From a virus: a DNA stretch of 56,750 bases. Within the stretch, counting starts at the first letter, position 1, and the number at the start of each line of letters is the position of its first letter. A program made the translations under genes and the position numbers. Below the pieces are notes generated by a model. It worked only from the letters and a program-made list of their open reading frames with translations, had not been told where the DNA came from and made no database searches. The stretch is from the IMG/VR virus record IMGVR_UViG_3300009100_000003, positions 1 to 56,750 of that record. One strand, given 5' to 3'. This document shows, one piece after another, positions 1 through 56,750 of this stretch.

Positions 1-51
1 AGCATCGCGCTCGAGAGCGTCGACCCGTACTGGACACTGGGCGGCTCCTGA
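1..51 (+). CDS. 3' end (last 16 codons plus stop) of the distal tail protein gene. It duplicates 56628-56678.
   Basis: It translates to SIALESVDPYWTLGGS*, identical to the C-terminus of ORF 56229-56678. Confidence 0.9.
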   Translation, partial: SIALESVDPYWTLGGS

Positions 52-123
52 CCCGTGGCGGTGTCGATCGTCTACCAAGAGAACCTCTCGGGCAGCGTCG
101 GCAATCTGACGTGGGGCACTCCG
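1..123. repeat. Terminal direct repeat, left copy, identical to 56628-56750. This is an assembly overlap of a circular or circularly permuted genome.
   Basis: I compared the two ends base by base. Positions 1-123 (agcatcgcgctcgag...gtggggcactccg) recur exactly at 56628-56750. Confidence 0.95.
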
Positions 124-3100
124 CGACCGCAGGGAACGTGCTCTCCGTGTTCTACGCGCACCGCGACAGCGGGACGCCGAACGAGATCGCCGGTTGGACG
201 CTCGACCCGAACTACTACCAGTCCGGCGGCTTCGGCGATGACAACCTCGTCCACTACTACAAGGTCGCCGACGGTGGCGAGACGACGATTGCTGTCGCGA
301 ATGCGGGCACGATCGCGATCTACCGCGAACTGGCGAACGCGACGATCGTCGGCTACGCGTCCGCGATGGGCACCGACACCCCCGGAACGCTCATCGGCCC
401 GCCGGTCGATCTCGAGGCGGACGAGGGAATCCTGCTCTCCGCGACGCAACTGACCGTCGATGACGAGGCAGTGCCCTGCTATGTGGAGGTGCTACCGGAC
501 GTCGTAGACCTAGGCGGCTGCACGATCTACCACCCGCACTTCGGGAGCACGCACCGGCTCCTGACGGGCGCGGGGACCTACCAGTCCGAGGTCGATTACT
601 CCGGCTGGGGCGGCTTCCCGACCGCGCACATCTTCTCCGTGATCTTCCCGGCCGTGGACGCACCGCCGCCTCCGCCCCCACCGATCTGCCGGCCGATGCA
701 GGCCGATGTCTACCAGCCCGGCGTGCCATCGGGGGATCCGACCGCCCTGACCTTCCTCGCGACGCTCTGCGGGGCGTTCAAACAGTGGCTCATCGACGAG
801 GAGCTCGGACCCGGATCGGGTGGCTTCACGATCAACCGGTACGACCCCGACGCGACGGCGGCGGTCCTCGGCGCCGGCGGGGACGACGCGCGCCTCGTCA
901 AGATCCGAATCGCCGACGTCGCCGATGCGCCGATCTTCGCGTGGTGGCTCGAGCGCGGGGCGTTCACCCTGCTCGATTCGAACGAGGAGGGCGCCGAGAA
1001 CCTTGTATTCGCTGGTCGTGGCGCGCTGGCATATCTCGCTCGAGGCGTCATGGCGCCTCGCTCGTACCTGACCGATCCGTATGACGGTATCGACCCGCGC
1101 GACGGCGTGTGGCGCTTCGAGCGGCCCGATCTGCCGGCATCGCTCGCGTTCCTCGCGTCGGCTCGCAACGCGACCGGATCACTCGTCGACACGTGGCAAC
1201 TGCCGGCGGTCAATCCGAGTGGTGACGACGTTCTCCTCGTGGCATTCGTTCAGCTGCGCGCGAACGAGGACGTCACCCCCCCCGCAGGATGGACCGAGCG
1301 CGTCAGTCAGGACACGTCGCTCGGCGGGGCTGAGCTCCGCTACCTGCTCGCGGACAAGATCGAGGCGACCGGCCCGGGCCCGTACGCCGACACGTTCGAG
1401 TCTGACGATCCGGCCCGATGGACGGCGGCGCAGCTGGCGTTCCGCTCGACCGGTGCGGCGACTTCGAACACCGGATCGGAGCACCAGGCGGAGAGCTCGA
1501 CCGAGGCGACGATCACCGCGACCTACTCGGGCGCCACGACCGCAGGCAACATCCTCCTCGCCTACGTGACATTGACGACGGTGTCGGCAGCGGGGACGCC
1601 CGGCGGGACGACATTCGAATGGCCGCCCGGCTGGACGCAGCTGCTCACGATCCCCAACGGGAACACCTACACAGGGGTCGCCGCTGTCGGGTTCAAGCCG
1701 GCCGACGGAACCGAGACCGGCGTGACGGTGATTGTGCGCGACGACACGGAGATCACGAGCACGAGCCTGCTCATCGCCGAGTACCCGATCCTCTATTCGC
1801 CGCTCAAGGCCGGCGAGATCCTGTGGCTCGTCTGTCGCGAGCTCATGGAGGTCGGGCGGCCTGACTCTCCGGTCCCGATCCTGACGCTCGACTTCACGTA
1901 CGAGCTCGACTCGAACGGCGACCCGTGGGACGAGACCGCTGCGACGGGCGCCTTTACCGCGAACGTCGGCGAGAACGTCCTCGCTGTCGTCCAGCGGTTG
2001 ATCGATACCGGCGAGATCGTGGTCGTCATGGGCCCCGACCTCGTGCTGCACGCGTACAACCGTTCGACCTACGGGCGTGACCTGACCGGCGCGGCGTTCG
2101 GTGCCGGCATCGTCCGACTCGTCGAGGGGCTCGGTCTCTCGGAGCGCCTGACGCGCGAGCGCCAGGAGCCCCGGGGCGCGACGCACGTATTCGCTCTCGG
2201 CGACGAGGACACCTTCGCTCATCGCGCCCTGCCGGACGCTGACGATCGCGTCACGCGCGAGGTCGCGGTGCGGGTCCCGCATACCGTCGATGCCGCTGCA
2301 CTGGCGGGCGTGGGCGACGCCGAGCTCGCCAACCGCCAAGAGCACTTCGAGCGCCTCTCGGTCACCGTCACAACCCCGAAGCTCGAGGAGACCTACGCGG
2401 CCGCCGCTCTCGAGGGTCGCTACTTCCCGGGTCCCGAAGATACGAACGGGCACTTCTGGCCTGGTGACGTCATCACGGTCGACAGCGGCAGCGGCCCGTT
2501 CGACCTCGACGAGGAGGACCTCCGCATCGCAGCCGTCGCGATCAAAGAGGGCGACGAGCTCGCGACGAGCGACTCCCGTGACCTCGAGGTCGTCGCGCGC
2601 CTGCTCTCGAATAAGGACACGCAGGACGCGGATATCGGCGGTTCAGGCGTCTCGAGCCCGTCCTCGGGTTCGGTCGTGGCTGGCGGTGACCACGGGGCGC
2701 ACACCGGGCTCACCGATGACGATCACCCGCAGTACCTCCTGCGCTCCGAGTTCCCCGACATCGGCGACCACGGCGCGCTGACTGGCCTTGGAGATGACGA
2801 TCACCCGCAGTACCTCCTCGAGTCCATCGTCGACGCCAAGGGCGACATCATCACGGCGACCGCGGACAACACGCCCGCCCGGCTGCCGGTTGGCGGCGAC
2901 GAGGCGGACTTGATCGCGCTCGCAGCTGAGACGACCGGGCAGAAGTGGCGCAAGAACACGGTCACCACGACCGACCCGACGACGGGCGACGACTCCGGCG
3001 ACGGCTACCGCATCGGCTCGCGGTGGCTGAACACCACGGACGACACGGAGTTCGTCTGCCTGGACGCCACCGTCGCCGCTGCGGTGTGGGTCGAGACGAC

Positions 3101-5747
3101 TGGCGGGGGAGGGGCCTCGGCGCTTGACGACCTGACCGACGTCATCCTCACCAGTCCGGCCACGGGCGAGGCGCTCGTGTTCGACGGAAGCGACTGGGTG
3201 AACGACACGATCGCCGCTGGCGCGTCGGTCACCGTCGAGGAGGAGGACGGCTCCCCGTCGGACGTGTTCGACACAATCCGGTTCCCGTCCGGCACGCTCA
3301 TCGACAACGGCGACGGCTCGGTGTCGGTGCGGCAGGTGCCGACCGGGTTCATCGGAGCCCAGGTCCACCACAACACGACGACGAGCTCGAGCCCGCTGCC
3401 GTTCAACACGAAGGATTACGACACCGACGGCTTCTGGGCGACCGGCGCGAACACGAAGTTCACCGTCCCGGCAGGCATGGCGGGCAAGTACCGGATCACG
3501 TTCTGGGGCCTCGCAACCGGCAGCGAGGCCCGCGTCCGCAAGAACGGCGCGACGCCCTACATCGGCCCGAACACACCGAACGGCGCGCAGATCTGGAACG
3601 TCAGTTTCGACGCGGACCTGCTCGCCGGCGACTACATCGAAGTCGTGGTTACCGGTAGCACGTGGGGCCACGCGTCGGCGTCTGAGGCGCAGATCACGTT
3701 GCAGATCGCCAAGCTCGACTCCGGCAAGGTCGGCTCTGGCGTCGGGGCGAAGGCATACAACAGCACGACTCAGGCGATCAACAGCACCACGGCTGCCCTG
3801 ACCTTCGACTCTGACGAGTTCGACACCGACGGGTTCCACGACACGGGCGCGAACACGTCGCGCATGACGATCCCGCCGGGCATGGCCGGGCTCTACCTCG
3901 TCACTGCGGCTGCGTTCGCCAGCAACAGCGCGATGTCCGACGCATGGCTCCGCCTGAACGGCACGACCCGGATCCGGTCGAACGTGCCGTACGCATCGGG
4001 CGGTGGTGGTGGCAGCCCGTTCGGCACCGCGATCCTCTCGCTCGTAGCTGGCGACTACGTCGAGATGATGATCACGACCGTCGGCTCCGAGAACTTCGGC
4101 AGCGCGACCACCGGCGAGGAGCAGGCGGTTTTCACGATCATGCGGCTCGACTCGCCAGCAGGCGGGGTGCTCAAGTCCGACAAGGCGAGCCGGACGTCCG
4201 GCGACCTGACCACGACGAGCACGACGCTGGTCGATGCGACCGGGATGTCGATCACGCTCATCACCGGCGCCCGGCGCTGCCTCGTGGTCGTGAACGCGAC
4301 GGGCGCCAACTCGTCTGCCGAGCGCGTGATCCTCGACCTCGAGATCGACGGCGTTGCCCAGGGCCAGACGTACGGGCTCGCGCAGATCAGCCTCGCGGCG
4401 ACCGAGACGGGCAACCTCTCATTCGCGTTCCTGACCGATGTGCTCGCGGCCGGATCGCACACGATCAAGCTCCGCTGGCGAGTCACGGGTGGCACCGGGA
4501 CCCTGAACGCGAATACCTCGACGGGCCCGCTGGTCATGGAAGTCCAGGAGATGCCGGACTCCGGACTCTCTGCGGCCGGGTCGCTGCTCGCGGCGGATCG
4601 CAAGACGCTCACGACCGGCGACAAGACGACTAGCTCCGGGACCTTCGGGGACATCGACTCGGGTCTGAACATCACCCTGACGACAGGCGCCCGCCGCGTC
4701 CTCCTGATCTTCGAGGCGACGGTCAGCAACAGCGGCTCGGACTCCACGAACCTCGACATCGACATCGACGGCACCCGGCAGGGCCTCGACCGGGGCCTCG
4801 TGTTCGTCGGTGGCGCGTCGCACCACCACAACGGAACGATGGTCTACCTGACCGACGTTCTGACGCCGGGCCCGCACACGTTCAAGCCTCAGTTCGCGAC
4901 GCTCGGCGGGACCTCGACGGTCCGCGGCGGGACGTCCACCTTCTCGCCCGCGAAGTTCTCTGCTCAGGAGATGCCGGACACCGGGCTACCAGCGCCCGAC
5001 GTCACGCGCGTCGTCCGAGGCGCGGTCAACGCGGACGGGACGACGCGGCGAGGGAGCGGGTTCAGCGCCGTCAACACCGGCACGGGCGCCTATCTCGTGA
5101 CGTTCGATGTTCCCTTCACGCAGGCGCCGATCATCGTCGCAGGTTCGGACGAGGGGGCGCTCTACGGTGCAGATGTCGGCACCGTCACCGCGTCCACGTT
5201 CGTCGTGCGGACAGGCACGCCCGGCGTATCGTTCTCAGATCGGGCGTTCGACTTCATTGCCGTTGCCGTCACCGCCTCATTGCCGATCGCCAGCACGCCA
5301 CCGATCGCGATCCTCCAAGATCAGAAGTCACAGAACACCAGCGGCGGCACGTTCACGTCCGGCGCGTGGCGGACCCGCGACCTGAACACCGAGGTCAGTG
5401 ACGGGGCCGGGATCGTCGCCCTGTCCTCGAACCAGTTCACCCCGATCGCCGGCACGTATCGCATCCACGTGCGGTGCCCGGCCTACGGCGTAGAGCGCAA
5501 CCAGTCGCGCTTGCAGAACGTCACGGCGGCGACCACGACGATCACGGGCTCGAGCACCTACGGCTCGCCCGGCGGCAGCGCGGCGGATGAAGTGGACTCG
5601 ATCATCGAGGGCATCTTCACCGCGAACGGCACCGACGCGTTCGAGGTCCAGCATCGGTGCCAAACGACGAACGCACTCGGTTTCGGCGTGGAGGCGAACT
5701 TCGGGACGGAGGTCTACACGACTGTCGTCCTCGAGCGGATCGCGTGA
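111..5747 (+). CDS. Giant tail fibre / host-specificity protein (1878 aa from GTG 111). The true start is probably GTG 55 with a 1-nt frame change near 113-117.
   Basis: Longest ORF in the window, directly after the tape measure and distal tail genes. It has a tandem GDHGA(H/L)TGLxDDDHPQYLL motif (about 2686-2820) of the kind seen in phage tail fibres. It also has three copies of a ~100-aa 'AG(N/D)hhhhhh..P(P/A)GWT' module and several duplicated jelly-roll-like modules (DTDGF..GAN..F/M T(V/I)P(A/P)GMAG.Y). Confidence 0.9.
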   Translation: MGHSATAGNVLSVFYAHRDSGTPNEIAGWTLDPNYYQSGGFGDDNLVHYYKVADGGETTIAVANAGTIAIYRELANATIVGYASAMGTDTPGTLIGPPVDLEADEGILLSATQLTVDDEAVPCYVEVLPDVVDLGGCTIYHPHFGSTHRLLTGAGTYQSEVDYSGWGGFPTAHIFSVIFPAVDAPPPPPPPICRPMQADVYQPGVPSGDPTALTFLATLCGAFKQWLIDEELGPGSGGFTINRYDPDATAAVLGAGGDDARLVKIRIADVADAPIFAWWLERGAFTLLDSNEEGAENLVFAGRGALAYLARGVMAPRSYLTDPYDGIDPRDGVWRFERPDLPASLAFLASARNATGSLVDTWQLPAVNPSGDDVLLVAFVQLRANEDVTPPAGWTERVSQDTSLGGAELRYLLADKIEATGPGPYADTFESDDPARWTAAQLAFRSTGAATSNTGSEHQAESSTEATITATYSGATTAGNILLAYVTLTTVSAAGTPGGTTFEWPPGWTQLLTIPNGNTYTGVAAVGFKPADGTETGVTVIVRDDTEITSTSLLIAEYPILYSPLKAGEILWLVCRELMEVGRPDSPVPILTLDFTYELDSNGDPWDETAATGAFTANVGENVLAVVQRLIDTGEIVVVMGPDLVLHAYNRSTYGRDLTGAAFGAGIVRLVEGLGLSERLTRERQEPRGATHVFALGDEDTFAHRALPDADDRVTREVAVRVPHTVDAAALAGVGDAELANRQEHFERLSVTVTTPKLEETYAAAALEGRYFPGPEDTNGHFWPGDVITVDSGSGPFDLDEEDLRIAAVAIKEGDELATSDSRDLEVVARLLSNKDTQDADIGGSGVSSPSSGSVVAGGDHGAHTGLTDDDHPQYLLRSEFPDIGDHGALTGLGDDDHPQYLLESIVDAKGDIITATADNTPARLPVGGDEADLIALAAETTGQKWRKNTVTTTDPTTGDDSGDGYRIGSRWLNTTDDTEFVCLDATVAAAVWVETTGGGGASALDDLTDVILTSPATGEALVFDGSDWVNDTIAAGASVTVEEEDGSPSDVFDTIRFPSGTLIDNGDGSVSVRQVPTGFIGAQVHHNTTTSSSPLPFNTKDYDTDGFWATGANTKFTVPAGMAGKYRITFWGLATGSEARVRKNGATPYIGPNTPNGAQIWNVSFDADLLAGDYIEVVVTGSTWGHASASEAQITLQIAKLDSGKVGSGVGAKAYNSTTQAINSTTAALTFDSDEFDTDGFHDTGANTSRMTIPPGMAGLYLVTAAAFASNSAMSDAWLRLNGTTRIRSNVPYASGGGGGSPFGTAILSLVAGDYVEMMITTVGSENFGSATTGEEQAVFTIMRLDSPAGGVLKSDKASRTSGDLTTTSTTLVDATGMSITLITGARRCLVVVNATGANSSAERVILDLEIDGVAQGQTYGLAQISLAATETGNLSFAFLTDVLAAGSHTIKLRWRVTGGTGTLNANTSTGPLVMEVQEMPDSGLSAAGSLLAADRKTLTTGDKTTSSGTFGDIDSGLNITLTTGARRVLLIFEATVSNSGSDSTNLDIDIDGTRQGLDRGLVFVGGASHHHNGTMVYLTDVLTPGPHTFKPQFATLGGTSTVRGGTSTFSPAKFSAQEMPDTGLPAPDVTRVVRGAVNADGTTRRGSGFSAVNTGTGAYLVTFDVPFTQAPIIVAGSDEGALYGADVGTVTASTFVVRTGTPGVSFSDRAFDFIAVAVTASLPIASTPPIAILQDQKSQNTSGGTFTSGAWRTRDLNTEVSDGAGIVALSSNQFTPIAGTYRIHVRCPAYGVERNQSRLQNVTAATTTITGSSTYGSPGGSAADEVDSIIEGIFTANGTDAFEVQHRCQTTNALGFGVEANFGTEVYTTVVLERIA

Positions 5748-6052
5748 CCCTCGAGGAGTGGCTCGGTGCCGCCGTCCAGGGCGGGCTCGGGCTACTCGGG
5801 CTCTACCTGTTCGTCCGGAACATCATCCAATCCAAGCCGGCTGTCGACGAGCGGATCGCTGAGCTCAAGACAGCGCACGCCGAGGCGATCGCGCAGCGCG
5901 ACGCCCGGTTCGCCGAGATGCGGGCCGATCGAAACGAATGGCGCCGGCTCGCGCTCGGCACTGAGAGGCGCCTCGACGTGGCGGCGCCGATCATTGCGAC
6001 GGCTGCGCGAGTAGCGGTACCATCGCCGACGCCCGACGAGGGACGCGGTTGA
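5744..6052 (+). CDS. Small membrane protein of the lysis region, with an N-terminal TM helix and a charged helical tail
   Basis: GTG 5744 overlaps the fibre stop (GTGA). The sequence VTLEEWLGAAVQGGLGLLGLYLFVRNII is followed by an Ala/Arg/Glu-rich helix. G+C at third codon positions is high. Confidence 0.6.
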   Translation: MTLEEWLGAAVQGGLGLLGLYLFVRNIIQSKPAVDERIAELKTAHAEAIAQRDARFAEMRADRNEWRRLALGTERRLDVAAPIIATAARVAVPSPTPDEGRG

Positions 6053-6252
6053 GGTTTCTACGCCGAATGCTCGCTCCGCAGCGGCGGCCAGAGGTCGCCA
6101 GGACCCCCGCGCCGCCAGCCGGCCTGACCGCTGCGGACAAGGACGAGCTCGCGCGGGTGCGGCCCCGGATCGAGCGCAAGTGGGAAGCATTCGACGAGTT
6201 CGTGGCGGACCATCGGGCCACTGACCGAAGGCTCGGGCTCGACCCGCGATGA
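6049..6252 (+). CDS. Hypothetical small protein of the lysis region. The start is TTG 6049 or ATG 6067.
   Basis: TTGA overlap with the upstream stop and ATGA overlap with the downstream start at 6249. No recognisable motif. Confidence 0.45.
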   Translation: MRFLRRMLAPQRRPEVARTPAPPAGLTAADKDELARVRPRIERKWEAFDEFVADHRATDRRLGLDPR

Positions 6253-6725
6253 GCCGCGGCCGTCGGTTCGCGGTTCAGCTGATCCTCCTACCGCTTCTCT
6301 GGCTCCTCGCCAGCGTGAACTTCTCGTGGTTCCAGGTTGTCGTCGGGGCATCGCTGATCGTGTCGCTGCCGGCCGCGCTCGGGATCGCCGGGGCGCTCGT
6401 GTACCTGACCCGGCTCGCGGATCGCACGCCGGATCCGCTGACTGGCGAATCGGGCGCTCCGGAGTCGATGGTGCGCGAGGCCGACCAGGCGGTCACCGTG
6501 GCGTTGATCCTGTCGGGCTGCATCCTCGCGGGCGCACTCGCGATCGGTCGAGCCATCCCGGCGATCAAGGCGCTCCTCGAGCTCGCACCCGAGTTCGCAC
6601 GCGCGTCCATCATCGGGCTCGGGTGGGCGCTGTTCCTCGTCCTGTTCCTCGTCTGGCCGTGGTTTCGCGACCTCAAGGACAAGTGGCTCCCGATGATCGC
6701 GAGCCGCATCACGGGGCGCGACTAG
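6249..6725 (+). CDS. Holin-like polytopic membrane protein with about 4 TM segments
   Basis: The 158-aa protein has four long hydrophobic stretches (LILLPLLWLLASV, VVVGASLIVSLPAALGIAGALVYL, VTVALILSGCILAGALAIG, IIGLGWALFLVLFLVWPWF). It sits immediately upstream of the endolysin. Confidence 0.7.
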   Translation: MSRGRRFAVQLILLPLLWLLASVNFSWFQVVVGASLIVSLPAALGIAGALVYLTRLADRTPDPLTGESGAPESMVREADQAVTVALILSGCILAGALAIGRAIPAIKALLELAPEFARASIIGLGWALFLVLFLVWPWFRDLKDKWLPMIASRITGRD

Positions 6726-6755
6726 GCGCGTACACTCTCGCGCAGGGAGGATCGA

Positions 6756-7655
6756 TTGACTGACGCGATCCCGATCAAGCAACTCGACGGGTCCACCTAC
6801 CAGGGCGTGAACTGCGGTTGCGCGGTCGGCGCGATGCAGGTCGAGCAGGCCACCGACAATCGAGCCCGCCCGACGCCGGCGCAGTTCCGCTCGCACGTCA
6901 AGAACGCGAACGGCACGCAAGACCGCGACGCGATCGGCTCGAGTCAGATCCGCGACGTCCTCGTCGGGACCTACGGGCTCAAGGCCGAGCTCCGGTTCGG
7001 GATCCCGTTCGCCGATCTCGACGATCTCGGTGACCGAGGGTTCAGCCTCGCGATCGACTACTCGCCGCTCGTCGGCACGAAGCACGACTGCTTCCGCGGG
7101 AAGTTCGGCGGCGACCACTTCCTGTTCGTGCCGCGGCGCAACCCGGACGGCACGTGGAAGGTCGCCGACCCTGGTGCCGACGGTCGCTACGCGGGCTGCC
7201 CGACGGGCTACCAGTCGATGTCGAACGCGCTGGTGCAGAAGGCCGCGGGGATGCACGCGGTTACGATCAACGGCAAGGTCACCACCGTCGCCGCGCGGTA
7301 CGGGCCCGGCCATGCCGTCGTCGTCATCGGGCAGGTGCCGGTGCCGACCATCCCGAAACCGGAGGAGAGCGCCGTGAGGATCACCGCCACCGTTTACCAG
7401 CATTGGACTGCCGTCGGGTCGAACGGCGTACTCCGCGCGACGCCGTCCCGCACGGCGCCCATCACGGAGCGCCTGCCAGCCGGCACGGTCGTGACGTCTC
7501 GAGCGGAGGCAGACGATCCCGCCGGGAACAGTTGGCGCCTGATCGACTGGCCGGCCGGTTCGCGAACCCCTCGTTGGCTCCTACACTACGGCCCGGGCAT
7601 CCCCCGCGGTCACGACTTCCTCGCCGGGGAGATCGTCCCGGATCCAGTGCCCTGA
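6756..7655 (+). CDS. Endolysin with a papain-like (C39-like) cysteine peptidase domain and a C-terminal SH3-like wall-binding region
   Basis: TTG start 6 nt after GGGAGGATCG. The N-terminal 'GVNCGCAVGAM' is a candidate catalytic Cys and 'GGDHFLFV' a candidate His. The C-terminal ~90 aa resembles SH3b (VLRATPS...PAGTVV...WRLIDWP). It lies between holin-like genes. Confidence 0.7.
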   Translation: MTDAIPIKQLDGSTYQGVNCGCAVGAMQVEQATDNRARPTPAQFRSHVKNANGTQDRDAIGSSQIRDVLVGTYGLKAELRFGIPFADLDDLGDRGFSLAIDYSPLVGTKHDCFRGKFGGDHFLFVPRRNPDGTWKVADPGADGRYAGCPTGYQSMSNALVQKAAGMHAVTINGKVTTVAARYGPGHAVVVIGQVPVPTIPKPEESAVRITATVYQHWTAVGSNGVLRATPSRTAPITERLPAGTVVTSRAEADDPAGNSWRLIDWPAGSRTPRWLLHYGPGIPRGHDFLAGEIVPDPVP

Positions 7656-7667
7656 GGAGGGACCGCG

Positions 7668-7793
7668 ATGACACAGGAGCGCGAGCCGGATGCGCCGGTC
7701 GAGGAGCCCGAGACACCCGCAGAACCCGAGCCGACGACCGAGGACGAGGAGCTCGACGATCGCCGCGAGGGCGACGTCTCCGAGGGGATCTAG
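7668..7793 (+). CDS. Small acidic protein of 41 aa, below the ORF-track cutoff
   Basis: ATG 7668 lies 7 nt after GAGGAGGG. The product is MTQEREPDAPVEEPETPAEPEPTTEDEELDDRREGDVSEGI*. The stop abuts ATG 7794. Confidence 0.45.
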   Translation: MTQEREPDAPVEEPETPAEPEPTTEDEELDDRREGDVSEGI

Positions 7794-8240
7794 ATGATCG
7801 ACTACATCAAGACGATCGGCTCGACGCTGACCGCATGGCTCCTGATCGGCGGGTGCTTCTGGTTCTTGAACAAGCTCGTCGATAGCCTCTCCGACCTGAA
7901 CAAGGCCGAGCTCCCGGAGGGTCAACTCGGGATCATGGTCGGTGGGCTGGTCTCGATCCTGACGATGGCGGCGACGTCGATCTTCCAGGAGGCGGTCACT
8001 CGGAGCGCGGCCCAACGGCAGCAGGCGGCATTCGCTACGGGGCTCGCGACACCGACACCGAACGGCACGACGGTCACCGCATCCTCGACTCCCGGCGGGG
8101 CGGCGACCGTGACGTCCTCGCCGAGCCCGACCTCGACGAGCTCGTTGTGCCCGATCTGCGGCACACGGGTCCCCGGCATTGGGACGGTCGAGCACAACCC
8201 CGACGGGACGCATACCCTGATAGACGACGCAGGGGGCTAG
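7794..8240 (+). CDS. Membrane protein (2 TM) with a Thr/Ser/Pro-rich linker and a CxxC tail. It may be a second holin or a lysis accessory protein.
   Basis: Two hydrophobic helices (LTAWLLIGGCFWFL, IMVGGLVSILTMAATSIF) followed by TPTPNGTTVTASSTPGG...SLCPICG. Confidence 0.65.
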   Translation: MIDYIKTIGSTLTAWLLIGGCFWFLNKLVDSLSDLNKAELPEGQLGIMVGGLVSILTMAATSIFQEAVTRSAAQRQQAAFATGLATPTPNGTTVTASSTPGGAATVTSSPSPTSTSSLCPICGTRVPGIGTVEHNPDGTHTLIDDAGG

Positions 8241-8266
8241 GGCTCCAAACCGGGGAGGACGCAGTT

Positions 8267-8722
8267 ATGAAACGAAGCGTGGGCATCGCCGGATCACTCG
8301 TGCTTGCGGGGGCTCTCGTCGGCGCAGTCGTCGGCGGAGTGTTCGGGAGAGGCGGCGCCTCGATCGTCGCCGGATCCGGGCCGTACTCGTTCGGGGCGAG
8401 CTACTCGACCGAGGCGGTCATCGCATCCTGGTCGCCCCGGAACGGCGGTCGGGCCGATGGCGGCTACTGGGCTCGGATCGACTGCTACGCGAACGCCTCG
8501 ACCCTCGTCGGGGAGCCGCCCGTCGCGGCGCCTGTCGGAGCGGTCGTGTACGCGCAGTACGCCGACCTCACACCGCCGATCGTTCAGTCGGGCTTCACGT
8601 TCGGACCGACACCGTCCTGGTCGGGTGGCGGCGCCGACTGTTCGGTTCGTCTGTACGAGCTCAATAACGGCGCGTTCGGGAGAGAGCTCGCGACCTCGGC
8701 GACGTTCGCCGCGACGCCCTGA
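8267..8722 (+). CDS. Secreted or membrane-anchored protein with a signal-peptide-like N-terminus
   Basis: ATG 8267 lies 8 nt after GGGGAGGA. The N-terminus is MKRSVGIAGSLVLAGALVGAVVGGVFG. It is the last gene of the lysis block. Confidence 0.65.
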   Translation: MKRSVGIAGSLVLAGALVGAVVGGVFGRGGASIVAGSGPYSFGASYSTEAVIASWSPRNGGRADGGYWARIDCYANASTLVGEPPVAAPVGAVVYAQYADLTPPIVQSGFTFGPTPSWSGGGADCSVRLYELNNGAFGRELATSATFAATP

Positions 8723-8747
8723 CCGGCTCCGGCTAAGGGGCTATACA
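8719..8747 (+). promoter_or_regulatory. Sigma70-type promoter (CTGACC-N17-TATACA). It is a member of the GCTAAGnnGCTATACA promoter family.
   Basis: It shares the string GCTAAGGGGCTATACA with the three leftward promoters at 33.7, 34.8 and 37.7 kb. It lies in the 101-nt gap before the gene at 8824. Confidence 0.5.
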
Positions 8748-8770
8748 GGCCCCGCGCGACGCGCTACGAT

Positions 8771-8799
8771 GGACCCCGAGGGACTCCCTCTCGGGGTCC
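8771..8799 (+). promoter_or_regulatory. 10-bp GC-rich hairpin, either a leader hairpin or a terminator of the lysis operon
   Basis: ggaccccgag (8771-8780) pairs with ctcggggtcc (8790-8799). It lies between the promoter-like element and the CCGCAGGTAACGGAGG site. There is no U-tract. Confidence 0.5.
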
Positions 8800-8801
8800 T
8801 G

Positions 8802-8817
8802 CCGCAGGTAACGGAGG
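8802..8817 (+). promoter_or_regulatory. Leader / extended-RBS motif CCGCAGGTAACGGAGG
   Basis: 6 nt upstream of ATG 8824. One of 10 copies of this motif. Confidence 0.6.
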
Positions 8818-8823
8818 TTCGAC

Positions 8824-9144
8824 ATGGTCTCTTGTGAGGCAGTCCGCGGTTGCGATCGCAACGCGACTCGCTCCGTCACGATCCTCGCCCCGACGGGCGA
8901 GACGATCACCGATGACACCGGCACGATGCCGGTCCTCCGCGCCGTCATCTCGGCGCGGTTGTGCGATCTCTGCGCGCCGATGCTCGCGGGGCTCAAGCTC
9001 CCGCGCGGCCACGTGGACGTCGACGAGCTCCTCCCCGAGGAGCCCGACGCGATCGACGCGGCGAAGGCCCTCGAGGCGGCAGGGTTCGAGGTCCTCTCTC
9101 GCGACGGGGACGGCTTCACGGCCCTGATCGGGGGCCGGCGATGA
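8824..9144 (+). CDS. Hypothetical early protein (106 aa)
   Basis: Preceded by the promoter, hairpin and motif cassette. ATGA overlap with the next gene. G+C at third codon positions is high. Confidence 0.65.
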   Translation: MVSCEAVRGCDRNATRSVTILAPTGETITDDTGTMPVLRAVISARLCDLCAPMLAGLKLPRGHVDVDELLPEEPDAIDAAKALEAAGFEVLSRDGDGFTALIGGRR

Positions 9145-9575
9145 TCTCCCGCATCCCGTCCGCGCCGACCGAGCAGGTCGACGTGTGGCGCCAGATCGCC
9201 GGCGAGGTCCTCGCGCTGCTCATGGGCGTTTCGCCCCGGCTCCGGATGGCAGAGCCGCATCTCGCGAACGCGATCGAGCTCCTCCGCCAGGCGACCGCGA
9301 CGTACGACCGCGAGGGCCATCTCCCGACCGAGGCCGACGCGCGCGCGTTGCGCGCGGCGCTCATCCGCGCGGCCGGTTCACCCGGCGGGGAGGCACGGAT
9401 CCGGATCGCCCTGTACCGAAGCGACCACCGCATCGACGCGGTCGCCGCAAGTCGAAACCTCTGGCCGGCCGAGGAATGCTCGCTCGATCGCATTCGGGTC
9501 AATCGGCTTCGTGACGGCAGCTACCGGCACGATCCGGCCGAGGTCCGCGAGCTCGCCGAGGCGGCGCTCCGGTGA
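9141..9575 (+). CDS. Hypothetical early protein (144 aa)
   Basis: ATG 9141 overlaps the upstream stop. The 5' extension to 8961 in the ORF track is Arg-rich and looks non-coding. Confidence 0.6.
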   Translation: MISRIPSAPTEQVDVWRQIAGEVLALLMGVSPRLRMAEPHLANAIELLRQATATYDREGHLPTEADARALRAALIRAAGSPGGEARIRIALYRSDHRIDAVAASRNLWPAEECSLDRIRVNRLRDGSYRHDPAEVRELAEAALR

Positions 9576-9580
9576 GGCGG

Positions 9581-9724
9581 ATGCACGCACGGCCGATGTC
9601 CAGCGTGGAACGGGCCCGACGTCGGGGTGAGGCGATCAGGGACACGATCGGCGCCGGCGTGTTCGTCGCGTCGCTGCTCGTGACCCTGTTCCTCCTCGCC
9701 GTGGCGTCGCCGCCCCCGACGTAA
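9581..9724 (+). CDS. Small C-terminally anchored membrane protein (47 aa). The alternative start is GTG 9572.
   Basis: The product is MHARPMSSVERARRRGEAIRDTIGAGVFVASLLVTLFLLAVASPPPT*. It is below the ORF-track cutoff and is followed by terminator hairpins. Confidence 0.4.
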   Translation: MHARPMSSVERARRRGEAIRDTIGAGVFVASLLVTLFLLAVASPPPT

Positions 9725-9766
9725 GGGGGTTCCCTCGCCCTCGCTCCGGATGGTACGATCCGGTCA

Positions 9767-9780
9767 CTTCGTACCTGCGG
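9767..9780 (-). promoter_or_regulatory. Orphan inverted copy of the CCGCAGGTAC motif, with no credible start codon behind it
   Basis: The minus strand reads CCGCAGGTACGAAG. It forms a 9-nt inverted repeat with the motif at 9895-9903. Confidence 0.4.
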
Positions 9781-9789
9781 AGTTAGCGG

Positions 9790-9830
9790 ACGGCGCTCGG
9801 TCGCGAGACCTTGAGCGCCGTTCGTGATTC
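9790..9830 (+). terminator. Intrinsic-terminator-like hairpin
   Basis: acggcgctc (9790-9798) pairs with gagcgccgt (9813-9821). It is followed by the T-containing tail tcgtgattctt. Confidence 0.55.
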
Positions 9831-9838
9831 TTAGGGGG

Positions 9839-9867
9839 TGGACGCCGCGCGACACGAGGCGTATATT
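9839..9867 (+). promoter_or_regulatory. Putative promoter TGGACG-N17-TATATT
   Basis: A locally A+T-richer segment in the 193-nt intergenic region. It is followed by the palindromic hairpin cgagcgatcgctcg (9878-9891) and then the leader motif. Confidence 0.4.
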
Positions 9868-9894
9868 CGCCGTCAGTCGAGCGATCGCTCGGCA

Positions 9895-9910
9895 CCGCAG
9901 GTAACGGAGG
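9895..9910 (+). promoter_or_regulatory. Leader / extended-RBS motif CCGCAGGTAACGGAGG
   Basis: 7 nt upstream of ATG 9918. Confidence 0.6.
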
Positions 9911-9917
9911 ATCCGCG

Positions 9918-10208
9918 ATGACTCGCCATTCCGATCGCACGATCAAGGTCGACCTCACCCTGACCGAACCCGAGGGCGACTACTCCTCGAGGACGCTCGT
10001 CTCCTCGGAGCTCTCGATCACTCTCCCCGTCCCGAACCCCGAGGGACTCGGGCCGCTCGTGACCGGCGCCGTCCAAGCGTTGATCGACGTCGCGACGGAC
10101 AAGGGGCTTCTCGGTCCGCTGGTCCGCGAGCTTCGCGTTGCCGGTATCGACGCGGAGCTTGATCCGGACGCCAAGGCCGACCCCGGGTGGCCGCCGCAGG
10201 ACTCCTGA
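9918..10208 (+). CDS. Hypothetical early protein (96 aa)
   Basis: ATG sits behind the leader motif. The composition looks protein-like (MTRHSDRTIKVDLTLTEPEGDY...). Confidence 0.65.
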   Translation: MTRHSDRTIKVDLTLTEPEGDYSSRTLVSSELSITLPVPNPEGLGPLVTGAVQALIDVATDKGLLGPLVRELRVAGIDAELDPDAKADPGWPPQDS

Positions 10209-10216
10209 ACCCGCAA

Positions 10217-10234
10217 CCGGACCGTCCGGTCCGG
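10217..10234 (+). terminator. Terminator-like hairpin with a 7-bp stem
   Basis: ccggacc (10217-10223), loop gtcc, ggtccgg (10228-10234). It lies 9 nt after the stop at 10208. Further hairpins follow in the 128-nt gap. There is no U-tract. Confidence 0.35.
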
Positions 10235-10336
10235 AGAGCCCCGCCGCCCGTCTCCGGGCCCGTCCCGGCCCCACGGAGACACCCCAGGCGCGCGGGGCTC
10301 CCCCGACCGGACGTTCCGGCCCTCGGAGGATCGACC

Positions 10337-10612
10337 ATGACACTGCTCGCCCTCGTCTCGGTCCGCCTGACGCGGCTCCCTCGAGGCCGCTGCGCCGCGT
10401 GCTCCCGTCGTCGGGTCCTGTTCACGCAGCGCGTCGAGATCGCCGGCGGGACCGGCTACTCGGACTCCTCGCATCTCTGCGCCGAGTGCGCCGGGTTCGC
10501 GAAGGGCAACGAGCCGCGCTCCGTCGATGACGCGATCGCCGAGCCGATCCTCCGTGAGGACGTCGAGGATCACCACAGCGGCGTCGTCCCCGAAGGGCGG
10601 ATCGTGGTGTGA
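10337..10612 (+). CDS. Zinc-ribbon-like small protein (91 aa)
   Basis: ATG 10337 lies 7 nt after GGAGGATCG. Cys pairs are CAAC...CAEC. Confidence 0.6.
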   Translation: MTLLALVSVRLTRLPRGRCAACSRRRVLFTQRVEIAGGTGYSDSSHLCAECAGFAKGNEPRSVDDAIAEPILREDVEDHHSGVVPEGRIVV

Positions 10613-10923
10613 ACGTCCTCGAGCGGCTCCGGGCGCTGCGCGAGACCATCCCCGCCGACCAGGTCGTCGCGCTGGCGACCATCGGCGAGGCGCTCTCCAT
10701 CGTCGAGGACTACCAGCACTCCGGCACGTTCCACGGCAGCGCGTCGCCCTCGTGGCGACGGATGAAGGGCGCACTTCGCGAGCTCGCTCGCCGCGGATGC
10801 TCGCGTCTCGTTGATCCCTCGACCTGCCGAAAGCCGGACGGCTACGCGCGTGACGAGTGGTGCGAGGGCTGCATCGCGGCCGATGGGCTCGGGCTCCCCG
10901 TCGAATGGTACGTCCTCAAGTGA
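10609..10923 (+). CDS. Hypothetical protein (104 aa)
   Basis: GTGA overlaps at both ends. G+C at third codon positions is high. Confidence 0.6.
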   Translation: MNVLERLRALRETIPADQVVALATIGEALSIVEDYQHSGTFHGSASPSWRRMKGALRELARRGCSRLVDPSTCRKPDGYARDEWCEGCIAADGLGLPVEWYVLK

Positions 10924-11150
10924 GCGGGCCGTTCACCCGCCGGCCGTGCGCTACGTGCGGCGCGCAGCTGCAGGAGGTCCGCCGCAGAGGACGCGTGTTG
11001 TGGCGCTGCCCCTGGGCGCGCGGCCCGGAGGCTCGGTTCCCCGATATCGAGTACGGCGATCAGATCCCGTGCTCGTGGCCGCGCGGCCGCACCGATGGCA
11101 ACGGCCGGCCAGCGAAGCTCACGACCATCCCGACGAGGGTGTGGCTCTAG
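10920..11150 (+). CDS. Zinc-ribbon-like small protein (76 aa)
   Basis: GTG 10920 overlaps the upstream stop. Cys motifs are CATCG...WRCPW...C. The track extension to 10857 looks non-coding. Confidence 0.5.
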   Translation: MSGPFTRRPCATCGAQLQEVRRRGRVLWRCPWARGPEARFPDIEYGDQIPCSWPRGRTDGNGRPAKLTTIPTRVWL

Positions 11151-11437
11151 TGGGACGGCAACGTCACCGCGACGGAACATTCGCCGTCCAGCCGGACGCC
11201 CATCTCGGCCCCCGGCGCGCCGTGTCGCAGCCCGACATCGTCGCGATCCGGAGGCTCCGGACTGCCGGCTGGCGTCCGGAGGCCCTCGCTCGCGTCTACG
11301 GGGTGAGTGAGCGCACGATCTATCGCTACACGCGCCCGACGCTCGAGGTCGACCTGCGAGTCGGAGCGTGGATCGGGACGTTCAGCATTCGAGCCGGCCG
11401 GCCCCCGAAGCAGGTCGGTCAGTGGAGACCGGCATGA
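11150..11437 (+). CDS. Helix-turn-helix DNA-binding protein (95 aa)
   Basis: GTG 11150 overlaps the TAG stop. The HTH-like segment is IVAIRRLRTAGWRPEALARVYGVSERTIYRYTR. Confidence 0.6.
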   Translation: MGRQRHRDGTFAVQPDAHLGPRRAVSQPDIVAIRRLRTAGWRPEALARVYGVSERTIYRYTRPTLEVDLRVGAWIGTFSIRAGRPPKQVGQWRPA

Positions 11438-11799
11438 ACCTGACGCACGCTGTCCTCGCCGACGTCCTCGTCGAGCGCGAACGCCAAGAGTCAATCGGTC
11501 TCCGGAAGCGGGCGATCGGGATCGACTGGCGCTCCTGCGCCGATCCGGCGATGGCCGGCGGCGATGGGACGCGCTACATGGTCCTGGGCGAGGAGGTCGG
11601 GGAGGTCGCGAATGCCGTCCTCGAGGCGGGCTACACCGCGTCCGCGATTGCCGGGCCCGCGACGACAACCGCGTATCAGGTCGTCGAGTCGGGGGCGACT
11701 GGCGATGAGCACCTTCGCGACGAGCTCGTCCAGGTCGCCGCCGTCGCGGTCGCGTGGGTCGAGGCGATCGACGCGAGAAGCGGTAGGGTTCCGGCGTGA
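11434..11799 (+). CDS. MazG-like all-alpha NTP pyrophosphohydrolase (122 aa)
   Basis: ATGA overlap. Motifs: VERERQ...W, VLGEEVGEVANAVLE and LRDELVQVAAVAVAWVEAI. This is the EExGE / acidic-helix pattern of MazG-type enzymes. Confidence 0.6.
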   Translation: MNLTHAVLADVLVERERQESIGLRKRAIGIDWRSCADPAMAGGDGTRYMVLGEEVGEVANAVLEAGYTASAIAGPATTTAYQVVESGATGDEHLRDELVQVAAVAVAWVEAIDARSGRVPA

Positions 11800-11996
11800 T
11801 CTGCCCGACGTGCGGCAAGCCGCAACTCAGCGAGCGCCCGCACCTGCACGCCGTCGTCCCGGCGACGGATCCGCTCGACGTCCAGCCGATCGACGATGAC
11901 TACGTCGTCCGCCGGGTCGTCGCGGTCCAATGCCTCTTGCAGATCGTCATCGTGGCCGCGATCTTCATTGCCGGCTACCTCGCCGCTCAGTCATGA
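11796..11996 (+). CDS. Small membrane protein with an N-terminal CxxC and a C-terminal TM segment
   Basis: GTGA overlap. The sequence is MICPTCGKP...VVAVQCLLQIVIVAAIFIAGYLAAQS. Confidence 0.55.
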   Translation: MICPTCGKPQLSERPHLHAVVPATDPLDVQPIDDDYVVRRVVAVQCLLQIVIVAAIFIAGYLAAQS

Positions 11997-12481
11997 CGCC
12001 GCTCGCCCGATGGGGCACGATCGGGTCGATGGCGCTCCTGCTCGTCATCATTGCTCTCGCGGTCGCGACGTCGCGGCCCGCAGCGGAGGCGGAGGTCCTC
12101 GGGCACACTCCGGCCGCGCCGACGGGGATCGTCGGCCCTCCGCTGCGGACCATGACGCCGACGCCCACGCCGGACCCGGGACAGACGTCTCAGCCGCTCG
12201 AGCTCGTGACACGCTCGGGCATCCTCGCCTTTGCCGATGAGAGCTTCGGTCCGGACTACCTAGCCATTCCGCCGGGGCCTGGGCACCGCGTCGAAGTCTG
12301 CGGACCCGGAGGCTGCGAGATCCTCGTCTCCACCGATGCCGGCCCGAACCGAGCCATGCTCGAGAAGGGCCGGATCGCCGACCTCGCGCTCGGTCGGTTC
12401 GCCCGCGTCTGCGGGTTCAGCGGCGTCGACGAGGCGCGCCGGCGCGGCTTGTGTCAGGCGACTTGGACGATCCTGCCGTGA
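11993..12481 (+). CDS. Exported RlpA-like / double-psi beta-barrel (DPBB) domain protein
   Basis: ATGA overlap. It has an N-terminal TM or signal segment (GSMALLLVIIALAVA) and a Pro/Thr linker. Then comes HRVEVCGPGGCEILVSTDAGPN...GRIADLALGRFARVCG, which resembles RlpA/expansin-like DPBB domains. Confidence 0.6.
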   Translation: MTPLARWGTIGSMALLLVIIALAVATSRPAAEAEVLGHTPAAPTGIVGPPLRTMTPTPTPDPGQTSQPLELVTRSGILAFADESFGPDYLAIPPGPGHRVEVCGPGGCEILVSTDAGPNRAMLEKGRIADLALGRFARVCGFSGVDEARRRGLCQATWTILP

Positions 12482-12606
12482 TGCCGCGATGGCTGCACGA
12501 TCCAACACCGGCGCGCTGGTACGTCGCGTTGCGCCGGCGCCTCGTGCTCGTCGGACTCACGATGGAGGGGCTCACGCTGCTCACGCTGCTCGGCGTGATC
12601 CGGTGA
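12478..12606 (+). CDS. Small membrane protein (42 aa)
   Basis: GTG 12478 overlaps the upstream stop. The product is VMPRWLHDPTPARWYVALRRRLVLVGLTMEGLTLLTLLGVIR*. It is below the ORF-track cutoff. Confidence 0.35.
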   Translation: MMPRWLHDPTPARWYVALRRRLVLVGLTMEGLTLLTLLGVIR

Positions 12607-12614
12607 CAGACAAC

Positions 12615-12644
12615 CTGACACGAGGCATCGCTACGTTCTAGCGT
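12615..12644 (+). promoter_or_regulatory. Possible promoter CTGACA-N18-TAGCGT
   Basis: It lies in the 67-nt gap before the exonuclease gene. It shares GACACGAGGC with the 9.85-kb promoter region. The match to consensus is weak. Confidence 0.3.
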
Positions 12645-12653
12645 GTAGCAACT

Positions 12654-12668
12654 CCGCAGGTACAGGAG
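12654..12668 (+). promoter_or_regulatory. Leader / extended-RBS motif CCGCAGGTACAGGAG
   Basis: 5 nt upstream of ATG 12674. Confidence 0.55.
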
Positions 12669-12673
12669 ATCGA

Positions 12674-13738
12674 ATGGGTAAGCGCACCACCTACCTCGGT
12701 TCGTCGGACTCGCCTCCGATCATCGGCGTTCGGAGCTACGGCCGGACCGAGCTCGACGTGTGGAACGAGAAGCTCGGGCTCGTCCCCGACACGAACGAAC
12801 CCTCGCCGATGATGGCGTGGGGCGAGCGCCTCGAGCCGCTCATCCTCACGGCCTACACCGAGCGCACCGGCCGGGCGGTGTCACGCCGGCGGCGGCGACG
12901 CCTCCATCCGGAGTACCCGTTCATCGGTGCGACCCTCGACGCGGACGCCGGAGACCGGATCGTCGAGGTCAAGTTCGCGCCCTACGGGTCGGGCTACGGC
13001 GAGCCGCTCGACGGTCCGGAGGGCCTCCCGCCGTACGTCCGCGTCCAGGTGCAGCACCAGCTGGTCGTGACCGGCTACCCGATCGCCGACGTCCCGGTGC
13101 TCGTCCGCGGCTATGACCTCCGGATCTTCGAGGTCCCGGCCGATCCCGCGTTCGGAGCCGAGCTCGTCGAGGAGCTCCGCGAATGGTGGGAGACCTACGT
13201 CGTCGGGAAGGTCCCGCCCCCGATGCCCGAGGATCCCGAGGACGCCGATCGGTGGCTGCGGACTCGCTACGCGTCCGACGATGGCGGGCGGGTCGAGGCG
13301 CCGGCGGATGATCTATTGCGAGACCTCGTCTACGCCCGGCTCGCACTCCGCGAGGCCGAGGCGCGCGACGCTGCGGCACGGGTTCCGCTCATGACCGCGA
13401 TGGGGCCGGCAGCGGAGCTCTGGCGCGGCGAGGTCCGCCTCGCGACGTACCGTTCCGGGCAGCGCCGGAAGGTCGCCTGGGAGAACGTCGCCGGCTCGTA
13501 TCGGGCCGCGATCACCGCGGCGCTCGAGAAGGGCAAGCACGGCCGCAACGCTGCAATGACCGCGATCGCGGAGCTCGAGAAGATCGACCTCGACGCCCTG
13601 CGTTCGATCTACACGACGACCGAGCCGGTGCGGACATTCCGGCCGAACCTCAAGGCAATCGCAGCCGCTACGATGGACGGAACCGCTCGGGCCCGCCTCG
13701 AGCTCGTCGCCGACGATCCGCAGGTACAGGAGGACTGA
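12674..13738 (+). CDS. YqaJ-like (lambda-Exo-type, PD-(D/E)xK) recombination exonuclease
   Basis: The N-terminus YLGSSDSPPIIG...W..G..LEPLIL..Y...TG...LHPEYPFIGATLDA..GDRIVEVKF matches YqaJ viral recombinase exonucleases. It is paired with RecT downstream. Confidence 0.8.
   Translation: MGKRTTYLGSSDSPPIIGVRSYGRTELDVWNEKLGLVPDTNEPSPMMAWGERLEPLILTAYTERTGRAVSRRRRRRLHPEYPFIGATLDADAGDRIVEVKFAPYGSGYGEPLDGPEGLPPYVRVQVQHQLVVTGYPIADVPVLVRGYDLRIFEVPADPAFGAELVEELREWWETYVVGKVPPPMPEDPEDADRWLRTRYASDDGGRVEAPADDLLRDLVYARLALREAEARDAAARVPLMTAMGPAAELWRGEVRLATYRSGQRRKVAWENVAGSYRAAITAALEKGKHGRNAAMTAIAELEKIDLDALRSIYTTTEPVRTFRPNLKAIAAATMDGTARARLELVADDPQVQED
13718..13733 (+). promoter_or_regulatory. Leader / extended-RBS motif CCGCAGGTACAGGAGG, embedded in the 3' end of the exonuclease gene
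   Basis: 7 nt upstream of ATG 13741. Confidence 0.55.
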
Positions 13739-13740
13739 TC

Positions 13741-14886
13741 ATGACAACGCAGACGCGCGAACGCGCGCCCTCCGAGCAGGAGCGCGCCCTCGTGGTTCAG
13801 CAGGAGCGGCTGAGCACGATCACGCACGCGCTCGAGGCCGAGGCCGACGCGATCGGCCGGATCCTGCCGGCGACGATCGATCCGGAGCGGTTCCAAGAGC
13901 TCGTGGTCCGCGAGATCGCGAACGAACCGAAACTCCTCGCCTGCCACCCGACGACGCTCATCGGCGCCGTGATGGATATGGCGCGGGTCGGGCTCGAGCC
14001 GGTTCTCGACGAGGCGTACCTCGTGCCGTTCTACTCGAGCACCCGGAACCGCTACGAGGCAACGATGATCCTCGGGTTCCAGGGGCTCAAGACGCTCGCA
14101 TTCAACTCGGGACTCGTGGTCGCGGTCGATGCCGACGTCGTCTACGAGGGCGACGAGTGGTCATTCTCGAAGGGCTGGCCGAGTCGGCACCTGCACCACG
14201 TCAAGACGCTCGACCCGGCGAAGCGCGGCGCTCGGCTCGCCGCCTGGGCGGAGGTCTACATTCGCGACGCGCAGGTCCCGATCTTCGACGTCCTGCCGCT
14301 CGATCGGATCGAGCAGGCCCGCAGAGTCTCCCGCGCCGGCAGCGACAAGAGCACCGGAGAACCGATCGGGATCTGGCGCGACTGGTACGACCGGATGGCG
14401 GTCAAGACGGCGCTGCGGGCCGTGCTGCAACTGGCGCCCCGGGCGATCCGTACCGCGGTGGCAACTGCCCTCGAGCTCGAGGAGCGGGCCGACTCGCTCC
14501 TCCGTGACGCCACGGCGGACGAGACCCGCGAGGCGACCGGACGAAAGGCGCGGAGCGCGCGCCGGCAGCGCCTCGTCGATCGCGCGATGGGCGAGACGAT
14601 CGAGGGTGAGGCGGTCGAGGTCGACGCGACGCCCACAGATGCCCCAGGACAGCCCGAAACCACCGATCCGCACTCCGCGTCCTCTCCGACGCAGGAAACG
14701 GCAGGGCGCCCTGACGACGGGCCGGAGGCGACGGAATCCGCAACTGGCACTTGTGGTGCCGGCAACCCCTACGGGGGGGCCGCTTGCGGGCTCGCGGCCG
14801 GGCATCTCGAGGCGCCTCGGGCGTCGCGGATGCATCGGGAGCTCGACGCGACCGGCAAGGTCGTCGCGTCGTGGCCGGCAGAATGA
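13741..14886 (+). CDS. recT: RecT-family single-strand annealing protein
   Basis: LIGAVMDMARVGLEP...EAYLVPF....YEATMILGFQGL..LA..SG....DADVVYEGDEWSF...W..MAVKTALR is typical of RecT. The C-terminal tail is acidic and Pro-rich. Confidence 0.85.
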   Translation: MTTQTRERAPSEQERALVVQQERLSTITHALEAEADAIGRILPATIDPERFQELVVREIANEPKLLACHPTTLIGAVMDMARVGLEPVLDEAYLVPFYSSTRNRYEATMILGFQGLKTLAFNSGLVVAVDADVVYEGDEWSFSKGWPSRHLHHVKTLDPAKRGARLAAWAEVYIRDAQVPIFDVLPLDRIEQARRVSRAGSDKSTGEPIGIWRDWYDRMAVKTALRAVLQLAPRAIRTAVATALELEERADSLLRDATADETREATGRKARSARRQRLVDRAMGETIEGEAVEVDATPTDAPGQPETTDPHSASSPTQETAGRPDDGPEATESATGTCGAGNPYGGAACGLAAGHLEAPRASRMHRELDATGKVVASWPAE

Positions 14887-15068
14887 GCGGGCTGACGCCC
14901 TCGGGCTACCTGTCGATCGCCGTCGTGATCGTCGTCGTCATCCTCGCCGCACTGACGAGGCTCGTCGGCCTGTTCAGCGACAAATGGGCGAACCGGCTCG
15001 GCTGTCTCGTGATTCTCGCCATGCTCCAAGGCTCGATCATGGTCCTCATGTTGTGGGCGAAGGAATGA
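14883..15068 (+). CDS. Small 2-TM membrane protein (61 aa)
   Basis: ATGA overlaps at both ends. The sequence is MSGLTPSGYLSIAVVIVVVILAALTRLVGLF...LGCLVILAMLQGSIMVLMLWAKE. Confidence 0.6.
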   Translation: MSGLTPSGYLSIAVVIVVVILAALTRLVGLFSDKWANRLGCLVILAMLQGSIMVLMLWAKE

Positions 15069-15247
15069 TCCCCGATCGGCGCTGGTACGCCCAGCGCAAC
15101 CACAAGACGTTCGGGCATCACTGGCCGATCGGGCAATGTGGACCGTGCCTCGACTTCGGGGACCGCCTCGTCGAAACGCTCGCCGCTGATCCCGAGTTCC
15201 GCGCCGCCCTGGACTTCGTTGCGGCGGCGGATGCGGCTCTCGAAGGC
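15065..15247 (+). CDS. 5' segment of a gene that appears to continue in another frame at about 15231-15250. This is an apparent +1 frame change or an indel.
   Basis: ATG 15065 overlaps the upstream stop. MIPDRRWYAQRNHKTFGHHWPIGQCGPCLDFGDRLVETLAADPEFRAALDFV looks coding. After about 15225 third-position G+C drops and the translation becomes Arg/Ser-rich. There is no stop in this frame until 15625. Confidence 0.5.
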
Positions 15248-15836
15248 GCTCAGGGCATGGGTTCTGTCGGGCCTCAACGCCGAGGACTGGCCGCGCGTTC
15301 AGGAGTTCGGCATCGCCTACGAGAAGGCTCGCGCCGCACTTCGAGAGGAGCCAGCACCGGAGCCGTGCCTGAACTGCAACGGGACCGGGTTCTACATGCT
15401 CGACGGAGCGCGGCGTCCGTGCCTTTGGGATCACCCCGAGGAGCCAGCCCTCCCGCCAGCCGGCGTTCGAGTGTGGGCGTGGCACGTCATGGACGGGACC
15501 GAGGCGTCGCTGCCATCCGGCTGGACCCGAGAGGAGCCAGCCCTCGACGTAGCGAGACTCACCGACGCCCTCAGAGCGATCCACGGCGAGATCGTGCCGC
15601 TCCCGAACCGTGCGCCCGTATCTGAAGTACGCGGCCATCATCGCGCGGTGGTACGCCAACGCCGAGAGCGAGTGAGCAGTCGGATGACGGCGAAGCAGAG
15701 GCGCCGTGCCGTCCGTGACGCTCGCGGGCCGGTCGTCGCCGAGTGCCTCTCGTGCAAGTGGACGGCGACCGCCCGGACGTGGCGACCCGCGAAACGGGCA
15801 CTCGCCGAGCACACGTCGAAGGCGCATCGTGGCTGA
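15231..15836 (+). CDS. Hypothetical Cys-rich protein (201 aa from ATG 15231). It is probably the 3' part of the 15065 gene.
   Basis: The coding-looking sequence starts at MRLSKALRAWVLSGLNAEDWPRVQEF...CLNCNGTGFY...ECLSCKWTA...H. The upstream part of track ORF 15138-15836 looks non-coding. Confidence 0.6.
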   Translation: MRLSKALRAWVLSGLNAEDWPRVQEFGIAYEKARAALREEPAPEPCLNCNGTGFYMLDGARRPCLWDHPEEPALPPAGVRVWAWHVMDGTEASLPSGWTREEPALDVARLTDALRAIHGEIVPLPNRAPVSEVRGHHRAVVRQRRERVSSRMTAKQRRRAVRDARGPVVAECLSCKWTATARTWRPAKRALAEHTSKAHRG

Positions 15837-16512
15837 CGGTTGGCACCGCGGACGCATGGTCGCGTTCGATCTCGAGACGACGTCGCCGCAGCCTGAGGAC
15901 GCGCGGATCGTGGCGGCCGCAGTTCTCGGTGTCGGCGGAGGCCAGGCGAACGAGTCGCGTGGATGGATCGTCGATCCGGGCGTCGAGATCCCCGACGAGG
16001 CCGCTGCGATCCACGGGATCACGACCGAACGAGCTCGGGCGGAGGGCCGGCCGGCGGAGTACGCGATCGCCGAGATCCTCGCCGAGCTCAATCTCTCAGT
16101 GGGCCCGCTCGTCGCGTTCAACGCTTCGTACGACCTCACCGTCCTCGATCGCGAGGCACGTCGCTACGGCTACGTCCCGTTCGTTCCGAGGCACGTGATC
16201 GATCCGTTCGTCATCGACAAGGCGCTCGACCCCTACCGGAAGGGCAGTCGCAAGCTCGTCAACGTCTGCCGCCACTACGGCGTCGAGCTCGAGGATGCCC
16301 ACGCTGCGGATGCGGACGCGCTCGCGGCCGCGCGCCTCGCGTACCGGCTCGGCTCAGGAATGGCGGGATCGATGACGCTCGACGCCCTCCACCAGGCGCA
16401 GATCCGCTGGCGTCGGGAGGACGTCGCCTCGCTCGAGGCGTATGACCGCCGGAAGGGCATCGCGCCCCGGGACTACCGCCCGGAGTGGCCGCTCGTGCCG
16501 TTCCGTGGCTAG
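15829..16512 (+). CDS. DnaQ-like DEDDh 3'-5' exonuclease. The start is GTG 15829 or ATG 15856.
   Basis: ExoI is MVAFDLETT, ExoII is LVAFNASYDLTVL and ExoIII is HAADADALAAARL. Confidence 0.8.
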   Translation: MADGWHRGRMVAFDLETTSPQPEDARIVAAAVLGVGGGQANESRGWIVDPGVEIPDEAAAIHGITTERARAEGRPAEYAIAEILAELNLSVGPLVAFNASYDLTVLDREARRYGYVPFVPRHVIDPFVIDKALDPYRKGSRKLVNVCRHYGVELEDAHAADADALAAARLAYRLGSGMAGSMTLDALHQAQIRWRREDVASLEAYDRRKGIAPRDYRPEWPLVPFRG

Positions 16513-16846
16513 CGTCGCGGGCCGGCGGGCGACGATGGGCGAGCTCCGCGCCTACGTCATCGCCCGCGATCGGTTCTGTCTCGGTCAACTGTTCGACCCG
16601 ACGCACGTCTGCCGCGACAAGTGGGGCGACCCTCACCGTCCTGACGATCGGGAGGAGCTCACGCTCGAGCACGTCCCGTCTGTTCACGGATCCGAGGACG
16701 TTCGAAGGGACGACGAGGCGCACTGCGTCGCGCTCTGCAGCAGCCTCAATGTCGGAGGCACGCCGGCGACGGTGCGGGCGTTCGCCCGTGCTCGGCTCCG
16801 AGAGAAGTACCCGGAATGTTCCGGGAGGAGGATCGGTCATGGATGA
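16505..16846 (+). CDS. Possible HNH-like endonuclease or Cys/His-rich protein. The start is GTG 16505 or ATG 16535.
   Basis: RDRFCLGQ...HVCRDKWG...LTLEHVPSVHG...HCVALCSSLN is loosely HNH-like. The function is uncertain. Confidence 0.5.
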   Translation: MASVAGRRATMGELRAYVIARDRFCLGQLFDPTHVCRDKWGDPHRPDDREELTLEHVPSVHGSEDVRRDDEAHCVALCSSLNVGGTPATVRAFARARLREKYPECSGRRIGHG

Positions 16847-17210
16847 CATCGCGGCGAAGATCGCTGCGCTGCACGATGAGCTCCGCAGCCTCGGGCGCGA
16901 AGCGGACTCGGTCTACCGGAGCCGGTCCGGTGCCGAGGCCGGGGCGGCTCTGATCGCGAGGGCGCTCCGGATCTCGGCGTCGGTGAACCTCGCCGCGCTC
17001 GAGGAGCGGTATGCAGCTGAGGGTCGGTTCCATGCCGAGCGCGAGCTCGACCGCGACGCCATTCGGACGTCAATCGGTGATGCCGGACTCGACGAGATCG
17101 CGAAGCTCGGCGGCGCAGTGAACGGGCTCTACCGAATCGCCCGACGGCTCCCGGGATGGGCCGAGGCGGAGCGCGCAGACTCCGAGCAGGCGGACGTCGC
17201 CGAGGGGTAG
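16839..17210 (+). CDS. Hypothetical helical protein (123 aa)
   Basis: ATG 16839 lies 6 nt after GGGAGGAGGATCGG. The protein is Ala/Glu/Arg-rich and looks helical. Confidence 0.6.
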   Translation: MDDIAAKIAALHDELRSLGREADSVYRSRSGAEAGAALIARALRISASVNLAALEERYAAEGRFHAERELDRDAIRTSIGDAGLDEIAKLGGAVNGLYRIARRLPGWAEAERADSEQADVAEG

Positions 17211-17338
17211 TATCCGAGGTCCGCGCCGGCCAGCGTGGACAGGGGCGGCGATCCGGCCCGAGGAATCGAAGCCTCGGTGTCCGGATCGGCCGCACTCCCG
17301 CCTTACTGGGCGACTTCGATGGGAGGTACGCAGGGCTC

Positions 17339-18277
17339 ATGACTCGACCCCGGGGTTTCTCGTCGGGTGACTTCGATCCCGCGTACGCGCTCGACGAGAA
17401 GTTCCGGACGATGGCCGCAGCTGTCGACCGGCGGACCTACCTCGCCGCCGAGGGCCTGTGGTGGGAGCTCATCTCCGCGGCATGGCGAGACGCTCAGCGC
17501 GGCGCAATCGAGAAGGTCATCCCCGACTCTCCGCCCGACCTCGTCGCCGTCCTCCGAAGCGCCCGGCTCATCGACCACCAGGGGCGGCTCCCGCGCCGCG
17601 GATTCGACCGCTGGATCGGCGCCGCACTCGCCCGTCGCCAGTCCGAAACGGACCGAAAGGCGCGACAGCGGGCCGAGCAGATTCGTGAGATTCCTGATTC
17701 GCGTGGCAACGAACGGCAACCGCCCGTTCACTTGTCCCGTGGGACACCGCCGGAGTCCCTACAGGACAGGTATAGAGGGGAATCAGATCACGTTGTACGG
17801 AGCAATGGACGAGAGAAGCACGACGTCGCGCGCGAGGGCAACGGCATCGACGTCGAGGCATGGGGAACGCTCGCCCTCGAGGTCGAGCGCCTGACCGGGA
17901 AACCCGCCGCGATCCGGGATCCGTATGGCGGTCTCGGCGTCATGGCACGGGACCTGGTCGCCGACTTCGGTCTCGACCGGACGCTCGCAGCCTTTCAGCG
18001 AGTCGCAGCCCGGGCCGACCACCCGGACGCGTCGGTCATCGTCCTCGGCGCGAATCGGCTCCTGCGTCCGCTCAAGTCGCAGCGGGATCTCGACCGAGCC
18101 GAGGAGGCCGAGCAGTCGCAGAAGCGCGCGGCGGCTGCGCGAGCACGGACCGCCGAGCTCGTCAGGGAGCGCGACGCGTGGATCGCGGACTCGACTTCCC
18201 CCCCGCGACAGGCGTACGATGGCCCGCGTCGGATCGGAGAGATCACGACACCGCAGGTACGAGGACCCCGAACGTGA
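17339..18277 (+). CDS. Putative replication-initiation / DnaD-like organiser protein. It has two domains joined by an atypical low-G+C linker.
   Basis: ATG 17339 follows GGGAGG. The N-domain is about 115 aa. The C-domain is (W)GTLALEVERLTGKPAAIRDPYGGLGVMARDLVADFGLDRTLAAFQRVA, which looks like a DnaD-type helical domain. The functional call is weak. Confidence 0.55.
   Translation: MTRPRGFSSGDFDPAYALDEKFRTMAAAVDRRTYLAAEGLWWELISAAWRDAQRGAIEKVIPDSPPDLVAVLRSARLIDHQGRLPRRGFDRWIGAALARRQSETDRKARQRAEQIREIPDSRGNERQPPVHLSRGTPPESLQDRYRGESDHVVRSNGREKHDVAREGNGIDVEAWGTLALEVERLTGKPAAIRDPYGGLGVMARDLVADFGLDRTLAAFQRVAARADHPDASVIVLGANRLLRPLKSQRDLDRAEEAEQSQKRAAAARARTAELVRERDAWIADSTSPPRQAYDGPRRIGEITTPQVRGPRT
18251..18265 (+). 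promoter_or_regulatory. Leader-motif variant CCGCAGGTACGAGGA, inside the 3' end of the upstream gene
   Basis: 8 nt upstream of GTG 18274. Confidence 0.45.
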
Positions 18278-18603
18278 CGATTGGGTCACCGACTCCGCCG
18301 ATGATCACCGACGCCGCAGCTGCGGTCGCCGCCGGGAAGTGCTACCTCTCCCGGAACCGGGCGCCAGGCATCGCGGTCGACGGGTTCCATCCCCGGGCGT
18401 GCGAGTGGTGCGCCTACCCGCTCCGCGAGCTCGCCGCGTGGCTCGCCGCGTTCAATGAGTGGGCCGGCTGGATCTCCGGCGAGGGCCGCTACACTGAGCC
18501 CGAGGTCCGGCGGTTCGCAAATCTGCCGAAGCGAGAGCAGCAGGTCCGGGCGTTCCGAGCCGCCTATGGCGCCGAAGTCAACCCGTCGGAGATGCGGCCA
18601 TGA
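18274..18603 (+). CDS. Hypothetical protein (109 aa). The alternative start is ATG 18301.
   Basis: GTGA overlap with the upstream stop. Coding-looking sequence begins at VTIGSPTPPMITDAAAAVAAGKCYL. The long track ORF 17860-18603 is Arg-rich upstream. Confidence 0.55.
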   Translation: MTIGSPTPPMITDAAAAVAAGKCYLSRNRAPGIAVDGFHPRACEWCAYPLRELAAWLAAFNEWAGWISGEGRYTEPEVRRFANLPKREQQVRAFRAAYGAEVNPSEMRP

Positions 18604-18905
18604 CGCCGCACCGAGCGCGGCTCCTCGGGACGACGGAGCCCCTCGTCGTCCTCGACGTCATCGCAGTCGCGCCGGTCGCCGGCATCATGCTCCTCACGGT
18701 CGACACGAACGGGACCTATCTCCTCCGCGAGCTCGCGGACGTCGTGTGCGCCGAGCCCGCGTTCCTCGGCCAGGTCGATCCGCCCCACGAGCACGAGCTC
18801 GGGCCGTCCGTCCCGATCATCGAAGGGTCGCGGGTCAAGGGCACCCGGCGTACCTGCGCCTGCGGCTACTTCGAGGACAGCGCGCCGCGGAGGTCCGAGC
18901 GATGA
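18600..18905 (+). CDS. Hypothetical protein (101 aa)
   Basis: ATGA overlaps at both ends. Confidence 0.55.
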   Translation: MTPHRARLLGTTEPLVVLDVIAVAPVAGIMLLTVDTNGTYLLRELADVVCAEPAFLGQVDPPHEHELGPSVPIIEGSRVKGTRRTCACGYFEDSAPRRSER

Positions 18906-19378
18906 TGCCGGCCCCGTCCATCCTCGCGATCGATCCGGGATCCCGCGAGTCCGCGTGGTTGATCCTCGCCGAGGAGACGCCGACCGCGTTCGGGATCGAT
19001 GCGAACGAGGTTCTGATCGAGCAGTTCCGGACTCGCCTCCTCTCCGCCGACGATGCGGTCATCGAATGGATGGCGCCTCGCGGGATGCCGACGAGCGCCG
19101 AGGAGTTCGAGACGCTCTACTGGGTCGGCCGGTTCGTCGAGGCGCTCTACCCGCAGGAGGTCGCCCGACTCGAGCGCGGGAAGATCAAGCTCCACCTGTG
19201 CGGGTCGCGGGCCGCGAAGGACGCGAACGTCCGAGCCACGCTCATCGATCGATTCGGGGGTATCGGCGGCAAGGCCGAGGCGGTCGGGACGGTCAAGCGG
19301 CCGGGCCCGCTGCACGGCGTCGCGAATGACGTGTGGGCCGCGCTCGCGGTCGCGGTCACCTGGTACGACCTCCGATGA
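18902..19378 (+). CDS. RuvC-like Holliday-junction resolvase
   Basis: ILAIDPGSRESAW near the N-terminus holds the first catalytic Asp. The later ...KDANVRATLIDRFGG... and HGVANDVWAALAVAV are typical of phage RuvC-like resolvases. Confidence 0.6.
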   Translation: MMPAPSILAIDPGSRESAWLILAEETPTAFGIDANEVLIEQFRTRLLSADDAVIEWMAPRGMPTSAEEFETLYWVGRFVEALYPQEVARLERGKIKLHLCGSRAAKDANVRATLIDRFGGIGGKAEAVGTVKRPGPLHGVANDVWAALAVAVTWYDLR

Positions 19379-19680
19379 TGGAGTCCCTCTGGCGCCCGAG
19401 CCTGCAGTCCCGGTACGAGGCGTGGCGCCGCACGCCTGACGGGCAGAAGATCGTCGCCGCGGTGACCGAGGCGGCGCTCGCGTTGCGCCGGCGAGGGTTC
19501 ACGCACTACGGCATCGCTGCACTGTTCGAGGCGGCGCGCTATACCTACGCACTCGCAGTCGGCCCCGACGCGGATGGCTGGCGGCTCAATAACTCGTGGC
19601 GCTCCCGGCTCGCCCGGGACCTCATGCGCGAGGCCCCCGAGCTCGACGGCATGTTCGAGACGCGGCGGCTCTGGACGTGA
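19375..19680 (+). CDS. Hypothetical protein (101 aa)
   Basis: ATGA overlap. The track extension to 19333 is unnecessary. Confidence 0.55.
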   Translation: MMESLWRPSLQSRYEAWRRTPDGQKIVAAVTEAALALRRRGFTHYGIAALFEAARYTYALAVGPDADGWRLNNSWRSRLARDLMREAPELDGMFETRRLWT

Positions 19681-19709
19681 GCGGCGGCTAACCGCCAGAG
19701 GAGGATCGA

Positions 19710-20159
19710 ATGGCAACCCGCGCCCAGGATCAACTGGCGCTCGACGAGACCGTCGTCGATGACGCTGATCTCGAGGGCATCCTCGAGCGTCGGCTCCGAG
19801 CCCACGATGACGCGTCCGAGGCGCGGCTCGTGTTCACCCGCGCCGACGAGGCGGCGAGGGCCGAGATCGCCCGGCACGGCGACGCTCTCGACTCCGGACC
19901 GATCCGCGTCGGCCGCTTCCGGATCGAACGCAAGACGACAGCGCCGCGCTCGGTGTCATTCGAGACCGAGGCGAAGGATCGGATCTCGATCGGGCTCATC
20001 GACGACGCGCCGGCGCCACGCAAGCCGACGGCGGACCAGCTGCCGCTCGACGCCGACCTGCGGCCGACTGGCGAGGTCAACACCGACGAGCTCCGCGGCA
20101 TCGCCGAGCGATCGGTCACGGACGAGCCGACGCCGATCCGCAAGCGCAAGCCCGACTGA
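19710..20159 (+). CDS. Hypothetical acidic protein (149 aa) upstream of the ATPase
   Basis: ATG 19710 lies 5 nt after GAGGAGGATCG. Confidence 0.65.
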   Translation: MATRAQDQLALDETVVDDADLEGILERRLRAHDDASEARLVFTRADEAARAEIARHGDALDSGPIRVGRFRIERKTTAPRSVSFETEAKDRISIGLIDDAPAPRKPTADQLPLDADLRPTGEVNTDELRGIAERSVTDEPTPIRKRKPD

Positions 20160-20161
20160 CG

Positions 20162-21880
20162 ATGACCCGCAACCTGAGGATCGCGGAGGGCCTGTCCCTG
20201 CCGGCCGACATCGTCACGCAGGCGATCGCGATCCTCGCCCGCAAGGGCGCCGGCAAGACATACACCGGCTCGGTCATCGCCGAGGAGGTCATCCGGGCAT
20301 CGATCCCGATCGTCATCCTCGACCCGACCGGAGCATGGTGGGGCCTGCGCTCGTCCGTGAACGGCAGCCAGGCCGGCCTGCCGGTGGTCATCTTCGGGGG
20401 CGATCACGGCGACGTGCCACTCGAGGAGTCCGCCGGCCGCGTCATCGCCGACGTCGTCGTTGAGCATCCCGGCGCGTACATCGTGGACCTGTCCGGATTC
20501 CCGTCACGCCGGGCAGAGCAGCGGTTCGCCGCCGAGTTCCTCGAGCGGCTCTACCGGGCGAAGGGCCGCGAGACCGGCCCGCTCCTGCTCATCGTGGACG
20601 AGGCTGACACGTTCGCTCCGCAGCGCCCAGGCCCGGAGCAGACGCGGACGCTCGGCGCCCTCGAGGCGATCGTGCGTCGTGGGCGGATCAAGGGTCTCGG
20701 CGACCTCCTGATCACGCAGCGCGCCGCGGTGCTCAATAAGAACGTGCTCACACAGACGGAGGTCCTCGTCGTCATGCAGACGACCGGCCCACAGGACCGC
20801 GCCGCGATCGACGCGTGGATCGAGGGCAACGGCACGCCAGCTGAGCGCGCGGAGGTCCTCGGCTCGCTGGCGTCGATGGAGCAGGGCGAGGCGTGGGTAT
20901 GGTCACCCTCGTTCCTGCGACTGCTCCGCCGCGTCCGGATCCGAGCTCGGACGACGTACGACTCGAGCCGGACTCCGACCGCCGGCGAGGCGTCTATCGC
21001 TCCCCGGGCATTCGCGAAGGTGGACCTAGTCAAGCTCGGCGCCCGGATCGAGCGGTCGATCGAGCAGGCGAAGGCGAACGATCCCGCGACCCTCCGAGCC
21101 CGGATCGCCGAGCTCGAGCGAGCAGCGAAAGCGCCGACGCCGGTCGAGGTTCGCCTCGAAGTTCCTGTCGTATCGGCGGAGGCGGTGCGATACCTCGAGG
21201 CGCTCGCATCCAACCTCGCCACCCTGCGCCCGACCATCGACGCGGCGATCGAGGCGATCGAGCGCGATGCAGCTGCCGCGCTCCTCTACGCCGCATCCGT
21301 CCGGTCCGAAGGGTTCAGCGCCCCGATCGGCGAACCGATACCGTCGGTGGCAAGTCGGCTCATAGAGACGCCACGTGCGCCGCGCCCGGCCGTTCAGCAG
21401 TCAGACGGGGCGCTCTCGGGCTACGCGGCTCGGCTCCTCTCGACGCTCGCCCGTCATCATCCGCTCAACCTGACCCGGACTGAGCTCGGGCTCCTGTCGG
21501 GATCATCCCGGCGCTCGTCATCGTTCGATGGCGCGATCGCAGAGCTCCGGCGGAAGGGCCTGATCGAGCTCGCCGACGGGCGTTACGCCGTAACGAGTGA
21601 GGGCTGGCCGATCGTCGGTGGCGTCCCGGCCACCCCGCAGACGACGGAGGAGCGGATCGCAACGTGGCGCTCGGCGCTGCCGAAGGCTGAGTCGGTGATC
21701 TTTGACGTCCTCGTCGGGGCGTACCCGCGCTCTCTGACGCGGACCGAGATCGCCGAGGCGAGCTCGTACTCGCCGACGTCATCGACGTTCGATGGCGCCA
21801 TCTCGACGCTGCGACGTGCCGGGCTAGCCGACGGCACTCCGGCCGAGGGCCTCCGGGCTGCGGAGATCCTGTTCGCGTGA
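20162..21880 (+). CDS. HerA/FtsK-like (DUF87-type) P-loop ATPase with two C-terminal winged-helix repeats
   Basis: Walker A is ILARKGAGKTYT (about 20237-20266) and Walker B is LLLIVDEAD (about 20581-20607). Also present is ...LLITQR... The C-terminus has two related ~60-aa units (LNLTRTELGLLSGSSRRSSSFDGAIAELRRKGLI and SLTRTEIAEASSYSPTSSTFDGAISTLRRAGLA). Confidence 0.8.
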   Translation: MTRNLRIAEGLSLPADIVTQAIAILARKGAGKTYTGSVIAEEVIRASIPIVILDPTGAWWGLRSSVNGSQAGLPVVIFGGDHGDVPLEESAGRVIADVVVEHPGAYIVDLSGFPSRRAEQRFAAEFLERLYRAKGRETGPLLLIVDEADTFAPQRPGPEQTRTLGALEAIVRRGRIKGLGDLLITQRAAVLNKNVLTQTEVLVVMQTTGPQDRAAIDAWIEGNGTPAERAEVLGSLASMEQGEAWVWSPSFLRLLRRVRIRARTTYDSSRTPTAGEASIAPRAFAKVDLVKLGARIERSIEQAKANDPATLRARIAELERAAKAPTPVEVRLEVPVVSAEAVRYLEALASNLATLRPTIDAAIEAIERDAAAALLYAASVRSEGFSAPIGEPIPSVASRLIETPRAPRPAVQQSDGALSGYAARLLSTLARHHPLNLTRTELGLLSGSSRRSSSFDGAIAELRRKGLIELADGRYAVTSEGWPIVGGVPATPQTTEERIATWRSALPKAESVIFDVLVGAYPRSLTRTEIAEASSYSPTSSTFDGAISTLRRAGLADGTPAEGLRAAEILFA

Positions 21881-22458
21881 GCACGGGGGTTCGGGTCCCG
21901 CACCACGAAGCCGAGCGGCTCGCTGAGGGCATCGTCGAGACCCTCCGCCCAGGCTGCGAGCGCGTCGAGGTCGCAGGATCGATCCGGCGCGGAACGCCCA
22001 CCGTCGGCGATATCGAGATCGTCGCCATCCCGAAGATCACCACGGGCCCTGATCCTTCGGTCCTGTTCGGCGATCCGATCGAGACGAACCTCCTTGACGC
22101 CATCCTCGAGGGCGAGCTCCGAGACGGCTACCTCGTGCCGTCGGAGCATCCCCGCGACGGCGAGCGGTACAAGGCGTTCACACACGCGACGACCGGACTC
22201 GGGCTGGATCTGTTCCTCGTGCGGCCGCCGGCGCAGTGGGGCGTCATCTTCACGATCCGGACCGGGCCGGCGAAGTTCTCGCAGTGGCTCGTGACCGAGG
22301 CGCGTCGGCGCGGATTCCACGTCATCGACGGTGCGCTGCATCGCGGCTCGCTCGGCTGCTCGCGGTTCTCGACGTGTGACGTCCTCGAGACGCCCGAGGA
22401 GTCGGACCTGTTCGAGGCGCTCGGGATGGCGTACCTCGTGCCAGCTGCTCGCCGATGA
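21877..22458 (+). CDS. Minimal family-X (Pol beta-like) nucleotidyltransferase / DNA polymerase (193 aa)
   Basis: VAGSIRRGTPTVGDIEIVAI is the GS...DxE/D nucleotidyltransferase motif. LGLDLFLV holds the third acidic residue. The C-terminal ESDLFEALGMAYLVPAARR matches the conserved PolX thumb end. There is no 8-kDa or PHP domain. Confidence 0.7.
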   Translation: MSTGVRVPHHEAERLAEGIVETLRPGCERVEVAGSIRRGTPTVGDIEIVAIPKITTGPDPSVLFGDPIETNLLDAILEGELRDGYLVPSEHPRDGERYKAFTHATTGLGLDLFLVRPPAQWGVIFTIRTGPAKFSQWLVTEARRRGFHVIDGALHRGSLGCSRFSTCDVLETPEESDLFEALGMAYLVPAARR

Positions 22459-22649
22459 ACGAGTCGCGCGTCCCGCCGTTCACAGCGCCGGCGCCGCCAT
22501 GCTCGCGCTGCGGCGGGATCTACGAGCTCTCGGTTCGGCTGGCGGACGGGACCGTGCTCCGCGGTCACGTGCCGGGCGGGCCGACCTGCGTGCCGCGGGC
22601 GCCGGTGTGGGACAAGCGCGCTCGTCGAGCGATGCTGGCCGGCCGGTGA
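22455..22649 (+). CDS. Hypothetical small protein (64 aa)
   Basis: ATGA and GTGA overlaps. It contains CSRCGG...C. Confidence 0.5.
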   Translation: MNESRVPPFTAPAPPCSRCGGIYELSVRLADGTVLRGHVPGGPTCVPRAPVWDKRARRAMLAGR

Positions 22650-24184
22650 CGCCGGTCTATCGGGACGAGTTCCTCGAGGTCTACGGCGGCGACGCTCGGG
22701 CTGTCCTCGCCGAGCTCGCGCCCGACTCGATCGACTGCGTCGTGACGAGTCCGCCCTACTGGGGGCTCCGCGACTACGGGCTCCCGCCGGCGGCGTGGGG
22801 CGGCGATCCCGACCACGCCCACGCGTGGGGCCCGCGAGCGCATCGCGGCGGTCCGGCCGGCCGGCAGGGCGCGAGTGGAGATCGTGCGACACGCGGCAAC
22901 GTCGAGGAGCTCGCGATGCGCGGTGCCGATGCAGGCGCCTGGTGCGAGTGCGGCGCCTGGTGCGGGCAACTGGGACTCGAGCCTCACCCCGATCAATACG
23001 TCGCCCATCTCGTCGAGGTCCTGCGAGCCGTGCGCCGCGTGCTCCGTCCGATGGGTACGTTGTGGCTCAATCTCGGCGACTCGTACGCAACGGGGGCGGG
23101 CGCCGTCGGCGCCCGCCCGGGTGGAGGCGCGCAGGGCGATCGATGGGCCGGCACGCCGGAGCTCCGACACCGCGACGCGCGCCGACGAGACCACGGGCGC
23201 CCGGCGACGAACGGCCGCGGCGAGGGCCAGCCGACGCCGGCGGGGATCGGACCGATGACGCAACCGAATCGGATGCCGATCGCCGGACTCAAGCCGAAGG
23301 ACCTCGTCGGCGCTCCGTGGGCCGTGGCGTTCGCCGCCCGCGCGGACGGCTGGTATCTCCGGTCCGACATCGTTTGGGCGAAACCGAACCCGATGCCCGA
23401 GTCGGTCGGCGATCGCCCGACGCGCTCTCACGAGTACGTGTTCCTGCTCACGAAGTCACGGCGCTATTACTACGATGCCGAGGCGATCCGAGAGGCGCGT
23501 CCGGAGTCCGAGCTTGAGCGCCAAGCACGCGGCTACCGCAACATCGACTCGGTCAAGAACGATCCCGCGGCGCGTCCGCCGGGCTCGGCGCCGCACTCAG
23601 GGATCCATCGTGCGGTTCGTGGCGAACGCGCGGCGAAGGTTCCGCAAGGATGGGATGACCGTCCGGGATCTCATGGCACGATCCACCGCGAGGGCCGGGC
23701 GACGGAGACTCGCTACTCGGACGGGCAATGGCCGCGCGGGTGGGCGTCCGGAGCGGAGCGCGGACACGATCCGCAGGTCGGGCGCTATGCGCCGCCCGAC
23801 GGGGCCGGGGCCGAGATCGTCGCAGGGCGCAACCGTCGGAGCGTGTGGACCGTCGCGACCGAGCCGTATCCCGGGGCGCACTTCGCCACGTTCCCCCGGA
23901 AGCTGATCGAGCCAATGATCCTCGCCGGCGCCCCGAAGGGCGGCATCGTGCTCGATCCGTTCGCCGGATCCGGGACGGTCGGGCTCGTCGCTCAGTCGCT
24001 CGGTCGTCGGGCGATCCTCGTGGATCTCAACCCGAGCTATGTCCGGCAGGCCCTCCGCCGCGCCGCGCGCACCTTCGGAGTCGGAGGGCGGGATCTCGAG
24101 GCGCAGTCTGACGAGGCAGGCTGGCCGGCCGGTAGCCTGTGGCATCCGGACGGGGCTACCATCGCTGCGGAGGGTCCCGAGTGA
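22646..24184 (+). CDS. N4-cytosine / N6-adenine DNA methyltransferase (beta-class, PF01555-like) with long insertions
   Basis: Motif IV is VVTSPPYWG near the N-terminus. DIVWAKPNPMPES...RSHEYVFLLTKS is in the middle. Motif I is VLDPFAGSGTVG near the C-terminus. GTG 22646 overlaps the upstream stop. Confidence 0.85.
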   Translation: MTPVYRDEFLEVYGGDARAVLAELAPDSIDCVVTSPPYWGLRDYGLPPAAWGGDPDHAHAWGPRAHRGGPAGRQGASGDRATRGNVEELAMRGADAGAWCECGAWCGQLGLEPHPDQYVAHLVEVLRAVRRVLRPMGTLWLNLGDSYATGAGAVGARPGGGAQGDRWAGTPELRHRDARRRDHGRPATNGRGEGQPTPAGIGPMTQPNRMPIAGLKPKDLVGAPWAVAFAARADGWYLRSDIVWAKPNPMPESVGDRPTRSHEYVFLLTKSRRYYYDAEAIREARPESELERQARGYRNIDSVKNDPAARPPGSAPHSGIHRAVRGERAAKVPQGWDDRPGSHGTIHREGRATETRYSDGQWPRGWASGAERGHDPQVGRYAPPDGAGAEIVAGRNRRSVWTVATEPYPGAHFATFPRKLIEPMILAGAPKGGIVLDPFAGSGTVGLVAQSLGRRAILVDLNPSYVRQALRRAARTFGVGGRDLEAQSDEAGWPAGSLWHPDGATIAAEGPE

Positions 24185-24633
24185 ACGAGATCGACCGAGC
24201 AGTCTCCGCGTTCATGGGCGCCTGGGAGCGCCGCGACTGGCCGAAGATGCTCGCCTCGCTGCAGGTCCGCCGGCGCACTCGCACCACGGCGAAGCGGCTG
24301 CACGCAATGTTCGGCGATCTCGACGTGCGACGCTGGACGATCCTCGGGGAGCCACGGGTCCGCTCGGTCGCCCGAGTGATCAAGCTCGAGGAGCGGTTCG
24401 GTATCACTCCGGAGGCGCGCGACGTCTCGGTCAACGTCTTGTATCGCTACGGGCGCTCGCTCCTGTCGCAGCGCCTCGAGCTCGTCGTCGTCCGCGAGAA
24501 CGCCGAGGGCGAACCGCCGCTCCCGAACGAGCGGGGCACGTGGGGCGTGAACGAGCTCTCCGCGCTCCGCGGGCGTCATGCGTCCGGGGGTCAGGTGGTA
24601 CGGCCGGACGAAGCGGCGGAGGCGCTCGCGTGA
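24181..24633 (+). CDS. Hypothetical protein (150 aa)
   Basis: GTGA overlaps at both ends. The composition is protein-like. Confidence 0.6.
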   Translation: MNEIDRAVSAFMGAWERRDWPKMLASLQVRRRTRTTAKRLHAMFGDLDVRRWTILGEPRVRSVARVIKLEERFGITPEARDVSVNVLYRYGRSLLSQRLELVVVRENAEGEPPLPNERGTWGVNELSALRGRHASGGQVVRPDEAAEALA

Positions 24634-24998
24634 GCCTCGATCCGGTCATCGCCCACGTCGCGAACGCGAGCCTGCAGCGGCTCGCGAAGTGGCGCGCCGT
24701 GTTCGCCGGCTGGCAACTCGGCACCCGAGCTCGTGGCGATGGAGAGTCGGAGGCGGTGCGCGACCATCGCGAGGTCACGATCCTCCTGCGCGCCGAGGTC
24801 AACGCGCTCATCCGGATCCTCGTCGAGGCGAAGGTCGTCGACCAGGACACGCTGACCCGGATCATGGGCGAGGAGGCTGAGTACCTCAGCAAGGCGTACG
24901 AGCGCCAGTTCCCGGGTGCCAAAGCGTTCGACGGCGGGATGGACTTCACGCTGCCCGAATGGGCCGACACGATGCGCCGCCTCGGGTTCCCGCCGTGA
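24630..24998 (+). CDS. Hypothetical protein (122 aa)
   Basis: GTG 24630 overlaps the upstream stop. The long upstream track ORF (from 24039) is Arg-rich shadow. Confidence 0.6.
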   Translation: MSLDPVIAHVANASLQRLAKWRAVFAGWQLGTRARGDGESEAVRDHREVTILLRAEVNALIRILVEAKVVDQDTLTRIMGEEAEYLSKAYERQFPGAKAFDGGMDFTLPEWADTMRRLGFPP

Positions 24999-25005
24999 GC
25001 ACGTC

Positions 25006-25584
25006 GTGACTGACGAGGGTCAGGGCGAAGGTCGTCAGACGTGCGGCGCCCGGAAGCGCAACGGCACCGGGACCTGCGGACGACCTGCCGGATGGGGCAC
25101 CGATCACGTCGGCGTGGGCTCTTGCAAGTTGCACGGTGGCTCGACGCGGAACGGTCGGAAGCACGGCCGCTCGCTCGCTGCGGCGAAGGCCCTGACCACG
25201 CTCGCGATCCCGGTTGTGGGTGATCCGATCAAGGTCCTCGAGGCCGCGATCGAGAGCGCGTACGGGTTCCTGCTCGGAGCTCGGAGGCTGCTCGCGGACA
25301 CGCTCGACGAGGACCAGGCGGACGGGCTCCCGTTCACCGCGGAGGAGGCTGCCGAGCTCTACGGTCAGGCGATCGACCGCGCCGCCCGGACCGCGAAGTT
25401 CGGCGTGGATGCGAAGCTCGACGAGGCGCGCCTCACCATCGCTCGCGAGCTCGCGGAGCGGGTGATCATCGTCGTCCGCGTCGGGCTCGACGTGTTCGAG
25501 CGCACCGGCAACCGCGAGGAGGCTGAGCGTGCCATCGTGGCCGAGCTCCGCTCAGCTGCGCCGGTCGGCGACGGGCTGAACTGA
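25006..25584 (+). CDS. Putative terminase small subunit
   Basis: It lies just upstream of TerL. The N-terminal Cys/His knuckle is CGARKRNGTGTCGRPAGWGTDHVGVGSCKLHGG, followed by a helical domain. The call rests on position and architecture only. Confidence 0.5.
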   Translation: MTDEGQGEGRQTCGARKRNGTGTCGRPAGWGTDHVGVGSCKLHGGSTRNGRKHGRSLAAAKALTTLAIPVVGDPIKVLEAAIESAYGFLLGARRLLADTLDEDQADGLPFTAEEAAELYGQAIDRAARTAKFGVDAKLDEARLTIARELAERVIIVVRVGLDVFERTGNREEAERAIVAELRSAAPVGDGLN

Positions 25585-25622
25585 GCACCCTCGCAGAACG
25601 GCCGGTTGTCGGCCGGCTCGTC

Positions 25623-26000
25623 GTGCCGTACATGGTCGATGCGACCCGCGTCCCGATCGACTTCAAGGCGCTCGACTCCGCCCACGTCGACGAGTGCGCG
25701 ACGCGGACGCGCTGCGGGATCTGCGGTGCTCGGATCCGGCGTGGACCGATCGCGTTCATCGGGCCGGCGGATGGTCGGACGTGCTTCGCCGATCCGTGGA
25801 TGCATCCCGAGTGCGCGACGCTGGCGCTCGAGCAGTGTCCGTTCCTCGCGGGCCGGCGCAACTGGCGCGAGGAGGAGGCGCGGACCGACGCGCTGCTCGC
25901 ACCGTACGATCGGATGGTCCGCATCCTCGCCGACAACTGGCGTTCGCACCGAGACGGGTTCGGGCGCTGGCACTTCGAGGCCATCGGCCAGATGCGATGA
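25623..26000 (+). CDS. Cys-rich hypothetical protein between TerS and TerL (125 aa)
   Basis: It contains CGICG...C...HPEC...C. ATGA overlap with the TerL start. Confidence 0.55.
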   Translation: MPYMVDATRVPIDFKALDSAHVDECATRTRCGICGARIRRGPIAFIGPADGRTCFADPWMHPECATLALEQCPFLAGRRNWREEEARTDALLAPYDRMVRILADNWRSHRDGFGRWHFEAIGQMR

Positions 26001-27442
26001 GCGCCGACCCGCTCGCCCTCGCCGCCGATCTCCTCGAGTCCGGGATCATCACCCGGCCGCGGGACTGGCATCCGCGCCATCACCAGGTGCCGCCTCCGGG
26101 CGACTGGGACACGTGGGCGCTCATCGGGGGCCGGGGCTGCGGCAAGACGGACGGCGGAGCGGCCTACGTCAAAGCGCACGTCGCGGGACCGGCGTGCCTC
26201 GCCGGCGCTCAGCCTCACCGGATCTCGATCATCGCCCCGACCCTCGGCGACGCGGTTGACGCGTGCGTCACGGGACCGTCGGGGATCAAGGCCCACGATC
26301 CCTCCGCGCGGATGGTCCAGGCGATCGGCGGGACGTACGTCCGGTGGCCGAACGGCTCGGAGGCCAAACTGTTCGGGGCGTTCACGCCCGAGGACGTCGA
26401 GCGATTCCGAGCAGGCGGTAACCGCTGCCTCGCATGGCTCGAGGAGTTCGCCGCGTGGCGGCTCATCGCCGAGGTCCTCGAGCAGATTGACTACGGTCTC
26501 CGACTGGGCCCGAAGCCGCGCAAGATCGTGACCTCGACCCCGAAGCCAAAGAAGGCGCTGCGGGCCCTGCTCGCCGACGAGGGGACGGTCCGGACCTTCA
26601 CGGAGGACGGCCGGATCCCGACGATGGATGACAACCCGGACCTGCCGCTCGCGGTGCGCGAGACGCTCATCCGCAAGTACGGCGGCACCCGCCTCGGCCG
26701 GCAGGAGCTCAAGGGCGAGATGCTCGAGGACACGCCGGGCGCCTACTGGTCGTGGGAGTCGATCGAGCGCAACCGCATCCCCGAGGGCGCGCCGCTGCCT
26801 GACTTCGGGCGGGTCGTCATCGCCGTCGATCCGGCGACGACGTCGACCGACGAGTCCGACGAGACCGGCATCATCTCGACCGCACGGGCGATCATCGAAG
26901 CGCATCCGATCCTGCGGCCCGAGATCGCGAACATGGACGTCATCCACCCCGACCGACCGCACGCCCATTACTACGTCCTCGACGACGCCTCGCTGCGCGG
27001 CAGCCCGCACGCCTGGTCAACCGAGGCGGTCCGGTTGTACGACCGCCGCTCCGGCGACGTGATCATCGGCGAGCAGAACAATGGCGGCGATATGGTCGAG
27101 TCCACCGTCCGGACCGTCCGGGCGAACCTGCCGTATCGCAAGGTGGTCGCGAGTCGCGGGAAGGACGTTCGGGCGGAGCCGATCTCGGGCCTGTACGAGC
27201 AGGATCTCGTCCATCACGTCGGCATCCTGCCCGAGCTCGAGGATCAGATGACCTCGTTCACCGGTCCCGGCTCGATCGAGCATGACGACCGGCTCGACGC
27301 CGCGGTCTACGGACTGACCGAGCTCAGCGCCTCCGGGGTTGCGGTCATGGCCGGGACAGTCCAACATGGGCGCGCCACTTCCCGGACGAGGACGACGCGT
27401 GCCTACACGAACCCGCGGGGCGAGGAGCCGGTCCGACACTGA
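25997..27442 (+). CDS. terL: Terminase large subunit
   Basis: Walker A is LIGGRGCGKT and the Walker B-like motif is CLAWLEEF. The nuclease half has VIAVDPATTS...DETGII and ...HDDRLDAAVYGL. ATG 25997 overlaps the upstream stop. Confidence 0.9.
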   Translation: MSADPLALAADLLESGIITRPRDWHPRHHQVPPPGDWDTWALIGGRGCGKTDGGAAYVKAHVAGPACLAGAQPHRISIIAPTLGDAVDACVTGPSGIKAHDPSARMVQAIGGTYVRWPNGSEAKLFGAFTPEDVERFRAGGNRCLAWLEEFAAWRLIAEVLEQIDYGLRLGPKPRKIVTSTPKPKKALRALLADEGTVRTFTEDGRIPTMDDNPDLPLAVRETLIRKYGGTRLGRQELKGEMLEDTPGAYWSWESIERNRIPEGAPLPDFGRVVIAVDPATTSTDESDETGIISTARAIIEAHPILRPEIANMDVIHPDRPHAHYYVLDDASLRGSPHAWSTEAVRLYDRRSGDVIIGEQNNGGDMVESTVRTVRANLPYRKVVASRGKDVRAEPISGLYEQDLVHHVGILPELEDQMTSFTGPGSIEHDDRLDAAVYGLTELSASGVAVMAGTVQHGRATSRTRTTRAYTNPRGEEPVRH

Positions 27443-27488
27443 CCCGACCGGCCACGAGGCACCGGCGACCTCGGCGCACTCGGTCAAG

Positions 27489-29015
27489 ATGCTCTCGTAC
27501 GTCCTCAAGGCCGAGGTCCCTGCCTCGCGCCAGATCCGGGACCCGTTCGAGGAGATCGCCGCCTACGCCGGCGGGCTGGCGATCGAGCCGCCTCTGGATC
27601 CGGAACGGCTGCTCATGCTCGCCGACGAGTCCGCTCCTCATGGTGCGTGTCTCGACGCGGTCGCCGATGACACCGTCGGCCGGGGCTGGACGCTCGAGCC
27701 CTCCCGTCAGACGCCGGGCACCGAGACGTCGGACGAGTCGGCCGCGACACCGTCAGGAACGGCAGACGAGAACATCGACGACACGAAACTCGCGGATGCG
27801 GTCGCGCAGCTGGACGAGGCGCTCGAGGCGATCACGCCCGACTACACGTTCGCCGAGCTCCTGTGGCAGGCCGAGTGGGAGCGCCGGGCGATCGGCTGGT
27901 CCGCTTGGGAGATGGTCAACGATCCCGGGGGCAAGCTCGGCGCGATCTACCCGGTCCCGGGGCAGACGCTCCGCTGCACGCCGGATCCGGACGTGTTCGT
28001 CCAGTGGCGCGGCGGCAAGGTCGTCTACTTCGCCCGGTTCGGCTCGGGCAAGCGGATCGACGCGCTCTCCGGCAAGGGCATCGATGGCAACGATGCCGGC
28101 CAGCGGCGCACCCGAAACGATCCGAAGGTCGAGAACCTCGCGACCGAGGTCCTCGTGTTCCGCGGCTACTCGTCGCGCTCGAAGTGGTATCCGATCCCGC
28201 GATGGGCGCCGGCCATCCCCGCGATCGCCGAGCTCACCGCGATCCGCGAATACAACGTCACCTGGTACGGCTCCGGCGGCGTCGTCGATCGGGTCATCCA
28301 TGCTCGTGCCGGCGACGGGCCCGCAGCGCAGAAGCTCGCCGACGACATCCTCGCGCAGCTGAACGAGGCGTCCGCGAACGGCGACGGGCACGTGACCATC
28401 GTCACCGGTGGCGATGAGAAGTCCGCGGTCGAAGCCGTGTTCCTCGCCCCGACCGTCGGCCGGCGTGATGGGCAGTTCGGCAACCGTCGGTCGGACCTCC
28501 TCGAGGAGGTCCTCATGGCGCACAAGGTCCCCGGCTACCGAATCGCCCGTGCCATCGTCGGCTCGCTCGGCGGAGCTCCGACCCGAGAGATGCTCCACTC
28601 GTACCGGACGGGCACGGTGGAGACCGATCAGAACCTCCTCGAGCATCGACTCAACGCGACCCTGTTCGGGCCGAAGGCGATCAAGCTCTCGGGCTATCGG
28701 TGGGTGCTCGTGGATCTCGACTGGGACGAGACCGAGCTCGACCTCAAGATCGCCTCGACCGCAGTCGAGCAGGGCATCGCGCAGCCGGCCGAGGGCCGCA
28801 CGATCCTCGGGCTGTCGCAGTCCGACGACCCGGCGCTCAAGGGGTTCTATTACAAGGGGCAGCCCCTCGGGCAGCCGCGGCCGGCCGCCCAGGCGACGCC
28901 CTTCGGAGCGGCGACCCGCGAGACCGCGCTGCTCAACGAGCTTCGGGTCGAGGTCCGCCGCCGGCTCGCCTCGCGGAGCAACGGGCACTCGACCGACCCT
29001 CTCCCCGTCGGCTAA
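27489..29015 (+). CDS. Portal protein
   Basis: It follows TerL. IEPPLDPERLLMLADESAPHGACLDAVADDTVGRGWTLEP resembles the N-terminal region of PBSX/HK97-type portals. The size is 508 aa. Confidence 0.85.
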   Translation: MLSYVLKAEVPASRQIRDPFEEIAAYAGGLAIEPPLDPERLLMLADESAPHGACLDAVADDTVGRGWTLEPSRQTPGTETSDESAATPSGTADENIDDTKLADAVAQLDEALEAITPDYTFAELLWQAEWERRAIGWSAWEMVNDPGGKLGAIYPVPGQTLRCTPDPDVFVQWRGGKVVYFARFGSGKRIDALSGKGIDGNDAGQRRTRNDPKVENLATEVLVFRGYSSRSKWYPIPRWAPAIPAIAELTAIREYNVTWYGSGGVVDRVIHARAGDGPAAQKLADDILAQLNEASANGDGHVTIVTGGDEKSAVEAVFLAPTVGRRDGQFGNRRSDLLEEVLMAHKVPGYRIARAIVGSLGGAPTREMLHSYRTGTVETDQNLLEHRLNATLFGPKAIKLSGYRWVLVDLDWDETELDLKIASTAVEQGIAQPAEGRTILGLSQSDDPALKGFYYKGQPLGQPRPAAQATPFGAATRETALLNELRVEVRRRLASRSNGHSTDPLPVG

Positions 29016-30587
29016 GTGGTCCGCACGGCCGCGCGCCGGCGTCCGCGGCCGGTCGCATACGCAGAGCCCGATCCCCTCTACGGACTCCTCGACGAGGACC
29101 TCGAGCTCCTCGACGCCGCGATCGAGGCCATCCTCAAGGCGCGCGCCCCGAAGCCTCCGGCCGGGACCGCAGAGCGATGGGAGCGCCCGATTCGCCGCGA
29201 GCTCCGCCGGCTCTCGGAGGACGTCGGCGACGCGATCGACGCGCTCGAAGTTCGGCGGTCGTGGTGGGTTCGCAAGGCCGACCCGTCGGACTTCTCGGTC
29301 AAGCCGGCAGTGTGGTCGCGATTCGAGCGCGAGCTCGGCGACGTGCTCGAGGAGATGTACGGCGCCGTCGGCGAGGCAGGATTCGCCGCGGTCGCGGGCG
29401 AACTGGGCATCGCTCTCGACTACGGCATCCGTCAGGAGATCGCCGACCCTGTCCTCGACGAGGTCGGCCGGCGGGTGACGATGATCTCCGACGCCTCGCG
29501 GAACGAGCTCGCGGATGCGGTCGGGACGGCGACGTCGCGCGGCTACTCGGTCGAGCAACTCGTCCGCGGCGTCGCCGGCGATGGGTTCTCGGGTCTCCGG
29601 CCGATGGTCGATCGCTGGCAGGCCATCGCCCCGGTCTCGACGTCGATCGATCGGGCGACGCTCATCGCCCGGACCGAGACCGCGAACGCGTACAACCTCG
29701 CGACGATGGACGCGTACCGGGCCTCGAACCTGGTCGCCGAGGTCAACGTGTTCGATGGCGGCAACTGCGGCTGGACGACGCACACCGATCCCGACCTCGC
29801 GAACGGATCCCGCCGGACACTCGACGAGGCACGGGCGCACCCGACAGCGCATCCCTCGTGCCAGAGGGCATTCGGGGCGATCGTTCGCGGGGCGCCGCCT
29901 CCGGGCTCGCCCTACGCGCAGCGAGTCACCCCGCCTCAGGTCGGGCCACGACCGACTGCGGATGCGCTCGAGCTCCGGGCGCGCGCGATCCAGGCGCGGG
30001 CGTTCTCATCGGCGGAGGCTGCCGAGAAGGCGGTCACGTCGACCCTGCGCGACCTCGAGACCCGGACCGGGGGAACCCTCGCGGGCCTGAACTTCCGGCT
30101 CAAGATCGACGGCGAGCGGACGGTCGAGAAGGTCCTCGGCGACGTCGCAGCTGGTGACCCGATCGAGCGCGCTAGGCAGGTCAAGGACGCGCTGCGGTAC
30201 ACGCTCATCTACCCGGAGGATCGGTTGTGGGCCGGCGCTCGCGCGGTCGAGGCGGAGCTCACCCGGCTCGGCTACTCGACGATCAAGTGGAAGCCGAACT
30301 GGACGAACCCGCTGTCGCGCGACCTCAACACCGCGTTCCGAGCTCCGAACGGGAGCCGGTTCGAACTGCAGTTCCACACCCCGACCTCGTTCGAGCGGAA
30401 GATGAACGGCGGGCCCGGCGGACAGCGCCCGTCGCACGAGATCTACACCGAGCTCCGGTCGCTGCCGCAGGATGCGGTGTCGGCTCGACGGTCACTCGAG
30501 GACGAGCTCCGAGCTCTGTGGGCCGACGTCCCGATCCCGGCCGGCGAACCGTACTTCGCCGAGATCGTCGAGGACCTACTGCCGTAG
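29016..30587 (+). CDS. MuF / SPP1 gp7-like head-morphogenesis protein with an extra ~190-aa C-terminal RelA/SpoT-like (toxSAS-like) domain
   Basis: MuF core: IARTETANAYNLATMDAY...VFDGGNCGW...HPSCQRAF. C-terminal domain from about nt 30000: RLKIDGERTVEKV, VKDALRYTLIYPED, SRFELQFHTPTSFERK and SHEIYTELR. Confidence 0.85.
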   Translation: MVRTAARRRPRPVAYAEPDPLYGLLDEDLELLDAAIEAILKARAPKPPAGTAERWERPIRRELRRLSEDVGDAIDALEVRRSWWVRKADPSDFSVKPAVWSRFERELGDVLEEMYGAVGEAGFAAVAGELGIALDYGIRQEIADPVLDEVGRRVTMISDASRNELADAVGTATSRGYSVEQLVRGVAGDGFSGLRPMVDRWQAIAPVSTSIDRATLIARTETANAYNLATMDAYRASNLVAEVNVFDGGNCGWTTHTDPDLANGSRRTLDEARAHPTAHPSCQRAFGAIVRGAPPPGSPYAQRVTPPQVGPRPTADALELRARAIQARAFSSAEAAEKAVTSTLRDLETRTGGTLAGLNFRLKIDGERTVEKVLGDVAAGDPIERARQVKDALRYTLIYPEDRLWAGARAVEAELTRLGYSTIKWKPNWTNPLSRDLNTAFRAPNGSRFELQFHTPTSFERKMNGGPGGQRPSHEIYTELRSLPQDAVSARRSLEDELRALWADVPIPAGEPYFAEIVEDLLP

Positions 30588-30824
30588 GGCGCGCTCGAGC
30601 TCCGCGGCCTGCTCGGGGGTGATCGGCGTCGCGTCGGTCACGCCGCCGGCGCCCGTGAAGTAGCCGGCACCTTCGGACGCGAAGATCCACTCGCCCGTGT
30701 CACGGTCGAGGACCTCGTAGCGCACACCTTCGGATCCGACGACTCGGCGGGCGAGGCCGTACACGAAGCCGCCGGACTCGAGCTCGGCATACCACGTGTC
30801 GGAGGGATTGATCCAGAGGGTCAT
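30576..30824 (-). CDS. Small protein (82 aa), convergent with the MuF gene and overlapping its 3' end by 12 nt. It is a candidate immunity or antitoxin protein.
   Basis: The product is MTLWINPSDTWYAELESGGFVYGLARRVVGSEGVRYEVLDRDTGEWIFASEGAGYFTGAGGVTDATPITPEQAAELERALRQ*. G+C at third codon positions is high. It is the last gene of the leftward operon. Confidence 0.65.
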   Translation of the reverse strand: MTLWINPSDTWYAELESGGFVYGLARRVVGSEGVRYEVLDRDTGEWIFASEGAGYFTGAGGVTDATPITPEQAAELERALRQ

Positions 30825-30826
30825 GA

Positions 30827-31642
30827 TCAGGACTCCTGCCCGGCTGGCGCCGCCGAGCGCGCGTGCAGGATCGACGCCAACCGGAGCCGATAGCGTACCC
30901 CGTCGATGCGACGCCACGCGTCCCGGTTCGCCAGCGGGACCAGCACGCACGGACTCATGAGATACCAGCGCGGCAGCGCGAGGAGGACGACGATCGGCAT
31001 CGTCCAGGGCCGTCCGGTCAGGGCGCCCCACGCGAGGAGCGGGACCGCGATCCCGAGCCGGAGCACGAGCCACGACGGGGTGACCGGATCGAAGTCATGC
31101 AGGAACGCCGGGTAGGCGAGCCACGCCTGCGGAGCGATCGCGAACGAGATCCCGACGATCGCTGCAGTGGCACCGAGCCCGATCGCGAGCTTGCGCCACT
31201 CGCCCCGGAACGCGTGCCACAGGATCCCGATCCCGACCGAGGACTTCGAGATGAACGCGAACGCCCACGTGCCGGGGTAGCGAATGCCGTACCAGGCGGC
31301 GGCAGTGAGCGCGATGTTCACGTTCCCTGCGTTGATATCCGAGGCGACCGGGCTGAGCACGAACACGAGCGGCAGGAGCGGCCCGACGAGCGCGTACAGG
31401 GCGACGAGCTCGACCGCTCGAACGATTGCGACGAACGCCTCGAACGGGAGCCCGAGGAGCGGGCTGATCAGCTGCGCGAACGCTGGCGTGTAGACGTACG
31501 CCGCGCTCGAGCGGATGACGTACGGGTCATCGGGCACGACCGTCCAGTAGGCGATCGCGTCGACCGGCGATCCGCCTCCGAGCCACACGAGCCATACGGT
31601 GACGGCGAACGCGATCGCGAACGCCCGCGCGGCTAGGGCCAT
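30827..31642 (-). CDS. Polytopic membrane protein (about 8 TM), possibly a GT-C-type (DUF2029/GT87-like) glycosyltransferase
   Basis: 271 aa from ATG 31642, with hydrophobic helices throughout. AAYVYTPAFAQLISPLLGLPFEAF resembles the Y.Y(P/T)P..A...P motif of DUF2029 enzymes. The function is tentative. Confidence 0.7.
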   Translation of the reverse strand: MALAARAFAIAFAVTVWLVWLGGGSPVDAIAYWTVVPDDPYVIRSSAAYVYTPAFAQLISPLLGLPFEAFVAIVRAVELVALYALVGPLLPLVFVLSPVASDINAGNVNIALTAAAWYGIRYPGTWAFAFISKSSVGIGILWHAFRGEWRKLAIGLGATAAIVGISFAIAPQAWLAYPAFLHDFDPVTPSWLVLRLGIAVPLLAWGALTGRPWTMPIVVLLALPRWYLMSPCVLVPLANRDAWRRIDGVRYRLRLASILHARSAAPAGQES

Positions 31643-31747
31643 CGGACGATCTCGGGGCGGAACCACCAGCGCCAGTGACCGTTACGGTGGACCTCGTGCG
31701 CCACGCGAGCGGTGCAGCGGCGACCGGCGAACCGATCGCCGCAGCGG

Positions 31748-31855
31748 CTAGCCACAGGGGCCTCCGTTGATCGTCGCCACGAGCAGCGCGGCGGCGAGCA
31801 GCACGGCCGCGAGCCCGATCGACCCGATCCACACGAGATCGACGAGGTCGCTCAT
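31748..31855 (-). CDS. Small single-pass membrane protein (35 aa)
   Basis: The product is MSDLVDLVWIGSIGLAAVLLAAALLVATINGGPCG*. ATGA overlap with the upstream gene. It is below the ORF-track cutoff. Confidence 0.4.
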   Translation of the reverse strand: MSDLVDLVWIGSIGLAAVLLAAALLVATINGGPCG

Positions 31856-32157
31856 TCGTCCCCTCCCTTCGCGGTGATCTGCTGGACGAGCGGGTTTGAG
31901 ACGCCGGCCGCAGTCGCGATCGTCCGGAGCGGGATGTCGAGTGCCCGGGCTGCGCGGATCGCGTAGTCGCGCTCGGCCCGTCGGGCGTCGAGGGCTGCCT
32001 TTGCAGCCGCATACGCCTCGCCTCGAACCTGGACCCGGCGAAGCGCCGTGTCCGTGTCGAGGGTGGGCGCGAGATGACTCGGGTCCTGTCCGAGTCCCTG
32101 AACCTTGCGGGCCATCTCGGCGGGCCAGCCGGTCCACGGGTCACGCGTCGTCGTCAT
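31852..32157 (-). CDS. Helix-turn-helix protein (101 aa)
   Basis: ATG 32157. The C-terminal ARALDIPLRTIATAAGVSNPLVQQI is HTH-like. Confidence 0.6.
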   Translation of the reverse strand: MTTTRDPWTGWPAEMARKVQGLGQDPSHLAPTLDTDTALRRVQVRGEAYAAAKAALDARRAERDYAIRAARALDIPLRTIATAAGVSNPLVQQITAKGGDE

Positions 32158-32435
32158 CGTCCGTACTCCTCGGTGAGGACGCCCGGGGGCTGCCCGAGCG
32201 TCGTGCGGTTGAGCGCGTAGGCGCCATCGGAGAGCCGGCGCGCGATGGGTGCGGGCCCGTACCCCCACGGGTCCCGGAAGTCGTCCGCGAGATGCTCGCC
32301 GCAGCGCGGCTCATCGGATGCGAGGTCGACCGCGATCGATGGCGAACCGCAGGTCTCGTGGTCGTACGAGTCGAACACCCGCCACGACCAGGTGTAGCGG
32401 CAGGCGCCGCCGGTGAGCTCCTCGAGGGGGATCAT
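32154..32435 (-). CDS. Hypothetical protein (93 aa)
   Basis: ATGA overlaps at both ends. The sequence begins MIPLEELTGGACRYTWSWRVFDSYDHETCG... Confidence 0.55.
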   Translation of the reverse strand: MIPLEELTGGACRYTWSWRVFDSYDHETCGSPSIAVDLASDEPRCGEHLADDFRDPWGYGPAPIARRLSDGAYALNRTTLGQPPGVLTEEYGR

Positions 32436-32707
32436 CGGTCGGCCTTGCCATCGGTCCCGACGAACCACGGGGTTTCGCGGTCGTCACTCTCGAAGTATTC
32501 GGGCGCGTCGGCCGTCCGCTCCCACAGGAACCCGTACCGGATCCCGCCCGTGTGCCAGCCGGTCGCGGGGTCGCGAGCCTCGTTGACCGCCCGCGTCGCC
32601 TCGTCGACGGACGGGAAGTACCCGAGCTCGCGCTCCCGATCGGCAGCCTCACCCTCGGAGTCGTGGTAGAGGACCGCCTCGTACACCGGGCGGTTGCGCC
32701 GCTTCAC
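32432..32707 (-). CDS. Hypothetical protein (91 aa)
   Basis: GTG 32707 overlaps the upstream stop (GTGA). The sequence begins VKRRNRPVYEAVLYHDSEGEAADRERELGYFPSVDEATRAV... Confidence 0.5.
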   Translation of the reverse strand: MKRRNRPVYEAVLYHDSEGEAADRERELGYFPSVDEATRAVNEARDPATGWHTGGIRYGFLWERTADAPEYFESDDRETPWFVGTDGKADR

Positions 32708-33015
32708 GGCGTCCACCGTGGGTAGAGGCAGAGCGCGTAGCCGGCCCACGGCTCGGCGTACACGCCAGCTGCGCGACCGACCGCGTCCGTGTTGATCGCG
32801 ACCGCCCAGTCGGAGAACATCGACGACTCGAGGAGGATCGTCGGTGTCGGGACGCCGGGCCACGTCCACGCCATGTTGAGCTCGGGCCCGTCGCCGTGGT
32901 AGGCGGCATCCGGTCCGGTCGGGACCTTCGCCCCGGTCCGATACACGCGCCGGATCTCGAGCGCGACTGCGGCGAGGGCCTTGTCGGCCTGGGCCTTTGT
33001 GACCTTCCGGGCCAT
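32704..33015 (-). CDS. Hypothetical protein (103 aa)
   Basis: ATG 33015 follows GGGAGGCAGCTGAG. The composition is protein-like. Confidence 0.6.
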   Translation of the reverse strand: MARKVTKAQADKALAAVALEIRRVYRTGAKVPTGPDAAYHGDGPELNMAWTWPGVPTPTILLESSMFSDWAVAINTDAVGRAAGVYAEPWAGYALCLYPRWTP

Positions 33016-33016
33016 C

Positions 33017-33631
33017 TCAGCTGCCTCCCTTCACGCCGTAGGGGAGATGGTCATTGACGAACACGTAGCTCGCGAGGAAGTGGACGAGCAGCGCCCGCGG
33101 ATGCGTCCGCGAGAAACTGAACGCCGGATCTGAGCCGCGCGACCCGAGCGTCCCGGACGAGTCGCCGAGGGTCGCCGTCCCGTCGGGGTTCAGCCACGAG
33201 GAGACCGAGTAGCCGAGGTCGATCATCCCGTCGAACCGGCGACCCGAGAAGCCCGCGAGGGCGTCCTTCACGTCGCGGCTCCGAGGAGCGCCGGCCTTGA
33301 GGACCGGAGCCCACCGACCGTCCCGGTGATCGACGTCCGCGTAGTTCGTGACGACAGGCCCGTAGGGCTTGTCATCGGAGTCGACCCGGGTCCAGGCGTT
33401 CGTGACCGTCCCGTCGTACCACACGTTGACCGACGCGCCGCCGGAGTACGAGTCCGACCGGACGTAGAACTTCGTGCCGGGGAACCGCGCTGCGAGGGTG
33501 GACCGGACGAGCGCGGCGGTGTCCGCCCATCCGACGTAATAGATCGGCGACCCGGCCCGATCACTCGGGGTCGAGGCCGCGACCTTCGCATAGACCGGAT
33601 GGTCTCGCGAAGGGGCCGAAGTGAGGGTCAT
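33017..33631 (-). CDS. LPD29-like protein, a type found on plasmids and ICEs (204 aa)
   Basis: LVRSTLAARFPGTKFYVRSDSYSGGASVNVWYDGTV resembles the hallmark '..FPg.KFsVrs..ysGG.Si.V.W.DGp' of large-polyvalent-protein-associated domain 29. It is the first gene behind the promoter at 33683-33710. Confidence 0.65.
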   Translation of the reverse strand: MTLTSAPSRDHPVYAKVAASTPSDRAGSPIYYVGWADTAALVRSTLAARFPGTKFYVRSDSYSGGASVNVWYDGTVTNAWTRVDSDDKPYGPVVTNYADVDHRDGRWAPVLKAGAPRSRDVKDALAGFSGRRFDGMIDLGYSVSSWLNPDGTATLGDSSGTLGSRGSDPAFSFSRTHPRALLVHFLASYVFVNDHLPYGVKGGS

Positions 33632-33637
33632 CCCTGA

Positions 33638-33652
33638 CCTCCGTACCTGCGG
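33638..33652 (-). promoter_or_regulatory. Leader motif CCGCAGGTACGGAGG (minus strand)
   Basis: 6 nt upstream of the start at 33631. Confidence 0.6.
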
Positions 33653-33682
33653 GGCCCGTCAGAGCGGCGGGCGCATCTAGAG

Positions 33683-33710
33683 TGTATAGCACCTTAGCAC
33701 CGGTCGTCAA
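33683..33710 (-). promoter_or_regulatory. Leftward promoter TTGACG-N16-TATACA with an extended -10 (TGC)
   Basis: The minus strand reads TTGACGACCGGTGCTAAGGTGCTATACA. It is near-identical to the elements at 34771-34798 and 37683-37710. Confidence 0.7.
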
Positions 33711-33724
33711 GTCGGCCGATGGTC

Positions 33725-34339
33725 CTACCGAGGGCAGACGAGGATCGAGGGAACGTGCTTGTGCGGCGTGTGATCGGCCGTCCGATGGTGGCACTTGTAG
33801 CAGACGTCCGGATCCCGGCGGCTCGCGTGAAACCAGGTGGCCGGCGGATGCTCGATGAGCTTGAGCCGGGCCTTGAGCCGGCCGATGTTGCCGCCGAGGT
33901 TCGAGAGTTCGTAGCCCGCGTGCGGGACCGCGATCGACCTCGCGTACGGGGTCAGTGCCGCGAGCTCGGCGCGGTGGGCCTTGCGGTAGGCGGCGTTCGC
34001 AGCTGCCATCGCGGCCCGCTTCGCCTCGAGCTCGGCGATCCGCTCCCGGAGCCGCTCGGCGGCGTCGGGATCGTCGGAGTAGATCGCCCGATCTGCGGCC
34101 GCTTCGATGCTCGCGGCTCGAGCCGCCATCGCGTCGGCCTTGTCCAGGCTGCGGAATGCCCGATCCTCGCGGGCGATCAGGCGGGCCCGCTCCGGGATAT
34201 GCCCGGGCTGCGTGTTGAACGCGTGGTCGTCGTGGTAGGGAGCGCCGAGCGCGAGGTCCGCATTCGCGCGGGCCACTCGCCGGCCGGCCCAGTCCCGGAG
34301 CCGTTCGGCTCGGGCAAGGCGCCGTTCGCGGTAGGTCAT
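33725..34339 (-). CDS. DUF3560-like protein (204 aa)
   Basis: The true start is MTYRERRLARAERLRDWAGRRVA... at 34339. Helical repeats are followed by a Cys/His C-terminus (CYKCHHRTADH). This N-terminal signature is typical of DUF3560 proteins of plasmids and actinophages. Confidence 0.65.
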   Translation of the reverse strand: MTYRERRLARAERLRDWAGRRVARANADLALGAPYHDDHAFNTQPGHIPERARLIAREDRAFRSLDKADAMAARAASIEAAADRAIYSDDPDAAERLRERIAELEAKRAAMAAANAAYRKAHRAELAALTPYARSIAVPHAGYELSNLGGNIGRLKARLKLIEHPPATWFHASRRDPDVCYKCHHRTADHTPHKHVPSILVCPR

Positions 34340-34728
34340 GCCGTGCCTCCTGTACCTGCGGTGAGCAGAGCGGGGACCGCGCTGCCGGGGCCGAGAGCGG
34401 CGGGTCGGACGTAGAACGTGACGCCCACGTCCACGCCGCAGAAGTAGGAATGGACGGCGAGGATCGTCCCCGCCGGGACGTCGACCGGGTCGGCCGCGCC
34501 GCGCGCCCAGGGGGACGGCACGACGAGCTTGCCGATGCGGCCGTTCGCGACGTCGACGAGGACGACATCGTCCTTCGTCCCGCCCGACCACGAGAGGTCG
34601 AGATGGAGAGGACGATCGCCCCACGCGACCGCGGAGAGCTTGCGCCCTCGGTAGTCCGGGAAGGTCGCGGCGAGGAGCCGCTTCACTCCGGGGTCCGAGC
34701 GGCGGAGCGGGCGAGAGAGAGGGGACAT
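34336..34728 (-). CDS. Hypothetical protein (130 aa)
   Basis: ATG 34728 lies 4 nt after the leader motif. ATGA overlap with the DUF3560-like gene. Confidence 0.6.
   Translation of the reverse strand: MSPLSRPLRRSDPGVKRLLAATFPDYRGRKLSAVAWGDRPLHLDLSWSGGTKDDVVLVDVANGRIGKLVVPSPWARGAADPVDVPAGTILAVHSYFCGVDVGVTFYVRPAALGPGSAVPALLTAGTGGTA
34346..34361 (-). promoter_or_regulatory. Leader motif CCGCAGGTACAGGAGG (minus strand), inside the upstream gene's 3' end
   Basis: 6 nt upstream of the start at 34339. Confidence 0.55.
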
Positions 34729-34732
34729 GGCG

Positions 34733-34748
34733 CCTCCGTTACCTGCGG
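34733..34748 (-). promoter_or_regulatory. Leader motif CCGCAGGTAACGGAGG (minus strand)
   Basis: 4 nt upstream of the start at 34728. Confidence 0.6.
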
Positions 34749-34770
34749 AGCCCGTGTCGGGCAACTAGAG

Positions 34771-34798
34771 TGTATAGCAGCTTAGCGGCCGACGTCAA
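34771..34798 (-). promoter_or_regulatory. Leftward promoter TTGACG-N16-TATACA with an extended -10
   Basis: The minus strand reads TTGACGTCGGCCGCTAAGCTGCTATACA. The transcript then forms the hairpin GCCCGacaCGGGC before the leader motif. Confidence 0.7.
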
Positions 34799-35266
34799 GC
34801 ACGAAGATCGCGCGACCAGCGGATCCGAGGCTCGTCGGGGAGGGCGCGATCGCCCCACAGGTTCGCGTCGTACCGAGGTCGGCCGGCGCTCGCCCACGAC
34901 GCGCGCGCCTGGAGGCGCTCCTCGAGGACGAACCCGGCGGCGCGGAGCGAGGCGCCTGACTCCGAGGCGAGGGTGTACGTGATCGCTCTCCGGTAGCCGA
35001 GCGCGGCGGCTGCCCGACAGATCGCCCCGTACAGGCGCGAGCTCGCGTTGCGCTGCTCGAGCGTGCAGACGCGGGTGATCTCGATCGTCGAGCGATCCGC
35101 AGCGAGGACGCGCGAGCCTGGTCGGCCGGCGACCGCGAACACCGACGAGCTCGCCGTCGAGTTCGAGCCCGACGCCGAATCGCCAGCCGCGTGGCGGGAG
35201 GTTGTGGCGATGGTGGGCCGCGACGAAAGCGCGGGCCTCGGCGAGGTCGATCGCGCGGAGGTTCAT
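34795..35266 (-). CDS. GNAT-like (XF1762-type) protein, split between two frames at about 35140-35146. The length of 472 nt is not a multiple of 3.
   Basis: Frame A gives MNLRAIDLAEARAFVAAHHRHNLPPRGWRFGVGLELDGELVG. Frame B gives VFAVAGRPGSRVLAADRSTIEITRVCTLEQRNASSRLYGAICRAAAALGYRRAITYTLASESGASLRAAGF... Joined, they read as one domain. Confidence 0.6.
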
Positions 35267-36589
35267 TCGTCCTCGACCGTCTCGAGGAGATCCAGCGCCC
35301 GGAGCCCGACGACGTAGGCAACCTTCGGCACGACCGCGTTGCCCAACTGCTGCAGGCGATGTTTCCGTCGGGTGACGCCCTTCGCGAGCCGGGGCACGCG
35401 AGGCGACGGATCGGGCGGCCACGGCTCGCCCTCGAGCCACTCCGGCGCGGCGACCTCGAGATCAGTCCAGCCGATCGGGAAGCCCATAAGCCACTCCACC
35501 CAATCGGGGCTCAGCGGGCCGGTCGCGTGCTCCGCCTCCTGAACGGTCGCGTCGAGGTAATGCTTGTCCACCCGGTACTCGTGGGACTTCGATCCGAGCG
35601 GGCCTGTCCCCTTCCACTCGGACGCTCGAGGGGTCGGCCAGATCGACGGCGGCGTCGCCAGCGCGGGCTGCGAGACCGCCTCCTCCGGGAACCGCTGCTC
35701 GACGACTGTCCGGAGGTTCTTGCCGTGCCGGACACGCGCGAGCTCGGGCCCCGCATCGCCGTCCCCGGCGCGAGGGGTCGGGTACGTCTGCGCCGCCCGG
35801 CCGAGCGGGCTCGAGTGACCGTCCGGTCCGGTGCCGTGCGGTGTCGGCCAGTTGCCGTACCGCGACTCGTTCACCTTCGCCTGCAGCCCGTCGGGCCGAC
35901 CGTGCGACGAGCGCGCCCCGCCATCGCCATCCGTGACGAGCGGTGTCGGCCACGTCCCCTTGCGGGCCATCGTCTCGAGGCTCGGCCGCTTCCGGCTCCG
36001 CGTGTTCGACCCGGTGCCGTTGCCCGACGAGCCGTAGGCAGCTGCGCTCGGCGTCGGGAAGGGCGCCCGATGGATCGGGTCAGGATCCTCCGGCTCGACG
36101 TCGCCGAACCCCGAGGACGAAGATCCGGTTGCGTAGGTGCGGAGCACCGACGTCGAGCGCGGCGAGTCGATCCCGTTCCGCGTCGTACCCGAGGGCGACC
36201 AGGTCCCCGAGAACGTCTCCGAGCCCGTATCGAAGAAGCCCCGGGACATTTTCCACGAGCACGAGTCGGGGTCGTAATGCAGCGATGACGTCTGCGAACG
36301 CCGGCCAGAGCCACCGCGGGTCCGCCTGGGCAAGTTGGCGTCCGGCGACGCTGACGGGCTGGCAGGGGAACCCGCCGGCAATGAGGTCGACCCGTTCGAG
36401 CTCGGCGAGGGGGAGGGTCCGGACGTCGCCGTAGCGGGTGACGTCGGGCCATCGATGCTCGAGGACCCGGACCGCTTCGGGGTCGTACTCGACCTGCCAG
36501 CGAGGCTGCCAGCCGGCGCGTTCGAGTCCGAGATCGATGCCGCCGATCCCGGCGAATAGCGAACCGTACGTCGGTGCGTCATCGCGCAT
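35263..36589 (-). CDS. dcm: C5-cytosine DNA methyltransferase, split between two frames at a C4/G4 run (36109-36112). The length of 1327 nt is not a multiple of 3.
   Basis: The N-terminal frame has motif I LFAGIGG, motif IV GGFPCQPVS, and also VLVENV and HLRNRIFVLG. The C-terminal frame has a repeated WPTP target-recognition region and motif X QLGNAVVP. ATGA overlap with the GNAT-like gene. Confidence 0.8.
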
Positions 36590-36812
36590 GGCCGGAGCCG
36601 AGCGCGCGCGGCGTGACGTCCTTCGCGTTCGGCGGTGCCACGAGGTAGTCCTCGAGGGCGCCGCCCGCACCGAGGTAGCCCGGCCATCGCGGGTCGCTCG
36701 GGTCCGGGATGGGCAGTTCGCACTTGCAGTCGGGGTCGCCACAGAAGCCCGTCCAGGGCCCGTCGCCTGTCTGATGGCCGTCGACCGGATGTCCGCACGT
36801 GCAACGGTTCAT
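36579..36812 (-). CDS. Cys-rich small protein (77 aa)
   Basis: ATG 36812 follows GAGAGGAGCGAGCTC. The sequence begins MNRCTCGHPVDGH...FCGDPDCKC. Confidence 0.55.
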   Translation of the reverse strand: MNRCTCGHPVDGHQTGDGPWTGFCGDPDCKCELPIPDPSDPRWPGYLGAGGALEDYLVAPPNAKDVTPRALGSGHAR

Positions 36813-36922
36813 GAGCTCGCTCCTCTCAGTAGCCGACGAATGTACGCGTCGGCGATCGCGCGGCAGAGCCGACAGCGGGTGACGGCGCCGCCCCCGTGGG
36901 CGGGGAGATCATGACGAGTCAT
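36809..36922 (-). CDS. Very small ORF (37 aa) linked by ATGA overlaps at both ends
   Basis: The product is MTRHDLPAHGGGAVTRCRLCRAIADAYIRRLLRGASS*. Only the coupling geometry supports it. Confidence 0.3.
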   Translation of the reverse strand: MTRHDLPAHGGGAVTRCRLCRAIADAYIRRLLRGASS

Positions 36923-37134
36923 GCCGCCACCGACCATCCGGCCGGAGCGGGCCCGTCCGGATCCGTCCGGCGAAGTTTCGCGAGAGCGGCGGGATCAGTG
37001 ATCGGCCGCAGGTCCCGAGGCCGGGACTTCCGGCCAGCGAGCGCCCGGTCGATCGCGTTGAGGTCAGAGCGCCGCAGCGGCGGCCGCGCGGGGCCGAGCT
37101 TGAGCGCGTGAGTCCGGATGATGATCAGGCCCAT
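36919..37134 (-). CDS. Hypothetical basic protein (71 aa)
   Basis: ATG 37134 lies 5 nt after GGAGG. G+C at third codon positions is high. Confidence 0.45.
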   Translation of the reverse strand: MGLIIIRTHALKLGPARPPLRRSDLNAIDRALAGRKSRPRDLRPITDPAALAKLRRTDPDGPAPAGWSVAA

Positions 37135-37370
37135 GTCAGCCTCCGTGGTGAGTGGTAGATCGCGAGCGCGGCGCTCGCGGCGGCGTCGGTCGAGTACCGG
37201 CCGACGAGGATGAAGTCGTCGCAGTCCGGAGCGCGGGCGACCGCGACGTAGTCCGCGCCATCGATGACGGTCATGCTGACCGCCGCTCGATCACCGGCGA
37301 GGAACCCGCGAACGCGGTCCGCGAGATCCGCCGGGAGGGGCGGAAGATCGGGAGCCGGGAGAGGGGCCAT
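37125..37370 (-). CDS. Hypothetical protein (81 aa)
   Basis: ATG 37370 lies 4 nt after GGAGGCGCT. Coding-looking sequence starts at MAPLPAPDLPP... Confidence 0.5.
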   Translation of the reverse strand: MAPLPAPDLPPLPADLADRVRGFLAGDRAAVSMTVIDGADYVAVARAPDCDDFILVGRYSTDAAASAALAIYHSPRRLTWA

Positions 37371-37381
37371 AGCGCCTCCGT

Positions 37382-37621
37382 TCAGTGATCGTGGCCGGGC
37401 AGCGCGCACCGCGGGCCCGGAACGAAGTCAGGGATGCCGGCGAGGACCGGCGAGTGGCGACCGCCACCGAGCCAACCGTCGGCGTGGTAGAGCCACCCGT
37501 GATCGTGAGTCGCAGCGCCGCCGTGGGGCGGCCAGCCGGTCCGCACGACGGGCACGCCGCACGCGTCACACGGCCCGAGGACCGGAACGCCTCGAGCGGC
37601 GAGTCGGTCGAGAAGCGTCAT
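37382..37621 (-). CDS. Cys/His-rich small protein (79 aa), first gene of the leftward block
   Basis: ATG 37621 lies 5 nt after the leader motif. The sequence contains CDACG...H.H...H...C..PGHDH. Confidence 0.6.
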   Translation of the reverse strand: MTLLDRLAARGVPVLGPCDACGVPVVRTGWPPHGGAATHDHGWLYHADGWLGGGRHSPVLAGIPDFVPGPRCALPGHDH

Positions 37622-37626
37622 TGGGA

Positions 37627-37642
37627 CCTCCGTTACCTGCGG
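37627..37642 (-). promoter_or_regulatory. Leader motif CCGCAGGTAACGGAGG (minus strand)
   Basis: 5 nt upstream of the start at 37621. Confidence 0.6.
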
Positions 37643-37682
37643 AAGGGGCGGAGCCGAGGAGCGGGACCGCCTCCGTGGTAAG

Positions 37683-37710
37683 TGTATAGCACCTTAGCGC
37701 CGAGTGTCAA
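37683..37710 (-). promoter_or_regulatory. Leftward promoter TTGACA-N16-TATACA with an extended -10
   Basis: The minus strand reads TTGACACTCGGCGCTAAGGTGCTATACA. This is the best consensus match of the family. Confidence 0.7.
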
Positions 37711-37777
37711 GGTGCTCTGCAGCGATTCGAGGTAGTACCATCGCCGACGCCAGCGTGACGTTCGAGGAGTCGCCGAG

Positions 37778-39298
37778 ATGACGGTCGCGGTACAGGAGCC
37801 CGAGGCGGGCCTCGTCCGGCGGATCTTCCGCCAGGTCGTCCGCTCTCTCGTCGCGAAGCAGCGCAATGACACCGGCGTCATGGTCGCCCTGTTCCTGCCG
37901 CCCGACGTCGCGGCCGAGCTCGCGGTCCCCGGCGGCGAGCCGGCGAACGTCTTGCACTTGACGCTCCGCATCTTCGCCGACGATGCCGCGCAGGTCCCGA
38001 TCGAGAAGCTCGACAAGTGGGCCGCAGAGATCGAGCAGGTCGCGAAGCGGACGCCGGTCCTGTCGGGTCGGATCTCCGGAGTCGGGCGGTTCAACGGCGA
38101 CCAGGCTGGCGGCGAGGACGTCGTGTACGCGACGATCGACCTGCCCGGACTCGAGCAGCTGCGCGATCAGGTGCGATGGTGCGGCGACTACCGCGAGCTC
38201 GGGGAGTCCGACGAGCCGGAGCACGGGTTCAGCCCGCACGTCACGCTCGCGTACGGCAACGATGTCGAGCTCCCCGAAGTCCCGACCGTCCCGGTTCGGA
38301 TCGATCGCCTGAGCCTCGCGATCGGGAACGAGCGACGCGACTACATGTTCGCCGGCGCCGCGACTGCGCCGGTCGCGGTCACGCAGCACAAGGCCCAGTG
38401 GTCCGCGGCGTTCATCAACGATCTCCCCGACTCCTCGTTCCTCTACATCGAAGCCGGCGGCGAGAAGGACGGCGACGGGCGGACGACGCCGCGATCGCTG
38501 CGCCACTTCCCGGTCAAGGGCCCCGATGGCGCGGTCGACCTGCCGCACGTCCGGAACGCCCTCGCGCGGATCCCGCAGTCGAAACTGCCGGCCGACGTCC
38601 AGGCAGCTGCCGAGCGCAAGGCCCGCGCGATGCTCGAGGCCGCGACCGAGAAGGCATCGGTCGAGCGGTCCGAGGCGGTCGTCGCCACGCTCGGCGAGCT
38701 CGGGTGGGAGGGCAAGGTCGAGGTCGAGCCGGTCGGCGTGTCGGAGGACGGCTCCGCGTTGATCTGGAAGGCCGACCGCGAGGAGGGTCCGGGGCTCATC
38801 CTCGTCGATGACGGGGCCTCGATCCTCGAGCTCTCCGCGTGGGTCGAGCGCGCCTCGGTCCCTGCCCTCGAGCCGGTCGAGCAGTTCGCGGTGATCAAGT
38901 CCGAGGGTGACCTCCGCTACACCCTCGGCGTCGCGTATCCGGCCCGGCGGACGACGAAGGCGACCGACTCGAAGGACGTCGACGCGCACAAGGACTACAT
39001 GACGCCCGAGGAGCTCGAGAAGGCAGCGTGGGCGTACCTCCGCGACCGGACGACCGTCCGCGCCTCCGGAGGCTCGACCGGTGTCGGGACGATGCACGAG
39101 GACGGGACCGACGGCGCCGGCGACGTCGTCGAGTCGTATATCTACCGCGGCCCGACGTGGAAGGTCGCCGACCAGGTCGTCGAGGCCGGCGATTGGCTCC
39201 TCGGCGTCGTGTGGGACGAGCCGACGTGGGCGCGCATCCAGTCAGGCGACCTGACCGGATATTCGATGCAGGGCTACGCGGCACGCGAGCCCGGGTAA
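37778..39298 (+). CDS. Fusion protein with an N-terminal 2H phosphoesterase (LigT-like), a middle conserved phage domain and a C-terminal XkdF-like putative prohead protease domain
   Basis: Two HxTx motifs: HLTL (37955-37966) and HVTL (38237-38248), 94 residues apart and preceded by VMVALFLPP. The middle part is WSAAFINDLPDSSFLYIE...RHFPV...LPHVRNALARI. The C-terminus, YTLGVAYPA...EELEKAAWAYL...MHEDG...VVESYIY...W..GVVWDE..W..I..G.LTGYSMQG, is XkdF/S78_2-like. Confidence 0.8.
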   Translation: MTVAVQEPEAGLVRRIFRQVVRSLVAKQRNDTGVMVALFLPPDVAAELAVPGGEPANVLHLTLRIFADDAAQVPIEKLDKWAAEIEQVAKRTPVLSGRISGVGRFNGDQAGGEDVVYATIDLPGLEQLRDQVRWCGDYRELGESDEPEHGFSPHVTLAYGNDVELPEVPTVPVRIDRLSLAIGNERRDYMFAGAATAPVAVTQHKAQWSAAFINDLPDSSFLYIEAGGEKDGDGRTTPRSLRHFPVKGPDGAVDLPHVRNALARIPQSKLPADVQAAAERKARAMLEAATEKASVERSEAVVATLGELGWEGKVEVEPVGVSEDGSALIWKADREEGPGLILVDDGASILELSAWVERASVPALEPVEQFAVIKSEGDLRYTLGVAYPARRTTKATDSKDVDAHKDYMTPEELEKAAWAYLRDRTTVRASGGSTGVGTMHEDGTDGAGDVVESYIYRGPTWKVADQVVEAGDWLLGVVWDEPTWARIQSGDLTGYSMQGYAAREPG

Positions 39299-39313
39299 GT
39301 TAGGAGGATCGCA

Positions 39314-39571
39314 ATGGCACCGGAGATGGCACCGGAGACGGATCCGCAGCCCGAGAGCGCCCCGGAGACCGTCGAGCGAACGGACACCCCGAGTCGGGGC
39401 GCGCTGATCGCGGCATTCGGCGGATCGATCACGATCCGACAGCGCGCCGATGGGCTGCCCCACGAGGGCCACGACCCGAGCCTCACCGAGCTCAGCGAGC
39501 TCCTCGAGGCCGCGATCAACGGCGCGTGGGACGTCGTCGCGAACGTCACGCTCAGCCGGACCGACCGCTAG
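39314..39571 (+). CDS. Hypothetical head-module protein (85 aa)
   Basis: ATG 39314 lies 5 nt after TAGGAGGATCG. The N-terminus is acidic and Pro-rich. Confidence 0.6.
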   Translation: MAPEMAPETDPQPESAPETVERTDTPSRGALIAAFGGSITIRQRADGLPHEGHDPSLTELSELLEAAINGAWDVVANVTLSRTDR

Positions 39572-39814
39572 ATGGCCGGGAACGGGCGGGCTGCAGGGCC
39601 CGCCCTGATCCCGACGGGGCGGAAGGCGCTCCGGATCGGGATCAGTGATGACGGGCGGTTCGCCGACGTAACGGTCCCGGGCGACATCACCGAGGAGGAG
39701 ATCCTCTCGTTGATCGCGTCGCTCGCGGCGTCGGTCATGCCGGCGATCCGCGCCCCGTCGTCGGGCATCCTCGTCCCGGTCACGGGGCGCGAGGAGGGGA
39801 TCCGGATCGAGTGA
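39572..39814 (+). CDS. Hypothetical head-module protein (80 aa)
   Basis: The ATG abuts the upstream TAG. GTGA overlap downstream. Confidence 0.55.
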   Translation: MAGNGRAAGPALIPTGRKALRIGISDDGRFADVTVPGDITEEEILSLIASLAASVMPAIRAPSSGILVPVTGREEGIRIE

Positions 39815-40029
39815 CGGTGCAGGTCGCGCCGAAGCCGCACGCCCTCGAGCCGGCGCTCGAGGTCCGGTGTCCCCGCTGCGGCGGGAAGCTCCTCGTCTAC
39901 GTCCCGCCGGTGACCTCGGTGTCGATCCTGATCCAGACAGTCTGCCGTCGCTGCCGAGCGATCTACGTCGCAGACTTGCGCGCAGAGGGTCCGATCGTTA
40001 GTCTGACGCCCGACAGGCCGAGCGCCTGA
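39811..40029 (+). CDS. Zinc-ribbon small protein (72 aa)
   Basis: It contains CPRCGG...CRRC. It is followed by the hairpin gcggac-agcc-gtccgc (40053-40068). Confidence 0.5.
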   Translation: MTVQVAPKPHALEPALEVRCPRCGGKLLVYVPPVTSVSILIQTVCRRCRAIYVADLRAEGPIVSLTPDRPSA

Positions 40030-40093
40030 GCGCCTCGAGCGCCTGAGCACCCGCGGACAGCCGTCCGCGCCGTAGATGCTCAGGAGGCGCGAG

Positions 40094-40657
40094 ATGCCGG
40101 CGAAGCTCACCGACCTCGACGTGGACCGGGTCGACGCGGTCGACCGTCCGGCCACCCGTCGGAAGTTCCTCATCCTCAAGGACGAGACCGGCGGCACGCC
40201 GGCATCCGAGGACCCCATCGCCCAGGCGAAGCGGCTCCTCGCCGCGGCCGCGAAGGCGGTTGGCATGATCCACGCCTCGAAGGCCGAGCACCCCGCCGAG
40301 ATGGCGGACGCGCTCAACGAGCTCGCCGAGGCGTCGGGCGCCGAGCAGCGGTTCACGAAGGCCGTCGAGAAGCCGGCCGACGAGCCAGCCAAGACGCCCG
40401 AGACGAAGGCCGAGACGCCCGCGCCGTTCGATGCTGCGGCGTTCGCAGCGGCGATCGGGCCGGCGATCGGCGATGCCGTCGTCAAGGCCCTCAAGGCGGA
40501 CCTCGAGAAGGACGAGTCGGGTGCGGTCACGCGTGGCACGCCCGAGACCGTCGTCCCTGCCTCGAAGCAGGACACCGAGCCGGTCACGAAGCGGGCCCCC
40601 CGCGGCGTCGACTTCTCGAACATCGTCTTTGGCCGGGCGTCCGGCCTGAACGGCTAG
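40094..40657 (+). CDS. Scaffolding protein
   Basis: ATG 40094 lies 7 nt after CAGGAGG. The protein is Ala/Glu/Lys-rich and helical, with a Pro/Thr/Glu/Lys linker. It sits directly upstream of the major capsid gene. Confidence 0.7.
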   Translation: MPAKLTDLDVDRVDAVDRPATRRKFLILKDETGGTPASEDPIAQAKRLLAAAAKAVGMIHASKAEHPAEMADALNELAEASGAEQRFTKAVEKPADEPAKTPETKAETPAPFDAAAFAAAIGPAIGDAVVKALKADLEKDESGAVTRGTPETVVPASKQDTEPVTKRAPRGVDFSNIVFGRASGLNG

Positions 40658-40713
40658 CGCCTCGAGCGCACTGAGTCCGCCCCGAAAAGGGCGCGACAGG
40701 AGGTACAGAACGA

Positions 40714-41712
40714 ATGACCGCGATCCTCCGTCAGTGGCTCGAGAAGGCCACCCTGACGACAGCCGACCTCGAAGGCGGCACGAACGGCGGGATGCTCTCG
40801 CCGGCGCAGGCCAAGCAGTTCATCCGCCAGGCGATCGAGGCGAGCGTCCTGCTCCCTGACGCCCGCAACGAGAGCTCGGACTCACCGAAGTTCGAGGTCC
40901 CGCGGATCAACCTCAACTCGCGCGTCCTGCGGCGCGGCGTCCAGGCGACCCGCCTCGACGATGCGGACCGCGTCAAGCCGGGCACCGGGCTCGTCGAGCT
41001 CGACACGCAGCTGTTCAAGGGCGAGATCCTCGTCGCCGACGAGTTCTTCGAGGACAACGTCGAGCGCGAGAGTGCCGCCGGCACGATCATGACCATGCTC
41101 GCCGAGGCGGTCGGTCGCGACGCCGAGGAGATCGCGATCAAGTCCGACACCGATCGGACCGGCGCCGACGACGAGACCCTCGACGCGTTCGACGGGATCA
41201 TCGCGACGCTGCAGGACGAGCTCCCGGCGAATCAGATCCTCGACGTGTCGGCCGAGACGACCGCCCAGGACATCTTCCGCCGGATGATCGAGGCGCTGCC
41301 GTCGCGGTACCGCCGAAACTACGGCGAGCTCCGGATCTACGTGCCGACGTTCCTGCGCGACACGTACCACGCCGAGCTCGGCGAGCGCCTCACGGTCCTC
41401 GGCGACTCCGCCGTCGTGGACAACCTCGCGACGCGGCTCGCCTACCGCGGCATCCCGATCGAGGAGCTCCCGCTCCTGTCGGGCGAGGACACGATCAACG
41501 GCGCATCGATCGACTACGCGACGTTCGCGTTCCTCACGCACCCCAAGAACATCATCGCGGGCTGGCATCGCCGGATCCGGATCGAGAAGTTCCGGGACCC
41601 GCGCGAGGGGGCGACCTCGTTCCTCCCGAGCCTGCGGTTCGACTGCAAGCTCGGCGAGCCCGAGCGCGCAGTCCTCGCGACGGGCGTGCCGTTCGAGGCA
41701 CCGGGCAGCTGA
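40714..41712 (+). CDS. Major capsid protein (HK97-fold type)
   Basis: 332 aa, downstream of the scaffold. Typical segments are LSPAQAKQFI..A...S.LL.....E......KF.VP....... and ..A.E.A........AL. A strong terminator follows. Confidence 0.85.
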   Translation: MTAILRQWLEKATLTTADLEGGTNGGMLSPAQAKQFIRQAIEASVLLPDARNESSDSPKFEVPRINLNSRVLRRGVQATRLDDADRVKPGTGLVELDTQLFKGEILVADEFFEDNVERESAAGTIMTMLAEAVGRDAEEIAIKSDTDRTGADDETLDAFDGIIATLQDELPANQILDVSAETTAQDIFRRMIEALPSRYRRNYGELRIYVPTFLRDTYHAELGERLTVLGDSAVVDNLATRLAYRGIPIEELPLLSGEDTINGASIDYATFAFLTHPKNIIAGWHRRIRIEKFRDPREGATSFLPSLRFDCKLGEPERAVLATGVPFEAPGS

Positions 41713-41740
41713 GCCCCGCCTCATAGCTGAGGGACGCTCA

Positions 41741-41776
41741 GAGGGGCCGGTCGTCGCGCAGAACGGCCGGCCCCTC
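41741..41776 (+). terminator. Strong GC-rich hairpin after the capsid gene
   Basis: gaggggccgg (41741-41750) pairs with ccggcccctc (41767-41776). Confidence 0.6.
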
Positions 41777-41796
41777 GACTTACTCAGAGGATCGCA

Positions 41797-42132
41797 ATGC
41801 CAGGTGTAAGGGTCCAGCATCCGACGGCTCGCAATGCCCGGTTCACGATCGCCGATGGCGATCGGCCGTACCCGAAGCCGTACACATGCACGCCGCCGGA
41901 GTTCGGCGGCTGCGGCTCGGTCCACGAGTTCAAGACGCACCACCTGAACGTCGACGAGACCGGAGCGGCGATCGTTGAGCGCGTCCTCTACACGCGGATC
42001 CGCGGGCTCCTCGAGCTTGCCGGATTCCGCGAGACGAACGAAGTCGCGAAGCCTCCGGCCATCGGCATCGGCATGGCCGCTGGACGGCCCGGTGCGTGGG
42101 GCAACGTGCCGATCATCCGCTCAACGGGCTAG
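41797..42132 (+). CDS. Hypothetical structural-module protein (111 aa)
   Basis: ATG 41797 lies 5 nt after AGAGGATCG. Confidence 0.6.
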   Translation: MPGVRVQHPTARNARFTIADGDRPYPKPYTCTPPEFGGCGSVHEFKTHHLNVDETGAAIVERVLYTRIRGLLELAGFRETNEVAKPPAIGIGMAAGRPGAWGNVPIIRSTG

Positions 42133-42144
42133 GAGGGTTCAGGC

Positions 42145-42579
42145 GTGGCGAATGCACTGTTCGAGAAGTTCCGGAACGGCCAGCTCGGTCTCGGCTCGTA
42201 CACGGTGATCGACTTCCCGTCCGACACCTTGAAGCTGGCGCTCATGGACCACGCCGGCGCCGACGGCGCGCCGGACATCGCGGCCGATGACTTCTATGAC
42301 GACGTCGACGGCTCGCTCGTCGGTGCGCTCTCATCGGCGCTCGGCAGCATCACCGTCGGCACGGTCGCCGTCGGCGTCGTGGATGCGGCCGATCTGACAC
42401 CGGCGTTCACCGGCGTGACGGGCGCCAGTGTCGAGTCGGTCGTCGCGTTGAAGGACACCGGCACGCCCTCGACCTCGCCACTGTTCGGCTACTGGGACAC
42501 GGCGACCGGGTTGCCGCTCACGCCCAACGGCGGCGACGTGAACTTCACCTTCAACGCGTCTGGCATCTTCAAGTTCTGA
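42145..42579 (+). CDS. Conserved-looking phage structural-module protein (144 aa)
   Basis: GTG 42145 lies 7 nt after AGGAGGG. The sequence is MANALFEKF...DTLKLALMD...TPNGGDVNFTFNASGIFKF. The function is unknown. Confidence 0.65.
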   Translation: MANALFEKFRNGQLGLGSYTVIDFPSDTLKLALMDHAGADGAPDIAADDFYDDVDGSLVGALSSALGSITVGTVAVGVVDAADLTPAFTGVTGASVESVVALKDTGTPSTSPLFGYWDTATGLPLTPNGGDVNFTFNASGIFKF

Positions 42580-42625
42580 TCCGCCACGGGGCCTGACCCG
42601 GCCCTCTGACGAGGGGGTCTAGACC

Positions 42626-44725
42626 GTGGCGATCTCGCTCAAGACGGCGGGTACGTGGGCCCGCGTAGTCACTGACCCGTCCTCGGTAACCATTCCCGGC
42701 TCGCCAGCAGCCGGGGATCGGATGTTCCTGTTCGCGAACTGGAAAGACTTCGCGATCACGGTCGCTGACCCGTCCGGCTGGACGCCGATCAAGAACAGTT
42801 TCGCGGACGGCTCGGTCGGCGCTGGCAACGGCACCGGCTCGGTCTCGGTCGCCGCCTGGTATCGCGACTGGGTATCGGGCGACGGCAACCCGAGCCTCAA
42901 CTGGTCCTCGGCACCGACCGAGGCGCACGCCGTCGTCATGCTCTGGCAGAAGGGCGCCAGCGACGTGTGGTCGACGCCCACCTTCGCCACGGCTGCCATC
43001 TCTGCGGCGGACCCGTTCAGCGCGACCGCCACGCAGGCCCTGACCATCGCCGATGCCTCGGTCGTGATGTGCATGATCGCGCTCCGCGACGACTCAGTCG
43101 CGATGGCGCGATCGACGAGCTCGATCGGAGACGACGGGTCGCCGGCCCTCACGTGGAACGGTAACTACGTCGAGAGCCCGGCGACGCACTTCAACTCGAC
43201 GACCGGACTCGATATGTCGGGCGACCTCGGCCATCGGTTCGTCACGACTGGCGCCGCTGGCGTCAACCTGACGATCGAGGGCAATCCGGACGCCGCTGAG
43301 ACCGGCTCCGCGTTGTGGGTCCACCAGCAACTCGCGGTCACGCAGACGATCGGCGCGATCGCGCTCCTCGATCCGACGAGCGCGGTGTACGCCCCGACGA
43401 TCACGCCCAAGAACACCTTGGGCGCCCTTGCGCTGCTCGACCCGACATCCGCGATCTACGCGCTGACCCTGACGCCAAAGAACACGCTCGGGGCTCTGCC
43501 GCTCCTCGACCCCGTGAGCGCGGTCTACACGCCAACGGTCACGCCAAAGAACACCGTAGGCGCCTTGCCGCTGCTCGATCCCTCGAGCGCCATTTACGCC
43601 CCGACCGTCACCCCAACGAACACCGTCGGTGCGCTGGCACTCTTGGATCCGAGCTCGGCGATCTATGCGCTGACTGTGGTCCCGGGAGCGGTCACCGTCG
43701 GAGCCCTGCCGCTCCTCGACCCTGTCTCGGCCACCTACGCGCCGACCATCCTTCCGATCAACACCCTCGGCGCCCTGCCACTGCTCGATCCGAGCTCCGC
43801 GATCTACGCGCCCACCGTCGTCCCGGGCGCCGTTACGGTCGGCGCGCTGCCGCTCCTCGATCCCGTGTCGGCGGTGTACGCCCCGACGATCCTGCCGCAG
43901 CCCGTGACGGTCGGGGCGCTGGATCTCCTCGACCCGACGTCCACGGTCTACGCGCTCACGGTGACCCCCGGTGCTGTCACGGTCGGCGCGCTCGCGCAGC
44001 TGGACCCGGTCTCAGCGATCTACGCCCCGACGATCGTGCCGGGTCCTGTTGGCGTGAGCCTGACGTTCGTCGATCCGGTCTCCGCGATCTTCGCGCTCAC
44101 GGTCGCGCCGGCGCCGATCACCTTCGAGCTCACCCTGCTCGACCCCGCGAGCGCGATCTATGCGCCGACGCTGCTCGCGCTGAACACCCTCGAGCTCGGG
44201 CTCATCGATCCGGTTTCGGCGGTGTACGCGCCGACAGTGGCGCCGATCAACACGTTCAGCCTGTCGCTGCTCGATCCGGTTTCGGAGGTCTACGAGCCGC
44301 TCGTCGCGAACGCCTCGGGCCCGCAGACGGTCGTGCTCGGGCTGCTCAATCCCGTGTCGGCGATCTACGCCCTGACGGTCGGAGGCGCTGCCGTCACGGT
44401 CACGCTCGATCTGCTCGATCCCGGATCCGCGATCTACGAACCGGTCCTCGCATCGTTCAACCTGATCGCGCTCGAGCAACTCGATCCGGCCGCGGCGATC
44501 TACGAGTTCGTGGTCACGCAGGGCGGCGGCGCTGCAAGCGAGGTTGTGCTCGATCTCATTGACGCCGGCGTGACGATCTTCGCGCTCGCGGTCACCCGCG
44601 GCGGCGAGATCCGGTGGGCCGACGTCGTTGTCGAGGTCGACGGGATCGAGGGGCCGGCGGGTACGATCTCCGGGATTGCCGGCCCGACCGCGACGGTGCG
44701 ACTCACGGGCGGACCAGGAGGGTAA
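42626..44725 (+). CDS. Fibre-like protein with a 240-aa N-terminal module shared with the tail fibre, 18 tandem ~23-aa repeats and a 39-aa C-terminus
   Basis: GTG 42626 follows GAGGGGG. The repeat consensus is T(V/L)GAL(P/A)LLDP(V/S/T)SA(I/V)YAPT(V/I)(T/V)P... The N-terminal motif PAAGDRMFLFANW...PSGWTPI matches modules in ORF 111-5747. Confidence 0.85.
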   Translation: MAISLKTAGTWARVVTDPSSVTIPGSPAAGDRMFLFANWKDFAITVADPSGWTPIKNSFADGSVGAGNGTGSVSVAAWYRDWVSGDGNPSLNWSSAPTEAHAVVMLWQKGASDVWSTPTFATAAISAADPFSATATQALTIADASVVMCMIALRDDSVAMARSTSSIGDDGSPALTWNGNYVESPATHFNSTTGLDMSGDLGHRFVTTGAAGVNLTIEGNPDAAETGSALWVHQQLAVTQTIGAIALLDPTSAVYAPTITPKNTLGALALLDPTSAIYALTLTPKNTLGALPLLDPVSAVYTPTVTPKNTVGALPLLDPSSAIYAPTVTPTNTVGALALLDPSSAIYALTVVPGAVTVGALPLLDPVSATYAPTILPINTLGALPLLDPSSAIYAPTVVPGAVTVGALPLLDPVSAVYAPTILPQPVTVGALDLLDPTSTVYALTVTPGAVTVGALAQLDPVSAIYAPTIVPGPVGVSLTFVDPVSAIFALTVAPAPITFELTLLDPASAIYAPTLLALNTLELGLIDPVSAVYAPTVAPINTFSLSLLDPVSEVYEPLVANASGPQTVVLGLLNPVSAIYALTVGGAAVTVTLDLLDPGSAIYEPVLASFNLIALEQLDPAAAIYEFVVTQGGGAASEVVLDLIDAGVTIFALAVTRGGEIRWADVVVEVDGIEGPAGTISGIAGPTATVRLTGGPGG
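43346..44605 (+). repeat. In-frame coding tandem repeat of 18 units, each 63-81 nt (21-27 aa)
   Basis: I counted the units directly in the translation, 420 aa in total. The units differ by many synonymous changes. Confidence 0.9.
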
Positions 44726-44727
44726 CG

Positions 44728-45084
44728 ATGACGCAGCTGATGATGGTCCGTGGCAAGACGGCGGAGTTCCTGCTCGAGCTCACCTTCGAGGGCGAGCCCG
44801 TGGTCGTCGATCCCGAGGTCGAGCTCGTGTTCACCGCGAAGCGCGCGTTCAGCGACTCGAACGCCGACGCGATCATCCACAAGACGATCGACGCGGGTAT
44901 CACGGTCGGCACGGAGCCCGGCGAGGCGACCGTGAAGATCGAGCCCGCCGACACCGTCGACCTCGACCGGCGGGTCCTGTTGTGGGACGTCGAGCTCGTC
45001 GATCCCGACGAGAACCGCTACGTCGTCGCCGGAGGCACGCTGCACGTCGATCCCGTCGTGTCGGCAACTGTCCTCGGCTCGTGA
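44728..45084 (+). CDS. Ig-like (BppU-N-like) small structural protein (118 aa)
   Basis: ATG 44728 follows CAGGAGGG. MVRGKTAEFLLELTFEGEPVVVDPEVELVFTAK...DTVDL....LWDVELVD...RYVVAGGTLHVDP resembles small Ig-like tail or baseplate domains. The call is tentative. Confidence 0.6.
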   Translation: MTQLMMVRGKTAEFLLELTFEGEPVVVDPEVELVFTAKRAFSDSNADAIIHKTIDAGITVGTEPGEATVKIEPADTVDLDRRVLLWDVELVDPDENRYVVAGGTLHVDPVVSATVLGS

Positions 45085-45216
45085 GCGCCGTCCGGGTGAC
45101 GATCCTCCCCCGGGCGGCGCTCGCCCTCCCGGAGGTCCTCGCGTCGGGGTAGGATGCACCCGAGCGACGGTGCGGAGACGGCAGCCTCCGCCTCGCCGCT
45201 CGAGGAGGATCGATCC

Positions 45217-45471
45217 GTGGGTATCGCAGTTCAGCCCTACCAGGCGTGGTACTTCGGCGCGGCCGTTCATAACGACGAGGTCGAGCTCGCGATGCGCGCC
45301 GCGACCGCCAATGATCGGCTCACGACACCGCGCCTCGTCGAGCAGGTCCAAGTCGTCGGGCTCGAGACCGAGAACGAAACGGACTTCGTGTGGGTCATCC
45401 GCGAATGGCCGTCAGGCCGCGCCGAGCGGATCGAGTCGTGGCTCGTTCGAAAGATGCCAACCGAGCCGTGA
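45217..45471 (+). CDS. Hypothetical protein (84 aa)
   Basis: GTG 45217 lies 6 nt after GAGGAGGATCG. The track start at 45154 lacks an RBS. Confidence 0.5.
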   Translation: MGIAVQPYQAWYFGAAVHNDEVELAMRAATANDRLTTPRLVEQVQVVGLETENETDFVWVIREWPSGRAERIESWLVRKMPTEP

Positions 45472-46262
45472 CGGTCACCGTCGCAATGCCGTGGCGCGGT
45501 GCGCCCGAGCTCCTGCCGCGAGCCGTTCACTCGGTGCTCGCGCAGACGGTCAAGGATCTCCGGCTCGTCGTGGTCGCAGACGGGGAGCGCATCGGTGCGC
45601 GACTGTTTCACTCGCTCACCGACGGCGGCTCGTGGGGCCCGGATGAGCGGCTCGTGCTCTACCGGATCGAGACGAGCCACGGTCCGTACTTCGCCCAGGA
45701 GGTCGTCCTCGAGGCGACGAGCTCGGAGTGGTACGCCGTCGTCGGCGCGGATGACTGGGTCGATCCTGACCATCTCGAGCGCCTGATCGCGGTCGCCGAC
45801 CCGACGGGCGCCGCAGTCCCGGGGGCGGTGTGGTGGCACGAGGACGAGATGCCGGATCCGCGATATCCATTCGTCCACGTCGGGCGCTACGAGGTCGGCG
45901 TGTATCGCCCTGAGCGGCTGCGCGCGATCGGGGGGTTCAACGTCGCCGAACGGATCGGCCAGGACTCGCTGACCCTCAAGCTCCTCGACCTCACCGGAGG
46001 TATGGCGGTCGTCGACTGGGCGACCTATCACCGCACCCGCCGGCCGGACTCGCTCACGACCTCGCCCGAGACCGGATTCCGCACACGCACAAGGAACGAG
46101 ATGCGCCGGCGCAACCGCGGCGTGTACGCCAAGGCGCAGCGGCTCGCTGCCGGTCGAGGGTTCCCGCTCAAGCTCGCACGGTGGCGCCGCTCACAGATGC
46201 CAAAGGCCCTCCGCGAGGAGGCGGCGATGCACGCGGACACGCTCCGAAAGATCATCGGATGA
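45468..46262 (+). CDS. Family-2-like (GT-A fold) glycosyltransferase
   Basis: VTVAMPWRGAPELLPRAVHSVLAQTVKDLRLVVVADG is the typical GT2 N-terminus. The DxD-like motif is VVGADDW. GTGA overlap upstream. Confidence 0.75.
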   Translation: MTVTVAMPWRGAPELLPRAVHSVLAQTVKDLRLVVVADGERIGARLFHSLTDGGSWGPDERLVLYRIETSHGPYFAQEVVLEATSSEWYAVVGADDWVDPDHLERLIAVADPTGAAVPGAVWWHEDEMPDPRYPFVHVGRYEVGVYRPERLRAIGGFNVAERIGQDSLTLKLLDLTGGMAVVDWATYHRTRRPDSLTTSPETGFRTRTRNEMRRRNRGVYAKAQRLAAGRGFPLKLARWRRSQMPKALREEAAMHADTLRKIIG

Positions 46263-46573
46263 CCGAGATCGCGACCGTCGGGCTGTCGGGGCAGTTCCTC
46301 GCTGAGAGCGGGTGGCTGCCGGCGCTCCGCCACGCACGGGAGATGATGTTCGACGTCCTCCACCACGCCGGCTACGAGGTCGAGGCCGACGGGCGGATCG
46401 TGTGGCGCCTCCGACCGACGCCGCGCGTGTTCGACGGGATCGAGCTCCTCGCGCTCTACGGCGACCGACGAGTCGAGGAGGGGCAGACGGTTCGGGCGTG
46501 GCGCCGCGACGTCCTCGCGATCCGCGCTCGACCGCACCGCCGGGAGCGTCATCCGCTCACGCCGCCGCGATGA
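46259..46573 (+). CDS. Hypothetical protein (104 aa) within the glycosylation cassette
   Basis: ATGA overlaps at both ends. Confidence 0.55.
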   Translation: MTEIATVGLSGQFLAESGWLPALRHAREMMFDVLHHAGYEVEADGRIVWRLRPTPRVFDGIELLALYGDRRVEEGQTVRAWRRDVLAIRARPHRRERHPLTPPR

Positions 46574-47310
46574 CCGCCGCTACACTGCCGCGGATGGGTA
46601 CGGGGCTATGGTTCGTCACGCCGGCGTGGCAGCGGTACGGGATCGTCGAGATCTGCCTCGAGCAGCGCCGCCGGGTGATCGAGGAGCTCGCGGCCCACGG
46701 GATCGAGGCGCACCAGGTCGTCATCGCGGACGACGAGAACCTCGACATCGCCCGCGCGGCCGGCGCCGAGATCGTCGTCCGCGACAATGAGATGGTCGGG
46801 CGGAAGTTCAACGATGGGATGGAGTACGCCGGCAAGCACGGCGCCGAATGGATCGTCCCGATCGGCTCGGACTCATGGATCGCGACCGACTACTTCCTGC
46901 CGCTCGTCAAGCCTCGCCTGACGCTGACCTCGCCAGCCTACGCCGTCGTCACGCCGACGACGCTCGCGCAGCTGACCGTCGCCCCGCTCCGGCTCGCCCA
47001 CTCCGCGGGGCCGTACGTGTTCCATCGCTCGCTCCTCGAGCCGTGCGACTTCCGTCCCTCGGCCGAGGACTCGAACATGGTCGACACGTCCACGATCGCG
47101 GGGATCGAGCGGCACACCCCGATCCGCTGGCAGGTCCGGACGCTGCACCCGTTCCAGTACGTCGGGTTCCGGATCCCGCCGATGATGACGACGTATCACT
47201 CGCTCTGGCGCAGATGGGGTGTCGCCGAGCTCAACCCGCCGTGGCCGACATTGCGGCGCTATTACCCGCGCGACCTCGTCGAGCGAGCGCGGGCGCTCAT
47301 GACAAGGTAG
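46570..47310 (+). CDS. Putative second glycosyltransferase (GT-A-like)
   Basis: WFVTPAWQRYGIVEICLEQ...VVIADDENLDIARAAGAEIVV.DN..VGRKFNDGMEYA...GAEWIVPIGSDSWI has a Rossmann-like nucleotide-sugar pattern with acidic motifs. The call is tentative. Confidence 0.65.
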   Translation: MTAATLPRMGTGLWFVTPAWQRYGIVEICLEQRRRVIEELAAHGIEAHQVVIADDENLDIARAAGAEIVVRDNEMVGRKFNDGMEYAGKHGAEWIVPIGSDSWIATDYFLPLVKPRLTLTSPAYAVVTPTTLAQLTVAPLRLAHSAGPYVFHRSLLEPCDFRPSAEDSNMVDTSTIAGIERHTPIRWQVRTLHPFQYVGFRIPPMMTTYHSLWRRWGVAELNPPWPTLRRYYPRDLVERARALMTR

Positions 47311-47323
47311 GGAGGATCGTTCC

Positions 47324-48157
47324 ATGCTCGTCGAGCTCATCCGCGCCGCGATCGAGGATCGCCTCGACGGCAACGTCGGGATCGTGGTCTCAGGCGGTCT
47401 CGACTCGTCCACCGTCGCGAGCCTCGCGCCGGAGTCGCTCCCGACGTTCACCGGCTATTACGACGTGCCCGGGTTCGATGAGCGCCGCTACGCCTCGCTC
47501 GTCGCGCATCCGGAGCATCACGAGGTCCTGATCACGCCGGCGGATTTCGTCAAGTGGTTCGATGAGATGGCCGGGTTCATCCGTCCGCCCGTCCAGGGAC
47601 CGGGCACGTTCGGTCAGTTCATGCTCGCGAAGGCGGTCTCCGACCGCTGTGAGGTCGCCCTCTCGGGCGAGGGCTCCGACGAACTGTTCGGCGGCTACGC
47701 GCGCACCCTCCTCGCCGCTGGCGAGCCGATGCCCGACGGGTACGAGAACTACTCGCCGCCGGCCGACTACCCGGTGGGTGATCTCGCTGCGGCGCTGCAG
47801 TACGACCTCGACCGGTTGCCGGATCTGCTCGCGGTCGATGATCAGATGACGGGCGCCTGGGGCGTCGAGGCGCGCGCTCCGTTCACCGATGAGCGGATCG
47901 TTGACTACGCGCTCGCCCTCGAGCCGATCGAGCGAGTCGGCAAGCGCCACCTGCGCCAGGCGGTCCGCGGCATCGTGCCGGACGCGATCATCGACCGCAC
48001 CGACAAGATGGGGTTCCCGGCACCGTTCGTCCTGTGGGCGCAGGAGGACCCGGTCCGCTCGTTCGTCCTCGAGCGGATCGGCTACGTCCCGGATCCCGAG
48101 CGTCCGTGGGACCGCGCATGGTGGTACGCGATGGTCGAAGCGGCCGGTGCGGATTGA
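47324..48157 (+). CDS. Asparagine-synthetase-like PP-loop ATP pyrophosphatase (AsnB C-terminal domain only, no glutaminase domain)
   Basis: The PP-loop is VGIVVSGGLDSSTVASL and the AsnB signature is LSGEGSDELFGGY. ATG 47324 follows GGGAGGATCG. Confidence 0.8.
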   Translation: MLVELIRAAIEDRLDGNVGIVVSGGLDSSTVASLAPESLPTFTGYYDVPGFDERRYASLVAHPEHHEVLITPADFVKWFDEMAGFIRPPVQGPGTFGQFMLAKAVSDRCEVALSGEGSDELFGGYARTLLAAGEPMPDGYENYSPPADYPVGDLAAALQYDLDRLPDLLAVDDQMTGAWGVEARAPFTDERIVDYALALEPIERVGKRHLRQAVRGIVPDAIIDRTDKMGFPAPFVLWAQEDPVRSFVLERIGYVPDPERPWDRAWWYAMVEAAGAD

Positions 48158-49244
48158 CTTTCTCGCTCGTGAGCGCCACTTCGCCGATCACCTAGCGCCG
48201 GTCGCTCGAGCACTCCGAGCCCGAGGCATCGAGGGGCGGTTCATCGTCGAGCCGGCGATCGCGTGGCGCGCAGTGGAGCTCGGGTTCACACCCGATCAAG
48301 GCGCGAGCGATCCCTCGGTTCCGATCGTCCTCGCCTCGTACGGCGATCTCAAGGTCGCGCGCAAGGCCGGCCGGACGAAGATCGCGCTCCTGCAGCACGG
48401 CATCGGCCAGAGTTACGGCGGGGATGCTCGGGTCGCGGAGGGACCGAGCTACTCGGGCGGCCGTGACAATGGCGATGTCGGACTGTTCCTCTGCCCCAAC
48501 GAGCACTCCGCGAACCGCTGGCGCGAGGCGTACCCCGCTGCACGAGTCGAGATCGTCGGCTGCCCGAAGCTCGACACCCTCCCCGCTCGGGAGCCGGGGC
48601 CCGGGCCGGTGATCGCGTTCACCTTCCACTGGGACGCCCACGTGGTGAACGAGACCCGCTCAGGGTTTCGGCAGTTCTCCTCGGCGATCGTCGCAGCGAA
48701 GCGCCAGGGCTGGACGGTCCTCGGGCACGGCCGCCCGCGGCTCCTCACGGACTACCGCACCGGTGCCGTCCGGTTCTATGCCCGCTTCGGGATCGAATGC
48801 ACGACCGACTTCGACGAGGTTTGCCGGCGGGCGGATCTGCTCGTGTTCGACAACACGAGCTCGGGCTACGAGTTCGCCGCGACCGGGCGGCCGGTGCTCG
48901 TGCTCGACCCGATCCAGTACCGCCCGCTCGTCACGCACGGGCTCCGGTTTTGGGAGGCCGCAGACGTCGGGGTCCGGGTCAAGCGCCGCGAGCAGGTCGT
49001 GTCGGGGATCATCGAAGCTCTCGCCGATGCACCGGAGCGCCAGGCCGCGCGCGAGGCGGCGCTCTCGATCGTCTACGGCTACCGCACGGGAGCCTCAGAG
49101 CGGGCGGCAGACGTCATCGTGGACTGGGCGTCGCGTATCATCCACCCGAGGATCGCTTGCGGAGGTCTAGGCGATGGTGGAGCTCGGCACCCTAGAGGGG
49201 CTCAAGGACAAGCTCGGCATCGCGGCCGCGGACCGGACGCGTGA
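48147..49244 (+). CDS. TagF/TagB-like CDP-glycerol (polyol-phosphate) transferase
   Basis: Motifs are LLQHGIGQSY, PVIAFTFHWD (compare the YAPTwR motif) and DFDEVCRRADLLVFDNTSSGYEFAATGRPVLVLDPIQY (compare the D.LITDYSS..fDf....P motif). The 3' end overlaps the next gene by 71 nt. Confidence 0.7.
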   Translation: MRIDFLARERHFADHLAPVARALRARGIEGRFIVEPAIAWRAVELGFTPDQGASDPSVPIVLASYGDLKVARKAGRTKIALLQHGIGQSYGGDARVAEGPSYSGGRDNGDVGLFLCPNEHSANRWREAYPAARVEIVGCPKLDTLPAREPGPGPVIAFTFHWDAHVVNETRSGFRQFSSAIVAAKRQGWTVLGHGRPRLLTDYRTGAVRFYARFGIECTTDFDEVCRRADLLVFDNTSSGYEFAATGRPVLVLDPIQYRPLVTHGLRFWEAADVGVRVKRREQVVSGIIEALADAPERQAAREAALSIVYGYRTGASERAADVIVDWASRIIHPRIACGGLGDGGARHPRGAQGQARHRGRGPDA

Positions 49245-49836
49245 CCGCGAGCTCGAGGTCCTCCTGCTCGCAGCCCGGCGGTACGTGCTCCGCACCGTCC
49301 GCTACGCCGAGGCGGGCGAGATCTCAGGCGAGATCCACGAGAACGTCCGCGAGGGCGAGGCGATCTTCGCCGGCGTCCGCCCGCTCGATCCCGACGTCGA
49401 CCTTATCGTCGAGGGCCGGCGGTTCGGGACGGAGACTTGGACGACACTGACCGCCGAGGTCGTCGACCCGGTCGAGGGGCGGATCCGGATCGTCAACGCT
49501 GCGGACTCGCCGTGGCCCCCTGTCTCGGCCAGCTGGTCGTCGTGGCCGTGGGGCCGGCGGCAGCGCCAGATCTGGCCGCTCGTCCGGCTCGGCTACGCGA
49601 ACCTCGCCGCTCCGCTCGACGAGCTCGAGGATCTCGGTCTAGTCGTCGAGGTTCTCGCGGCGCACTGGGACCGCGAGAGTTCCGGCAGTTCCGGCGTGCT
49701 CGTCGCGCAGACGGCCGGCATCGTGTCCGAGCAGTATTCGGCGGGCTCGTCCGGGGCGCTCGGAACGGTGCCGAATGCGGTCGGGCTCATCCTTGCGACC
49801 TATGGCGGGCTCGGGCGGGCGCGCCTGTCGCGGTGA
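49174..49836 (+). CDS. Head-tail connector / adaptor (gp6-like)
   Basis: ATG 49174 follows GGAGG. The N-terminus LEGLKDKLGIAAADRTRDRELEVLLLAARRYV is typical of head-tail connector proteins. Confidence 0.65.
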   Translation: MVELGTLEGLKDKLGIAAADRTRDRELEVLLLAARRYVLRTVRYAEAGEISGEIHENVREGEAIFAGVRPLDPDVDLIVEGRRFGTETWTTLTAEVVDPVEGRIRIVNAADSPWPPVSASWSSWPWGRRQRQIWPLVRLGYANLAAPLDELEDLGLVVEVLAAHWDRESSGSSGVLVAQTAGIVSEQYSAGSSGALGTVPNAVGLILATYGGLGRARLSR

Positions 49837-50165
49837 CGCACGGGCACGATGCGACCTGCACGGATCTGCCGAGCGAGTCGGGGATCGGTGTCTGCATCCG
49901 GAGCATCGATCACGGACCCGGACAGATGGTGTCGGGCGAGACGTTCGATCGGCACCCCGCAGGGTTCATCATCGCCCACGACGTACCCGGCGGAGGCGAA
50001 CGCTGCGAGGGCGCACTCACGATCGACGAGGCGCACTTCGGGCCGGAGCGATGGACCGTATCGGGGAGCCTCGAGGCGGGCGATCTCACCCTCACGCCAT
50101 CGGTTGCGTGTACCGTGCATCCGACGTTCCATGCCCACGTGACGAACGGACGGTGGACCGGATGA
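49833..50165 (+). CDS. Cys/His-rich small protein (DUF6527-like)
   Basis: GTGA overlap. It contains ...LTPSVACTVHPTFHAHVTNGRW. Confidence 0.5.
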   Translation: MTHGHDATCTDLPSESGIGVCIRSIDHGPGQMVSGETFDRHPAGFIIAHDVPGGGERCEGALTIDEAHFGPERWTVSGSLEAGDLTLTPSVACTVHPTFHAHVTNGRWTG

Positions 50166-50536
50166 CGCTCCCGCGAATCGCGCAACGGATCGACCTCGTC
50201 GCGACGCGCGTGCTCGAGTCGAACACGGAAGATGCGTGGGGCCGGAAGGTCCCGGCCGCGCCTGTCACGGTCGCGGCATGGCGGGGCGACCTGCAGCCTC
50301 GCAAGGTCCGCGGCGGATCCGGCGAGATCCTGACCTCGACCGGGCAGGGCGCGGCGCTCTCGGAATACATCGTCCTCGCGCCGCTCGGGCTCGGCATCCT
50401 GACCGGAGACGTCATCCAGCGTGCGACCGATGACGGGCTGCGCTACCAGGTCAACCGCGTCGACCCGATCGGCGAGGGCCTCCGGCTCGCCCACGCGGAG
50501 ATCGCCTGCGACCTCGTCACGTCGGGCGTTCCCTGA
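50162..50536 (+). CDS. Head-closure / head-tail joining protein
   Basis: ATGA overlap. It is 124 aa and lies between the connector and the gp10-like neck protein. Confidence 0.6.
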   Translation: MTLPRIAQRIDLVATRVLESNTEDAWGRKVPAAPVTVAAWRGDLQPRKVRGGSGEILTSTGQGAALSEYIVLAPLGLGILTGDVIQRATDDGLRYQVNRVDPIGEGLRLAHAEIACDLVTSGVP

Positions 50537-50539
50537 CCG

Positions 50540-51094
50540 ATGGCCGGCAACGCGAGCCGGCGCATTGCGAGCGCGGCGGGCCTGCGGGGCGACGTCGCGT
50601 TCCGCTGGCGCCCCGGAGGACAGCGCGACCTGCGGCTCGGTGTGGCGTACGGGCTGCTCGAGGCCGGGTACTACGGCGAGGACCGCATGAAGGCCGACGC
50701 TCCGGTGCGCGGAGGGCACCGTTCGTTCCTGACGGGCGCGCATCTCGCGGGCCCGCTCAACGTGTCGGACTTCCCGGGGACTCGTCGAGCGAAGGTCACC
50801 GTCGGCGGAACGCTGCGGCGAAGCATCCACGCGATCGTGTACCTCGACGGCGTTCCGATCCCCGGCTCGCGTCGGGTGGACGAGAACCAGGTCCCGATCC
50901 CGAACTACGCGACCAGCGGGGCGCACGTCATCCTCGTGCTCGGCACAAACTCCGGATACGGCGGTTGGGTCGATGGCGGCACGGCTAAGATGCCGGCGCG
51001 GCCGTTCACGATGCCGGCCGTGGCGCAGATGTCGAAGGCCCTCGGGAGCCTCATGCGATCCGGAGCGGACGGGTATTGGAGGACGCGATCATGA
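50540..51094 (+). CDS. HK97 gp10-like neck / tail-completion protein
   Basis: It has the C-terminal GTAKMPARPFTMPA motif characteristic of the gp10 family. Confidence 0.65.
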   Translation: MAGNASRRIASAAGLRGDVAFRWRPGGQRDLRLGVAYGLLEAGYYGEDRMKADAPVRGGHRSFLTGAHLAGPLNVSDFPGTRRAKVTVGGTLRRSIHAIVYLDGVPIPGSRRVDENQVPIPNYATSGAHVILVLGTNSGYGGWVDGGTAKMPARPFTMPAVAQMSKALGSLMRSGADGYWRTRS

Positions 51095-51192
51095 ACCTCG
51101 CAGAGGCGGCATCGATGGTGCTCCCGTGGGTGATCGCCATCGCCCTGATCGCGACCGGCGTGCTCATCCGGAGGCGTCGCAATGACGGTTGA
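51091..51192 (+). CDS. Tiny single-pass membrane ORF (33 aa)
   Basis: The product is MNLAEAASMVLPWVIAIALIATGVLIRRRRNDG*. ATGA overlap upstream. It is below the ORF-track cutoff. Confidence 0.3.
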   Translation: MNLAEAASMVLPWVIAIALIATGVLIRRRRNDG

Positions 51193-51616
51193 GATGGTGG
51201 ATCCCACAGGCCGTATCGTCGTCGAGCTCCGCGAGGCTGCGGCCGACTGGCCGGCGCCGCTCACGAACTACCGGATCGCGCCCGGCGAGCTCGCCGGCAC
51301 GGACGTTCCGAAGGATGGCTCGGCACCGCTGGCGATCGTGGTCCGCCGTGCTCCGACCCTCCGCTTCCGCCGGCTGCCGCTGGCGCGGTTCGACTACCGG
51401 CTCGACTGCTACCACCCCGACGCGCGCATCGCGGCGCAGATCGCGGGTCTCGCCTCGGACGCCCTGCACGACCGGGGGCCGCGCGTGGCGAGCGGCATCG
51501 GGATCTTCGCCTCGTACGATGCCGGCGGATCCGGCGGACTCGTCGAGCCCGACACGAAGTGGCCGGTCGAGCGCGTCCTCGTTCGGCTCACGGTCGCAGC
51601 GCAGGCGATCGCGTAG
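51182..51616 (+). CDS. Tail terminator-like protein
   Basis: 144 aa, immediately before the major tail gene region. The call is positional. Confidence 0.6.
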   Translation: MTVEMVDPTGRIVVELREAAADWPAPLTNYRIAPGELAGTDVPKDGSAPLAIVVRRAPTLRFRRLPLARFDYRLDCYHPDARIAAQIAGLASDALHDRGPRVASGIGIFASYDAGGSGGLVEPDTKWPVERVLVRLTVAAQAIA

Positions 51617-51794
51617 CGTCTAGTCGCGACCTGACGGACGGTGTAGCCTGTCGCTCGACCGGAAACGGCCGGCCATCGCCCAGGCGATGACCGCGTGAAG
51701 TCGTCCGAGCCCGAGGCGGGCAAGGCGACGAGACCATCGCCGGGAGCGCCGCGGAGCGCCGGAGGCACGTTGAACGTGTCAGGAGGCGCGCGAG

Positions 51795-52610
51795 ATGGGC
51801 GTTACCAGCACGACGGCCGAGGAGATCTCGGTCGGCGCGGGCGAGGTTTACTACCAGGACGACGAGGGCGTCTGGCAGCCGGTCGGGGCGACGAAGGACA
51901 ATAACGTCTGGCGTTGCGTCACCGAGTACGCCGACATCAACCTCAACGGCGTGATCGGCCCGATCAAGGGCATCGACTACATCACCGAACAGCTGGCCGA
52001 GCTCGAGGTCTCGGTCGCGCAGATGAGCGCCGAGAAGATCGCGCTCATGATCCCGGGGGCGACCTCGACCGTGCAGACAGCGGCCGACAATGGCGGCGCC
52101 TCGACGACCCTCGCGGTCGCGACGACCGCGGGTCAGTGGGAGGGGGTCAAGCTCGCCGCGGTGGCCGGGCTCGCCGTCGGCGAGTACGTCCGGATCGGTG
52201 CCGATGGTTCGATCGAGTGGCGCACCCTGACGCGGGTCGGCACCCTCGGCGCCGGCGGCACCGGTGTCGATCTCGACTTCCCGCTGCAGCTGGCGCACGA
52301 CGTCGGCGATGACGTCGTCGAGACCGACGGCGCGGGTCTCACGATCATCACGCCTCCGATCATCCGCCGGCTCCCGAGCTCGGCGTATCACAACTGGCGT
52401 CTCGACGTCCCGGGGCTCGACGGTCGGCTGGTGCGGTTCCTGATCCTCAACGGGATCATGACCGAGAACGCCGAGGTCGAGGCGGCGGACGACGACGCGG
52501 CCGCGCCGCGTCTCACGATCCAGTCGCGCATCGATCCCGCGGATCCGAACACCGGATCGTGGGCGATCCATCGCGTCCCGACCTTCGGGGCTGAGCCGGT
52601 CGGCTCCTGA
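51795..52610 (+). CDS. Major tail (tube) protein
   Basis: ATG 51795 lies 8 nt after AGGAGG. It is 271 aa and directly precedes the G/G-T chaperone pair and the tape measure. Confidence 0.8.
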   Translation: MGVTSTTAEEISVGAGEVYYQDDEGVWQPVGATKDNNVWRCVTEYADINLNGVIGPIKGIDYITEQLAELEVSVAQMSAEKIALMIPGATSTVQTAADNGGASTTLAVATTAGQWEGVKLAAVAGLAVGEYVRIGADGSIEWRTLTRVGTLGAGGTGVDLDFPLQLAHDVGDDVVETDGAGLTIITPPIIRRLPSSAYHNWRLDVPGLDGRLVRFLILNGIMTENAEVEAADDDAAAPRLTIQSRIDPADPNTGSWAIHRVPTFGAEPVGS

Positions 52611-52645
52611 CCCTCGCATCCACTGAGCCCCGAGGAGGGCCTGAT

Positions 52646-53215
52646 ATGGAACCGATCGAGCGCGCCGGCACGCGGACAGATGACGAGGTCGCATTCGGCA
52701 TCATCCCGTGCCGGTTCTCATCCGAGGTCCGCTACATGCGGACGCTCAAGATCAACGCCGCGAAGGAATGGAAGGCGCTCCTCGGGCGCAAGCTCGCCGG
52801 CACGATCGCCGAGTACGACGTCCCGGCGATGCGGCCAGGTGGCGGCTCGAAGATGCTCGAGTCGCTCATCGGGCTCGGGATGCTCGGCACCGACACCGTC
52901 CTCGAGCTCGTCGTCGCGTACGACAAGCGCGGCACGCTCGGCGGCTCGGAGTGGCTCGGCGAGAACGCCGACGATGCCGAGCTCTATGCCGTGTTCCGGT
53001 CGATCTTCGCGGTCCACTTCCCTTTCGTGAGGGACGTCCTGAGCGCGATGGGCACGCTGGCGGGACTGCTCGCCAGCGGGGCCCCGGAGGCGGTGGCGGA
53101 GGCGCTGACTCCACAGGGCGTCGAGTCTCCTCCTCCGAGCTCGTCGAGTGGTGCCTCGCGAACTGGGGCCTCGGCCCCGACACGATCGCGACCACGCTCG
53201 ACGAAGCGCAACTAG
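52646..53215 (+). CDS. Tail assembly chaperone (G form)
   Basis: ATG 52646 follows GAGGAGGG. The gene lies between the tube and tape-measure genes. The last ~25 residues (SSSSGASRTGASAPTRSRPRSTKRN) look non-coding, which fits coding moving into the -1 frame. Confidence 0.75.
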   Translation: MEPIERAGTRTDDEVAFGIIPCRFSSEVRYMRTLKINAAKEWKALLGRKLAGTIAEYDVPAMRPGGGSKMLESLIGLGMLGTDTVLELVVAYDKRGTLGGSEWLGENADDAELYAVFRSIFAVHFPFVRDVLSAMGTLAGLLASGAPEAVAEALTPQGVESPPPSSSSGASRTGASAPTRSRPRSTKRN

Positions 53216-53481
53216 AACTTCTGTGGCGACGCGGGCAGGAGCGCGTCGTCCGGGAGATTCGCGAGGACGCCGAGCGGGACCGGACGATCACGAAGGCCGC
53301 CGTATTCGACGCGATGACCGACCTGTACGCGATCCTGCCGCTCGGGCGCGACAAGCGCGGCCACGCCCGGCCGCTACTCAGGAAGCTCTCGGCAGCGAAA
53401 CCCGGACTGACCGGTGCAGCCCTCGAGCGACGCATCGACGCGCTCGCCCGGAACCCGCTCTACGCGGGCAAGATCCACTGA
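52646..53481 (+). CDS. Tail assembly chaperone, -1 frameshift-extended form (G-T). The shift lies somewhere around 53120-53140.
   Basis: The -1 frame is open from 52708 to 53481. It becomes protein-like at SELVEWCLANWGLGPDTIATTLDEAQLELLW... This is the canonical position for the conserved G/G-T frameshift. Confidence 0.6.
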
Positions 53482-53493
53482 GCTCGTGATCCC

Positions 53494-56232
53494 GTGAACA
53501 TCGGCGATCTGTTCGTCCGTGTGCTCGGAGACACTTCGCAGGTCGAGCGCGACGTCGCCGGTCTCGGCACGTCGCCGAAGATCGCCGCCGGCGGCCGCAA
53601 GGCTGGCGATATGTTCGCGAACGGCGTCCGCCAGGCGTCGAACCTGATCGGTCCGGCGATCGGCGCGGCGTTCGCCGGCGGGATCTCGTCTGCGGCGAAG
53701 TTCCAGGACCAGCTGCAGACGATCCGCACGGTCGCGATGGACCTCACCGATCAGGAGCTCGCGGGCATCGGCGACGAGCTCCTCACCCTCTCAGCCAAGA
53801 CGGGCAAGCCGATCGAGGACCTGACCGCCGGGTTCTACGATCTCGTGTCGGCCGGCATCGATGCCTCCGATGGCGTCAAGATCCTCGCCGAGAGCTCAAA
53901 CCTCGCGATCGGCGGGCTCGGCTCCACTGCCCAGGCGGTCGACCTCGTCACGTCGGTCCTCAACGCGTACGGGCTCGAGGCGGATCAGGCCAGCCGGGTC
54001 ACCGACGTATTCGCGAAGGCGGTCGCCGACGGCAAGGTCACGACCGCGCAACTGGGCGAGTCGATCGCGACCATCGCGCCGATCGCAGCCCAGGCGGGCA
54101 TCTCGATCGAGGAGGTCTCGTCAGGCTTCGCCGTCCTGACCGCCCAGGGCGTCCCTGCGGCCGAGGCGGCGACGAAGATGCGCTCAGCGATCGTCGCGCT
54201 GATCTCGCCCAACGAGGCGCTCAACCGGATCCAAGCCCGGACCGGGATCAACTTCGCGAAGCTCGCCCGGGAGAAGGGCCTCGCGGTCGCGCTCGAGAAA
54301 CTGCGCGAGGTCACCGGAGCGGCGGGTTCGACGTTCAACGATTTCTCATCCGAGCTCGCCGCGACGAAGGGCACGGTGGACGATGCCCGCACGATCGTCG
54401 AGAAGTTTCAGCGGACGCTCGGGCTCACCGACGCGCAGGCTGCGGAGTTCGTCGCCGCGGTCGGCAAGGACGGGATGGGGCAGGCGCTCTCGGATCTCGC
54501 CCGCAAGCTCGGCGCCGGCGACGCGGCGTTCGCGGACTCACTCGGTAGGGTCGAGGCGTACGGCTTCGCCCTCGCGACCACGGGCGACAACGCGGCAGCA
54601 TTCGGGGATCAGATCGAGGAGACGCTCGCGACCACCGGGCTCGCGTCCGAGCAGGCCGCGATCAAGATGGACTCGCCAGTCGAGGCCGGCAAGCGCCTCG
54701 CGGCTGAACTGAACACGCTCTCGATCCGCGCATTCGGCCCGTTCGCCAACTCGCTCGGGCCGCTGGTCATCGCGCTCGACCAGTTCGGCGGGGCGATGCG
54801 CGCCATCGTCGCCCCCTCGAGGCTTGTCGGCGGGGCGATCGGGTTCATCGTGCAGCGGCTCGTCGCGTCCACTGCGGTCCAGGGCGCGCTCCGCGTTGCC
54901 GGCGCCGCTGGCGGCGCGGCGTATCGGCTCGCGTTCACGACCGCGGCGTATCTCGGTGGGTTCATCGGGAGCCTCGCCGAGACCCTCTCCGGAACCGGCC
55001 CGATCCGCTCTATCAAGAGCGCCGCGGCGAAGCTCGGTGGGGCGTGGAAGGTCGCGTTCATCACCGCGGCGGCGGTCCTGTGGTACGAGGTCGTGCTCAT
55101 CTCAGAGGCGCAGAAGGCGGAGATCGCCAACCAAGGGCAGGAGATCGGCGCGGCGCTCGCTGAGCAGATCGCGCACGGGACCACGGAGCAACTGCAGCAG
55201 AGCCGGGGCGCGTTCATTGCCGGGCTCGATCAACTCGAGACCTACCCGATGCTGTTCGGGGTCACGAAGGCGGCGGAGGACGAGCTCAAGCGCAACCTCG
55301 CCGCCGTCGAGGCGGAGCTCATGCGCCGCGGCGGATCCATCCGGGATCGCTGGTACGACGACGTCAGTGATCTCGGCGGCACGCTCGCGGACGGAGTCGA
55401 GGACGGAATCGGCCCGACCGGCAAGGCGGCGGACGATCTCGGCGACGCGCTCGAGGACCCGCTCAGCGATGCCGCGAGCGATTCCGAGAAGGCCATCTCG
55501 GACGCGGTCGACGGGATCCTCAAGAAGCTCAAGGACGCCCGGACCGAACTGTCGAACGCGGCGAGCAACGCGGCTCATGCGATCTACGATCCGATCATCG
55601 CCCAGGCGAATCTCGCCGCCACCGAGCGCGAGATCACCGAGCAGCAGCAGGTCGCCTCCTCGAAGGACTCGAGCGCCGAGCAGATCCAAGACGCGAAGGA
55701 CCGGCTCGTCGAACTGCAGATCGCCAAGATCGGCTATCTCGCTGAGCTCGCGGGCTATGGCGACCAGGCCGCGGCGGACACCCTCGAGACGCAGATCAAG
55801 GTCCTCGAGTCGGTCAAGGGCCTCACGACCGAGCAGAAGCTCTACCTCGCCGAGCTCCGCCGGCAACTCCGCCTGACGCGCGAGGAGGCCGACAAGCTCA
55901 CGCACTCGCTCGGTCACGAGGTCAAGCCCTACGTGCCGCCTCGAGGCGCGCCGGTGGCATCCGCCTCGGGTGGCTATCTCGACCCGGGCGTGTATCGGTT
56001 CGGCGAGCGAGGCTCGGAGGTCGTGACCGTCGCGGAGGGCTACCACGGGCTCGCGATCCCGGAGGGCGTCATGGCCGGCGGGATGGCGTCGCAGACGTTC
56101 CAGACGACGCTCATCATGCCCGGCCCCTCGACCCGCGATCCGTTCGCGATCTTTGACCGGGCCTCGCAGTTGCAGCGGTTCGGCGTCCTCAATCCCGAAG
56201 TCAAGGCTGTCGAGGGGGTGATCCGAGGATGA
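53494..56232 (+). CDS. Tape measure protein
   Basis: 912 aa, Ala/Gly/Leu-rich and helical, with hydrophobic central segments. It follows the chaperones. Confidence 0.9.
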   Translation: MNIGDLFVRVLGDTSQVERDVAGLGTSPKIAAGGRKAGDMFANGVRQASNLIGPAIGAAFAGGISSAAKFQDQLQTIRTVAMDLTDQELAGIGDELLTLSAKTGKPIEDLTAGFYDLVSAGIDASDGVKILAESSNLAIGGLGSTAQAVDLVTSVLNAYGLEADQASRVTDVFAKAVADGKVTTAQLGESIATIAPIAAQAGISIEEVSSGFAVLTAQGVPAAEAATKMRSAIVALISPNEALNRIQARTGINFAKLAREKGLAVALEKLREVTGAAGSTFNDFSSELAATKGTVDDARTIVEKFQRTLGLTDAQAAEFVAAVGKDGMGQALSDLARKLGAGDAAFADSLGRVEAYGFALATTGDNAAAFGDQIEETLATTGLASEQAAIKMDSPVEAGKRLAAELNTLSIRAFGPFANSLGPLVIALDQFGGAMRAIVAPSRLVGGAIGFIVQRLVASTAVQGALRVAGAAGGAAYRLAFTTAAYLGGFIGSLAETLSGTGPIRSIKSAAAKLGGAWKVAFITAAAVLWYEVVLISEAQKAEIANQGQEIGAALAEQIAHGTTEQLQQSRGAFIAGLDQLETYPMLFGVTKAAEDELKRNLAAVEAELMRRGGSIRDRWYDDVSDLGGTLADGVEDGIGPTGKAADDLGDALEDPLSDAASDSEKAISDAVDGILKKLKDARTELSNAASNAAHAIYDPIIAQANLAATEREITEQQQVASSKDSSAEQIQDAKDRLVELQIAKIGYLAELAGYGDQAAADTLETQIKVLESVKGLTTEQKLYLAELRRQLRLTREEADKLTHSLGHEVKPYVPPRGAPVASASGGYLDPGVYRFGERGSEVVTVAEGYHGLAIPEGVMAGGMASQTFQTTLIMPGPSTRDPFAIFDRASQLQRFGVLNPEVKAVEGVIRG

Positions 56233-56678
56233 CGCTCAACCTCGGCGGCTACGTCACCGAGCTCACGTTCGACTCGGTCGATCTGCAGCCCGACGACCAC
56301 TCGTACGTCCTCTGGATCGCCCGCGGGCTGCAGGGTGCGCCGACGGTGCGTGGGTCCGACACGATCGTTCCGCACGCACCCGGGCGGGTTGCGCGCTCCC
56401 GCCAGGCCGACACGCTGCGGATCGAGCTCGACGGCCGGATCTTCGCCTCGACGCCGGCGGGGTTTCAGACGACGCGGACGCTGCTCATGGCGCTATTCGA
56501 CGGCGTCGCGGAACCGCGGCTCCTGTCGTGCCTCCTCGAGGACGGCGCCACGACGGCCGAGATCTACGCTCGCCCGATCCCGCCGCATCTCATCGACGAG
56601 GCCGTCCCGAGCTACCTCGCGCGCCTGAGCATCGCGCTCGAGAGCGTCGACCCGTACTGGACACTGGGCGGCTCCTGA
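56229..56678 (+). CDS. Distal tail protein (Dit-like siphovirus tail component)
   Basis: ATGA overlap with the tape measure. It is 149 aa, and its position is typical of Dit. Confidence 0.7.
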   Translation: MTLNLGGYVTELTFDSVDLQPDDHSYVLWIARGLQGAPTVRGSDTIVPHAPGRVARSRQADTLRIELDGRIFASTPAGFQTTRTLLMALFDGVAEPRLLSCLLEDGATTAEIYARPIPPHLIDEAVPSYLARLSIALESVDPYWTLGGS

Positions 56679-56750
56679 CCCGTGGCGGTGTCGATCGTCT
56701 ACCAAGAGAACCTCTCGGGCAGCGTCGGCAATCTGACGTGGGGCACTCCG
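56628..56750. repeat. Terminal direct repeat, right copy, identical to 1-123
   Basis: Same 123-nt string as the window start. The unique genome length is therefore 56,627 bp. Confidence 0.95.
56682..56750 (+). CDS. 5' end of the tail-fibre gene as seen across the circular junction. It duplicates 55-123.
   Basis: GTG 56682 lies 4 nt after the Dit stop and encodes MAVSIVYQENLSGSVGNLTWG... Confidence 0.5.
   Translation, partial: MAVSIVYQENLSGSVGNLTWGTP

Follow-up and report, generated by a model that had tools for sequence, protein, structure and literature searches.

A start-associated repeat in the non-structural genes

The window, meaning the whole 56,750-nt stretch of DNA analysed here, comes from an uncultured phage (56.8 kb, 70% GC) that is probably lytic and whose host is probably actinobacterial. 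It contains ten exact copies of the 9-mer CCGCAGGTA compared to 0.23 expected, and no shuffled sequence reached ten; the full pattern CCGCAGGTAMMGGAGG, allowing up to two mismatches, occurs seven times compared to 0.16 expected. Nine of the ten copies, five on the plus strand and four on the minus strand, are oriented in the sense of a downstream gene, and each is followed by a spacer of 1–2 nt, a Shine–Dalgarno (SD) sequence (GGAGG, GGAGA or GAGGA), a gap of 4–8 nt and the start codon (Table 1). The tenth is an orphan on the minus strand (9772–9780). The first-pass annotation had described this string before nine starts, with the same gap and one orphan copy, and the counts bear the description out.

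Table 1. Features of the motif-bearing units. The 9-mer begins at the first coordinate of plus-strand copies and at the last coordinate of minus-strand copies.
Feature	Position	Strand	Context
Conserved promoter-type element CTGACC-N7-GCTAAGGGGCTATACA	8719..8747	+	poor -10 reading; kept in L144
TACGAT -10-like element (gcgcTACGATgg)	8765..8770	+	conserved in L144
12-bp leader hairpin	8771..8799	+	ends 2 nt before copy 1; z = -5.4
Motif + SD copy 1 (CCGCAGGTAACGGAGG)	8802..8817	+	6 nt before ATG 8824 (106-aa orphan, opens first early operon)
Anti-motif CTTCG-TACCTGCGG-AG	9767..9782	+	3′ UTR after gene 9581-9724
Strong terminator-like hairpin, then GAUUCUU	9786..9825	+	end of first early operon
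Promoter-like TGGACG-17-TATATT	9839..9867	+	upstream of copy 2; then palindromic hairpin 9876-9893
Motif + SD copy 2	9895..9910	+	7 nt before ATG 9918, 96-aa orphan
TACGTT -10-like element	12632..12637	+	upstream of RecE copy
Motif + SD copy 3 (CCGCAGGTACAGGAGA)	12654..12669	+	before ATG 12674, RecE/YqaJ-like exonuclease
TACGAT -10-like element	13669..13674	+	within RecE coding sequence, upstream of RecT copy
Motif + SD copy 4	13718..13733	+	in RecE 3′ end (codons P-Q-V), before ATG 13741, RecT-like
TACGAT -10-like element	18215..18220	+	within coding sequence, upstream of copy 5
Motif + SD copy 5 (CCGCAGGTACGAGGA)	18251..18265	+	before GTG 18274
Motif + SD copy 6 (CCGCAGGTACGGAGG)	33638..33652	-	before ATG 33631, LPD29-domain protein
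Promoter TTGACG-18-TACACT, conserved spacer GCTAAGGTGCTATACA	33681..33710	-	then hairpin 33654-33672
Motif + SD copy 7	34346..34361	-	before ATG 34339, DUF3560 protein
Motif + SD copy 8	34733..34748	-	before ATG 34728, 130-aa orphan
Promoter TTGACG-18-TACACT, conserved spacer	34769..34798	-	then hairpin 34750-34762
Motif + SD copy 9	37627..37642	-	before ATG 37621, 79-aa ORF, coding score weak
Promoter TTGACA-18-TACACT, conserved spacer	37681..37710	-	then hairpin 37645-37675

The distance from the end of the motif to the start codon is 11–14 nt in all nine sense copies, and eight of the nine genes start with ATG, compared to 55 of 83 overall; the exception is the GTG at 18274, which overlaps the stop codon of the upstream gene (GTGA). 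A GGAGG SD precedes 30 genes, and the motif is present at just 7 of these. The motif genes are all non-structural, and include those for RecE-like and RecT-like recombination proteins, LPD29-domain and DUF3560-domain proteins, and several orphans; the structural gene region is without motif sites. The proposal that late genes use GGAGGATCG instead did not hold up, as GGAGGATC precedes eight starts, of which four are in the early block and one is combined with the motif.

The first-pass annotation was right to place the motif before starts; however, three copies (13718, 18251 and 34361) sit within the 3′ end of the preceding gene, indicating that the motif is tied to starts and is not strictly a leader element. 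Copies embedded in coding sequence use two different reading frames, copy 7 (T-A-G-T) differing from copy 4. Taken with the fixed spacing to the SD and start codon, and a variable distance to the nearest –10-like element (16–45 nt), this points to a nucleotide-level constraint linked to the ribosome-binding site, and to neither a promoter nor a peptide. As claimed earlier, the part 5′ of GGAGG adds no pairing to the usual actinobacterial 16S 3′ tail, with which only GGAGG pairs, on the assumption that the host has this tail.

Promoters and hairpins upstream of the motif

The four promoters with a common core reported in the first-pass annotation were recovered in the same positions, with GCTAAGSKGCTATACA occurring four times in the window compared to 0.10 expected. 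On the minus strand, all three receive a promoter score as TTGAC(A/G)-18-TACACT, and TACACT is a likelier –10 than the TATACA originally proposed. In the plus-strand copy at 8732 the equivalent hexamer is a poor one (TACAGG), and the TACGAT just downstream is more likely to be the –10 of the first early operon. It belongs to a second class of –10-like elements (TACGAT, TATATT or TACGTT; the cgcTACGATgg type) that precede the plus-strand copies at 8765, 9862, 12632, 13669 and 18215; a generic promoter scan passes only the one within 9839–9867. An imperfect inverted repeat, GTGACAG-N5-CTGACAC (12603–12621), precedes the TACGTT at 12632, and the cgcTACGATg of the 13669 element is also found in L128. 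The conserved promoter spacers suggest that the phage probably has DNA-binding regulators.

A GC hairpin after each promoter, as originally described, is borne out for the copies as a class: 15 of 20 have a helix of 5 bp or more that stops no further than 2 nt from the motif, compared to 30–40% in controls. Individually, however, the hairpin energies are unexceptional save for 8771–8799, and the stem sequences vary between orthologs. The original description of the cassette is incomplete, as it missed the second promoter class, the copies at gene junctions and the meaning of the orphan.

Conservation in diverged relatives

At orthologous starts in relatives with 45–60% protein identity, the 9-mer is 78–100% identical, whereas identity over the preceding 60 nt is no higher than in shuffles (0.53–0.68), with the exception of the closest relative, L144 (0.88). 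The cassette of copy 1 is kept at the orthologs in L144 and L129, the layout of copy 2 also occurs in L129 (7577), and copy 3 is identical in L133, where RecE is 74% identical. At RecT starts, CCGCAGG is kept in L128, L129 and L131, and CCGCGGG is present in L126 and L134. Copy 5 has an ortholog in L128 (6458), and copy 6 has ortholog cassettes in L119 (6096) and L167 (12073).

The composite pattern of motif, SD and start yields 16 matches in ten relatives compared to 1.65 expected, and only 7 matches in 1.66 Mb of phages sharing the HerA-like ATPase or terminase. The composite pattern does not exceed chance in any of seven further control loci, among them mosaic phages and Streptomyces phage mu1/6 (2 matches compared to 3.4 expected), and no start-associated matches were found on inspection of L163–L166, L168 and mu1/6. 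Promoter spacers differ between relatives that have the motif in common, suggesting that whatever recognises the motif is better conserved than regulators specific to each phage. Overall, strand specificity, non-randomness and conservation at orthologous starts provide good support for a shared regulatory role in a co-regulated gene set, as first proposed, although the designation of that set as early derives from gene content only.

A complementary element before a terminator-like hairpin

The orphan copy gains meaning when read on the transcribed strand, where it forms an anti-motif, TACCTGCGG, 5 nt before a terminator-like hairpin. The extended element (9767–9782) is complementary to the motif and to CGGAG as well, if one G·U pair is allowed. 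The region 9740–9840 folds with z = –4.1; a generic terminator scan misses the hairpin because its U-tract is weak. No minus-strand promoter or gene is predicted at the orphan copy. The module of anti-motif and terminator recurs once each in L129, L126 and L134, and anti-motif and motif covary: the window and L129 pair CCGCAGGTA with TACCTGCGG, while L126 and L134 have GTCCGCGGG at their RecE and RecT starts and TACCCGCGGAC as anti-motif (CCGCGGG with CCCGCGG). Between L126 and L134, the ~90-nt module is ~100% identical despite unrelated upstream coding sequence. CUUCG plus the anti-motif is predicted to form 14 contiguous base pairs with the leader at 33652, with one G·U pair to CGGAG, and the nine motif leaders are the top nine predicted duplex partners among 84 ribosome-binding regions.

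Possible modes of action

We consider the chances roughly even that the motif is an element of the start-associated sequence (SAS) type, acting on the mRNA as a common handle for joint control of early-gene translation. CCGCAGGUA is fused 0–2 nt upstream of the SD in nine non-structural, presumably early, genes. The typical unit opens with a SigA/sigma-70-like promoter, which is TTGAC(A/G)-18-TACACT and its conserved spacer in some cases and the –10-only cgcTACGATgg type in others; next come a short GC hairpin with its 3′ arm ending within 2 nt of the motif, and the motif followed by SD and ATG. At three gene junctions, motif and SD also form part of the 3′ end of the preceding gene. Since the motif borders the ribosome-binding region on its 5′ side, it is most likely the common handle, through which one trans-acting factor may time or shut off translation, and hence mRNA stability, of the whole gene class. 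What we infer here is that the motif acts at the RNA level, in which direction it regulates and which partner it has. Scanning ~70 ORFs with Pfam or PHROGs revealed no RNA-binding protein, RegA/RegB-like or otherwise, which is weak evidence because most ORFs are orphans. The proposal resembles T4 RegB/RegA in the class-wide, post-transcriptional shut-off of early genes via translation-initiation sequences; the T4 targets, however, are GGAG(+A-rich) or AU-rich sites bound by dedicated proteins, for which no homolog was found in the window (PMC3014915).

The best candidate for such a partner is the complementary 3′-UTR element itself. As a sub-case of the mRNA-level reading, it is possible, though we hold this only tentatively, that UACCUGCGG and its anti-SD-like pyrimidines base-pair with motif and SD, either in trans on all nine leaders or in cis, where the target would be the 5′ leader of its own transcript or, after read-through, the next gene, thereby blocking ribosome binding or altering mRNA decay. 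The location of the orphan, the recurrence of the module, its covariation with the motif and the predicted duplexes would all fit, and there is precedent in S. aureus icaR (PMC3868564) and B. subtilis hbs (PMC5737220), where a pyrimidine-rich 3′-UTR element near the terminator complements the SD of the leader; these act within one bacterial mRNA, whereas the element in the window could address nine phage leaders. However, a protein-binding DNA site of which the reversed copy is simply an inverted instance would lead one to expect the covariation just as much, and there are only about three independent genomes. In addition, the anti-motif is partly sequestered in the predicted fold by a nearby motif-like sequence, and its position varies by genome; in L126 it follows a gene directly behind the tail genes (14-nt gap), with no motif-led cassette in front. 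The single reversed SAS of Cluster K phage Anaya is not beside a terminator but ~150 nt after one, while that of the window abuts the terminator and recurs in relatives.

The sequence statistics shown above (the motif is enriched, specific in strand and position, confined to non-structural genes and conserved in diverged relatives) would be identical for a double-stranded DNA site read in a fixed orientation. The 9-mer could then be an asymmetric site at which a bound phage protein blocks or modulates transcription, depending on orientation. Cluster A mycobacteriophages have such sites in their stoperators (L5 gp71 sites), likewise asymmetric repeats (13–14 bp) that lie in short intergenic regions and follow the direction of transcription. 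Stoperators are bound as DNA by a repressor and occur genome-wide, with no fixed spacing to start codons. The single reversed copy, a small HTH-like protein encoded at 11150–11437 (below the Pfam threshold) and the probable presence of DNA-binding regulators would suit this reading. We nevertheless regard it as unlikely, given that a roadblock needs no tight coupling to SD and start, that the distance to the promoter is variable, that the structural gene region lacks sites, and that the motif is kept across phages whose promoter spacers differ; unlike stoperators, the motif is locked to the SD, and neither a repressor nor an integrase was found in protein scans. A contrast between Cluster A stoperators and SAS has also been drawn previously (PMC3203893).

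Alternatively, the 9-mer might be a constitutive translational enhancer or standby site that recruits ribosomes via host rRNA or protein contacts with no dedicated regulator, in the way proposed for the epsilon sequence of T7 gene 10. Its position immediately 5′ of the SD, inside the 30S-covered region, is suitable, as are the prevalence of ATG starts, an adjoining hairpin that could hold the motif single-stranded, and conservation across phages with different regulators. Nonetheless, this appears quite improbable: only the GGAGG pairs with the usual single-stranded 16S 3′ tail, late and highly expressed structural genes lack the motif, and the conserved complementary copy is left unexplained.

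It is doubtful, and still less probable, that hairpin and motif constitute an RNA processing or stability site, marking cleavage by a host or phage endoribonuclease or stabilising the 5′ ends of mature early mRNAs. No nuclease candidate was identified, several copies have weak hairpins, and an invariant stretch of 9 nt is longer than the known preferences of RNase E or RNase J would lead one to expect. The motif does have a hairpin immediately on its 5′ side, the copies at internal gene junctions could separate the fates of different parts of a polycistronic mRNA, and T4 RegB cleaves inside the SDs of early mRNAs (PMC3014915). Finally, although the window cassettes have promoter, hairpin position and motif in common, the notion that the repeats are functionless remnants of duplicated promoter–leader cassettes or recombination linkers is strongly disfavoured, since the 9-mer is kept between random-level flanks within the genome and in diverged relatives, occurs inside coding sequence in two frames, and is so rarely matched as a composite pattern in related phages.

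Relationship to start-associated sequences of actinobacteriophages

The favoured reading, an SAS-type element on the mRNA, has a precedent that the first-pass annotation did not recognise: among known systems, it comes closest to the SAS/ESAS arrangement of actinobacteriophages, in which a promoter is followed by a start-associated sequence (PMC3203893, PMC11373665, PMC7302621). The SAS of Cluster K, described in 2011 (PMC3203893) and for Adephagia in 2024 (PMC11373665), is a short asymmetric repeat with 11–19 copies per genome at the ribosome-binding-site position, 3–9 nt before start codons. As in the window, nearly all copies have one orientation (K1 phages possess a single reversed copy lacking gene association), only non-structural genes are involved, ATG is preferred, and conservation extends beyond 16S pairing. 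Approximately half of the Cluster K SAS follow an ESAS, which is currently interpreted as a SigA-like promoter that contains an inverted repeat, and the anatomy of SAS and ESAS together in Cluster K and EF phages, with a SigA-like promoter as the ESAS, is as seen here (PMC3203893, PMC11373665, PMC7302621). The ESAS consensus varies by subcluster while the SAS is common, just as the promoter spacer varies and the motif is common among relatives of the window phage.

What is new here is the sequence and the phage lineage, both unlike those of known SAS/ESAS phages. The Cluster K SAS (GGGATAGGAGCCC) has the SD in its middle, whereas CCGCAGGTA is unrelated in sequence and lies 5′ of the SD; the window phage is of an unrelated lineage, and only the window has a non-conserved hairpin between promoter and motif. 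Cluster EF Microbacterium phages carry ten copies of a different 13-bp motif (GGGAAAGGACCCC) at the ribosome-binding-site position, tied to a weakly conserved upstream element; these phages also differ from the window phage, and a complementary partner was not reported (PMC7302621). Start-proximal repeats are also present in clusters EC, EG and EI (Jacobs-Sera et al. 2020, PMC7302621). The role of SAS elements was still unexplained as of 2024–2025 (PMC11373665, PMC12699233). The Cluster EF motif shows repeats of this kind to be a recurrent feature of actinobacteriophages, differing in sequence from cluster to cluster.

A sequence motif fixed to the start codons of non-structural genes

The 9-mer CCGCAGGTA occurs 10 times in the window against 0.23 expected, and the 16-mer pattern built on it 7 times against 0.16, which confirms and extends the recurrent leader string described in the first-pass annotation. 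All 9 sense copies (9/9) are followed by a 1–2 nt spacer, a GGAGG-type Shine–Dalgarno (SD) sequence and a further 4–8 nt, locking them 11–14 nt from a start codon; these starts are ATG in 8/9 cases and GTG in 1/9, compared with ATG at 55/83 of all predicted starts. The remaining copy is reversed and has no adjacent gene start. Copies are found only within 8.8–18.3 kb and 33.6–37.6 kb, the two blocks to which the sense copies are confined, and none lies in the structural gene blocks. The motif does not simply accompany strong ribosome-binding sites, since only 7/30 genes with a GGAGG SD carry it. Three copies (13718, 18251 and 34361) sit within the 3′ end of the upstream gene and are read in two different frames, as P-Q-V twice and as T-A-G-T once, indicating that the constraint acts on nucleotides. 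The proposal that the motif marks a co-regulated early gene set is supported in part: the restriction to non-structural genes and the conservation at orthologous starts described below agree with it, whereas the contrast drawn with late genes, said to use plain GGAGGATC sites, fails because GGAGGATC sites precede early and late genes alike.

As an extended ribosome-binding site, GGAGGATC(G) occurs on the plus strand at 6746, 9906, 10325, 16827, 19700, 39303, 45204 and 47311, before eight start codons that span non-structural and structural regions; speculatively, with two bases bulged, its GAUC could pair with the same four bases in the 16S tail GGAUCACCUCC. Two other 16S relationships were considered and dropped: an extended pairing through a CCGC/GCGG match, because the match lies in the helix-45 stem, and a likeness between CCGCAGGT and the sequence complementary to ACCUGCGG, the helix-45 strand of E. 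coli type, because a colinear duplex would need another order with respect to the SD and GGUGCGG occupies that position in actinobacterial 16S. No window match reached the Rfam gathering threshold, and a tRNA scan found nothing.

Genome organization

The window (70% GC, 56,750 nt) comprises nearly all of a 56,769-nt metagenome contig (ENA ERZ27257649), and the rotated forms in which this contig also occurs make it probable that the phage genome is complete and either circular or circularly permuted. Its gene layout was assembled from a codon-usage gene model and domain scans. Megablast and tblastn searches against isolates returned no close isolated phage. The best terminase match is Streptomyces phage mu1/6 (48%), and portal and RecT matches of 25–32% identity are mostly to phages of Streptomyces, Mycobacterium, Gordonia and Arthrobacter, making an actinobacterial host likely; a search of genome contigs for the host gave only a distant MAG match.

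Positions of genes and sequence elements in the window
Feature	Position	Strand	Basis or remark
Tail and unassigned genes	138-8722	+	gene model, domain scans
1869-aa ORF	138-5747	+	no Pfam match
Non-structural block	8824 to about 25,600	+	gene model, domain scans
-10-like elements	8765-8770, 9862, 12632, 13669-13674, 18215-18220	+	cgcTACGATgg, TATATT, TACGTT
Leader hairpin	8771-8799
Gene preceding the anti-motif	9581-9724
Motif-like CUCCGGAUGGUACGA	9745-9759	+	predicted pairing within 9743-9783
Anti-motif TACCTGCGG	9772-9780	+	48 nt after stop codon
Terminator-like 40-nt hairpin	9786-9825		with GAUUCUU after it
Next promoter, hairpin and motif copy	9839-9910
95-aa protein	11150-11437	+	HTH_23 below threshold (E = 2e-5)
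Inverted repeat upstream of RecE	12603-12621
RecE/YqaJ-like exonuclease	12674	+	in non-structural block
RecT	13741	+	in non-structural block
HerA-like ATPase	20162	+	in non-structural block
DnaQ-like exonuclease, DNA methylase		+	in non-structural block
Terminase	25997	+	domain scans
Portal	27489	+	domain scans
Leftward 7-kb block (GT87, LPD29, DUF3560 proteins, orphans)	30576-37621	-	domain scans
Spacer GCTAAGGTGCTATAC	33683-33698 and equivalents
506-aa protein	37778-39298	+	LigT-like and S78 domains
Structural genes, incl. tape-measure protein at 53494	37778-56678	+	domain scans

The gene order between 25997 and 39298 is unusual, in that the 7 kb of small leftward non-structural genes split terminase, portal and a 523-aa protein from the other structural genes; the same split order is seen in the related loci L167 and L119. 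The 506-aa protein fuses a 2′-5′ RNA ligase/LigT-like phosphoesterase domain to an S78 (XkdF-type) prohead protease domain, a fusion kept in L118, L119 and L167. The 1869-aa ORF, downstream of the tape-measure gene and matched in parts by L126, is presumably a giant tail or host-recognition protein. The 95-aa protein is the sole DNA-binding candidate found in the early region.

Conservation in relatives

Protein-guided searches recovered about 12 metagenomic fragments of the same lineage (L119, L126–L131, L133–L136, L144 and L167), whose proteins are 45–74% identical to those of the window. Orthologous starts retain the motif: at gene 8824 in L144 and L129, at RecE in L133, at RecT in L128, L129 and L131, at gene 18274 in L128, and at the LPD29 gene in L119 and L167; the order promoter, hairpin, motif is also kept at most of them. 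The homolog of gene 10337 carries the motif in L129 and lacks it in the window, and the sub-clade of L126 and L134 has a variant motif, GTCCGCGGG. Across orthologous starts the 9-mer is 78–100% identical, whereas the 60 nt upstream show shuffle-level identity (0.53–0.68) in every ortholog pair except that with L144, the closest relative (0.88).

The composite of motif, SD and start codon was observed 16 times against 1.65 expected in 10 in-lineage relatives, compared with 2 against 3.4 expected in 7 control loci. Temperate mosaics that share the HerA-like ATPase or RecET and lack the motif (L163–L166 and L168) served as negative controls: the composite count was 0 in L168 (one locus), and inspection found no start-associated copies in L163–L166 or in Streptomyces phage mu1/6. 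Among 106 IMG/VR loci that share the HerA-like ATPase or the terminase, only 7 composites occurred in 1.66 Mb. Given enrichment in relatives and not in controls, and a 9-mer kept while its flanks drifted, these comparisons are strong evidence for purifying selection on the motif within one narrow lineage, among relatives with 45–60% protein identity. An exact 16-mer scan of IMG/VR returned at least 116 single chance matches, together with collagen-like coding repeats, and no multi-copy relatives; a scan for TACCTGCGG-N95-125-CCGCAGGTA gave chance matches in low-GC contigs only.

Promoters and hairpins upstream of the motif

The core reported to be shared by four promoters holds up, with GCTAAGSKGCTATACA present in 4 copies against 0.10 expected in the window. 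Each precedes a motif copy, and 3/4, all on the minus strand, score as TTGAC(A/G)-18-TACACT promoters; the TATACA element named in the first-pass annotation gives a poor -10 (TACAGG) in the copy at 8732, and the inverted repeat within the GCTAAGSKGCTATACA element is imperfect only. A further class of -10-like elements, missed earlier, precedes plus-strand copies, recurring as (c)GCGACA..GGCG-TACGAT-GG. Two TACGAT copies, each a short way before a motif-led gene, fall inside coding sequence, so that RecT and gene 18274 may have internal promoters; cgcTACGATg also stands before RecT in L128. Promoter spacers vary by relative (GCTAAGGTGCTATAC in the window, GTGTAGGTSCTATACG in L167 and CTGTATC...GATACRCTA in L119), and the motif is common to all. 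The spacers GCTAAGGTGCTATAC and GTGTAGGTGCTATACG (L167, 12100–12125 and 12840–12865) contain a TA(A/G)GGTG core, a tentative resemblance to the 18-bp intergenic repeat TAGaCTATaGGTgTaAgC of Cluster EC Microbacterium phages (PMC7302621).

The hairpins said to follow each promoter are individually unremarkable for a 70% GC genome, except that at 8771-8799. As a class they do adjoin the motif: a helix of at least 5 bp ends no more than 2 nt from it in 15/20 copies from the window and relatives, compared with 30% in shuffles and 40% at equivalent positions of non-motif genes. This adjacency was evaluated by counting in place of an RNAalifold consensus, since the stems vary in sequence and length and RNAalifold found no consensus structure among 10 leaders. 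Separately, the window and five relatives (L133, L135, L136, L134 and L126) have an inverted repeat, (C)TGTGACA-N5-11-TGTCACA(G), 35–60 nt before the start of RecE despite diverged flanks. It resembles either an operator to which a dimeric regulator would bind or a stem-loop at the 5′ end.

Comparison with start-associated sequences

Start-associated sequences (SAS) have been recognized in actinobacteriophages since 2011, and their function is still described as unknown (PMC11373665, PMC12699233). In Cluster K mycobacteriophages they are 13-bp GGGATAGGAGCCC repeats, 11–19 per genome, placed 3–9 nt before non-structural starts in one orientation, with ATG preferred and a single reversed copy in K1 phages; the accompanying upstream element (ESAS) combines a SigA-like promoter and an inverted repeat (PMC3203893, PMC11373665). 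The window motif shares these traits with the class: repetition above chance, a position at the SD a few nucleotides before starts, one orientation, restriction to non-structural genes, a conserved SigA-like promoter element for a subset, and retention across related phages, at genes of more than one family. Its sequence, CCGCAGGTA(N1-2)GGAGG, is unrelated to the Cluster K consensus, deviating at more than the two positions allowed, and the phage is likewise unrelated. Anatomically it also resembles the SAS-like GGGAAAGGACCCC of Cluster EF Microbacterium phages (PMC7302621), and it is by sequence a member of neither family. Two features set it apart: the conserved part lies 5′ of the SD, whereas that of known SAS lies around it, and the lineage has a conserved complementary copy beside a terminator. 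The lambda nut sites (boxA/boxB) combine a conserved box and a hairpin after early promoters, independently of starts, whereas the window motif is always fused to an SD and start, with three copies at internal gene junctions.

A reversed copy beside a terminator-like hairpin

The reversed copy was considered as an ordinary SAS and rejected as such, a search at the site having found no minus-strand gene, start codon or promoter. On the plus strand it reads as the anti-motif TACCTGCGG, with the terminator-like hairpin beginning 5 nt after it; the region folds with z = -4.1. An anti-motif with a strong hairpin and U-rich tail occurs exactly once in each of L129, L126 and L134. In L129 it is TACCTGCGG (7454–7462), with the next motif copy 123 nt on, the same spacing as in the window; in L126 and L134 it is TACCCGCGGAC, matching their variant motif. 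Between these two fragments, an island of ~90 nt from stop codon through anti-motif and terminator is about 100% identical, although the coding sequences that precede it show no relationship. The anti-motif follows a pyrimidine tract with the potential to pair with the SD: CUUCG in the window, UUUCCUG in L129 and CUCCU/CCUCC in L126 and L134. The window's CUUCG-UACCUGCGG and CCGCAGGUA-CGGAG pair over 14 contiguous bp including one G.U, and the 9 motif leaders are the top 9 predicted duplex partners of the anti-motif among 84 translation initiation regions.

The anti-motif is also predicted to pair with the degenerate motif-like CUCCGGAUGGUACGA just before the terminator, a hairpin that would mask it. 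Between the terminator and the RecE promoter of L126 (9700–10000) and L134 (1830–2070) lies a non-coding stretch of ~300 nt, 85–90% identical and so above neighbouring coding sequence, that contains a large inverted repeat, AATGTGGAGAAACCCCTTGACA / TGTCAAGGGGGTT..CCACATT. In Mycobacterium phage Anaya, a terminator lies ~150 nt before the single reversed SAS (59870–59882), which sits in the 385 non-coding nucleotides that separate gp96 from gp97; because the two are not adjacent, the parallel with the window is only partial. These 385 nt have a strong predicted fold (z = -4.45) that leaves the anti-SAS core CCUAUCCCC unpaired and, as a lead only, they could represent a small RNA able to pair with every SAS site.

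Proposed mechanism and alternatives

The fixed SD and start spacing, variable promoter spacing, sense orientation on both strands, in-gene copies and gene-class restriction argue that the motif acts on mRNA at translation initiation, and not at the promoter. We read it, with about even confidence, as an SAS-type RNA handle through which non-structural genes would be placed under joint post-transcriptional control; the logic resembles that by which RegA and RegB govern the early mRNAs of T4 (PMC3014915). Scans of ORFs for a RegB- or RegA-like protein gave no Pfam or PHROGs match, and most early ORFs are orphans. As the partner, and at lower confidence, the 3′-UTR anti-motif is the most specific candidate; it may act on every leader in trans, or in cis as icaR and hbs do (PMC3868564, PMC5737220). 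In this reading, the stable 3′ end of one phage transcript (anti-motif, anti-SD tract and terminator hairpin) may form an antisense circuit by pairing with CCGCAGGUA and the SD of every early leader, or with its own 5′ leader, which would time the shut-off of early-gene translation. The covariation of anti-motif with motif (TACCTGCGG with CCGCAGGTA; TACCCGCGGAC with GTCCGCGGG) favors such a circuit; however, a single DNA site that merely lies in opposite orientation in the reversed copy would produce it as well, and RNA pairing is unproven by it.

A DNA operator or roadblock, with which that covariation is compatible, is rather unlikely. Cluster A stoperators are genome-wide sites for an immunity repressor in a temperate genome and lack fixed start spacing, whereas the window motif is confined to two blocks at set distances from starts, and no integrase or repressor domain was found in ~70 ORFs scanned, which gave a sub-threshold HTH match only. 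We consider a constitutive translational enhancer unlikely: the motif does adjoin the SD, but an enhancer of the T7 gene 10 epsilon type would call for a complement in an accessible segment of host 16S rRNA, and the canonical actinobacterial 16S 3′ tail, perhaps not that of the host, pairs with GGAGG only and holds no complement to the 9-mer. An RNA processing site is improbable. Set beside the conservation in relatives, an absence of function is very improbable.

Implications

The anatomy of start-associated sequences recurs, with unrelated sequence, in an uncultured phage lineage. The covarying complementary element by the terminator provides a concrete candidate partner that is testable by mutation, with CCGCGGGTA as an altered form of CCGCAGGTA and TACCCGCGG of TACCTGCGG. 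If true, the antisense circuit would be the first mechanism for start-associated sequences proposed with sequence evidence, and the lone reversed SAS in Cluster K1 mycobacteriophages would merit a fresh look. Even without a real partner, the motif is a well-documented addition to an established, enigmatic class; with one, the phage would possess a riboregulatory circuit governing a whole gene class through a common tag beside the ribosome-binding site, and the tag could serve as a compact device for coordinating translation in high-GC hosts.

Follow-up and report, generated by a model that had tools for sequence, protein, structure and literature searches.

The Apk2/IapK toxin-immunity system has already been published (PMC10083569, PMC12226406, PMC12691689) and is also the subject of Bartoli et al. 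(2023, J Mol Biol), as that work is cited in two of those papers (PMC10083569, PMC12226406). Apk2 accompanied by IapK/Tis1-like and Aph1 immunity was described from prophages of Bacteroides caccae, S. pneumoniae SPNA45, Mannheimia haemolytica, and Pasteurella multocida (PMC10083569, PMC12226406), and the published MuF cluster is mainly from Streptococcus (PMC12691689). Within the Apk2 family, the second immunity gene, Aph1, is variably present. Packaging and injection of MuF-fused toxins, and their benefit to the phage, are still open questions (PMC10083569).

Against this background, we scrutinized a phage locus in which a MuF head protein gene meets a small convergent gene. The window, meaning the whole 56,750-nucleotide stretch of DNA analyzed here (IMG/VR record IMGVR_UViG_3300009100_000003, positions 1 to 56,750), holds the complete 56.6-kb genome of a siphovirus with 70% GC, recovered from soil metagenome samples and probably infecting an actinobacterial host. 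MuF toxins have been described as a feature of temperate phages. No integrase or repressor was recognized among the ORFs scanned in the window, no close relative was found in 185,579 species genomes, no prophage relatives were seen, and a megablast search with 20 kb of the sequence against GenBank phages returned no match.

A MuF Head Protein Carries a Predicted Alarmone Synthetase Domain

The two genes and the domains of the larger product are as follows.

29016 to 30587, plus strand: apk2-like gene encoding a 523-residue MuF head protein with an alarmone-synthetase toxin domain (ORF and gene calls).
29016 to 29888, plus strand: MuF/SPP1-gp7-like N-terminal head-morphogenesis domain, approximately residues 1 to 291 (PHROG, Foldseek).
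29889 to 29963, plus strand: proline-rich flexible linker, approximately residues 292 to 316 (AlphaFold2 pLDDT 45 to 68).
29964 to 30587, plus strand: predicted small-alarmone-synthetase (RSH SYNTH) toxin domain, residues 317 to 523 (phmmer, Foldseek, residue mapping).
30576 to 30824, minus strand: iapK-like gene for a predicted 82-residue immunity protein; it runs toward the toxin gene, and the 3' ends of the two share 12 nt (coding signature, homology).

Both ORFs lie at the coordinates given in a preliminary description of this DNA, and gene calling done independently on three public assemblies of this genome returned the same two genes. Directly adjoining the 523-residue ORF upstream were genes for the portal (27399 to 29015) and, before it, the terminase (about 25997 to 27442). 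GC content at codon positions 1, 2, and 3 of this ORF was 0.72, 0.52, and 0.88, a high-GC coding signature, and its 3' end reads CTA CTG CCG TAG, with the last base at 30587. All motifs quoted in the preliminary description (IARTETANAYN, NCGW, HPSCQRAF, RLKIDGERTVEKV, VKDALRYTLIYPED, SRFELQFHTPTSFERK, and SHEIYTELR) were present in the translation. Six close full-length homologs were found, with 43 to 62% identity, all of them metagenome-derived.

The N-terminal part matched several PHROG head-morphogenesis families (phrog_37388, 2.5e-18; phrog_2468, 3.4e-10; also phrog_3517 and phrog_758), and its Foldseek matches in BFVD were minor capsid and head morphogenesis proteins. Pfam PF04233 (E 0.031) was under the family cutoff and TIGR01641 gave E 0.037; PF04233 was present in the distant homologs P0010 and P0011. 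The linker, RGAPPPGSPYAQRVTPPQVGPRPTA, is a stretch of low pLDDT flanked by two confidently modeled AlphaFold2 domains. Judged by sequence and model, the 523-residue product is a minor head protein of the MuF type, and its last ~200 residues are predicted to make up a small alarmone synthetase with an intact catalytic site.

The Synthetase Domain Is Closest to Enzymes That Make (p)ppApp

The RelA/SpoT resemblance noted in the preliminary description proved to be far above chance. A phmmer search of the PDB matched the synthetase domain to SaEAS (8VX3; E 1.3e-12), and a Foldseek search, which that description had proposed, placed the AlphaFold2 model of the domain (pLDDT >90) closest to the same structure (E 3.5e-10, TM 0.71 to 0.74), followed by Tas1/Apk1 (6OX6_A, 1.1e-6) and then RelQ, RelP, and Rel. 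A tblastn search matched 47 phage records. By tblastn, the domain aligned with the Apk2 of a Mannheimia phage (3e-16) and of an S. pneumoniae phage (7e-12) at 30 to 36% identity, and it also matched phrog_7625 and the NCBIfam model of the XopAD C terminus (2.8e-20).

The six residues listed for the SaEAS active site (PMC12691689) were all kept, with D121, R124, K154, N169, E182, and Q184 corresponding to D391, R394, K424, N438, E450, and Q452, respectively. By this mapping, D391 would be catalytic and the other five would line the ATP site. In an alignment of 33 homologs, D391, R394, E450, and Q452 were invariant and N438 nearly so (at least 90%). The RLK...K motif was represented by R361, K363, and K372.

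Published signatures of adenosine-3'-pyrophosphokinases are RYT in syn2, GxN in syn3, and YH in syn4 (PMC12226406). Here, syn2 is RYT, and syn3 is D-L-N, being [R/H/K]-D-x-N across the clade, a G-to-D change relative to the G-x-N of Apk2 and SaEAS; syn4 is FH, of the FELQFHT type seen in the dual-specificity SaEAS, compared with YH in Apk2. The GY of the usual nGYxSlH motif is missing, as the preliminary description had seen, because this subfamily carries [G/D]xN at that position. The syn3 and syn4 differences from Apk2 leave the product of the domain uncertain.

SaEAS, Apk1, and Apk2, the closest proteins by both sequence and structure, all make (p)ppApp, and this, together with the RYT of syn2 and a partner of the IapK/Tis1 type such as accompanies Apk toxins (see below), speaks against a substrate unlike that of Apk2, be it synthesis of (p)ppGpp only, as by VpEAS and AaEAS, or modification of tRNA 3' ends, as by FaRel2 and CapRel. 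We regard such a departure as unlikely, though as the most serious of the alternatives, given that the broad family holds (p)ppGpp-only as well as dual-specificity enzymes (PMC12691689), that the conserved G-to-D change in syn3 and FH for YH in syn4 are clade-wide, and that motif swaps in Apk2 did not predict specificity (PMC12226406). CapRel did appear among the Foldseek matches, but weakly, at rank 30 (E 6.4e-3, TM 0.26), and no closest relationship to the tRNA-pyrophosphorylating toxSAS (FaRel2/CapRel) was found in that search, the nearest relatives being nucleotide alarmone synthetases. Where pyrophosphorylation of nucleotides or tRNA had both been proposed for this protein, nucleotides are therefore favored, the nearest relatives being SaEAS, Apk1, and Apk2, and tRNA is disfavored, CapRel being distant.

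The Convergent Gene Belongs to an IapK/Tis1-Like Immunity Family

The 82-residue ORF is a real gene. GC content at its codon positions 1, 2, and 3 was 0.67, 0.52, and 0.88, compared with 0.90, 0.71, and 0.57 in the in-frame extension upstream (30825 to 31073), which identifies the ATG at 30824 as the start. GGAG precedes this ATG, which begins 2 nt beyond the stop codon of the next gene upstream on the minus strand. The 12-nt overlap with the toxin gene, also reported in the preliminary description, is real, spanning 30576 to 30587, with the minus-strand stop being the reverse complement of CTA at 30576 to 30578.

Homologs of the 82-residue protein were encoded in seven of eight related loci, at most 783 nt from the toxin 3' end and with 37 to 68% identity. 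A jackhmmer search seeded with the ORF recovered 67 small ORFs, all but three starting within 150 nt of a toxin stop codon, whereas shuffled queries (n = 20) recovered none. Its matches included ORFs in the iapK position directly downstream of Apk2 in S. pneumoniae (3e-11) and Mannheimia (1.3e-5) phages, and ORFs abutting the toxin stop codon were recovered by iterative searches from dozens of unrelated phages. In the reciprocal search seeded with IapK, 55 of 58 matches were toxin-adjacent against a background of 513 of 2001; this search reached the clade of the 82-residue protein only marginally (E 0.0016 to 0.0098), and the window's own ORF did not fall below 0.01.

Kinship was settled by the enlarged family profile and by no earlier comparison. 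HHalign of the 82-residue family against an IapK family of 37 sequences, built without the clade of the window's ORF, gave a probability of 96.3% (E 1.6e-9, score 48.5), compared with a shuffled null of 8.2 ± 1.6 and a maximum of 13.4. An earlier comparison of profiles of seven sequences each had given a probability of 4.6%, though within the top 0.2% of shuffles. A 74-residue gene product from locus L023 matched both families, forming a bridging sequence. Profile comparison thus places the gene in the IapK/Tis1-like immunity family that accompanies Apk2 toxins, and the preliminary suggestion that it encodes the neutralizing partner is upheld to the extent that it is the best candidate for this role, by homology as well as adjacency.

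The AlphaFold2 model of the protein, computed from an alignment of two sequences, had a pLDDT of 75 and showed a beta-sheet plus a C-terminal helix; Foldseek returned no significant PDB match for it, Tis1 included. No match to the ORF was found in Pfam, PHROG, or NCBIfam, nor in phages by tblastn, and the 37 IapK-like sequences likewise had no Pfam match. A direct IapK HMM search of the six-frame window translations gave no match, PDB sequence searches with the 82-residue family profile gave chance matches only, and canonical IapK profiles did not reach Tis1 among PDB sequences. A Kelch-repeat match in the PDB, obtained with the broad family profile, was a short-motif artifact in which YNPxxxxW was summed over six blades.

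These results bear on a second alternative, that the ORF is an accessory gene, syntenic with the minus-strand block, with immunity coming from elsewhere or being needless in a lytic cycle. Its place in a different, convergent operon would fit, as would the one or two other genes that lie between toxin and iapK in L007 and L010, the lack of an iapK homolog within the contig of the relative L009, the empty database and Foldseek searches, and the rank of the single sequence against a seven-sequence IapK profile (7 of 74 window proteins). However, an accessory gene accounts poorly for an HHalign score so far above the null maximum, for iterated matches falling almost only on ORFs that abut toxin stops in both orientations, for bridging sequences, and for the recurrence of convergent IapK-like genes in unrelated low-GC loci, and we consider it improbable. 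The neighbors in L007 (184 residues), L010 (157 residues), and L009 (93 residues), considered as alternative partners, matched neither family.

Other sources of protection were also sought. An Aph1 HMM matched neither the window, translated in six frames, nor its close relatives, and no Aph1 accompanied the convergent iapK-like gene in any of the 15 loci that have one. The preliminary description had named a MazG-like NTP pyrophosphohydrolase at 11434 to 11799 that might counteract the product, a reading that found no backing: this ORF had no Pfam match at E ≤ 0.1, nothing in the PDB, no phage tblastn match, and spurious weak matches only in NCBIfam, its PHROG family being phrog_2831 (function unknown).

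A third reading, in which the C-terminal domain is degenerate or purely structural, is highly implausible, for although full-length Apk2 is less toxic than the isolated domain (PMC10083569), the model of the fold is of high confidence, D391, R394, E450, and Q452 do not vary among the 33 homologs and N438 hardly does, and an immunity-family gene is retained alongside.

The Candidate Immunity Gene Ends a Separate Minus-Strand Operon

The surroundings of the iapK-like gene comprise the following features.

30576 to 37621, minus strand: block of ~17 genes, 7 kb, separating the genes for the MuF protein and the prohead protease (gene calls, GC3 frames, Pfam/PHROG).
30827 to 31666, minus strand: GT87-like polytopic membrane glycosyltransferase, directly preceding iapK within one operon (Pfam, gene calls).
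33681 to 33710, minus strand: promoter-like 30-mer, TTGACG-N18-TACACT, the nearest upstream of the iapK-ending operon (repeat count).
34769 to 34798, minus strand: second copy of the promoter-like 30-mer (repeat count).
37681 to 37710, minus strand: third copy, TTGACA-N18-TACACT, at the head of the minus-strand block (repeat count).

The iapK-like gene is the last of the minus-strand block, a layout also found in the related contigs L007 and L008. The Pfam match of the glycosyltransferase to GT87 (E 5.8e-6) scored 26.7 bits against a cutoff of 25; gene callers place its start at 31642, and no GT87-like gene was found at the position upstream of iapK in related loci. Three near-identical copies of the promoter-like 30-mer, all on the minus strand within the block, compare with 0.05 expected; the 30-mer was not found in related phages. 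No terminator-like hairpin was found at the convergent junction of toxin and iapK.

Taken together, we infer that iapK is not cotranscribed with the toxin and ends an operon bearing its own repeated host-type promoter-like elements. Given this arrangement, the supply of antidote is probably regulated apart from the late head genes. Convergence is not peculiar to this genome, since 15 of the 56 immunity genes detected among 87 loci surveyed were convergent, in several unrelated lineages that include the low-GC loci L027, L038/39, L054, L077, and L098.

Proposed Function

The locus is probably an Apk2-type phage polymorphic toxin with an IapK/Tis1-type immunity gene. By analogy with Apk2, Apk1/Tas1, and SaEAS, the synthetase domain would use ATP to pyrophosphorylate adenine nucleotides, and perhaps also those of guanine, at the 3'-OH, yielding (p)ppApp, possibly with (p)ppGpp, so that ATP would be drained and growth arrested. 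The 82-residue protein would bind the synthetase, block its acceptor site, and so shield the cell during virion assembly. As for MuF/SPP1 gp7, the packaged MuF protein would amount to a few copies at the portal, which may exit the capsid together with the DNA. No product-degrading Aph1 hydrolase would serve here as back-up for the IapK-type antidote.

A more speculative extension, which we hold to be doubtful, is that in an apparently nontemperate phage the antidote has become uncoupled from the toxin. With iapK ending a leftward operon that carries three promoter-like elements, and with toxin production tied to the late head genes and followed by packaging, ejected toxin might shut the host down through a brief alarmone burst that limits itself; IapK made early might then quench the burst and guard infected cells against the toxin of superinfecting relatives. 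The G-to-D change in syn3 could, on the same view, mean a product other than (p)ppApp.

Comparison with Known Systems

The locus is an Apk2-IapK pair of the published kind and no new kind of system. It extends the module to a high-GC, probably actinobacterial, and apparently integrase-less siphovirus, in which the immunity gene can sit tail-to-tail in a separately promoted operon and without Aph1. This arrangement separates the expression of toxin and antidote genetically, and the locus could serve as a natural system in which to ask at what time each of them is required.

With the published Apk2 systems it shares the order of terminase, portal, and MuF fusion, the two-domain architecture, the RYT of syn2, a homologous synthetase domain, and, right at the stop codon of the toxin gene, a small gene of the homologous immunity family. 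In those systems, however, the immunity gene (~70 residues) is on the same strand and co-operonic, whereas here it encodes 82 residues and is convergent, with a 12-nt overlap, in a separate promoter-bearing operon, an orientation unlike that of every Apk2 system tested. Apk2 systems with an Aph1 hydrolase contrast with its absence here, GxN in syn3 and YH in syn4 with DxN and FH, and the Apk2 prophages with a 70% GC genome from a soil metagenome that has no detected integrase and no prophage relatives.

SaEAS of Streptomyces albidoflavus (8VX3; PMC12691689), the best match of the synthetase domain in sequence and structure, has identical active-site residues and the same FELQFHT-type syn4, but is a Sec-exported, stand-alone enzyme without an immunity gene that makes (p)ppApp and (p)ppGpp, whereas the domain here forms part of a phage head protein, with a gene of the immunity family beside it. 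Apk1/Tas1-Tis1 of Pseudomonas aeruginosa (6OX6) has the same synthetase fold and a comparable plan of delivery domain, (p)ppApp synthetase, and small immunity protein that occludes the active site; its delivery domain is PAAR and its route the T6SS, in place of MuF and the capsid, and no direct similarity of Tis1 to the 82-residue protein was detected. The toxSAS (FaRel/FaRel2 and CapRel) likewise use the RSH synthetase fold as a growth-arresting toxin with a cognate neutralizer, but they are chromosomal or prophage toxin-antitoxin and defense modules, some acting on tRNA, that lack a capsid-targeting domain, and their similarity to the domain described here is distant.

A MuF protein carrying an alarmone synthetase domain

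Both ORFs of the preliminary description and their 12-nt overlap were borne out, each showing the coding signature expected at the GC content of the window (70%; GC3 0.88 in both).

29016-30587, plus strand, 523-aa MuF-synthetase protein, directly after the portal gene
30576-30824, minus strand, 82-aa IapK-like protein, convergent, 12 nt in common with the 523-aa ORF

The N-terminal ~290 residues of the 523-aa protein matched PHROGs head-morphogenesis (MuF/SPP1 gp7) families (3.4e-10 to 2.5e-18), as had been read from the sequence. Pfam PF04233 and TIGR01641 were found at sub-threshold scores only, PF04233 being carried outright by more distant homologues, and a BFVD search with the AlphaFold2 model returned minor capsid and head morphogenesis proteins. 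A proline-rich linker of low AlphaFold2 confidence (residues 292-316) precedes the C-terminal synthetase domain (pLDDT >90). This domain matched SaEAS, an alarmone synthetase exported by Streptomyces albidoflavus (PDB 8VX3), by sequence (E 1.3e-12) and by fold (E 3.5e-10, TM 0.71-0.74), followed among fold matches by Tas1/Apk1 (6OX6_A, 1.1e-6) and then RelQ, RelP, Rel, and SpoT. The proposed similarity to RelA/SpoT homologues (RSH) was therefore found in both profile and structure, and the claim stands. Using tblastn, the domain also matched Apk2 of Mannheimia and Streptococcus pneumoniae phages (3e-16 and 7e-12, respectively), the groups in which Apk2 was characterized (PMC12226406). Elsewhere, a 1239-aa ORF at 83-3802 of locus L015 (GenBank ON170320, 'Ralstonia phage YO188_1', unverified) contains two tandem synthetase-domain copies; it resembles XopAD-type type III effectors, not a phage head protein, and the record is labelled Inoviridae, without annotation.

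The crystallized SaEAS carries D121A. Its numbering transfers cleanly to the 523-aa protein through the alignment: D121/R124/K154/N169/E182/Q184 (PMC12691689) correspond to D391/R394/K424/N438/E450/Q452. Across 33 homologues, D391, R394, E450, Q452, and the lysines of RLK...K were invariant and N438 nearly so; hence, the domain looks catalytically competent. At the acceptor-site motif syn3, the window protein reads D-L-N-T (residues 436-439; window 30321-30332), and [R/H/K]-D-x-N-T occurred in five of six close relatives, a pattern search returning no match in the sixth (P0007). Relative to the G-x-N of Apk2, SaEAS, and the majority of other homologues, this is a clade-specific G-to-D change, located in the pocket believed to recognize the acceptor base. 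Syn4 is FH, like that of dual-specificity SaEAS. Sequence does not fix the product, all the more because published motif swaps failed to switch Apk2 specificity (PMC12226406).

An ORF at 11434-11799 (plus strand), previously proposed as a MazG-like enzyme that could counteract this product, found no support in Pfam, NCBIfam, PDB, or phage BLAST and matched only phrog_2831 (unknown function). By eye, its EEVGE and DELVQ helices are reminiscent of all-alpha NTP pyrophosphatases.

The convergent gene encodes a predicted IapK homologue

A search of 5.8 billion proteins returned a single homologue of the 82-aa protein. We scrutinized eight related loci, including the contigs of six close MuF-synthetase homologues and that of the sole 82-aa homologue. 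The 82-aa family was present in seven of the eight, in each case encoded on the minus strand close to the toxin 3' end; it overlapped or abutted the toxin gene in five and lay one or two genes off in L007 and L010. The intervening genes were unrelated, encoding 184 and 87 aa in L007 (7604-8418) and 157 aa in L010 (6476-6949). No iapK-like gene was found on the contig of L009, the most divergent relative, whose synthetase retains its catalytic residues.

A first 7-versus-7 profile comparison with IapK, the Tis1-like antidote family of Apk2, was weak (probability 4.6%, a score reached by 1 of 600 column-shuffles). Small same-strand genes beside more distant MuF-synthetase genes (L022 and L023) matched both small-protein families. 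For 80 viral contigs with this synthetase domain, 1.8 kb past each toxin stop was taken in six frames, giving 87 loci and 2001 segments. From the window 82-aa protein, jackhmmer recovered 67 segments, all but three beginning within 150 nt of a toxin stop, including the small ORFs that immediately follow Apk2, in the iapK position, at 3e-11 for S. pneumoniae phages and 1.3e-5 for a Mannheimia phage; twenty shuffled queries recovered zero. Reciprocally, 55 of 58 matches from IapK were adjacent to the toxin, against a background of 26%, with the window clade touched marginally (0.0016-0.0098). HHalign of the window clade against an IapK family of 37 sequences, built without that clade, gave a probability of 96.3% (E 1.6e-9, score 48.5, 54 columns), compared with a shuffled null of 8.2 +/- 1.6 (maximum 13.4). 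By eye, both families share the pattern [YW][YF]...R...E.[YW]....W....G....[EP]I[TS].E.A. The AlphaFold2 model of the 82-aa protein (2-sequence alignment, pLDDT 75) had no match in PDB, and a sequence search with canonical IapK did not reach Tis1. Kelch-repeat matches of the IapK-like family in PDB sequence searches were rejected as misleading sums, since the conserved 'E-x-Y-N/D-P-x-x-x-x-W' (profile positions 28-47) mimics a Kelch blade motif. On these profile comparisons, we conclude that the 82-aa ORF encodes a putative IapK/Tis1-family homologue, supporting its earlier nomination as a candidate immunity partner.

A minus-strand block splits the head module

The 82-aa gene lies in a leftward block between the MuF and prohead protease genes.

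30576-37621, minus strand, block of ~17 genes (7 kb) splitting the head module
30827-31666, minus strand, GT87-like polytopic membrane glycosyltransferase (barely over the Pfam cutoff), directly upstream of the 82-aa gene
31852-32157, minus strand, HTH protein
33017-33631, minus strand, LPD29
33725-34339, minus strand, DUF3560
34795-35142, minus strand, Mom-like protein
35263-36249, minus strand, DNA-methyltransferase-like protein
33681-33710, 34769-34798, and 37681-37710, minus strand, near-identical promoter-like 30-mers
37778-39298, plus strand, prohead protease (C-terminal Peptidase_S78_2) with N-terminal 2',5'-RNA-ligase/LigT-like (2H phosphoesterase) domain

The ATG of the 82-aa ORF is 2 nt past the GT87-like stop and preceded by GGAG, which places the ORF at the end of a minus-strand operon. 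Among the relatives examined, the GT87-like gene occurred in the window genome only; it resembles an accessory gene gained by insertion and is weakly suggestive of an actinobacterial host. Loci L007 and L008 had the same block layout with different gene content. The 30-mer, TTGAC[GA]nCGGnGCTAAGnTGCTATACACT, has sigma-70-like -35/-10 elements with an 18-nt spacer (TTGAC[GA]-N18-TACACT); its three copies (0.05 expected) occur only within the block, and it was not found in related phages. Both HxTx motifs of the 2H domain are kept (HLTL at residues ~60-63, HVTL at ~154-157), and it would be a second enzyme domain on a head-internal protein. The 2H-protease fusion also neighbours the MuF-synthetase gene in L008, and a 1426-aa neighbour in L022 carries a 2H domain.

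Genome and phage type

Approximately the first 120 nt of the window recur at 56628-56750, indicating a complete, circularly closing genome of ~56.6 kb, which was present in three public assemblies. ORFs close to the ends, among them that of a 1878-aa tail-fibre-like protein (111-5747), continue from the tail genes at the opposite contig end. The phage is of siphovirus type, encoding large terminase, portal, major capsid-like, major tail, and tape measure proteins, along with RecET-like recombination proteins, a DnaQ-like exonuclease, a HerA-like ATPase, and methyltransferases. No tRNA genes were found in the window. Given that no integrase was recognized among the ORFs scanned and no close relative occurred among 185,579 species genomes, it is possibly a non-temperate carrier.

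Proposed function and comparison with known Apk2 systems

At the toxin locus, we show the domain architecture, that the active site is intact, and that a neighbouring gene belongs to the immunity family; the earlier observation is confirmed and its main inferences are supported. By analogy with characterized relatives, the synthetase would use ATP to pyrophosphorylate adenine nucleotides, and perhaps guanine nucleotides too, at the 3'-OH, so that ATP would be depleted and growth arrested. IapK would neutralize the enzyme by binding to its acceptor site. Judging from SPP1 gp7 biology (summarized in PMC10083569), a few MuF-toxin copies would be packaged at the portal and possibly co-ejected. More speculatively, the minus-strand promoters could give antidote expression a timing of its own.

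The locus is of the published Apk2/IapK kind (PMC10083569, PMC12226406, PMC12691689); the biology of Apk2/IapK/Aph1 modules is covered in PMC12226406 and PMC10083569. In known Apk2 phages, the toxin gene is followed in the same orientation by a 69-72-aa iapK and usually also by the HD-hydrolase gene aph1. In contrast, the window has a convergent iapK-like gene in a minus-strand block, and a profile search of the window found no Aph1. Of the 87 loci, 41 had the IapK-like gene on the toxin strand (15 with Aph1) and 15 had it convergent (none with Aph1); in 31 it was undetected. The convergent set consists of the window clade plus several unrelated contigs of lower GC. New here is an Apk2/IapK member whose gene layout and host range are unusual.

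Follow-up and report, generated by a model that had tools for sequence, protein, structure and literature searches.

A lineage-conserved leftward gene island with predicted host-type promoters in the head operon of an uncultured high-GC phage

Why does a block of leftward genes interrupt the rightward head operon of a phage, and when might it be expressed? The question is raised by IMGVR_UViG_3300009100_000003, where the window (the whole stretch of 56,750 nt that was analysed) represents the complete, 56.6-kb circularly assembled genome of an uncultured high-GC phage. Judging by its GC content of ~70%, promoter type, and distant matches, the host is probably a member of Actinomycetota. Codon-score gene calling reports 79 genes for the whole window and, in agreement with a GC3 frame plot, confines minus-strand genes to positions 30576-37621, with none elsewhere in the window. 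The block, 7 kb in length, lies between a MuF-like head morphogenesis gene (29016-30587, plus strand), which forms the left boundary and is convergent with gene C9, and a protease/scaffold gene encoding a 2H phosphoesterase and an S78 protease (37778-39298, plus strand), which forms the right boundary and is divergent from gene A1. This confirms the location given in the preliminary description. According to the curated count, which joins the frames of two frameshifted genes (so that unit A consists of A1-A5, a methyltransferase, and a Mom-like gene), there are 18 leftward genes: 7 in unit A, 2 in unit B, and 9 in unit C. The total rises to 20 ORF pieces if each part of a broken reading frame is counted, and the source annotation's own gene caller gives 16 genes, which makes the initially reported 19 minus-strand ORFs about right. 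As for the 4-nt ATGA/GTGA overlaps said to chain most of these genes, they are real but occur at 8 of the 15 within-unit junctions, i.e., about half.

Synteny with related phages, a check that had been proposed at the outset, helps to date the block. In six metagenomic relatives (L006, L007, L127, L128, L129, and L228; MuF identity 51-62%) leftward genes also converge on MuF and overlap it. A seventh relative, L008, shares the promoter, and its first gene is homologous, but the arrangement is inverted, the block being co-oriented with MuF. In the more distant L229-L235, which have the same head-gene order, MuF is directly followed by head genes and the block is absent. With respect to the basal layout the block is thus inserted, and its retention across related phages marks it as an old, lineage-conserved island with a core and variable cargo. 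The earlier statement that it was inserted into the head module therefore stands for the basal layout, but not in the sense of a recent insertion into the window genome. The conserved core at the 3' end pairs an HTH protein with C9, an acidic protein of 82 aa, and is often accompanied by DUF3560 and LPD29. C9 is present in all 7 leftward blocks, and an HTH of the same type as in gene C5 in five of them, standing beside C9 in L006, L007, L127, and L129. LPD29 directly follows the promoter as the first gene in the window, L007, and L228, while DUF3560 comes first or second behind it in the window, L006, and L007. Content outside the core is highly variable (10 to 18 genes); in the window the variable cargo comprises the C5 DNA methyltransferase, the XF1762/Mom-like gene, and the GT87-like membrane protein.

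These comparisons also bear on whether the block is instead an essential module for early host takeover or regulation in the lytic cycle, in which, for example, the HTH protein and C9 control the early-to-late switch; late genes could also be restrained by transcription running convergently into MuF, portal, and terminase. Both proteins are indeed conserved at the MuF-proximal end in all close relatives, and the overlap of the C9 end with MuF, which leaves no room for a terminator, is kept in 6/6 relatives (4-35 nt). However, L229-L235 lack the block, convergence is lost in L008, and gene content beyond the core varies strongly, which makes an essential module rather unlikely.

According to the promoter search, the three near-identical repeats noted initially are all in place on the minus strand and share the form TTGACr-N18-TACACT: P1 (37681-37710; TTGACA-N18-TACACT, conserved core GCTAAGGTGCTATACACT), P2 (34769-34798; TTGACG-N18-TACACT), and P3 (33681-33710; TTGACG-N18-TACACT). 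Downstream of each predicted promoter come a GC hairpin and the conserved leader CCGCAGGTA(A)CGGAGG. In the leader of unit A (37622-37680) the GC-rich hairpin is followed by CCGCAGGTAACGGAGG-N6-ATG; P2 is followed by a hairpin and leader CCGCAGGTAACGGAGG at 34733-34748, and P3 by leader CCGCAGGTACGGAGG. The pattern TGTATA-N15-18-YGTCAA has 3 matches in the window versus 0 in 100 shuffles. A genome-wide consensus scan reports only 4 sigma-70-like sites, namely P1, P2, P3, and one at 9839-9867 on the plus strand; P1-P3 fit the consensus at 9-10 of 12 positions. They fill the only two internal intergenic gaps of the block and the divergent gap beside the protease gene. Compared with shuffled GC-rich sequence, the leader hairpins show no extra stability (z −1.3 to +1.5).

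Comparative evidence adds to consensus matching. The promoter-plus-leader module heads equivalent blocks in L006, L007, and L228, with promoters homologous to P1, and, inverted, in L008, which strengthens the claim that the block has promoters of its own. The −35, palindrome/−10, hairpin, and CCGCAGG-SD elements are kept across relatives, and the flanking sequence has diverged. The repeats might alternatively be protein-binding or recombination sites, with the block transcribed in some other way, given that the spacer linking −35 and −10 is conserved beyond what RNA polymerase contact alone would need and that Microbacterium phages of clusters EC/EI carry comparable unexplained intergenic repeats (PMC7302621). 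Against this, nearly all copies from five genomes combine a canonical TTGAC −35 with a TANNNT hexamer at a distance of 18 nt, every copy points at downstream genes, including the inverted one in L008, and a single site may serve as both promoter and operator. We regard non-promoter repeats as highly improbable.

A regulatory role for the spacer is suggested by a palindrome overlapping the −10 region, which reads GTATAG-N3-CTATAC in L006 and GTATC-N5-GATAC in L228; the latter, altered form goes along with a LuxR-type HTH at the position of the C5 HTH gene. The palindrome half matches at 5/6 positions in L007 and L008 and at 3/6 in the window (GCTAAG vs GTATAG). Since the left half is degenerate there, the putative operator is weakest in the window genome. 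Through this palindromic spacer (GTAT-N7-ATAC in relatives), the HTH protein may exert feedback on the promoters in an Aca-like manner.

As for expression, the block would be transcribed leftward from the three paralogous promoters by the host's RNA polymerase carrying its primary, SigA-type sigma factor, each transcript probably beginning with the 5' hairpin and the conserved CCGCAGG-SD leader. No terminators are predicted between the three units of the leftward block, so the transcripts are probably nested rather than separate operons, and the genes at the MuF end (LPD29 to C9) would receive most transcription. The three units described originally retain their own predicted promoters, but may not be three independent operons. 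The lack of predicted terminators would also suit the convergent control of late genes considered above.

The preliminary description did not mention that the leader recurs on the plus strand before genes 8824 and 9918 (8732-8817 and 9839-9910), nor that a partial promoter copy is present as well. Gene 8824 is preceded by this partial copy of the promoter core (GCTAAGGGGCTATACA), a hairpin, and an identical leader (8714-8823, plus strand), and gene 9918 by the identical leader CCGCAGGTAACGGAGG behind a predicted sigma-70-like promoter of different sequence, TGGACG-N17-TATATT (9839-9917, plus strand). The plus-strand operon sharing the leader starts the recombination and replication genes. Because the leader is common to this rightward early operon, the block is most likely switched on early in lytic infection, alongside genes 8824 and 9918. 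The head operon, in turn, probably restarts in the divergent gap, where the conserved 10-mer GTAGTACCAT with its −10-like hexamer TACCAT (37732-37741, plus strand) lies 36 nt upstream of the protease start. It is present in one copy each in the window, L006, and L007, and is a candidate rightward promoter or regulatory site.

The gene content largely agrees with the initial assignments. Unit A (34795-37621, minus strand, as are all units) holds seven genes behind P1: A1 (37621-37382; 79 aa, Cys/His), A2 (37370-37125), the basic protein A3 (37134-36919), A4 (36922-36809; 37 aa), the Cys-rich A5 (36812-36579), the C5 DNA methyltransferase (36589-35263), and the XF1762/Mom-like GNAT gene (35266-34795). 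Together with C4 and C7 of unit C, A1 and A5 account for the small Cys/His proteins claimed earlier. The methyltransferase matches PF00145 with E 6e-37 (family PF00145 / TIGR00675). Its first frame (36589-36080) holds motifs I-VIII, including I (FxGxG), IV (PCQ), VI (ENV), and VIII (RxR), and its second, ending at 35263, holds the WPTP-repeat target-recognition region with LMGFP / GNAVVP; the two are parted by one extra nucleotide, CTCGGGG|TTC (+1 frameshift near 36105). Motifs I to IX-X are therefore not found in one reading frame: homology clearly places the gene in this family, but it is not intact. The GNAT-like protein belongs to the XF1762/Mom family and carries a +1 frameshift near 35140, with residues 2-43 in one frame and the remainder in another. 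As encoded, it gives no full-length single-frame match (NF045478; PF25680; phrog_1384), whereas removal of one nucleotide near 35140 yields 165.5 bits against NF045478 (cut-off 50, E 6e-49, profile positions 3-135/143); its Pfam Mom match is weak (18.7 bits vs cut-off 27.1). Read from the sequence, both DNA-modification genes are inactivated by these frameshifts in the window genome. The preliminary description did not record either frameshift. The two genes concerned are those to which an anti-restriction role is most clearly attributable, which counts against a counter-defence reading in the window. The anti-restriction proposal keeps the kind of cargo, counter-defence or host-interaction, but loses intact copies of the two genes on which it mostly rests.

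Unit B (33725-34728) contains two genes behind P2: B1 (34728-34336; 130 aa), to which no function is assigned, and B2 (34339-33725), a DUF3560 protein with a C-terminal Cys/His cluster (PF12083: 34.9 bits, gathering score 27.2, E 2e-8, profile positions 3-122/124) and homologs in L006 and L007. DUF3560 is present on ~1000 plasmids. No similarity to B2 was found in plasmid and phage collections (tblastn against plasmids), so the suggested link to plasmid/ICE leading regions holds at the level of family literature for DUF3560 and LPD29, but not for B2 itself.

Nine genes follow P3 in unit C (30576-33631). The first, C1 (33631-33017), encodes LPD29 (PF18847: 37.2 bits, gathering score 27, E 5e-9), and PF18847 is found in 7/7 homologs. 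Its structure model (pLDDT 81) matches only other LPD proteins in BFVD and has no match in PDB. C2 (33015-32704; phrog_19324), C3 (32716-32432), and C4 (32435-32154; Cys/His) are followed by C5 (32157-31852), which has a C-terminal HTH (phrog_686, E 1e-4), C6 (31855-31748; 35 aa, TM), and C7 (31755-31633; Cys/His). C8 (31642-30827) is the polytopic membrane protein described initially, with 271 aa, 6 hydrophobic segments, a marginal GT87 match (PF09594: 26.7 bits vs gathering score 25), and a homolog of 40% identity in L228. Typical GT87 members are longer than 271 aa. C9 (30824-30576; 82 aa, acidic) is the small ORF reported as convergent with MuF, whose stop it overlaps by 12 nt. PADLOC, PDB sequence searches, and fold searches report nothing for the block proteins, most of which have no assigned function, and neither Acr-like nor other named anti-defence matches are found in Pfam, PHROGs, NCBIfam, or PADLOC.

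With respect to this content, the products might be made late from late or constitutive promoters, packaged in the capsid next to MuF, and injected as polyvalent-type effectors (LPD29, DUF3560). Both families are often virion-delivered, and late expression would suit this better than early expression. Polyvalent proteins encoded by phages and conjugative elements served to define LPD29, and solo LPDs are often found beside phage structural genes (PMC5512222). Moreover, the block lies inside the head module and adjoins MuF, and the neighbouring protease bears a 2H phosphoesterase domain, a kind fused to MuF or portal in polyvalent systems. However, the promoters are of host SigA type and the leader is common to the recombination/replication operon; the opposite strand and separate promoters speak against co-expression with head genes, and neither the HTH protein, nor the DNA-modification enzymes, nor the polytopic membrane protein would be likely capsid cargo. 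Virion delivery thus seems quite unlikely. An early role in invasion has itself been proposed for LPD domains (PMC5512222).

The cargo might also serve a prophage as a constitutively expressed moron or immunity cassette, with GT87-like envelope modification and an HTH repressor providing superinfection exclusion. Promoters of host type could be active in a prophage, the block contains an HTH protein, and the GT87-like glycosyltransferase C8 recurs in L228 and resembles receptor-modifying, seroconversion-type genes. Nevertheless, precomputed Pfam annotation of the whole genome contains no integrase, recombinase, or ParAB/partition genes, a scan of genome collections finds distant MuF-domain matches only and no prophage copies of the lineage, and the genome layout fits lytic, circularly permuted Microbacterium-type phages (PMC7302621). 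Constitutive expression and superinfection exclusion, both raised earlier, are less likely than early lytic expression because no integrase or repressor is found, and we consider a lysogenic cassette very unlikely.

The explanation we favour, with moderate confidence, is a lineage-conserved accessory island in the head operon, expressed early in the lytic cycle from host-type promoters and carrying counter-defence-type cargo. The latter would comprise the (frameshifted) DNA-modification enzymes, LPD29, DUF3560, small Zn-type proteins, and the GT87-like envelope glycosyltransferase.

The block has two closest analogues among known systems. One, the acr locus of Mu-like Pseudomonas phages (JBD30/D3112 group), lies after the F/G morphogenesis genes, between Mu G and the protease/scaffold gene, which it immediately precedes (PMC3993853). 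Its position in the head-morphogenesis operon is equivalent to that of the window block. Like the block, it has cargo of small counter-defence-type genes that varies among related phages, a dedicated promoter (predicted ones in the window), and, as the operon's 3' gene, one for an HTH protein (C5 in the window). The acr-aca promoter is reportedly active early and repressed by Aca1, a result attributed to Stanley et al. 2019. Aca regulators control several neighbouring operons via motifs repeated in DNA and 5'UTRs, and operons under Aca control include some with Mom and LPD29 genes (bioRxiv 10.64898/2026.07.27.740549). In contrast to the single short acr-aca operon, the window block has 7 kb, ~18 genes, and three promoters, is opposite in strand to the head genes, contains no gene matching a known Acr, probably belongs to an actinobacterial phage, and suggests restriction-modification and envelope functions rather than CRISPR.

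The other closest analogue is found in the Microbacterium phages Goodman/Johann (cluster EJ), where four leftward genes (1.2 kb) in the structural operon were noted but not interpreted (PMC7302621). The order in Goodman, a lytic, high-GC phage, is like that in the window: portal, MuF-like fusion, small leftward genes, then scaffold and capsid on the plus strand. These genes also converge on the MuF 3' end, with a 4-nt overlap, and the first of them is preceded by a TTGACA box. However, they are four genes of no known function versus ~18, lack the repeated promoter/leader module, and show no detectable sequence similarity to the window.

Repeated motifs are known as well: Microbacterium clusters EC/EI have 18-30-bp intergenic motifs that contain a CTATA core and lie 21-30 bp before start codons (PMC7302621). 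Such actinobacteriophage motifs (clusters EC/EI/EF; SAS of Cluster K mycobacteriophages) occur in 5-12 copies per genome, in small gaps and at a fixed distance before starts, and in cluster EC one copy precedes a gene inserted between MuF and protease. Unlike the Microbacterium motifs, that of the window has a clear −35/−10 pair and a strand-switched block. We take its leader motif, CCGCAGG-GGAGG, to differ in sequence from the published consensus of SAS.

Finally, the LPD29 and DUF3560 families are common to the window block and the leading-region/polyvalent-protein genes of plasmids, ICEs, and phages, whose typical companions, methyltransferase and Mom-type DNA-modification genes, are present in the block too. 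In the window, however, LPD29 and DUF3560 are solo small proteins rather than domains of a giant polyvalent protein, and the ssDNA-promoter or conjugation context of leading regions is absent. Overall, the arrangement is closer to phage counter-defence islands already described than to a new kind of system.

The two ends of the window are identical over 123 nt (1-123 and 56628-56750), and the same genome is seen as 54.9-56.8-kb contigs in ENA ERZ27257649 and Logan SRR5585388 and SRR5582436, with the region of interest being 100% identical; the window is thus a complete phage genome, assembled as a circle of 56,627 bp. Since raw ORF lists are uninformative at its GC content of about 70%, genes were identified from a GC3 frame plot and by log-odds of codon usage, with the long plus-strand genes as training set. 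The caller reports 79 genes genome-wide, and every minus-strand gene falls within 30576-37621, which bears out the leftward block in the head region noted in the preliminary description. According to precomputed Pfam annotation and our own scans, the layout starts with YqaJ/RecT, RNase T, a DUF87 ATPase, and an intact N6/N4 methyltransferase, continues with terminase, portal, MuF, and then the block, and proceeds to a 2H-phosphoesterase/S78 protease, a capsid gene, a putative glycosylation cassette, the tape measure, and a 1,878-aa tail protein. The same annotation and scans report no integrase in the genome, and Rfam and tRNA scans of the whole window give no match.

Manual curation of start codons and Shine-Dalgarno sites yields 18 block genes in three groups, with a 12-nt overlap between the last gene and the MuF stop codon. 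The 4-nt ATGA/GTGA overlaps previously said to chain most of the ORFs are present, but only at about half of the gene junctions. As for gene content, the earlier family assignments hold. Unit A combines A1-A5 with a C5 DNA methyltransferase and the protein described as GNAT-like, which belongs to the XF1762/Mom family; unit B consists of B1 and a DUF3560 protein (B2); and unit C (C1-C9) includes an LPD29 protein (C1), an HTH protein (gene C5), a six-segment membrane protein that passes the GT87 threshold only marginally (C8), and an acidic protein of 82 aa (C9). Several block proteins are small and contain Cys/His. PADLOC reports only generic methyltransferase matches, PDB sequence searches with the HTH protein, C9, B2, and C1 give 0 matches, AlphaFold models of LPD29 and C9 (pLDDT 81 and 75, respectively) have no fold match in the PDB, and the sole matches of the BFVD fold search are other LPD proteins; these searches add nothing on the uncharacterised proteins of the block.

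The three near-identical promoter repeats ahead of units A, B, and C (P1, P2, and P3) are found exactly where they had been predicted, with 3 matches to the pattern in the window versus none in 100 shuffles. A generic sigma-70 scan of the whole genome returns four sites, namely P1-P3 (TTGACr-N18-TACACT) and 9839-9867 (+). P1-P3 occupy the only two internal intergenic gaps of the block and the divergent gap adjoining the protease gene. The observed arrangement of block and promoters is real and well beyond chance. Downstream of each promoter lies a GC-rich hairpin, followed by CCGCAGGTA(A)CGGAGG 5-7 nt before the ATG. The hairpins are not significantly more stable than shuffled sequence, which is itself GC-rich, and their conservation is one of position only; intrinsic terminators are predicted nowhere in the block. 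An identical leader precedes the plus-strand genes 8824 and 9918 (leader at 8802-8817 and 9895-9910, respectively), which open a long rightward operon with recombination genes, and a partial promoter core also accompanies the 8824 copy (+). Weaker copies of CCGCAGGTA(A)CGGAGG occur at 12654 and 13718 (+) and at 34346 (-). On both strands, certain genes (YqaJ and RecT among them) have the motif immediately ahead of the start codon, CCGCAGG-GGAG is also present in relatives, and the leader resembles a start-associated sequence in its behaviour.

A Megablast search of GenBank phages with the block sequence gives 0 matches, MuF and portal reach at best 25-31% identity there with no close cultured phage found, and in tblastn searches phages (queries MuF, portal, B2, and C1) and plasmids (query B2) yield distant matches (25-31% identity) or none. 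For synteny, MuF homologs were sought in a protein collection and IMG/VR, and their contigs were compared; the alignment-based MuF scan of IMG/VR found relatives, whereas the single-protein scan returned none. The genome-collection scan with the MuF alignment gives C-terminal MuF domain matches only, mostly in Actinomycetota chromosomes, with no prophage relatives and no host identified. Within the MuF-like protein itself (29016-30587), the C-terminal ~190 residues (about 320-510) match widely at 28-37% identity (loci L131-L179), many of these matches being Actinomycetota chromosomes with neighbourhoods unlike head operons, and the N-terminal ~315 residues are lineage-specific.

Six relatives with 51-62% identical MuF (L006, L007, L127, L128, L129, and L228) all have leftward genes, which in 6/6 are convergent with MuF and overlap its 3' end. 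Three of these relatives extend as far as the protease gene, and their blocks measure 4.9 kb with 14 genes, 3.4 kb with 10 genes, and 7.8 kb with 17 genes. In two relatives at 30% identity, the leftward genes number only two and have a promoter of their own. In L008 (MuF 43% identity) small plus-strand genes follow MuF; as the first of them is a homolog of L007's first leftward gene, the cassette occurs in either orientation. In the synteny comparison proposed in the preliminary description, where the block is absent (L229-L235, 38-47% identity over the MuF N-domain), a short MuF is followed directly by plus-strand head genes. Judged by this gene order, the block is an insertion relative to the basal head-gene arrangement, but an old one, and a hallmark of the lineage rather than of this genome. 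C9 is present in 7/7 leftward blocks, always near the MuF end (a word-index search recovers its homologs in one relative only), with an HTH gene immediately upstream in five; DUF3560 and LPD29 are each found in three, and the GT87-like gene appears again in L228. By this comparison, the shared genes define the core of the block.

The promoter module recurs in relatives as TTGACr, 6-7 nt, GT(A/G)TAG-N3-CTATAC-NNT, a hairpin whose sequence is unrelated, CCGCAGG...GGAG, and the start codon; L006 and L228 have two copies each (those of L228 in a variant form), L007 has three, and L008 has a single plus-strand copy. LPD29 is the first gene directly after a promoter in the window, L007, and L228, and DUF3560 is the first or second gene past a promoter in the window, L006, and L007. 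These conserved pairings give good comparative support for the repeats being functional transcription signals, and show that they are ancestral and not recent duplications. Across IMG/VR at large, the degenerate promoter pattern returns mostly single chance matches. A similar TTGACAGACAGTGTGTAGCGGCTATACAGT site is seen in cluster F mycobacteriophages (locus L130, Mycobacterium phage Wachhund NC_051717, about 25466-25614), where it is flanked, within a divergent gap, by a leftward HTH gene (gp25) on one side and small genes preceding the lysis cassette on the other; the matches in Wachhund and its relatives were not counted as evidence, the likeness being partly forced by the search pattern.

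The promoter spacer is more conserved than RNA polymerase contacts need. It is palindromic in relatives (GTAT-N7-ATAC), and the left half-site is degenerate in the window. In L228 (IMGVR_UViG_3300036851_000288) a LuxR/GerE-type HTH gene at 2203-2448 (-) replaces the C5-type HTH beside the C9 homolog, and the block promoters carry a differing palindrome, GTATC-N5-GATAC. This joint change of regulator and palindrome, one case, fits an HTH protein acting on the block promoters; because the case is single and the left half-site is degenerate in the window, autoregulation is something we infer. The divergent gap also holds a conserved 10-mer, GTAGTACCAT, which precedes the protease gene by 28-36 nt in three genomes: the window (37732-37741, +), L006 (13073-13082), and L007 (13932-13941). 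It includes a -10-like hexamer, TACCAT, its L228 variant is the near-palindromic ATGGTACGAT, and it is a candidate for either a rightward promoter restarting the head operon or a regulator site.

Two adjacent DNA-modification genes of unit A are split by frameshifts. The C5 DNA methyltransferase (36589..35263, -) has motifs I-VIII in one frame (36589..36080) and the WPTP-repeat target-recognition region with motifs IX-X in the next, ending at 35263; the junction lies at CTCGGGG|TTCGGC, near 36105, with one extra nucleotide (+1). The XF1762/Mom-like gene (35266..34795, -) is split in the same +1 sense near GGTG|TTCGCG (~35140), and removal of one nucleotide there gives a single full-length NF045478 match (165 bits, E 6e-49). 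Since the sequence is identical in independent assemblies, both frameshifts are real features of the phage population, and since the other long genes look intact, they are the only two in the genome. Programmed +1 frameshifting is unlikely, as the sites share only GTTCG with no slippery run, and in the Mom-like gene the zero frame stays open for 130 more codons with no nearby stop; phase variation at the methyltransferase site is rejected, the G4 run being too short. We read both frameshifts as probable recent inactivating mutations. Speculatively, the pair suggests recent selection against self-modification, e.g., by methyl-dependent restriction in the host. Among the leftward blocks compared, the methyltransferase and the Mom-like gene occur in the window only. 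An intact N6/N4 DNA methyltransferase of 512 aa is encoded in the rightward operon (22646-24184, +), and L006 has one too; the phage thus keeps one DNA methyltransferase while the C5 enzyme of the block is broken.

Several features outside the block deserve mention. The head protease/scaffold gene (37778-39298, +) carries an N-terminal 2H phosphoesterase (2',5' RNA ligase-like, PF13563) fused to the S78 protease, as does relative L007; in fusions with MuF or portal, 2H domains have been suggested to serve as injected effectors degrading signalling nucleotides. Downstream of the capsid gene, a 699-aa protein (42626-44725, +) contains ~17 tandem repeats of 69-72 nt (23-24 aa) of the type LLDPxSAIYAPTV. 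The structural region also holds a GT2 glycosyltransferase (45468-46262), an Asn-synthase-like gene (47324-48157), and a 365-aa ORF (48147-49244) absent from the source's gene calls, all on the plus strand, which together may form a virion-glycosylation cassette (45468-49244). A third frameshift in the Asn-synthase region was considered and rejected, since the ORF at 48147-49244 looks like a separate gene. The 790 nt at 15069-15855 (+) have no called gene, and with a long open frame, moderate GC3, and a CxxC...C motif they probably represent an uncalled one.

The original interpretation of the block as an independently transcribed cassette for host takeover, anti-restriction, or superinfection exclusion is partly supported. 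Most probably, P1, P2, and P3 would be read by the host primary-sigma RNA polymerase, and because there are no terminators the transcripts would nest, with the LPD29-to-C9 end transcribed most. The common leader would place the block in the same expression class as genes 8824 and 9918, and together with the lack of lysogeny genes in the genome it points to early lytic expression. From its families (DNA modification, LPD29, DUF3560, and small metal-binding proteins) we infer a cargo of the kind deployed against host barriers; the block also encodes an envelope glycosyltransferase-like protein. Given the conserved convergence and overlap of gene ends at MuF, leftward transcripts and late rightward ones would have to collide, and this collision could, as a speculation, help to turn the block off late in infection. 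The sequence comparison demonstrates the strand layout, the conserved promoters and leaders, the division into core and variable genes, and the family assignments; the timing, the counter-defence role, and the HTH feedback are proposals built on them. In its fullest form, the proposal is a self-regulated, multi-promoter counter-defence island, in which the HTH protein controls at least three operons via the promoter palindrome, possibly with the CCGCAGG leader RNA, and an obligatory overlap with the MuF operon couples island shut-off to the onset of late transcription. Convergence at MuF is, however, not obligatory, as the arrangement is inverted in L008, and we consider this full proposal rather unlikely.

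Counter-defence genes of phages infecting high-GC Gram-positive bacteria are poorly catalogued, and the order of MuF, a leftward block with TTGAC...CTATAC promoters and CCGCAGG leaders, and the protease gene provides a landmark by which an accessory-gene hotspot of variable content can be recognised in a phage lineage without a cultured member. C9, the HTH protein, DUF3560, and LPD29 are conserved candidates against restriction and other defence systems, the promoter/leader module is a candidate early-expression signal, and the block includes a pair of decaying DNA-modification genes. If the full proposal is true, this would be the first regulon described in actinobacterial phages that resembles those of Aca proteins, the HTH regulators of anti-CRISPR (acr) operons, and about a dozen uncharacterised proteins would become anti-defence candidates, among them the universally conserved C9 and an LPD29 fold without a solved relative.

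The closest analogue is the acr locus of Mu-like Pseudomonas phages, an inserted operon flanked by the Mu G homolog and the protease/scaffold gene (PMC3993853). A 2026 preprint describes Aca regulators as frequently governing more than one adjacent anti-defence operon by way of motifs repeated in promoters and 5'UTRs, with Mom and LPD29 genes found in Aca-controlled operons (bioRxiv 10.64898/2026.07.27.740549). The block resembles the acr-aca locus in position, variable cargo, promoters, and a resident HTH protein. It differs in lacking a recognisable Acr, in its opposite strand, in its much greater size, and in coming from a very different phage group; because of these differences it is said to work like the acr-aca locus and is not filed as a member. 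In the cultured actinophage Goodman, which infects Microbacterium, four leftward genes converge on a MuF-like fusion gene before scaffold and capsid, and Microbacterium cluster EC/EI phages carry unexplained repeated intergenic motifs, one of them before a gene inserted between MuF and protease (PMC7302621); both halves of the observation thus have published, uninterpreted precedents. With the same position used in Mu-like phages and a small version in Goodman, the block is not a new kind of system or principle. It is a new, large, and well-delimited accessory or counter-defence island with its own promoters inside a head operon, of a sort already known from similar islands.
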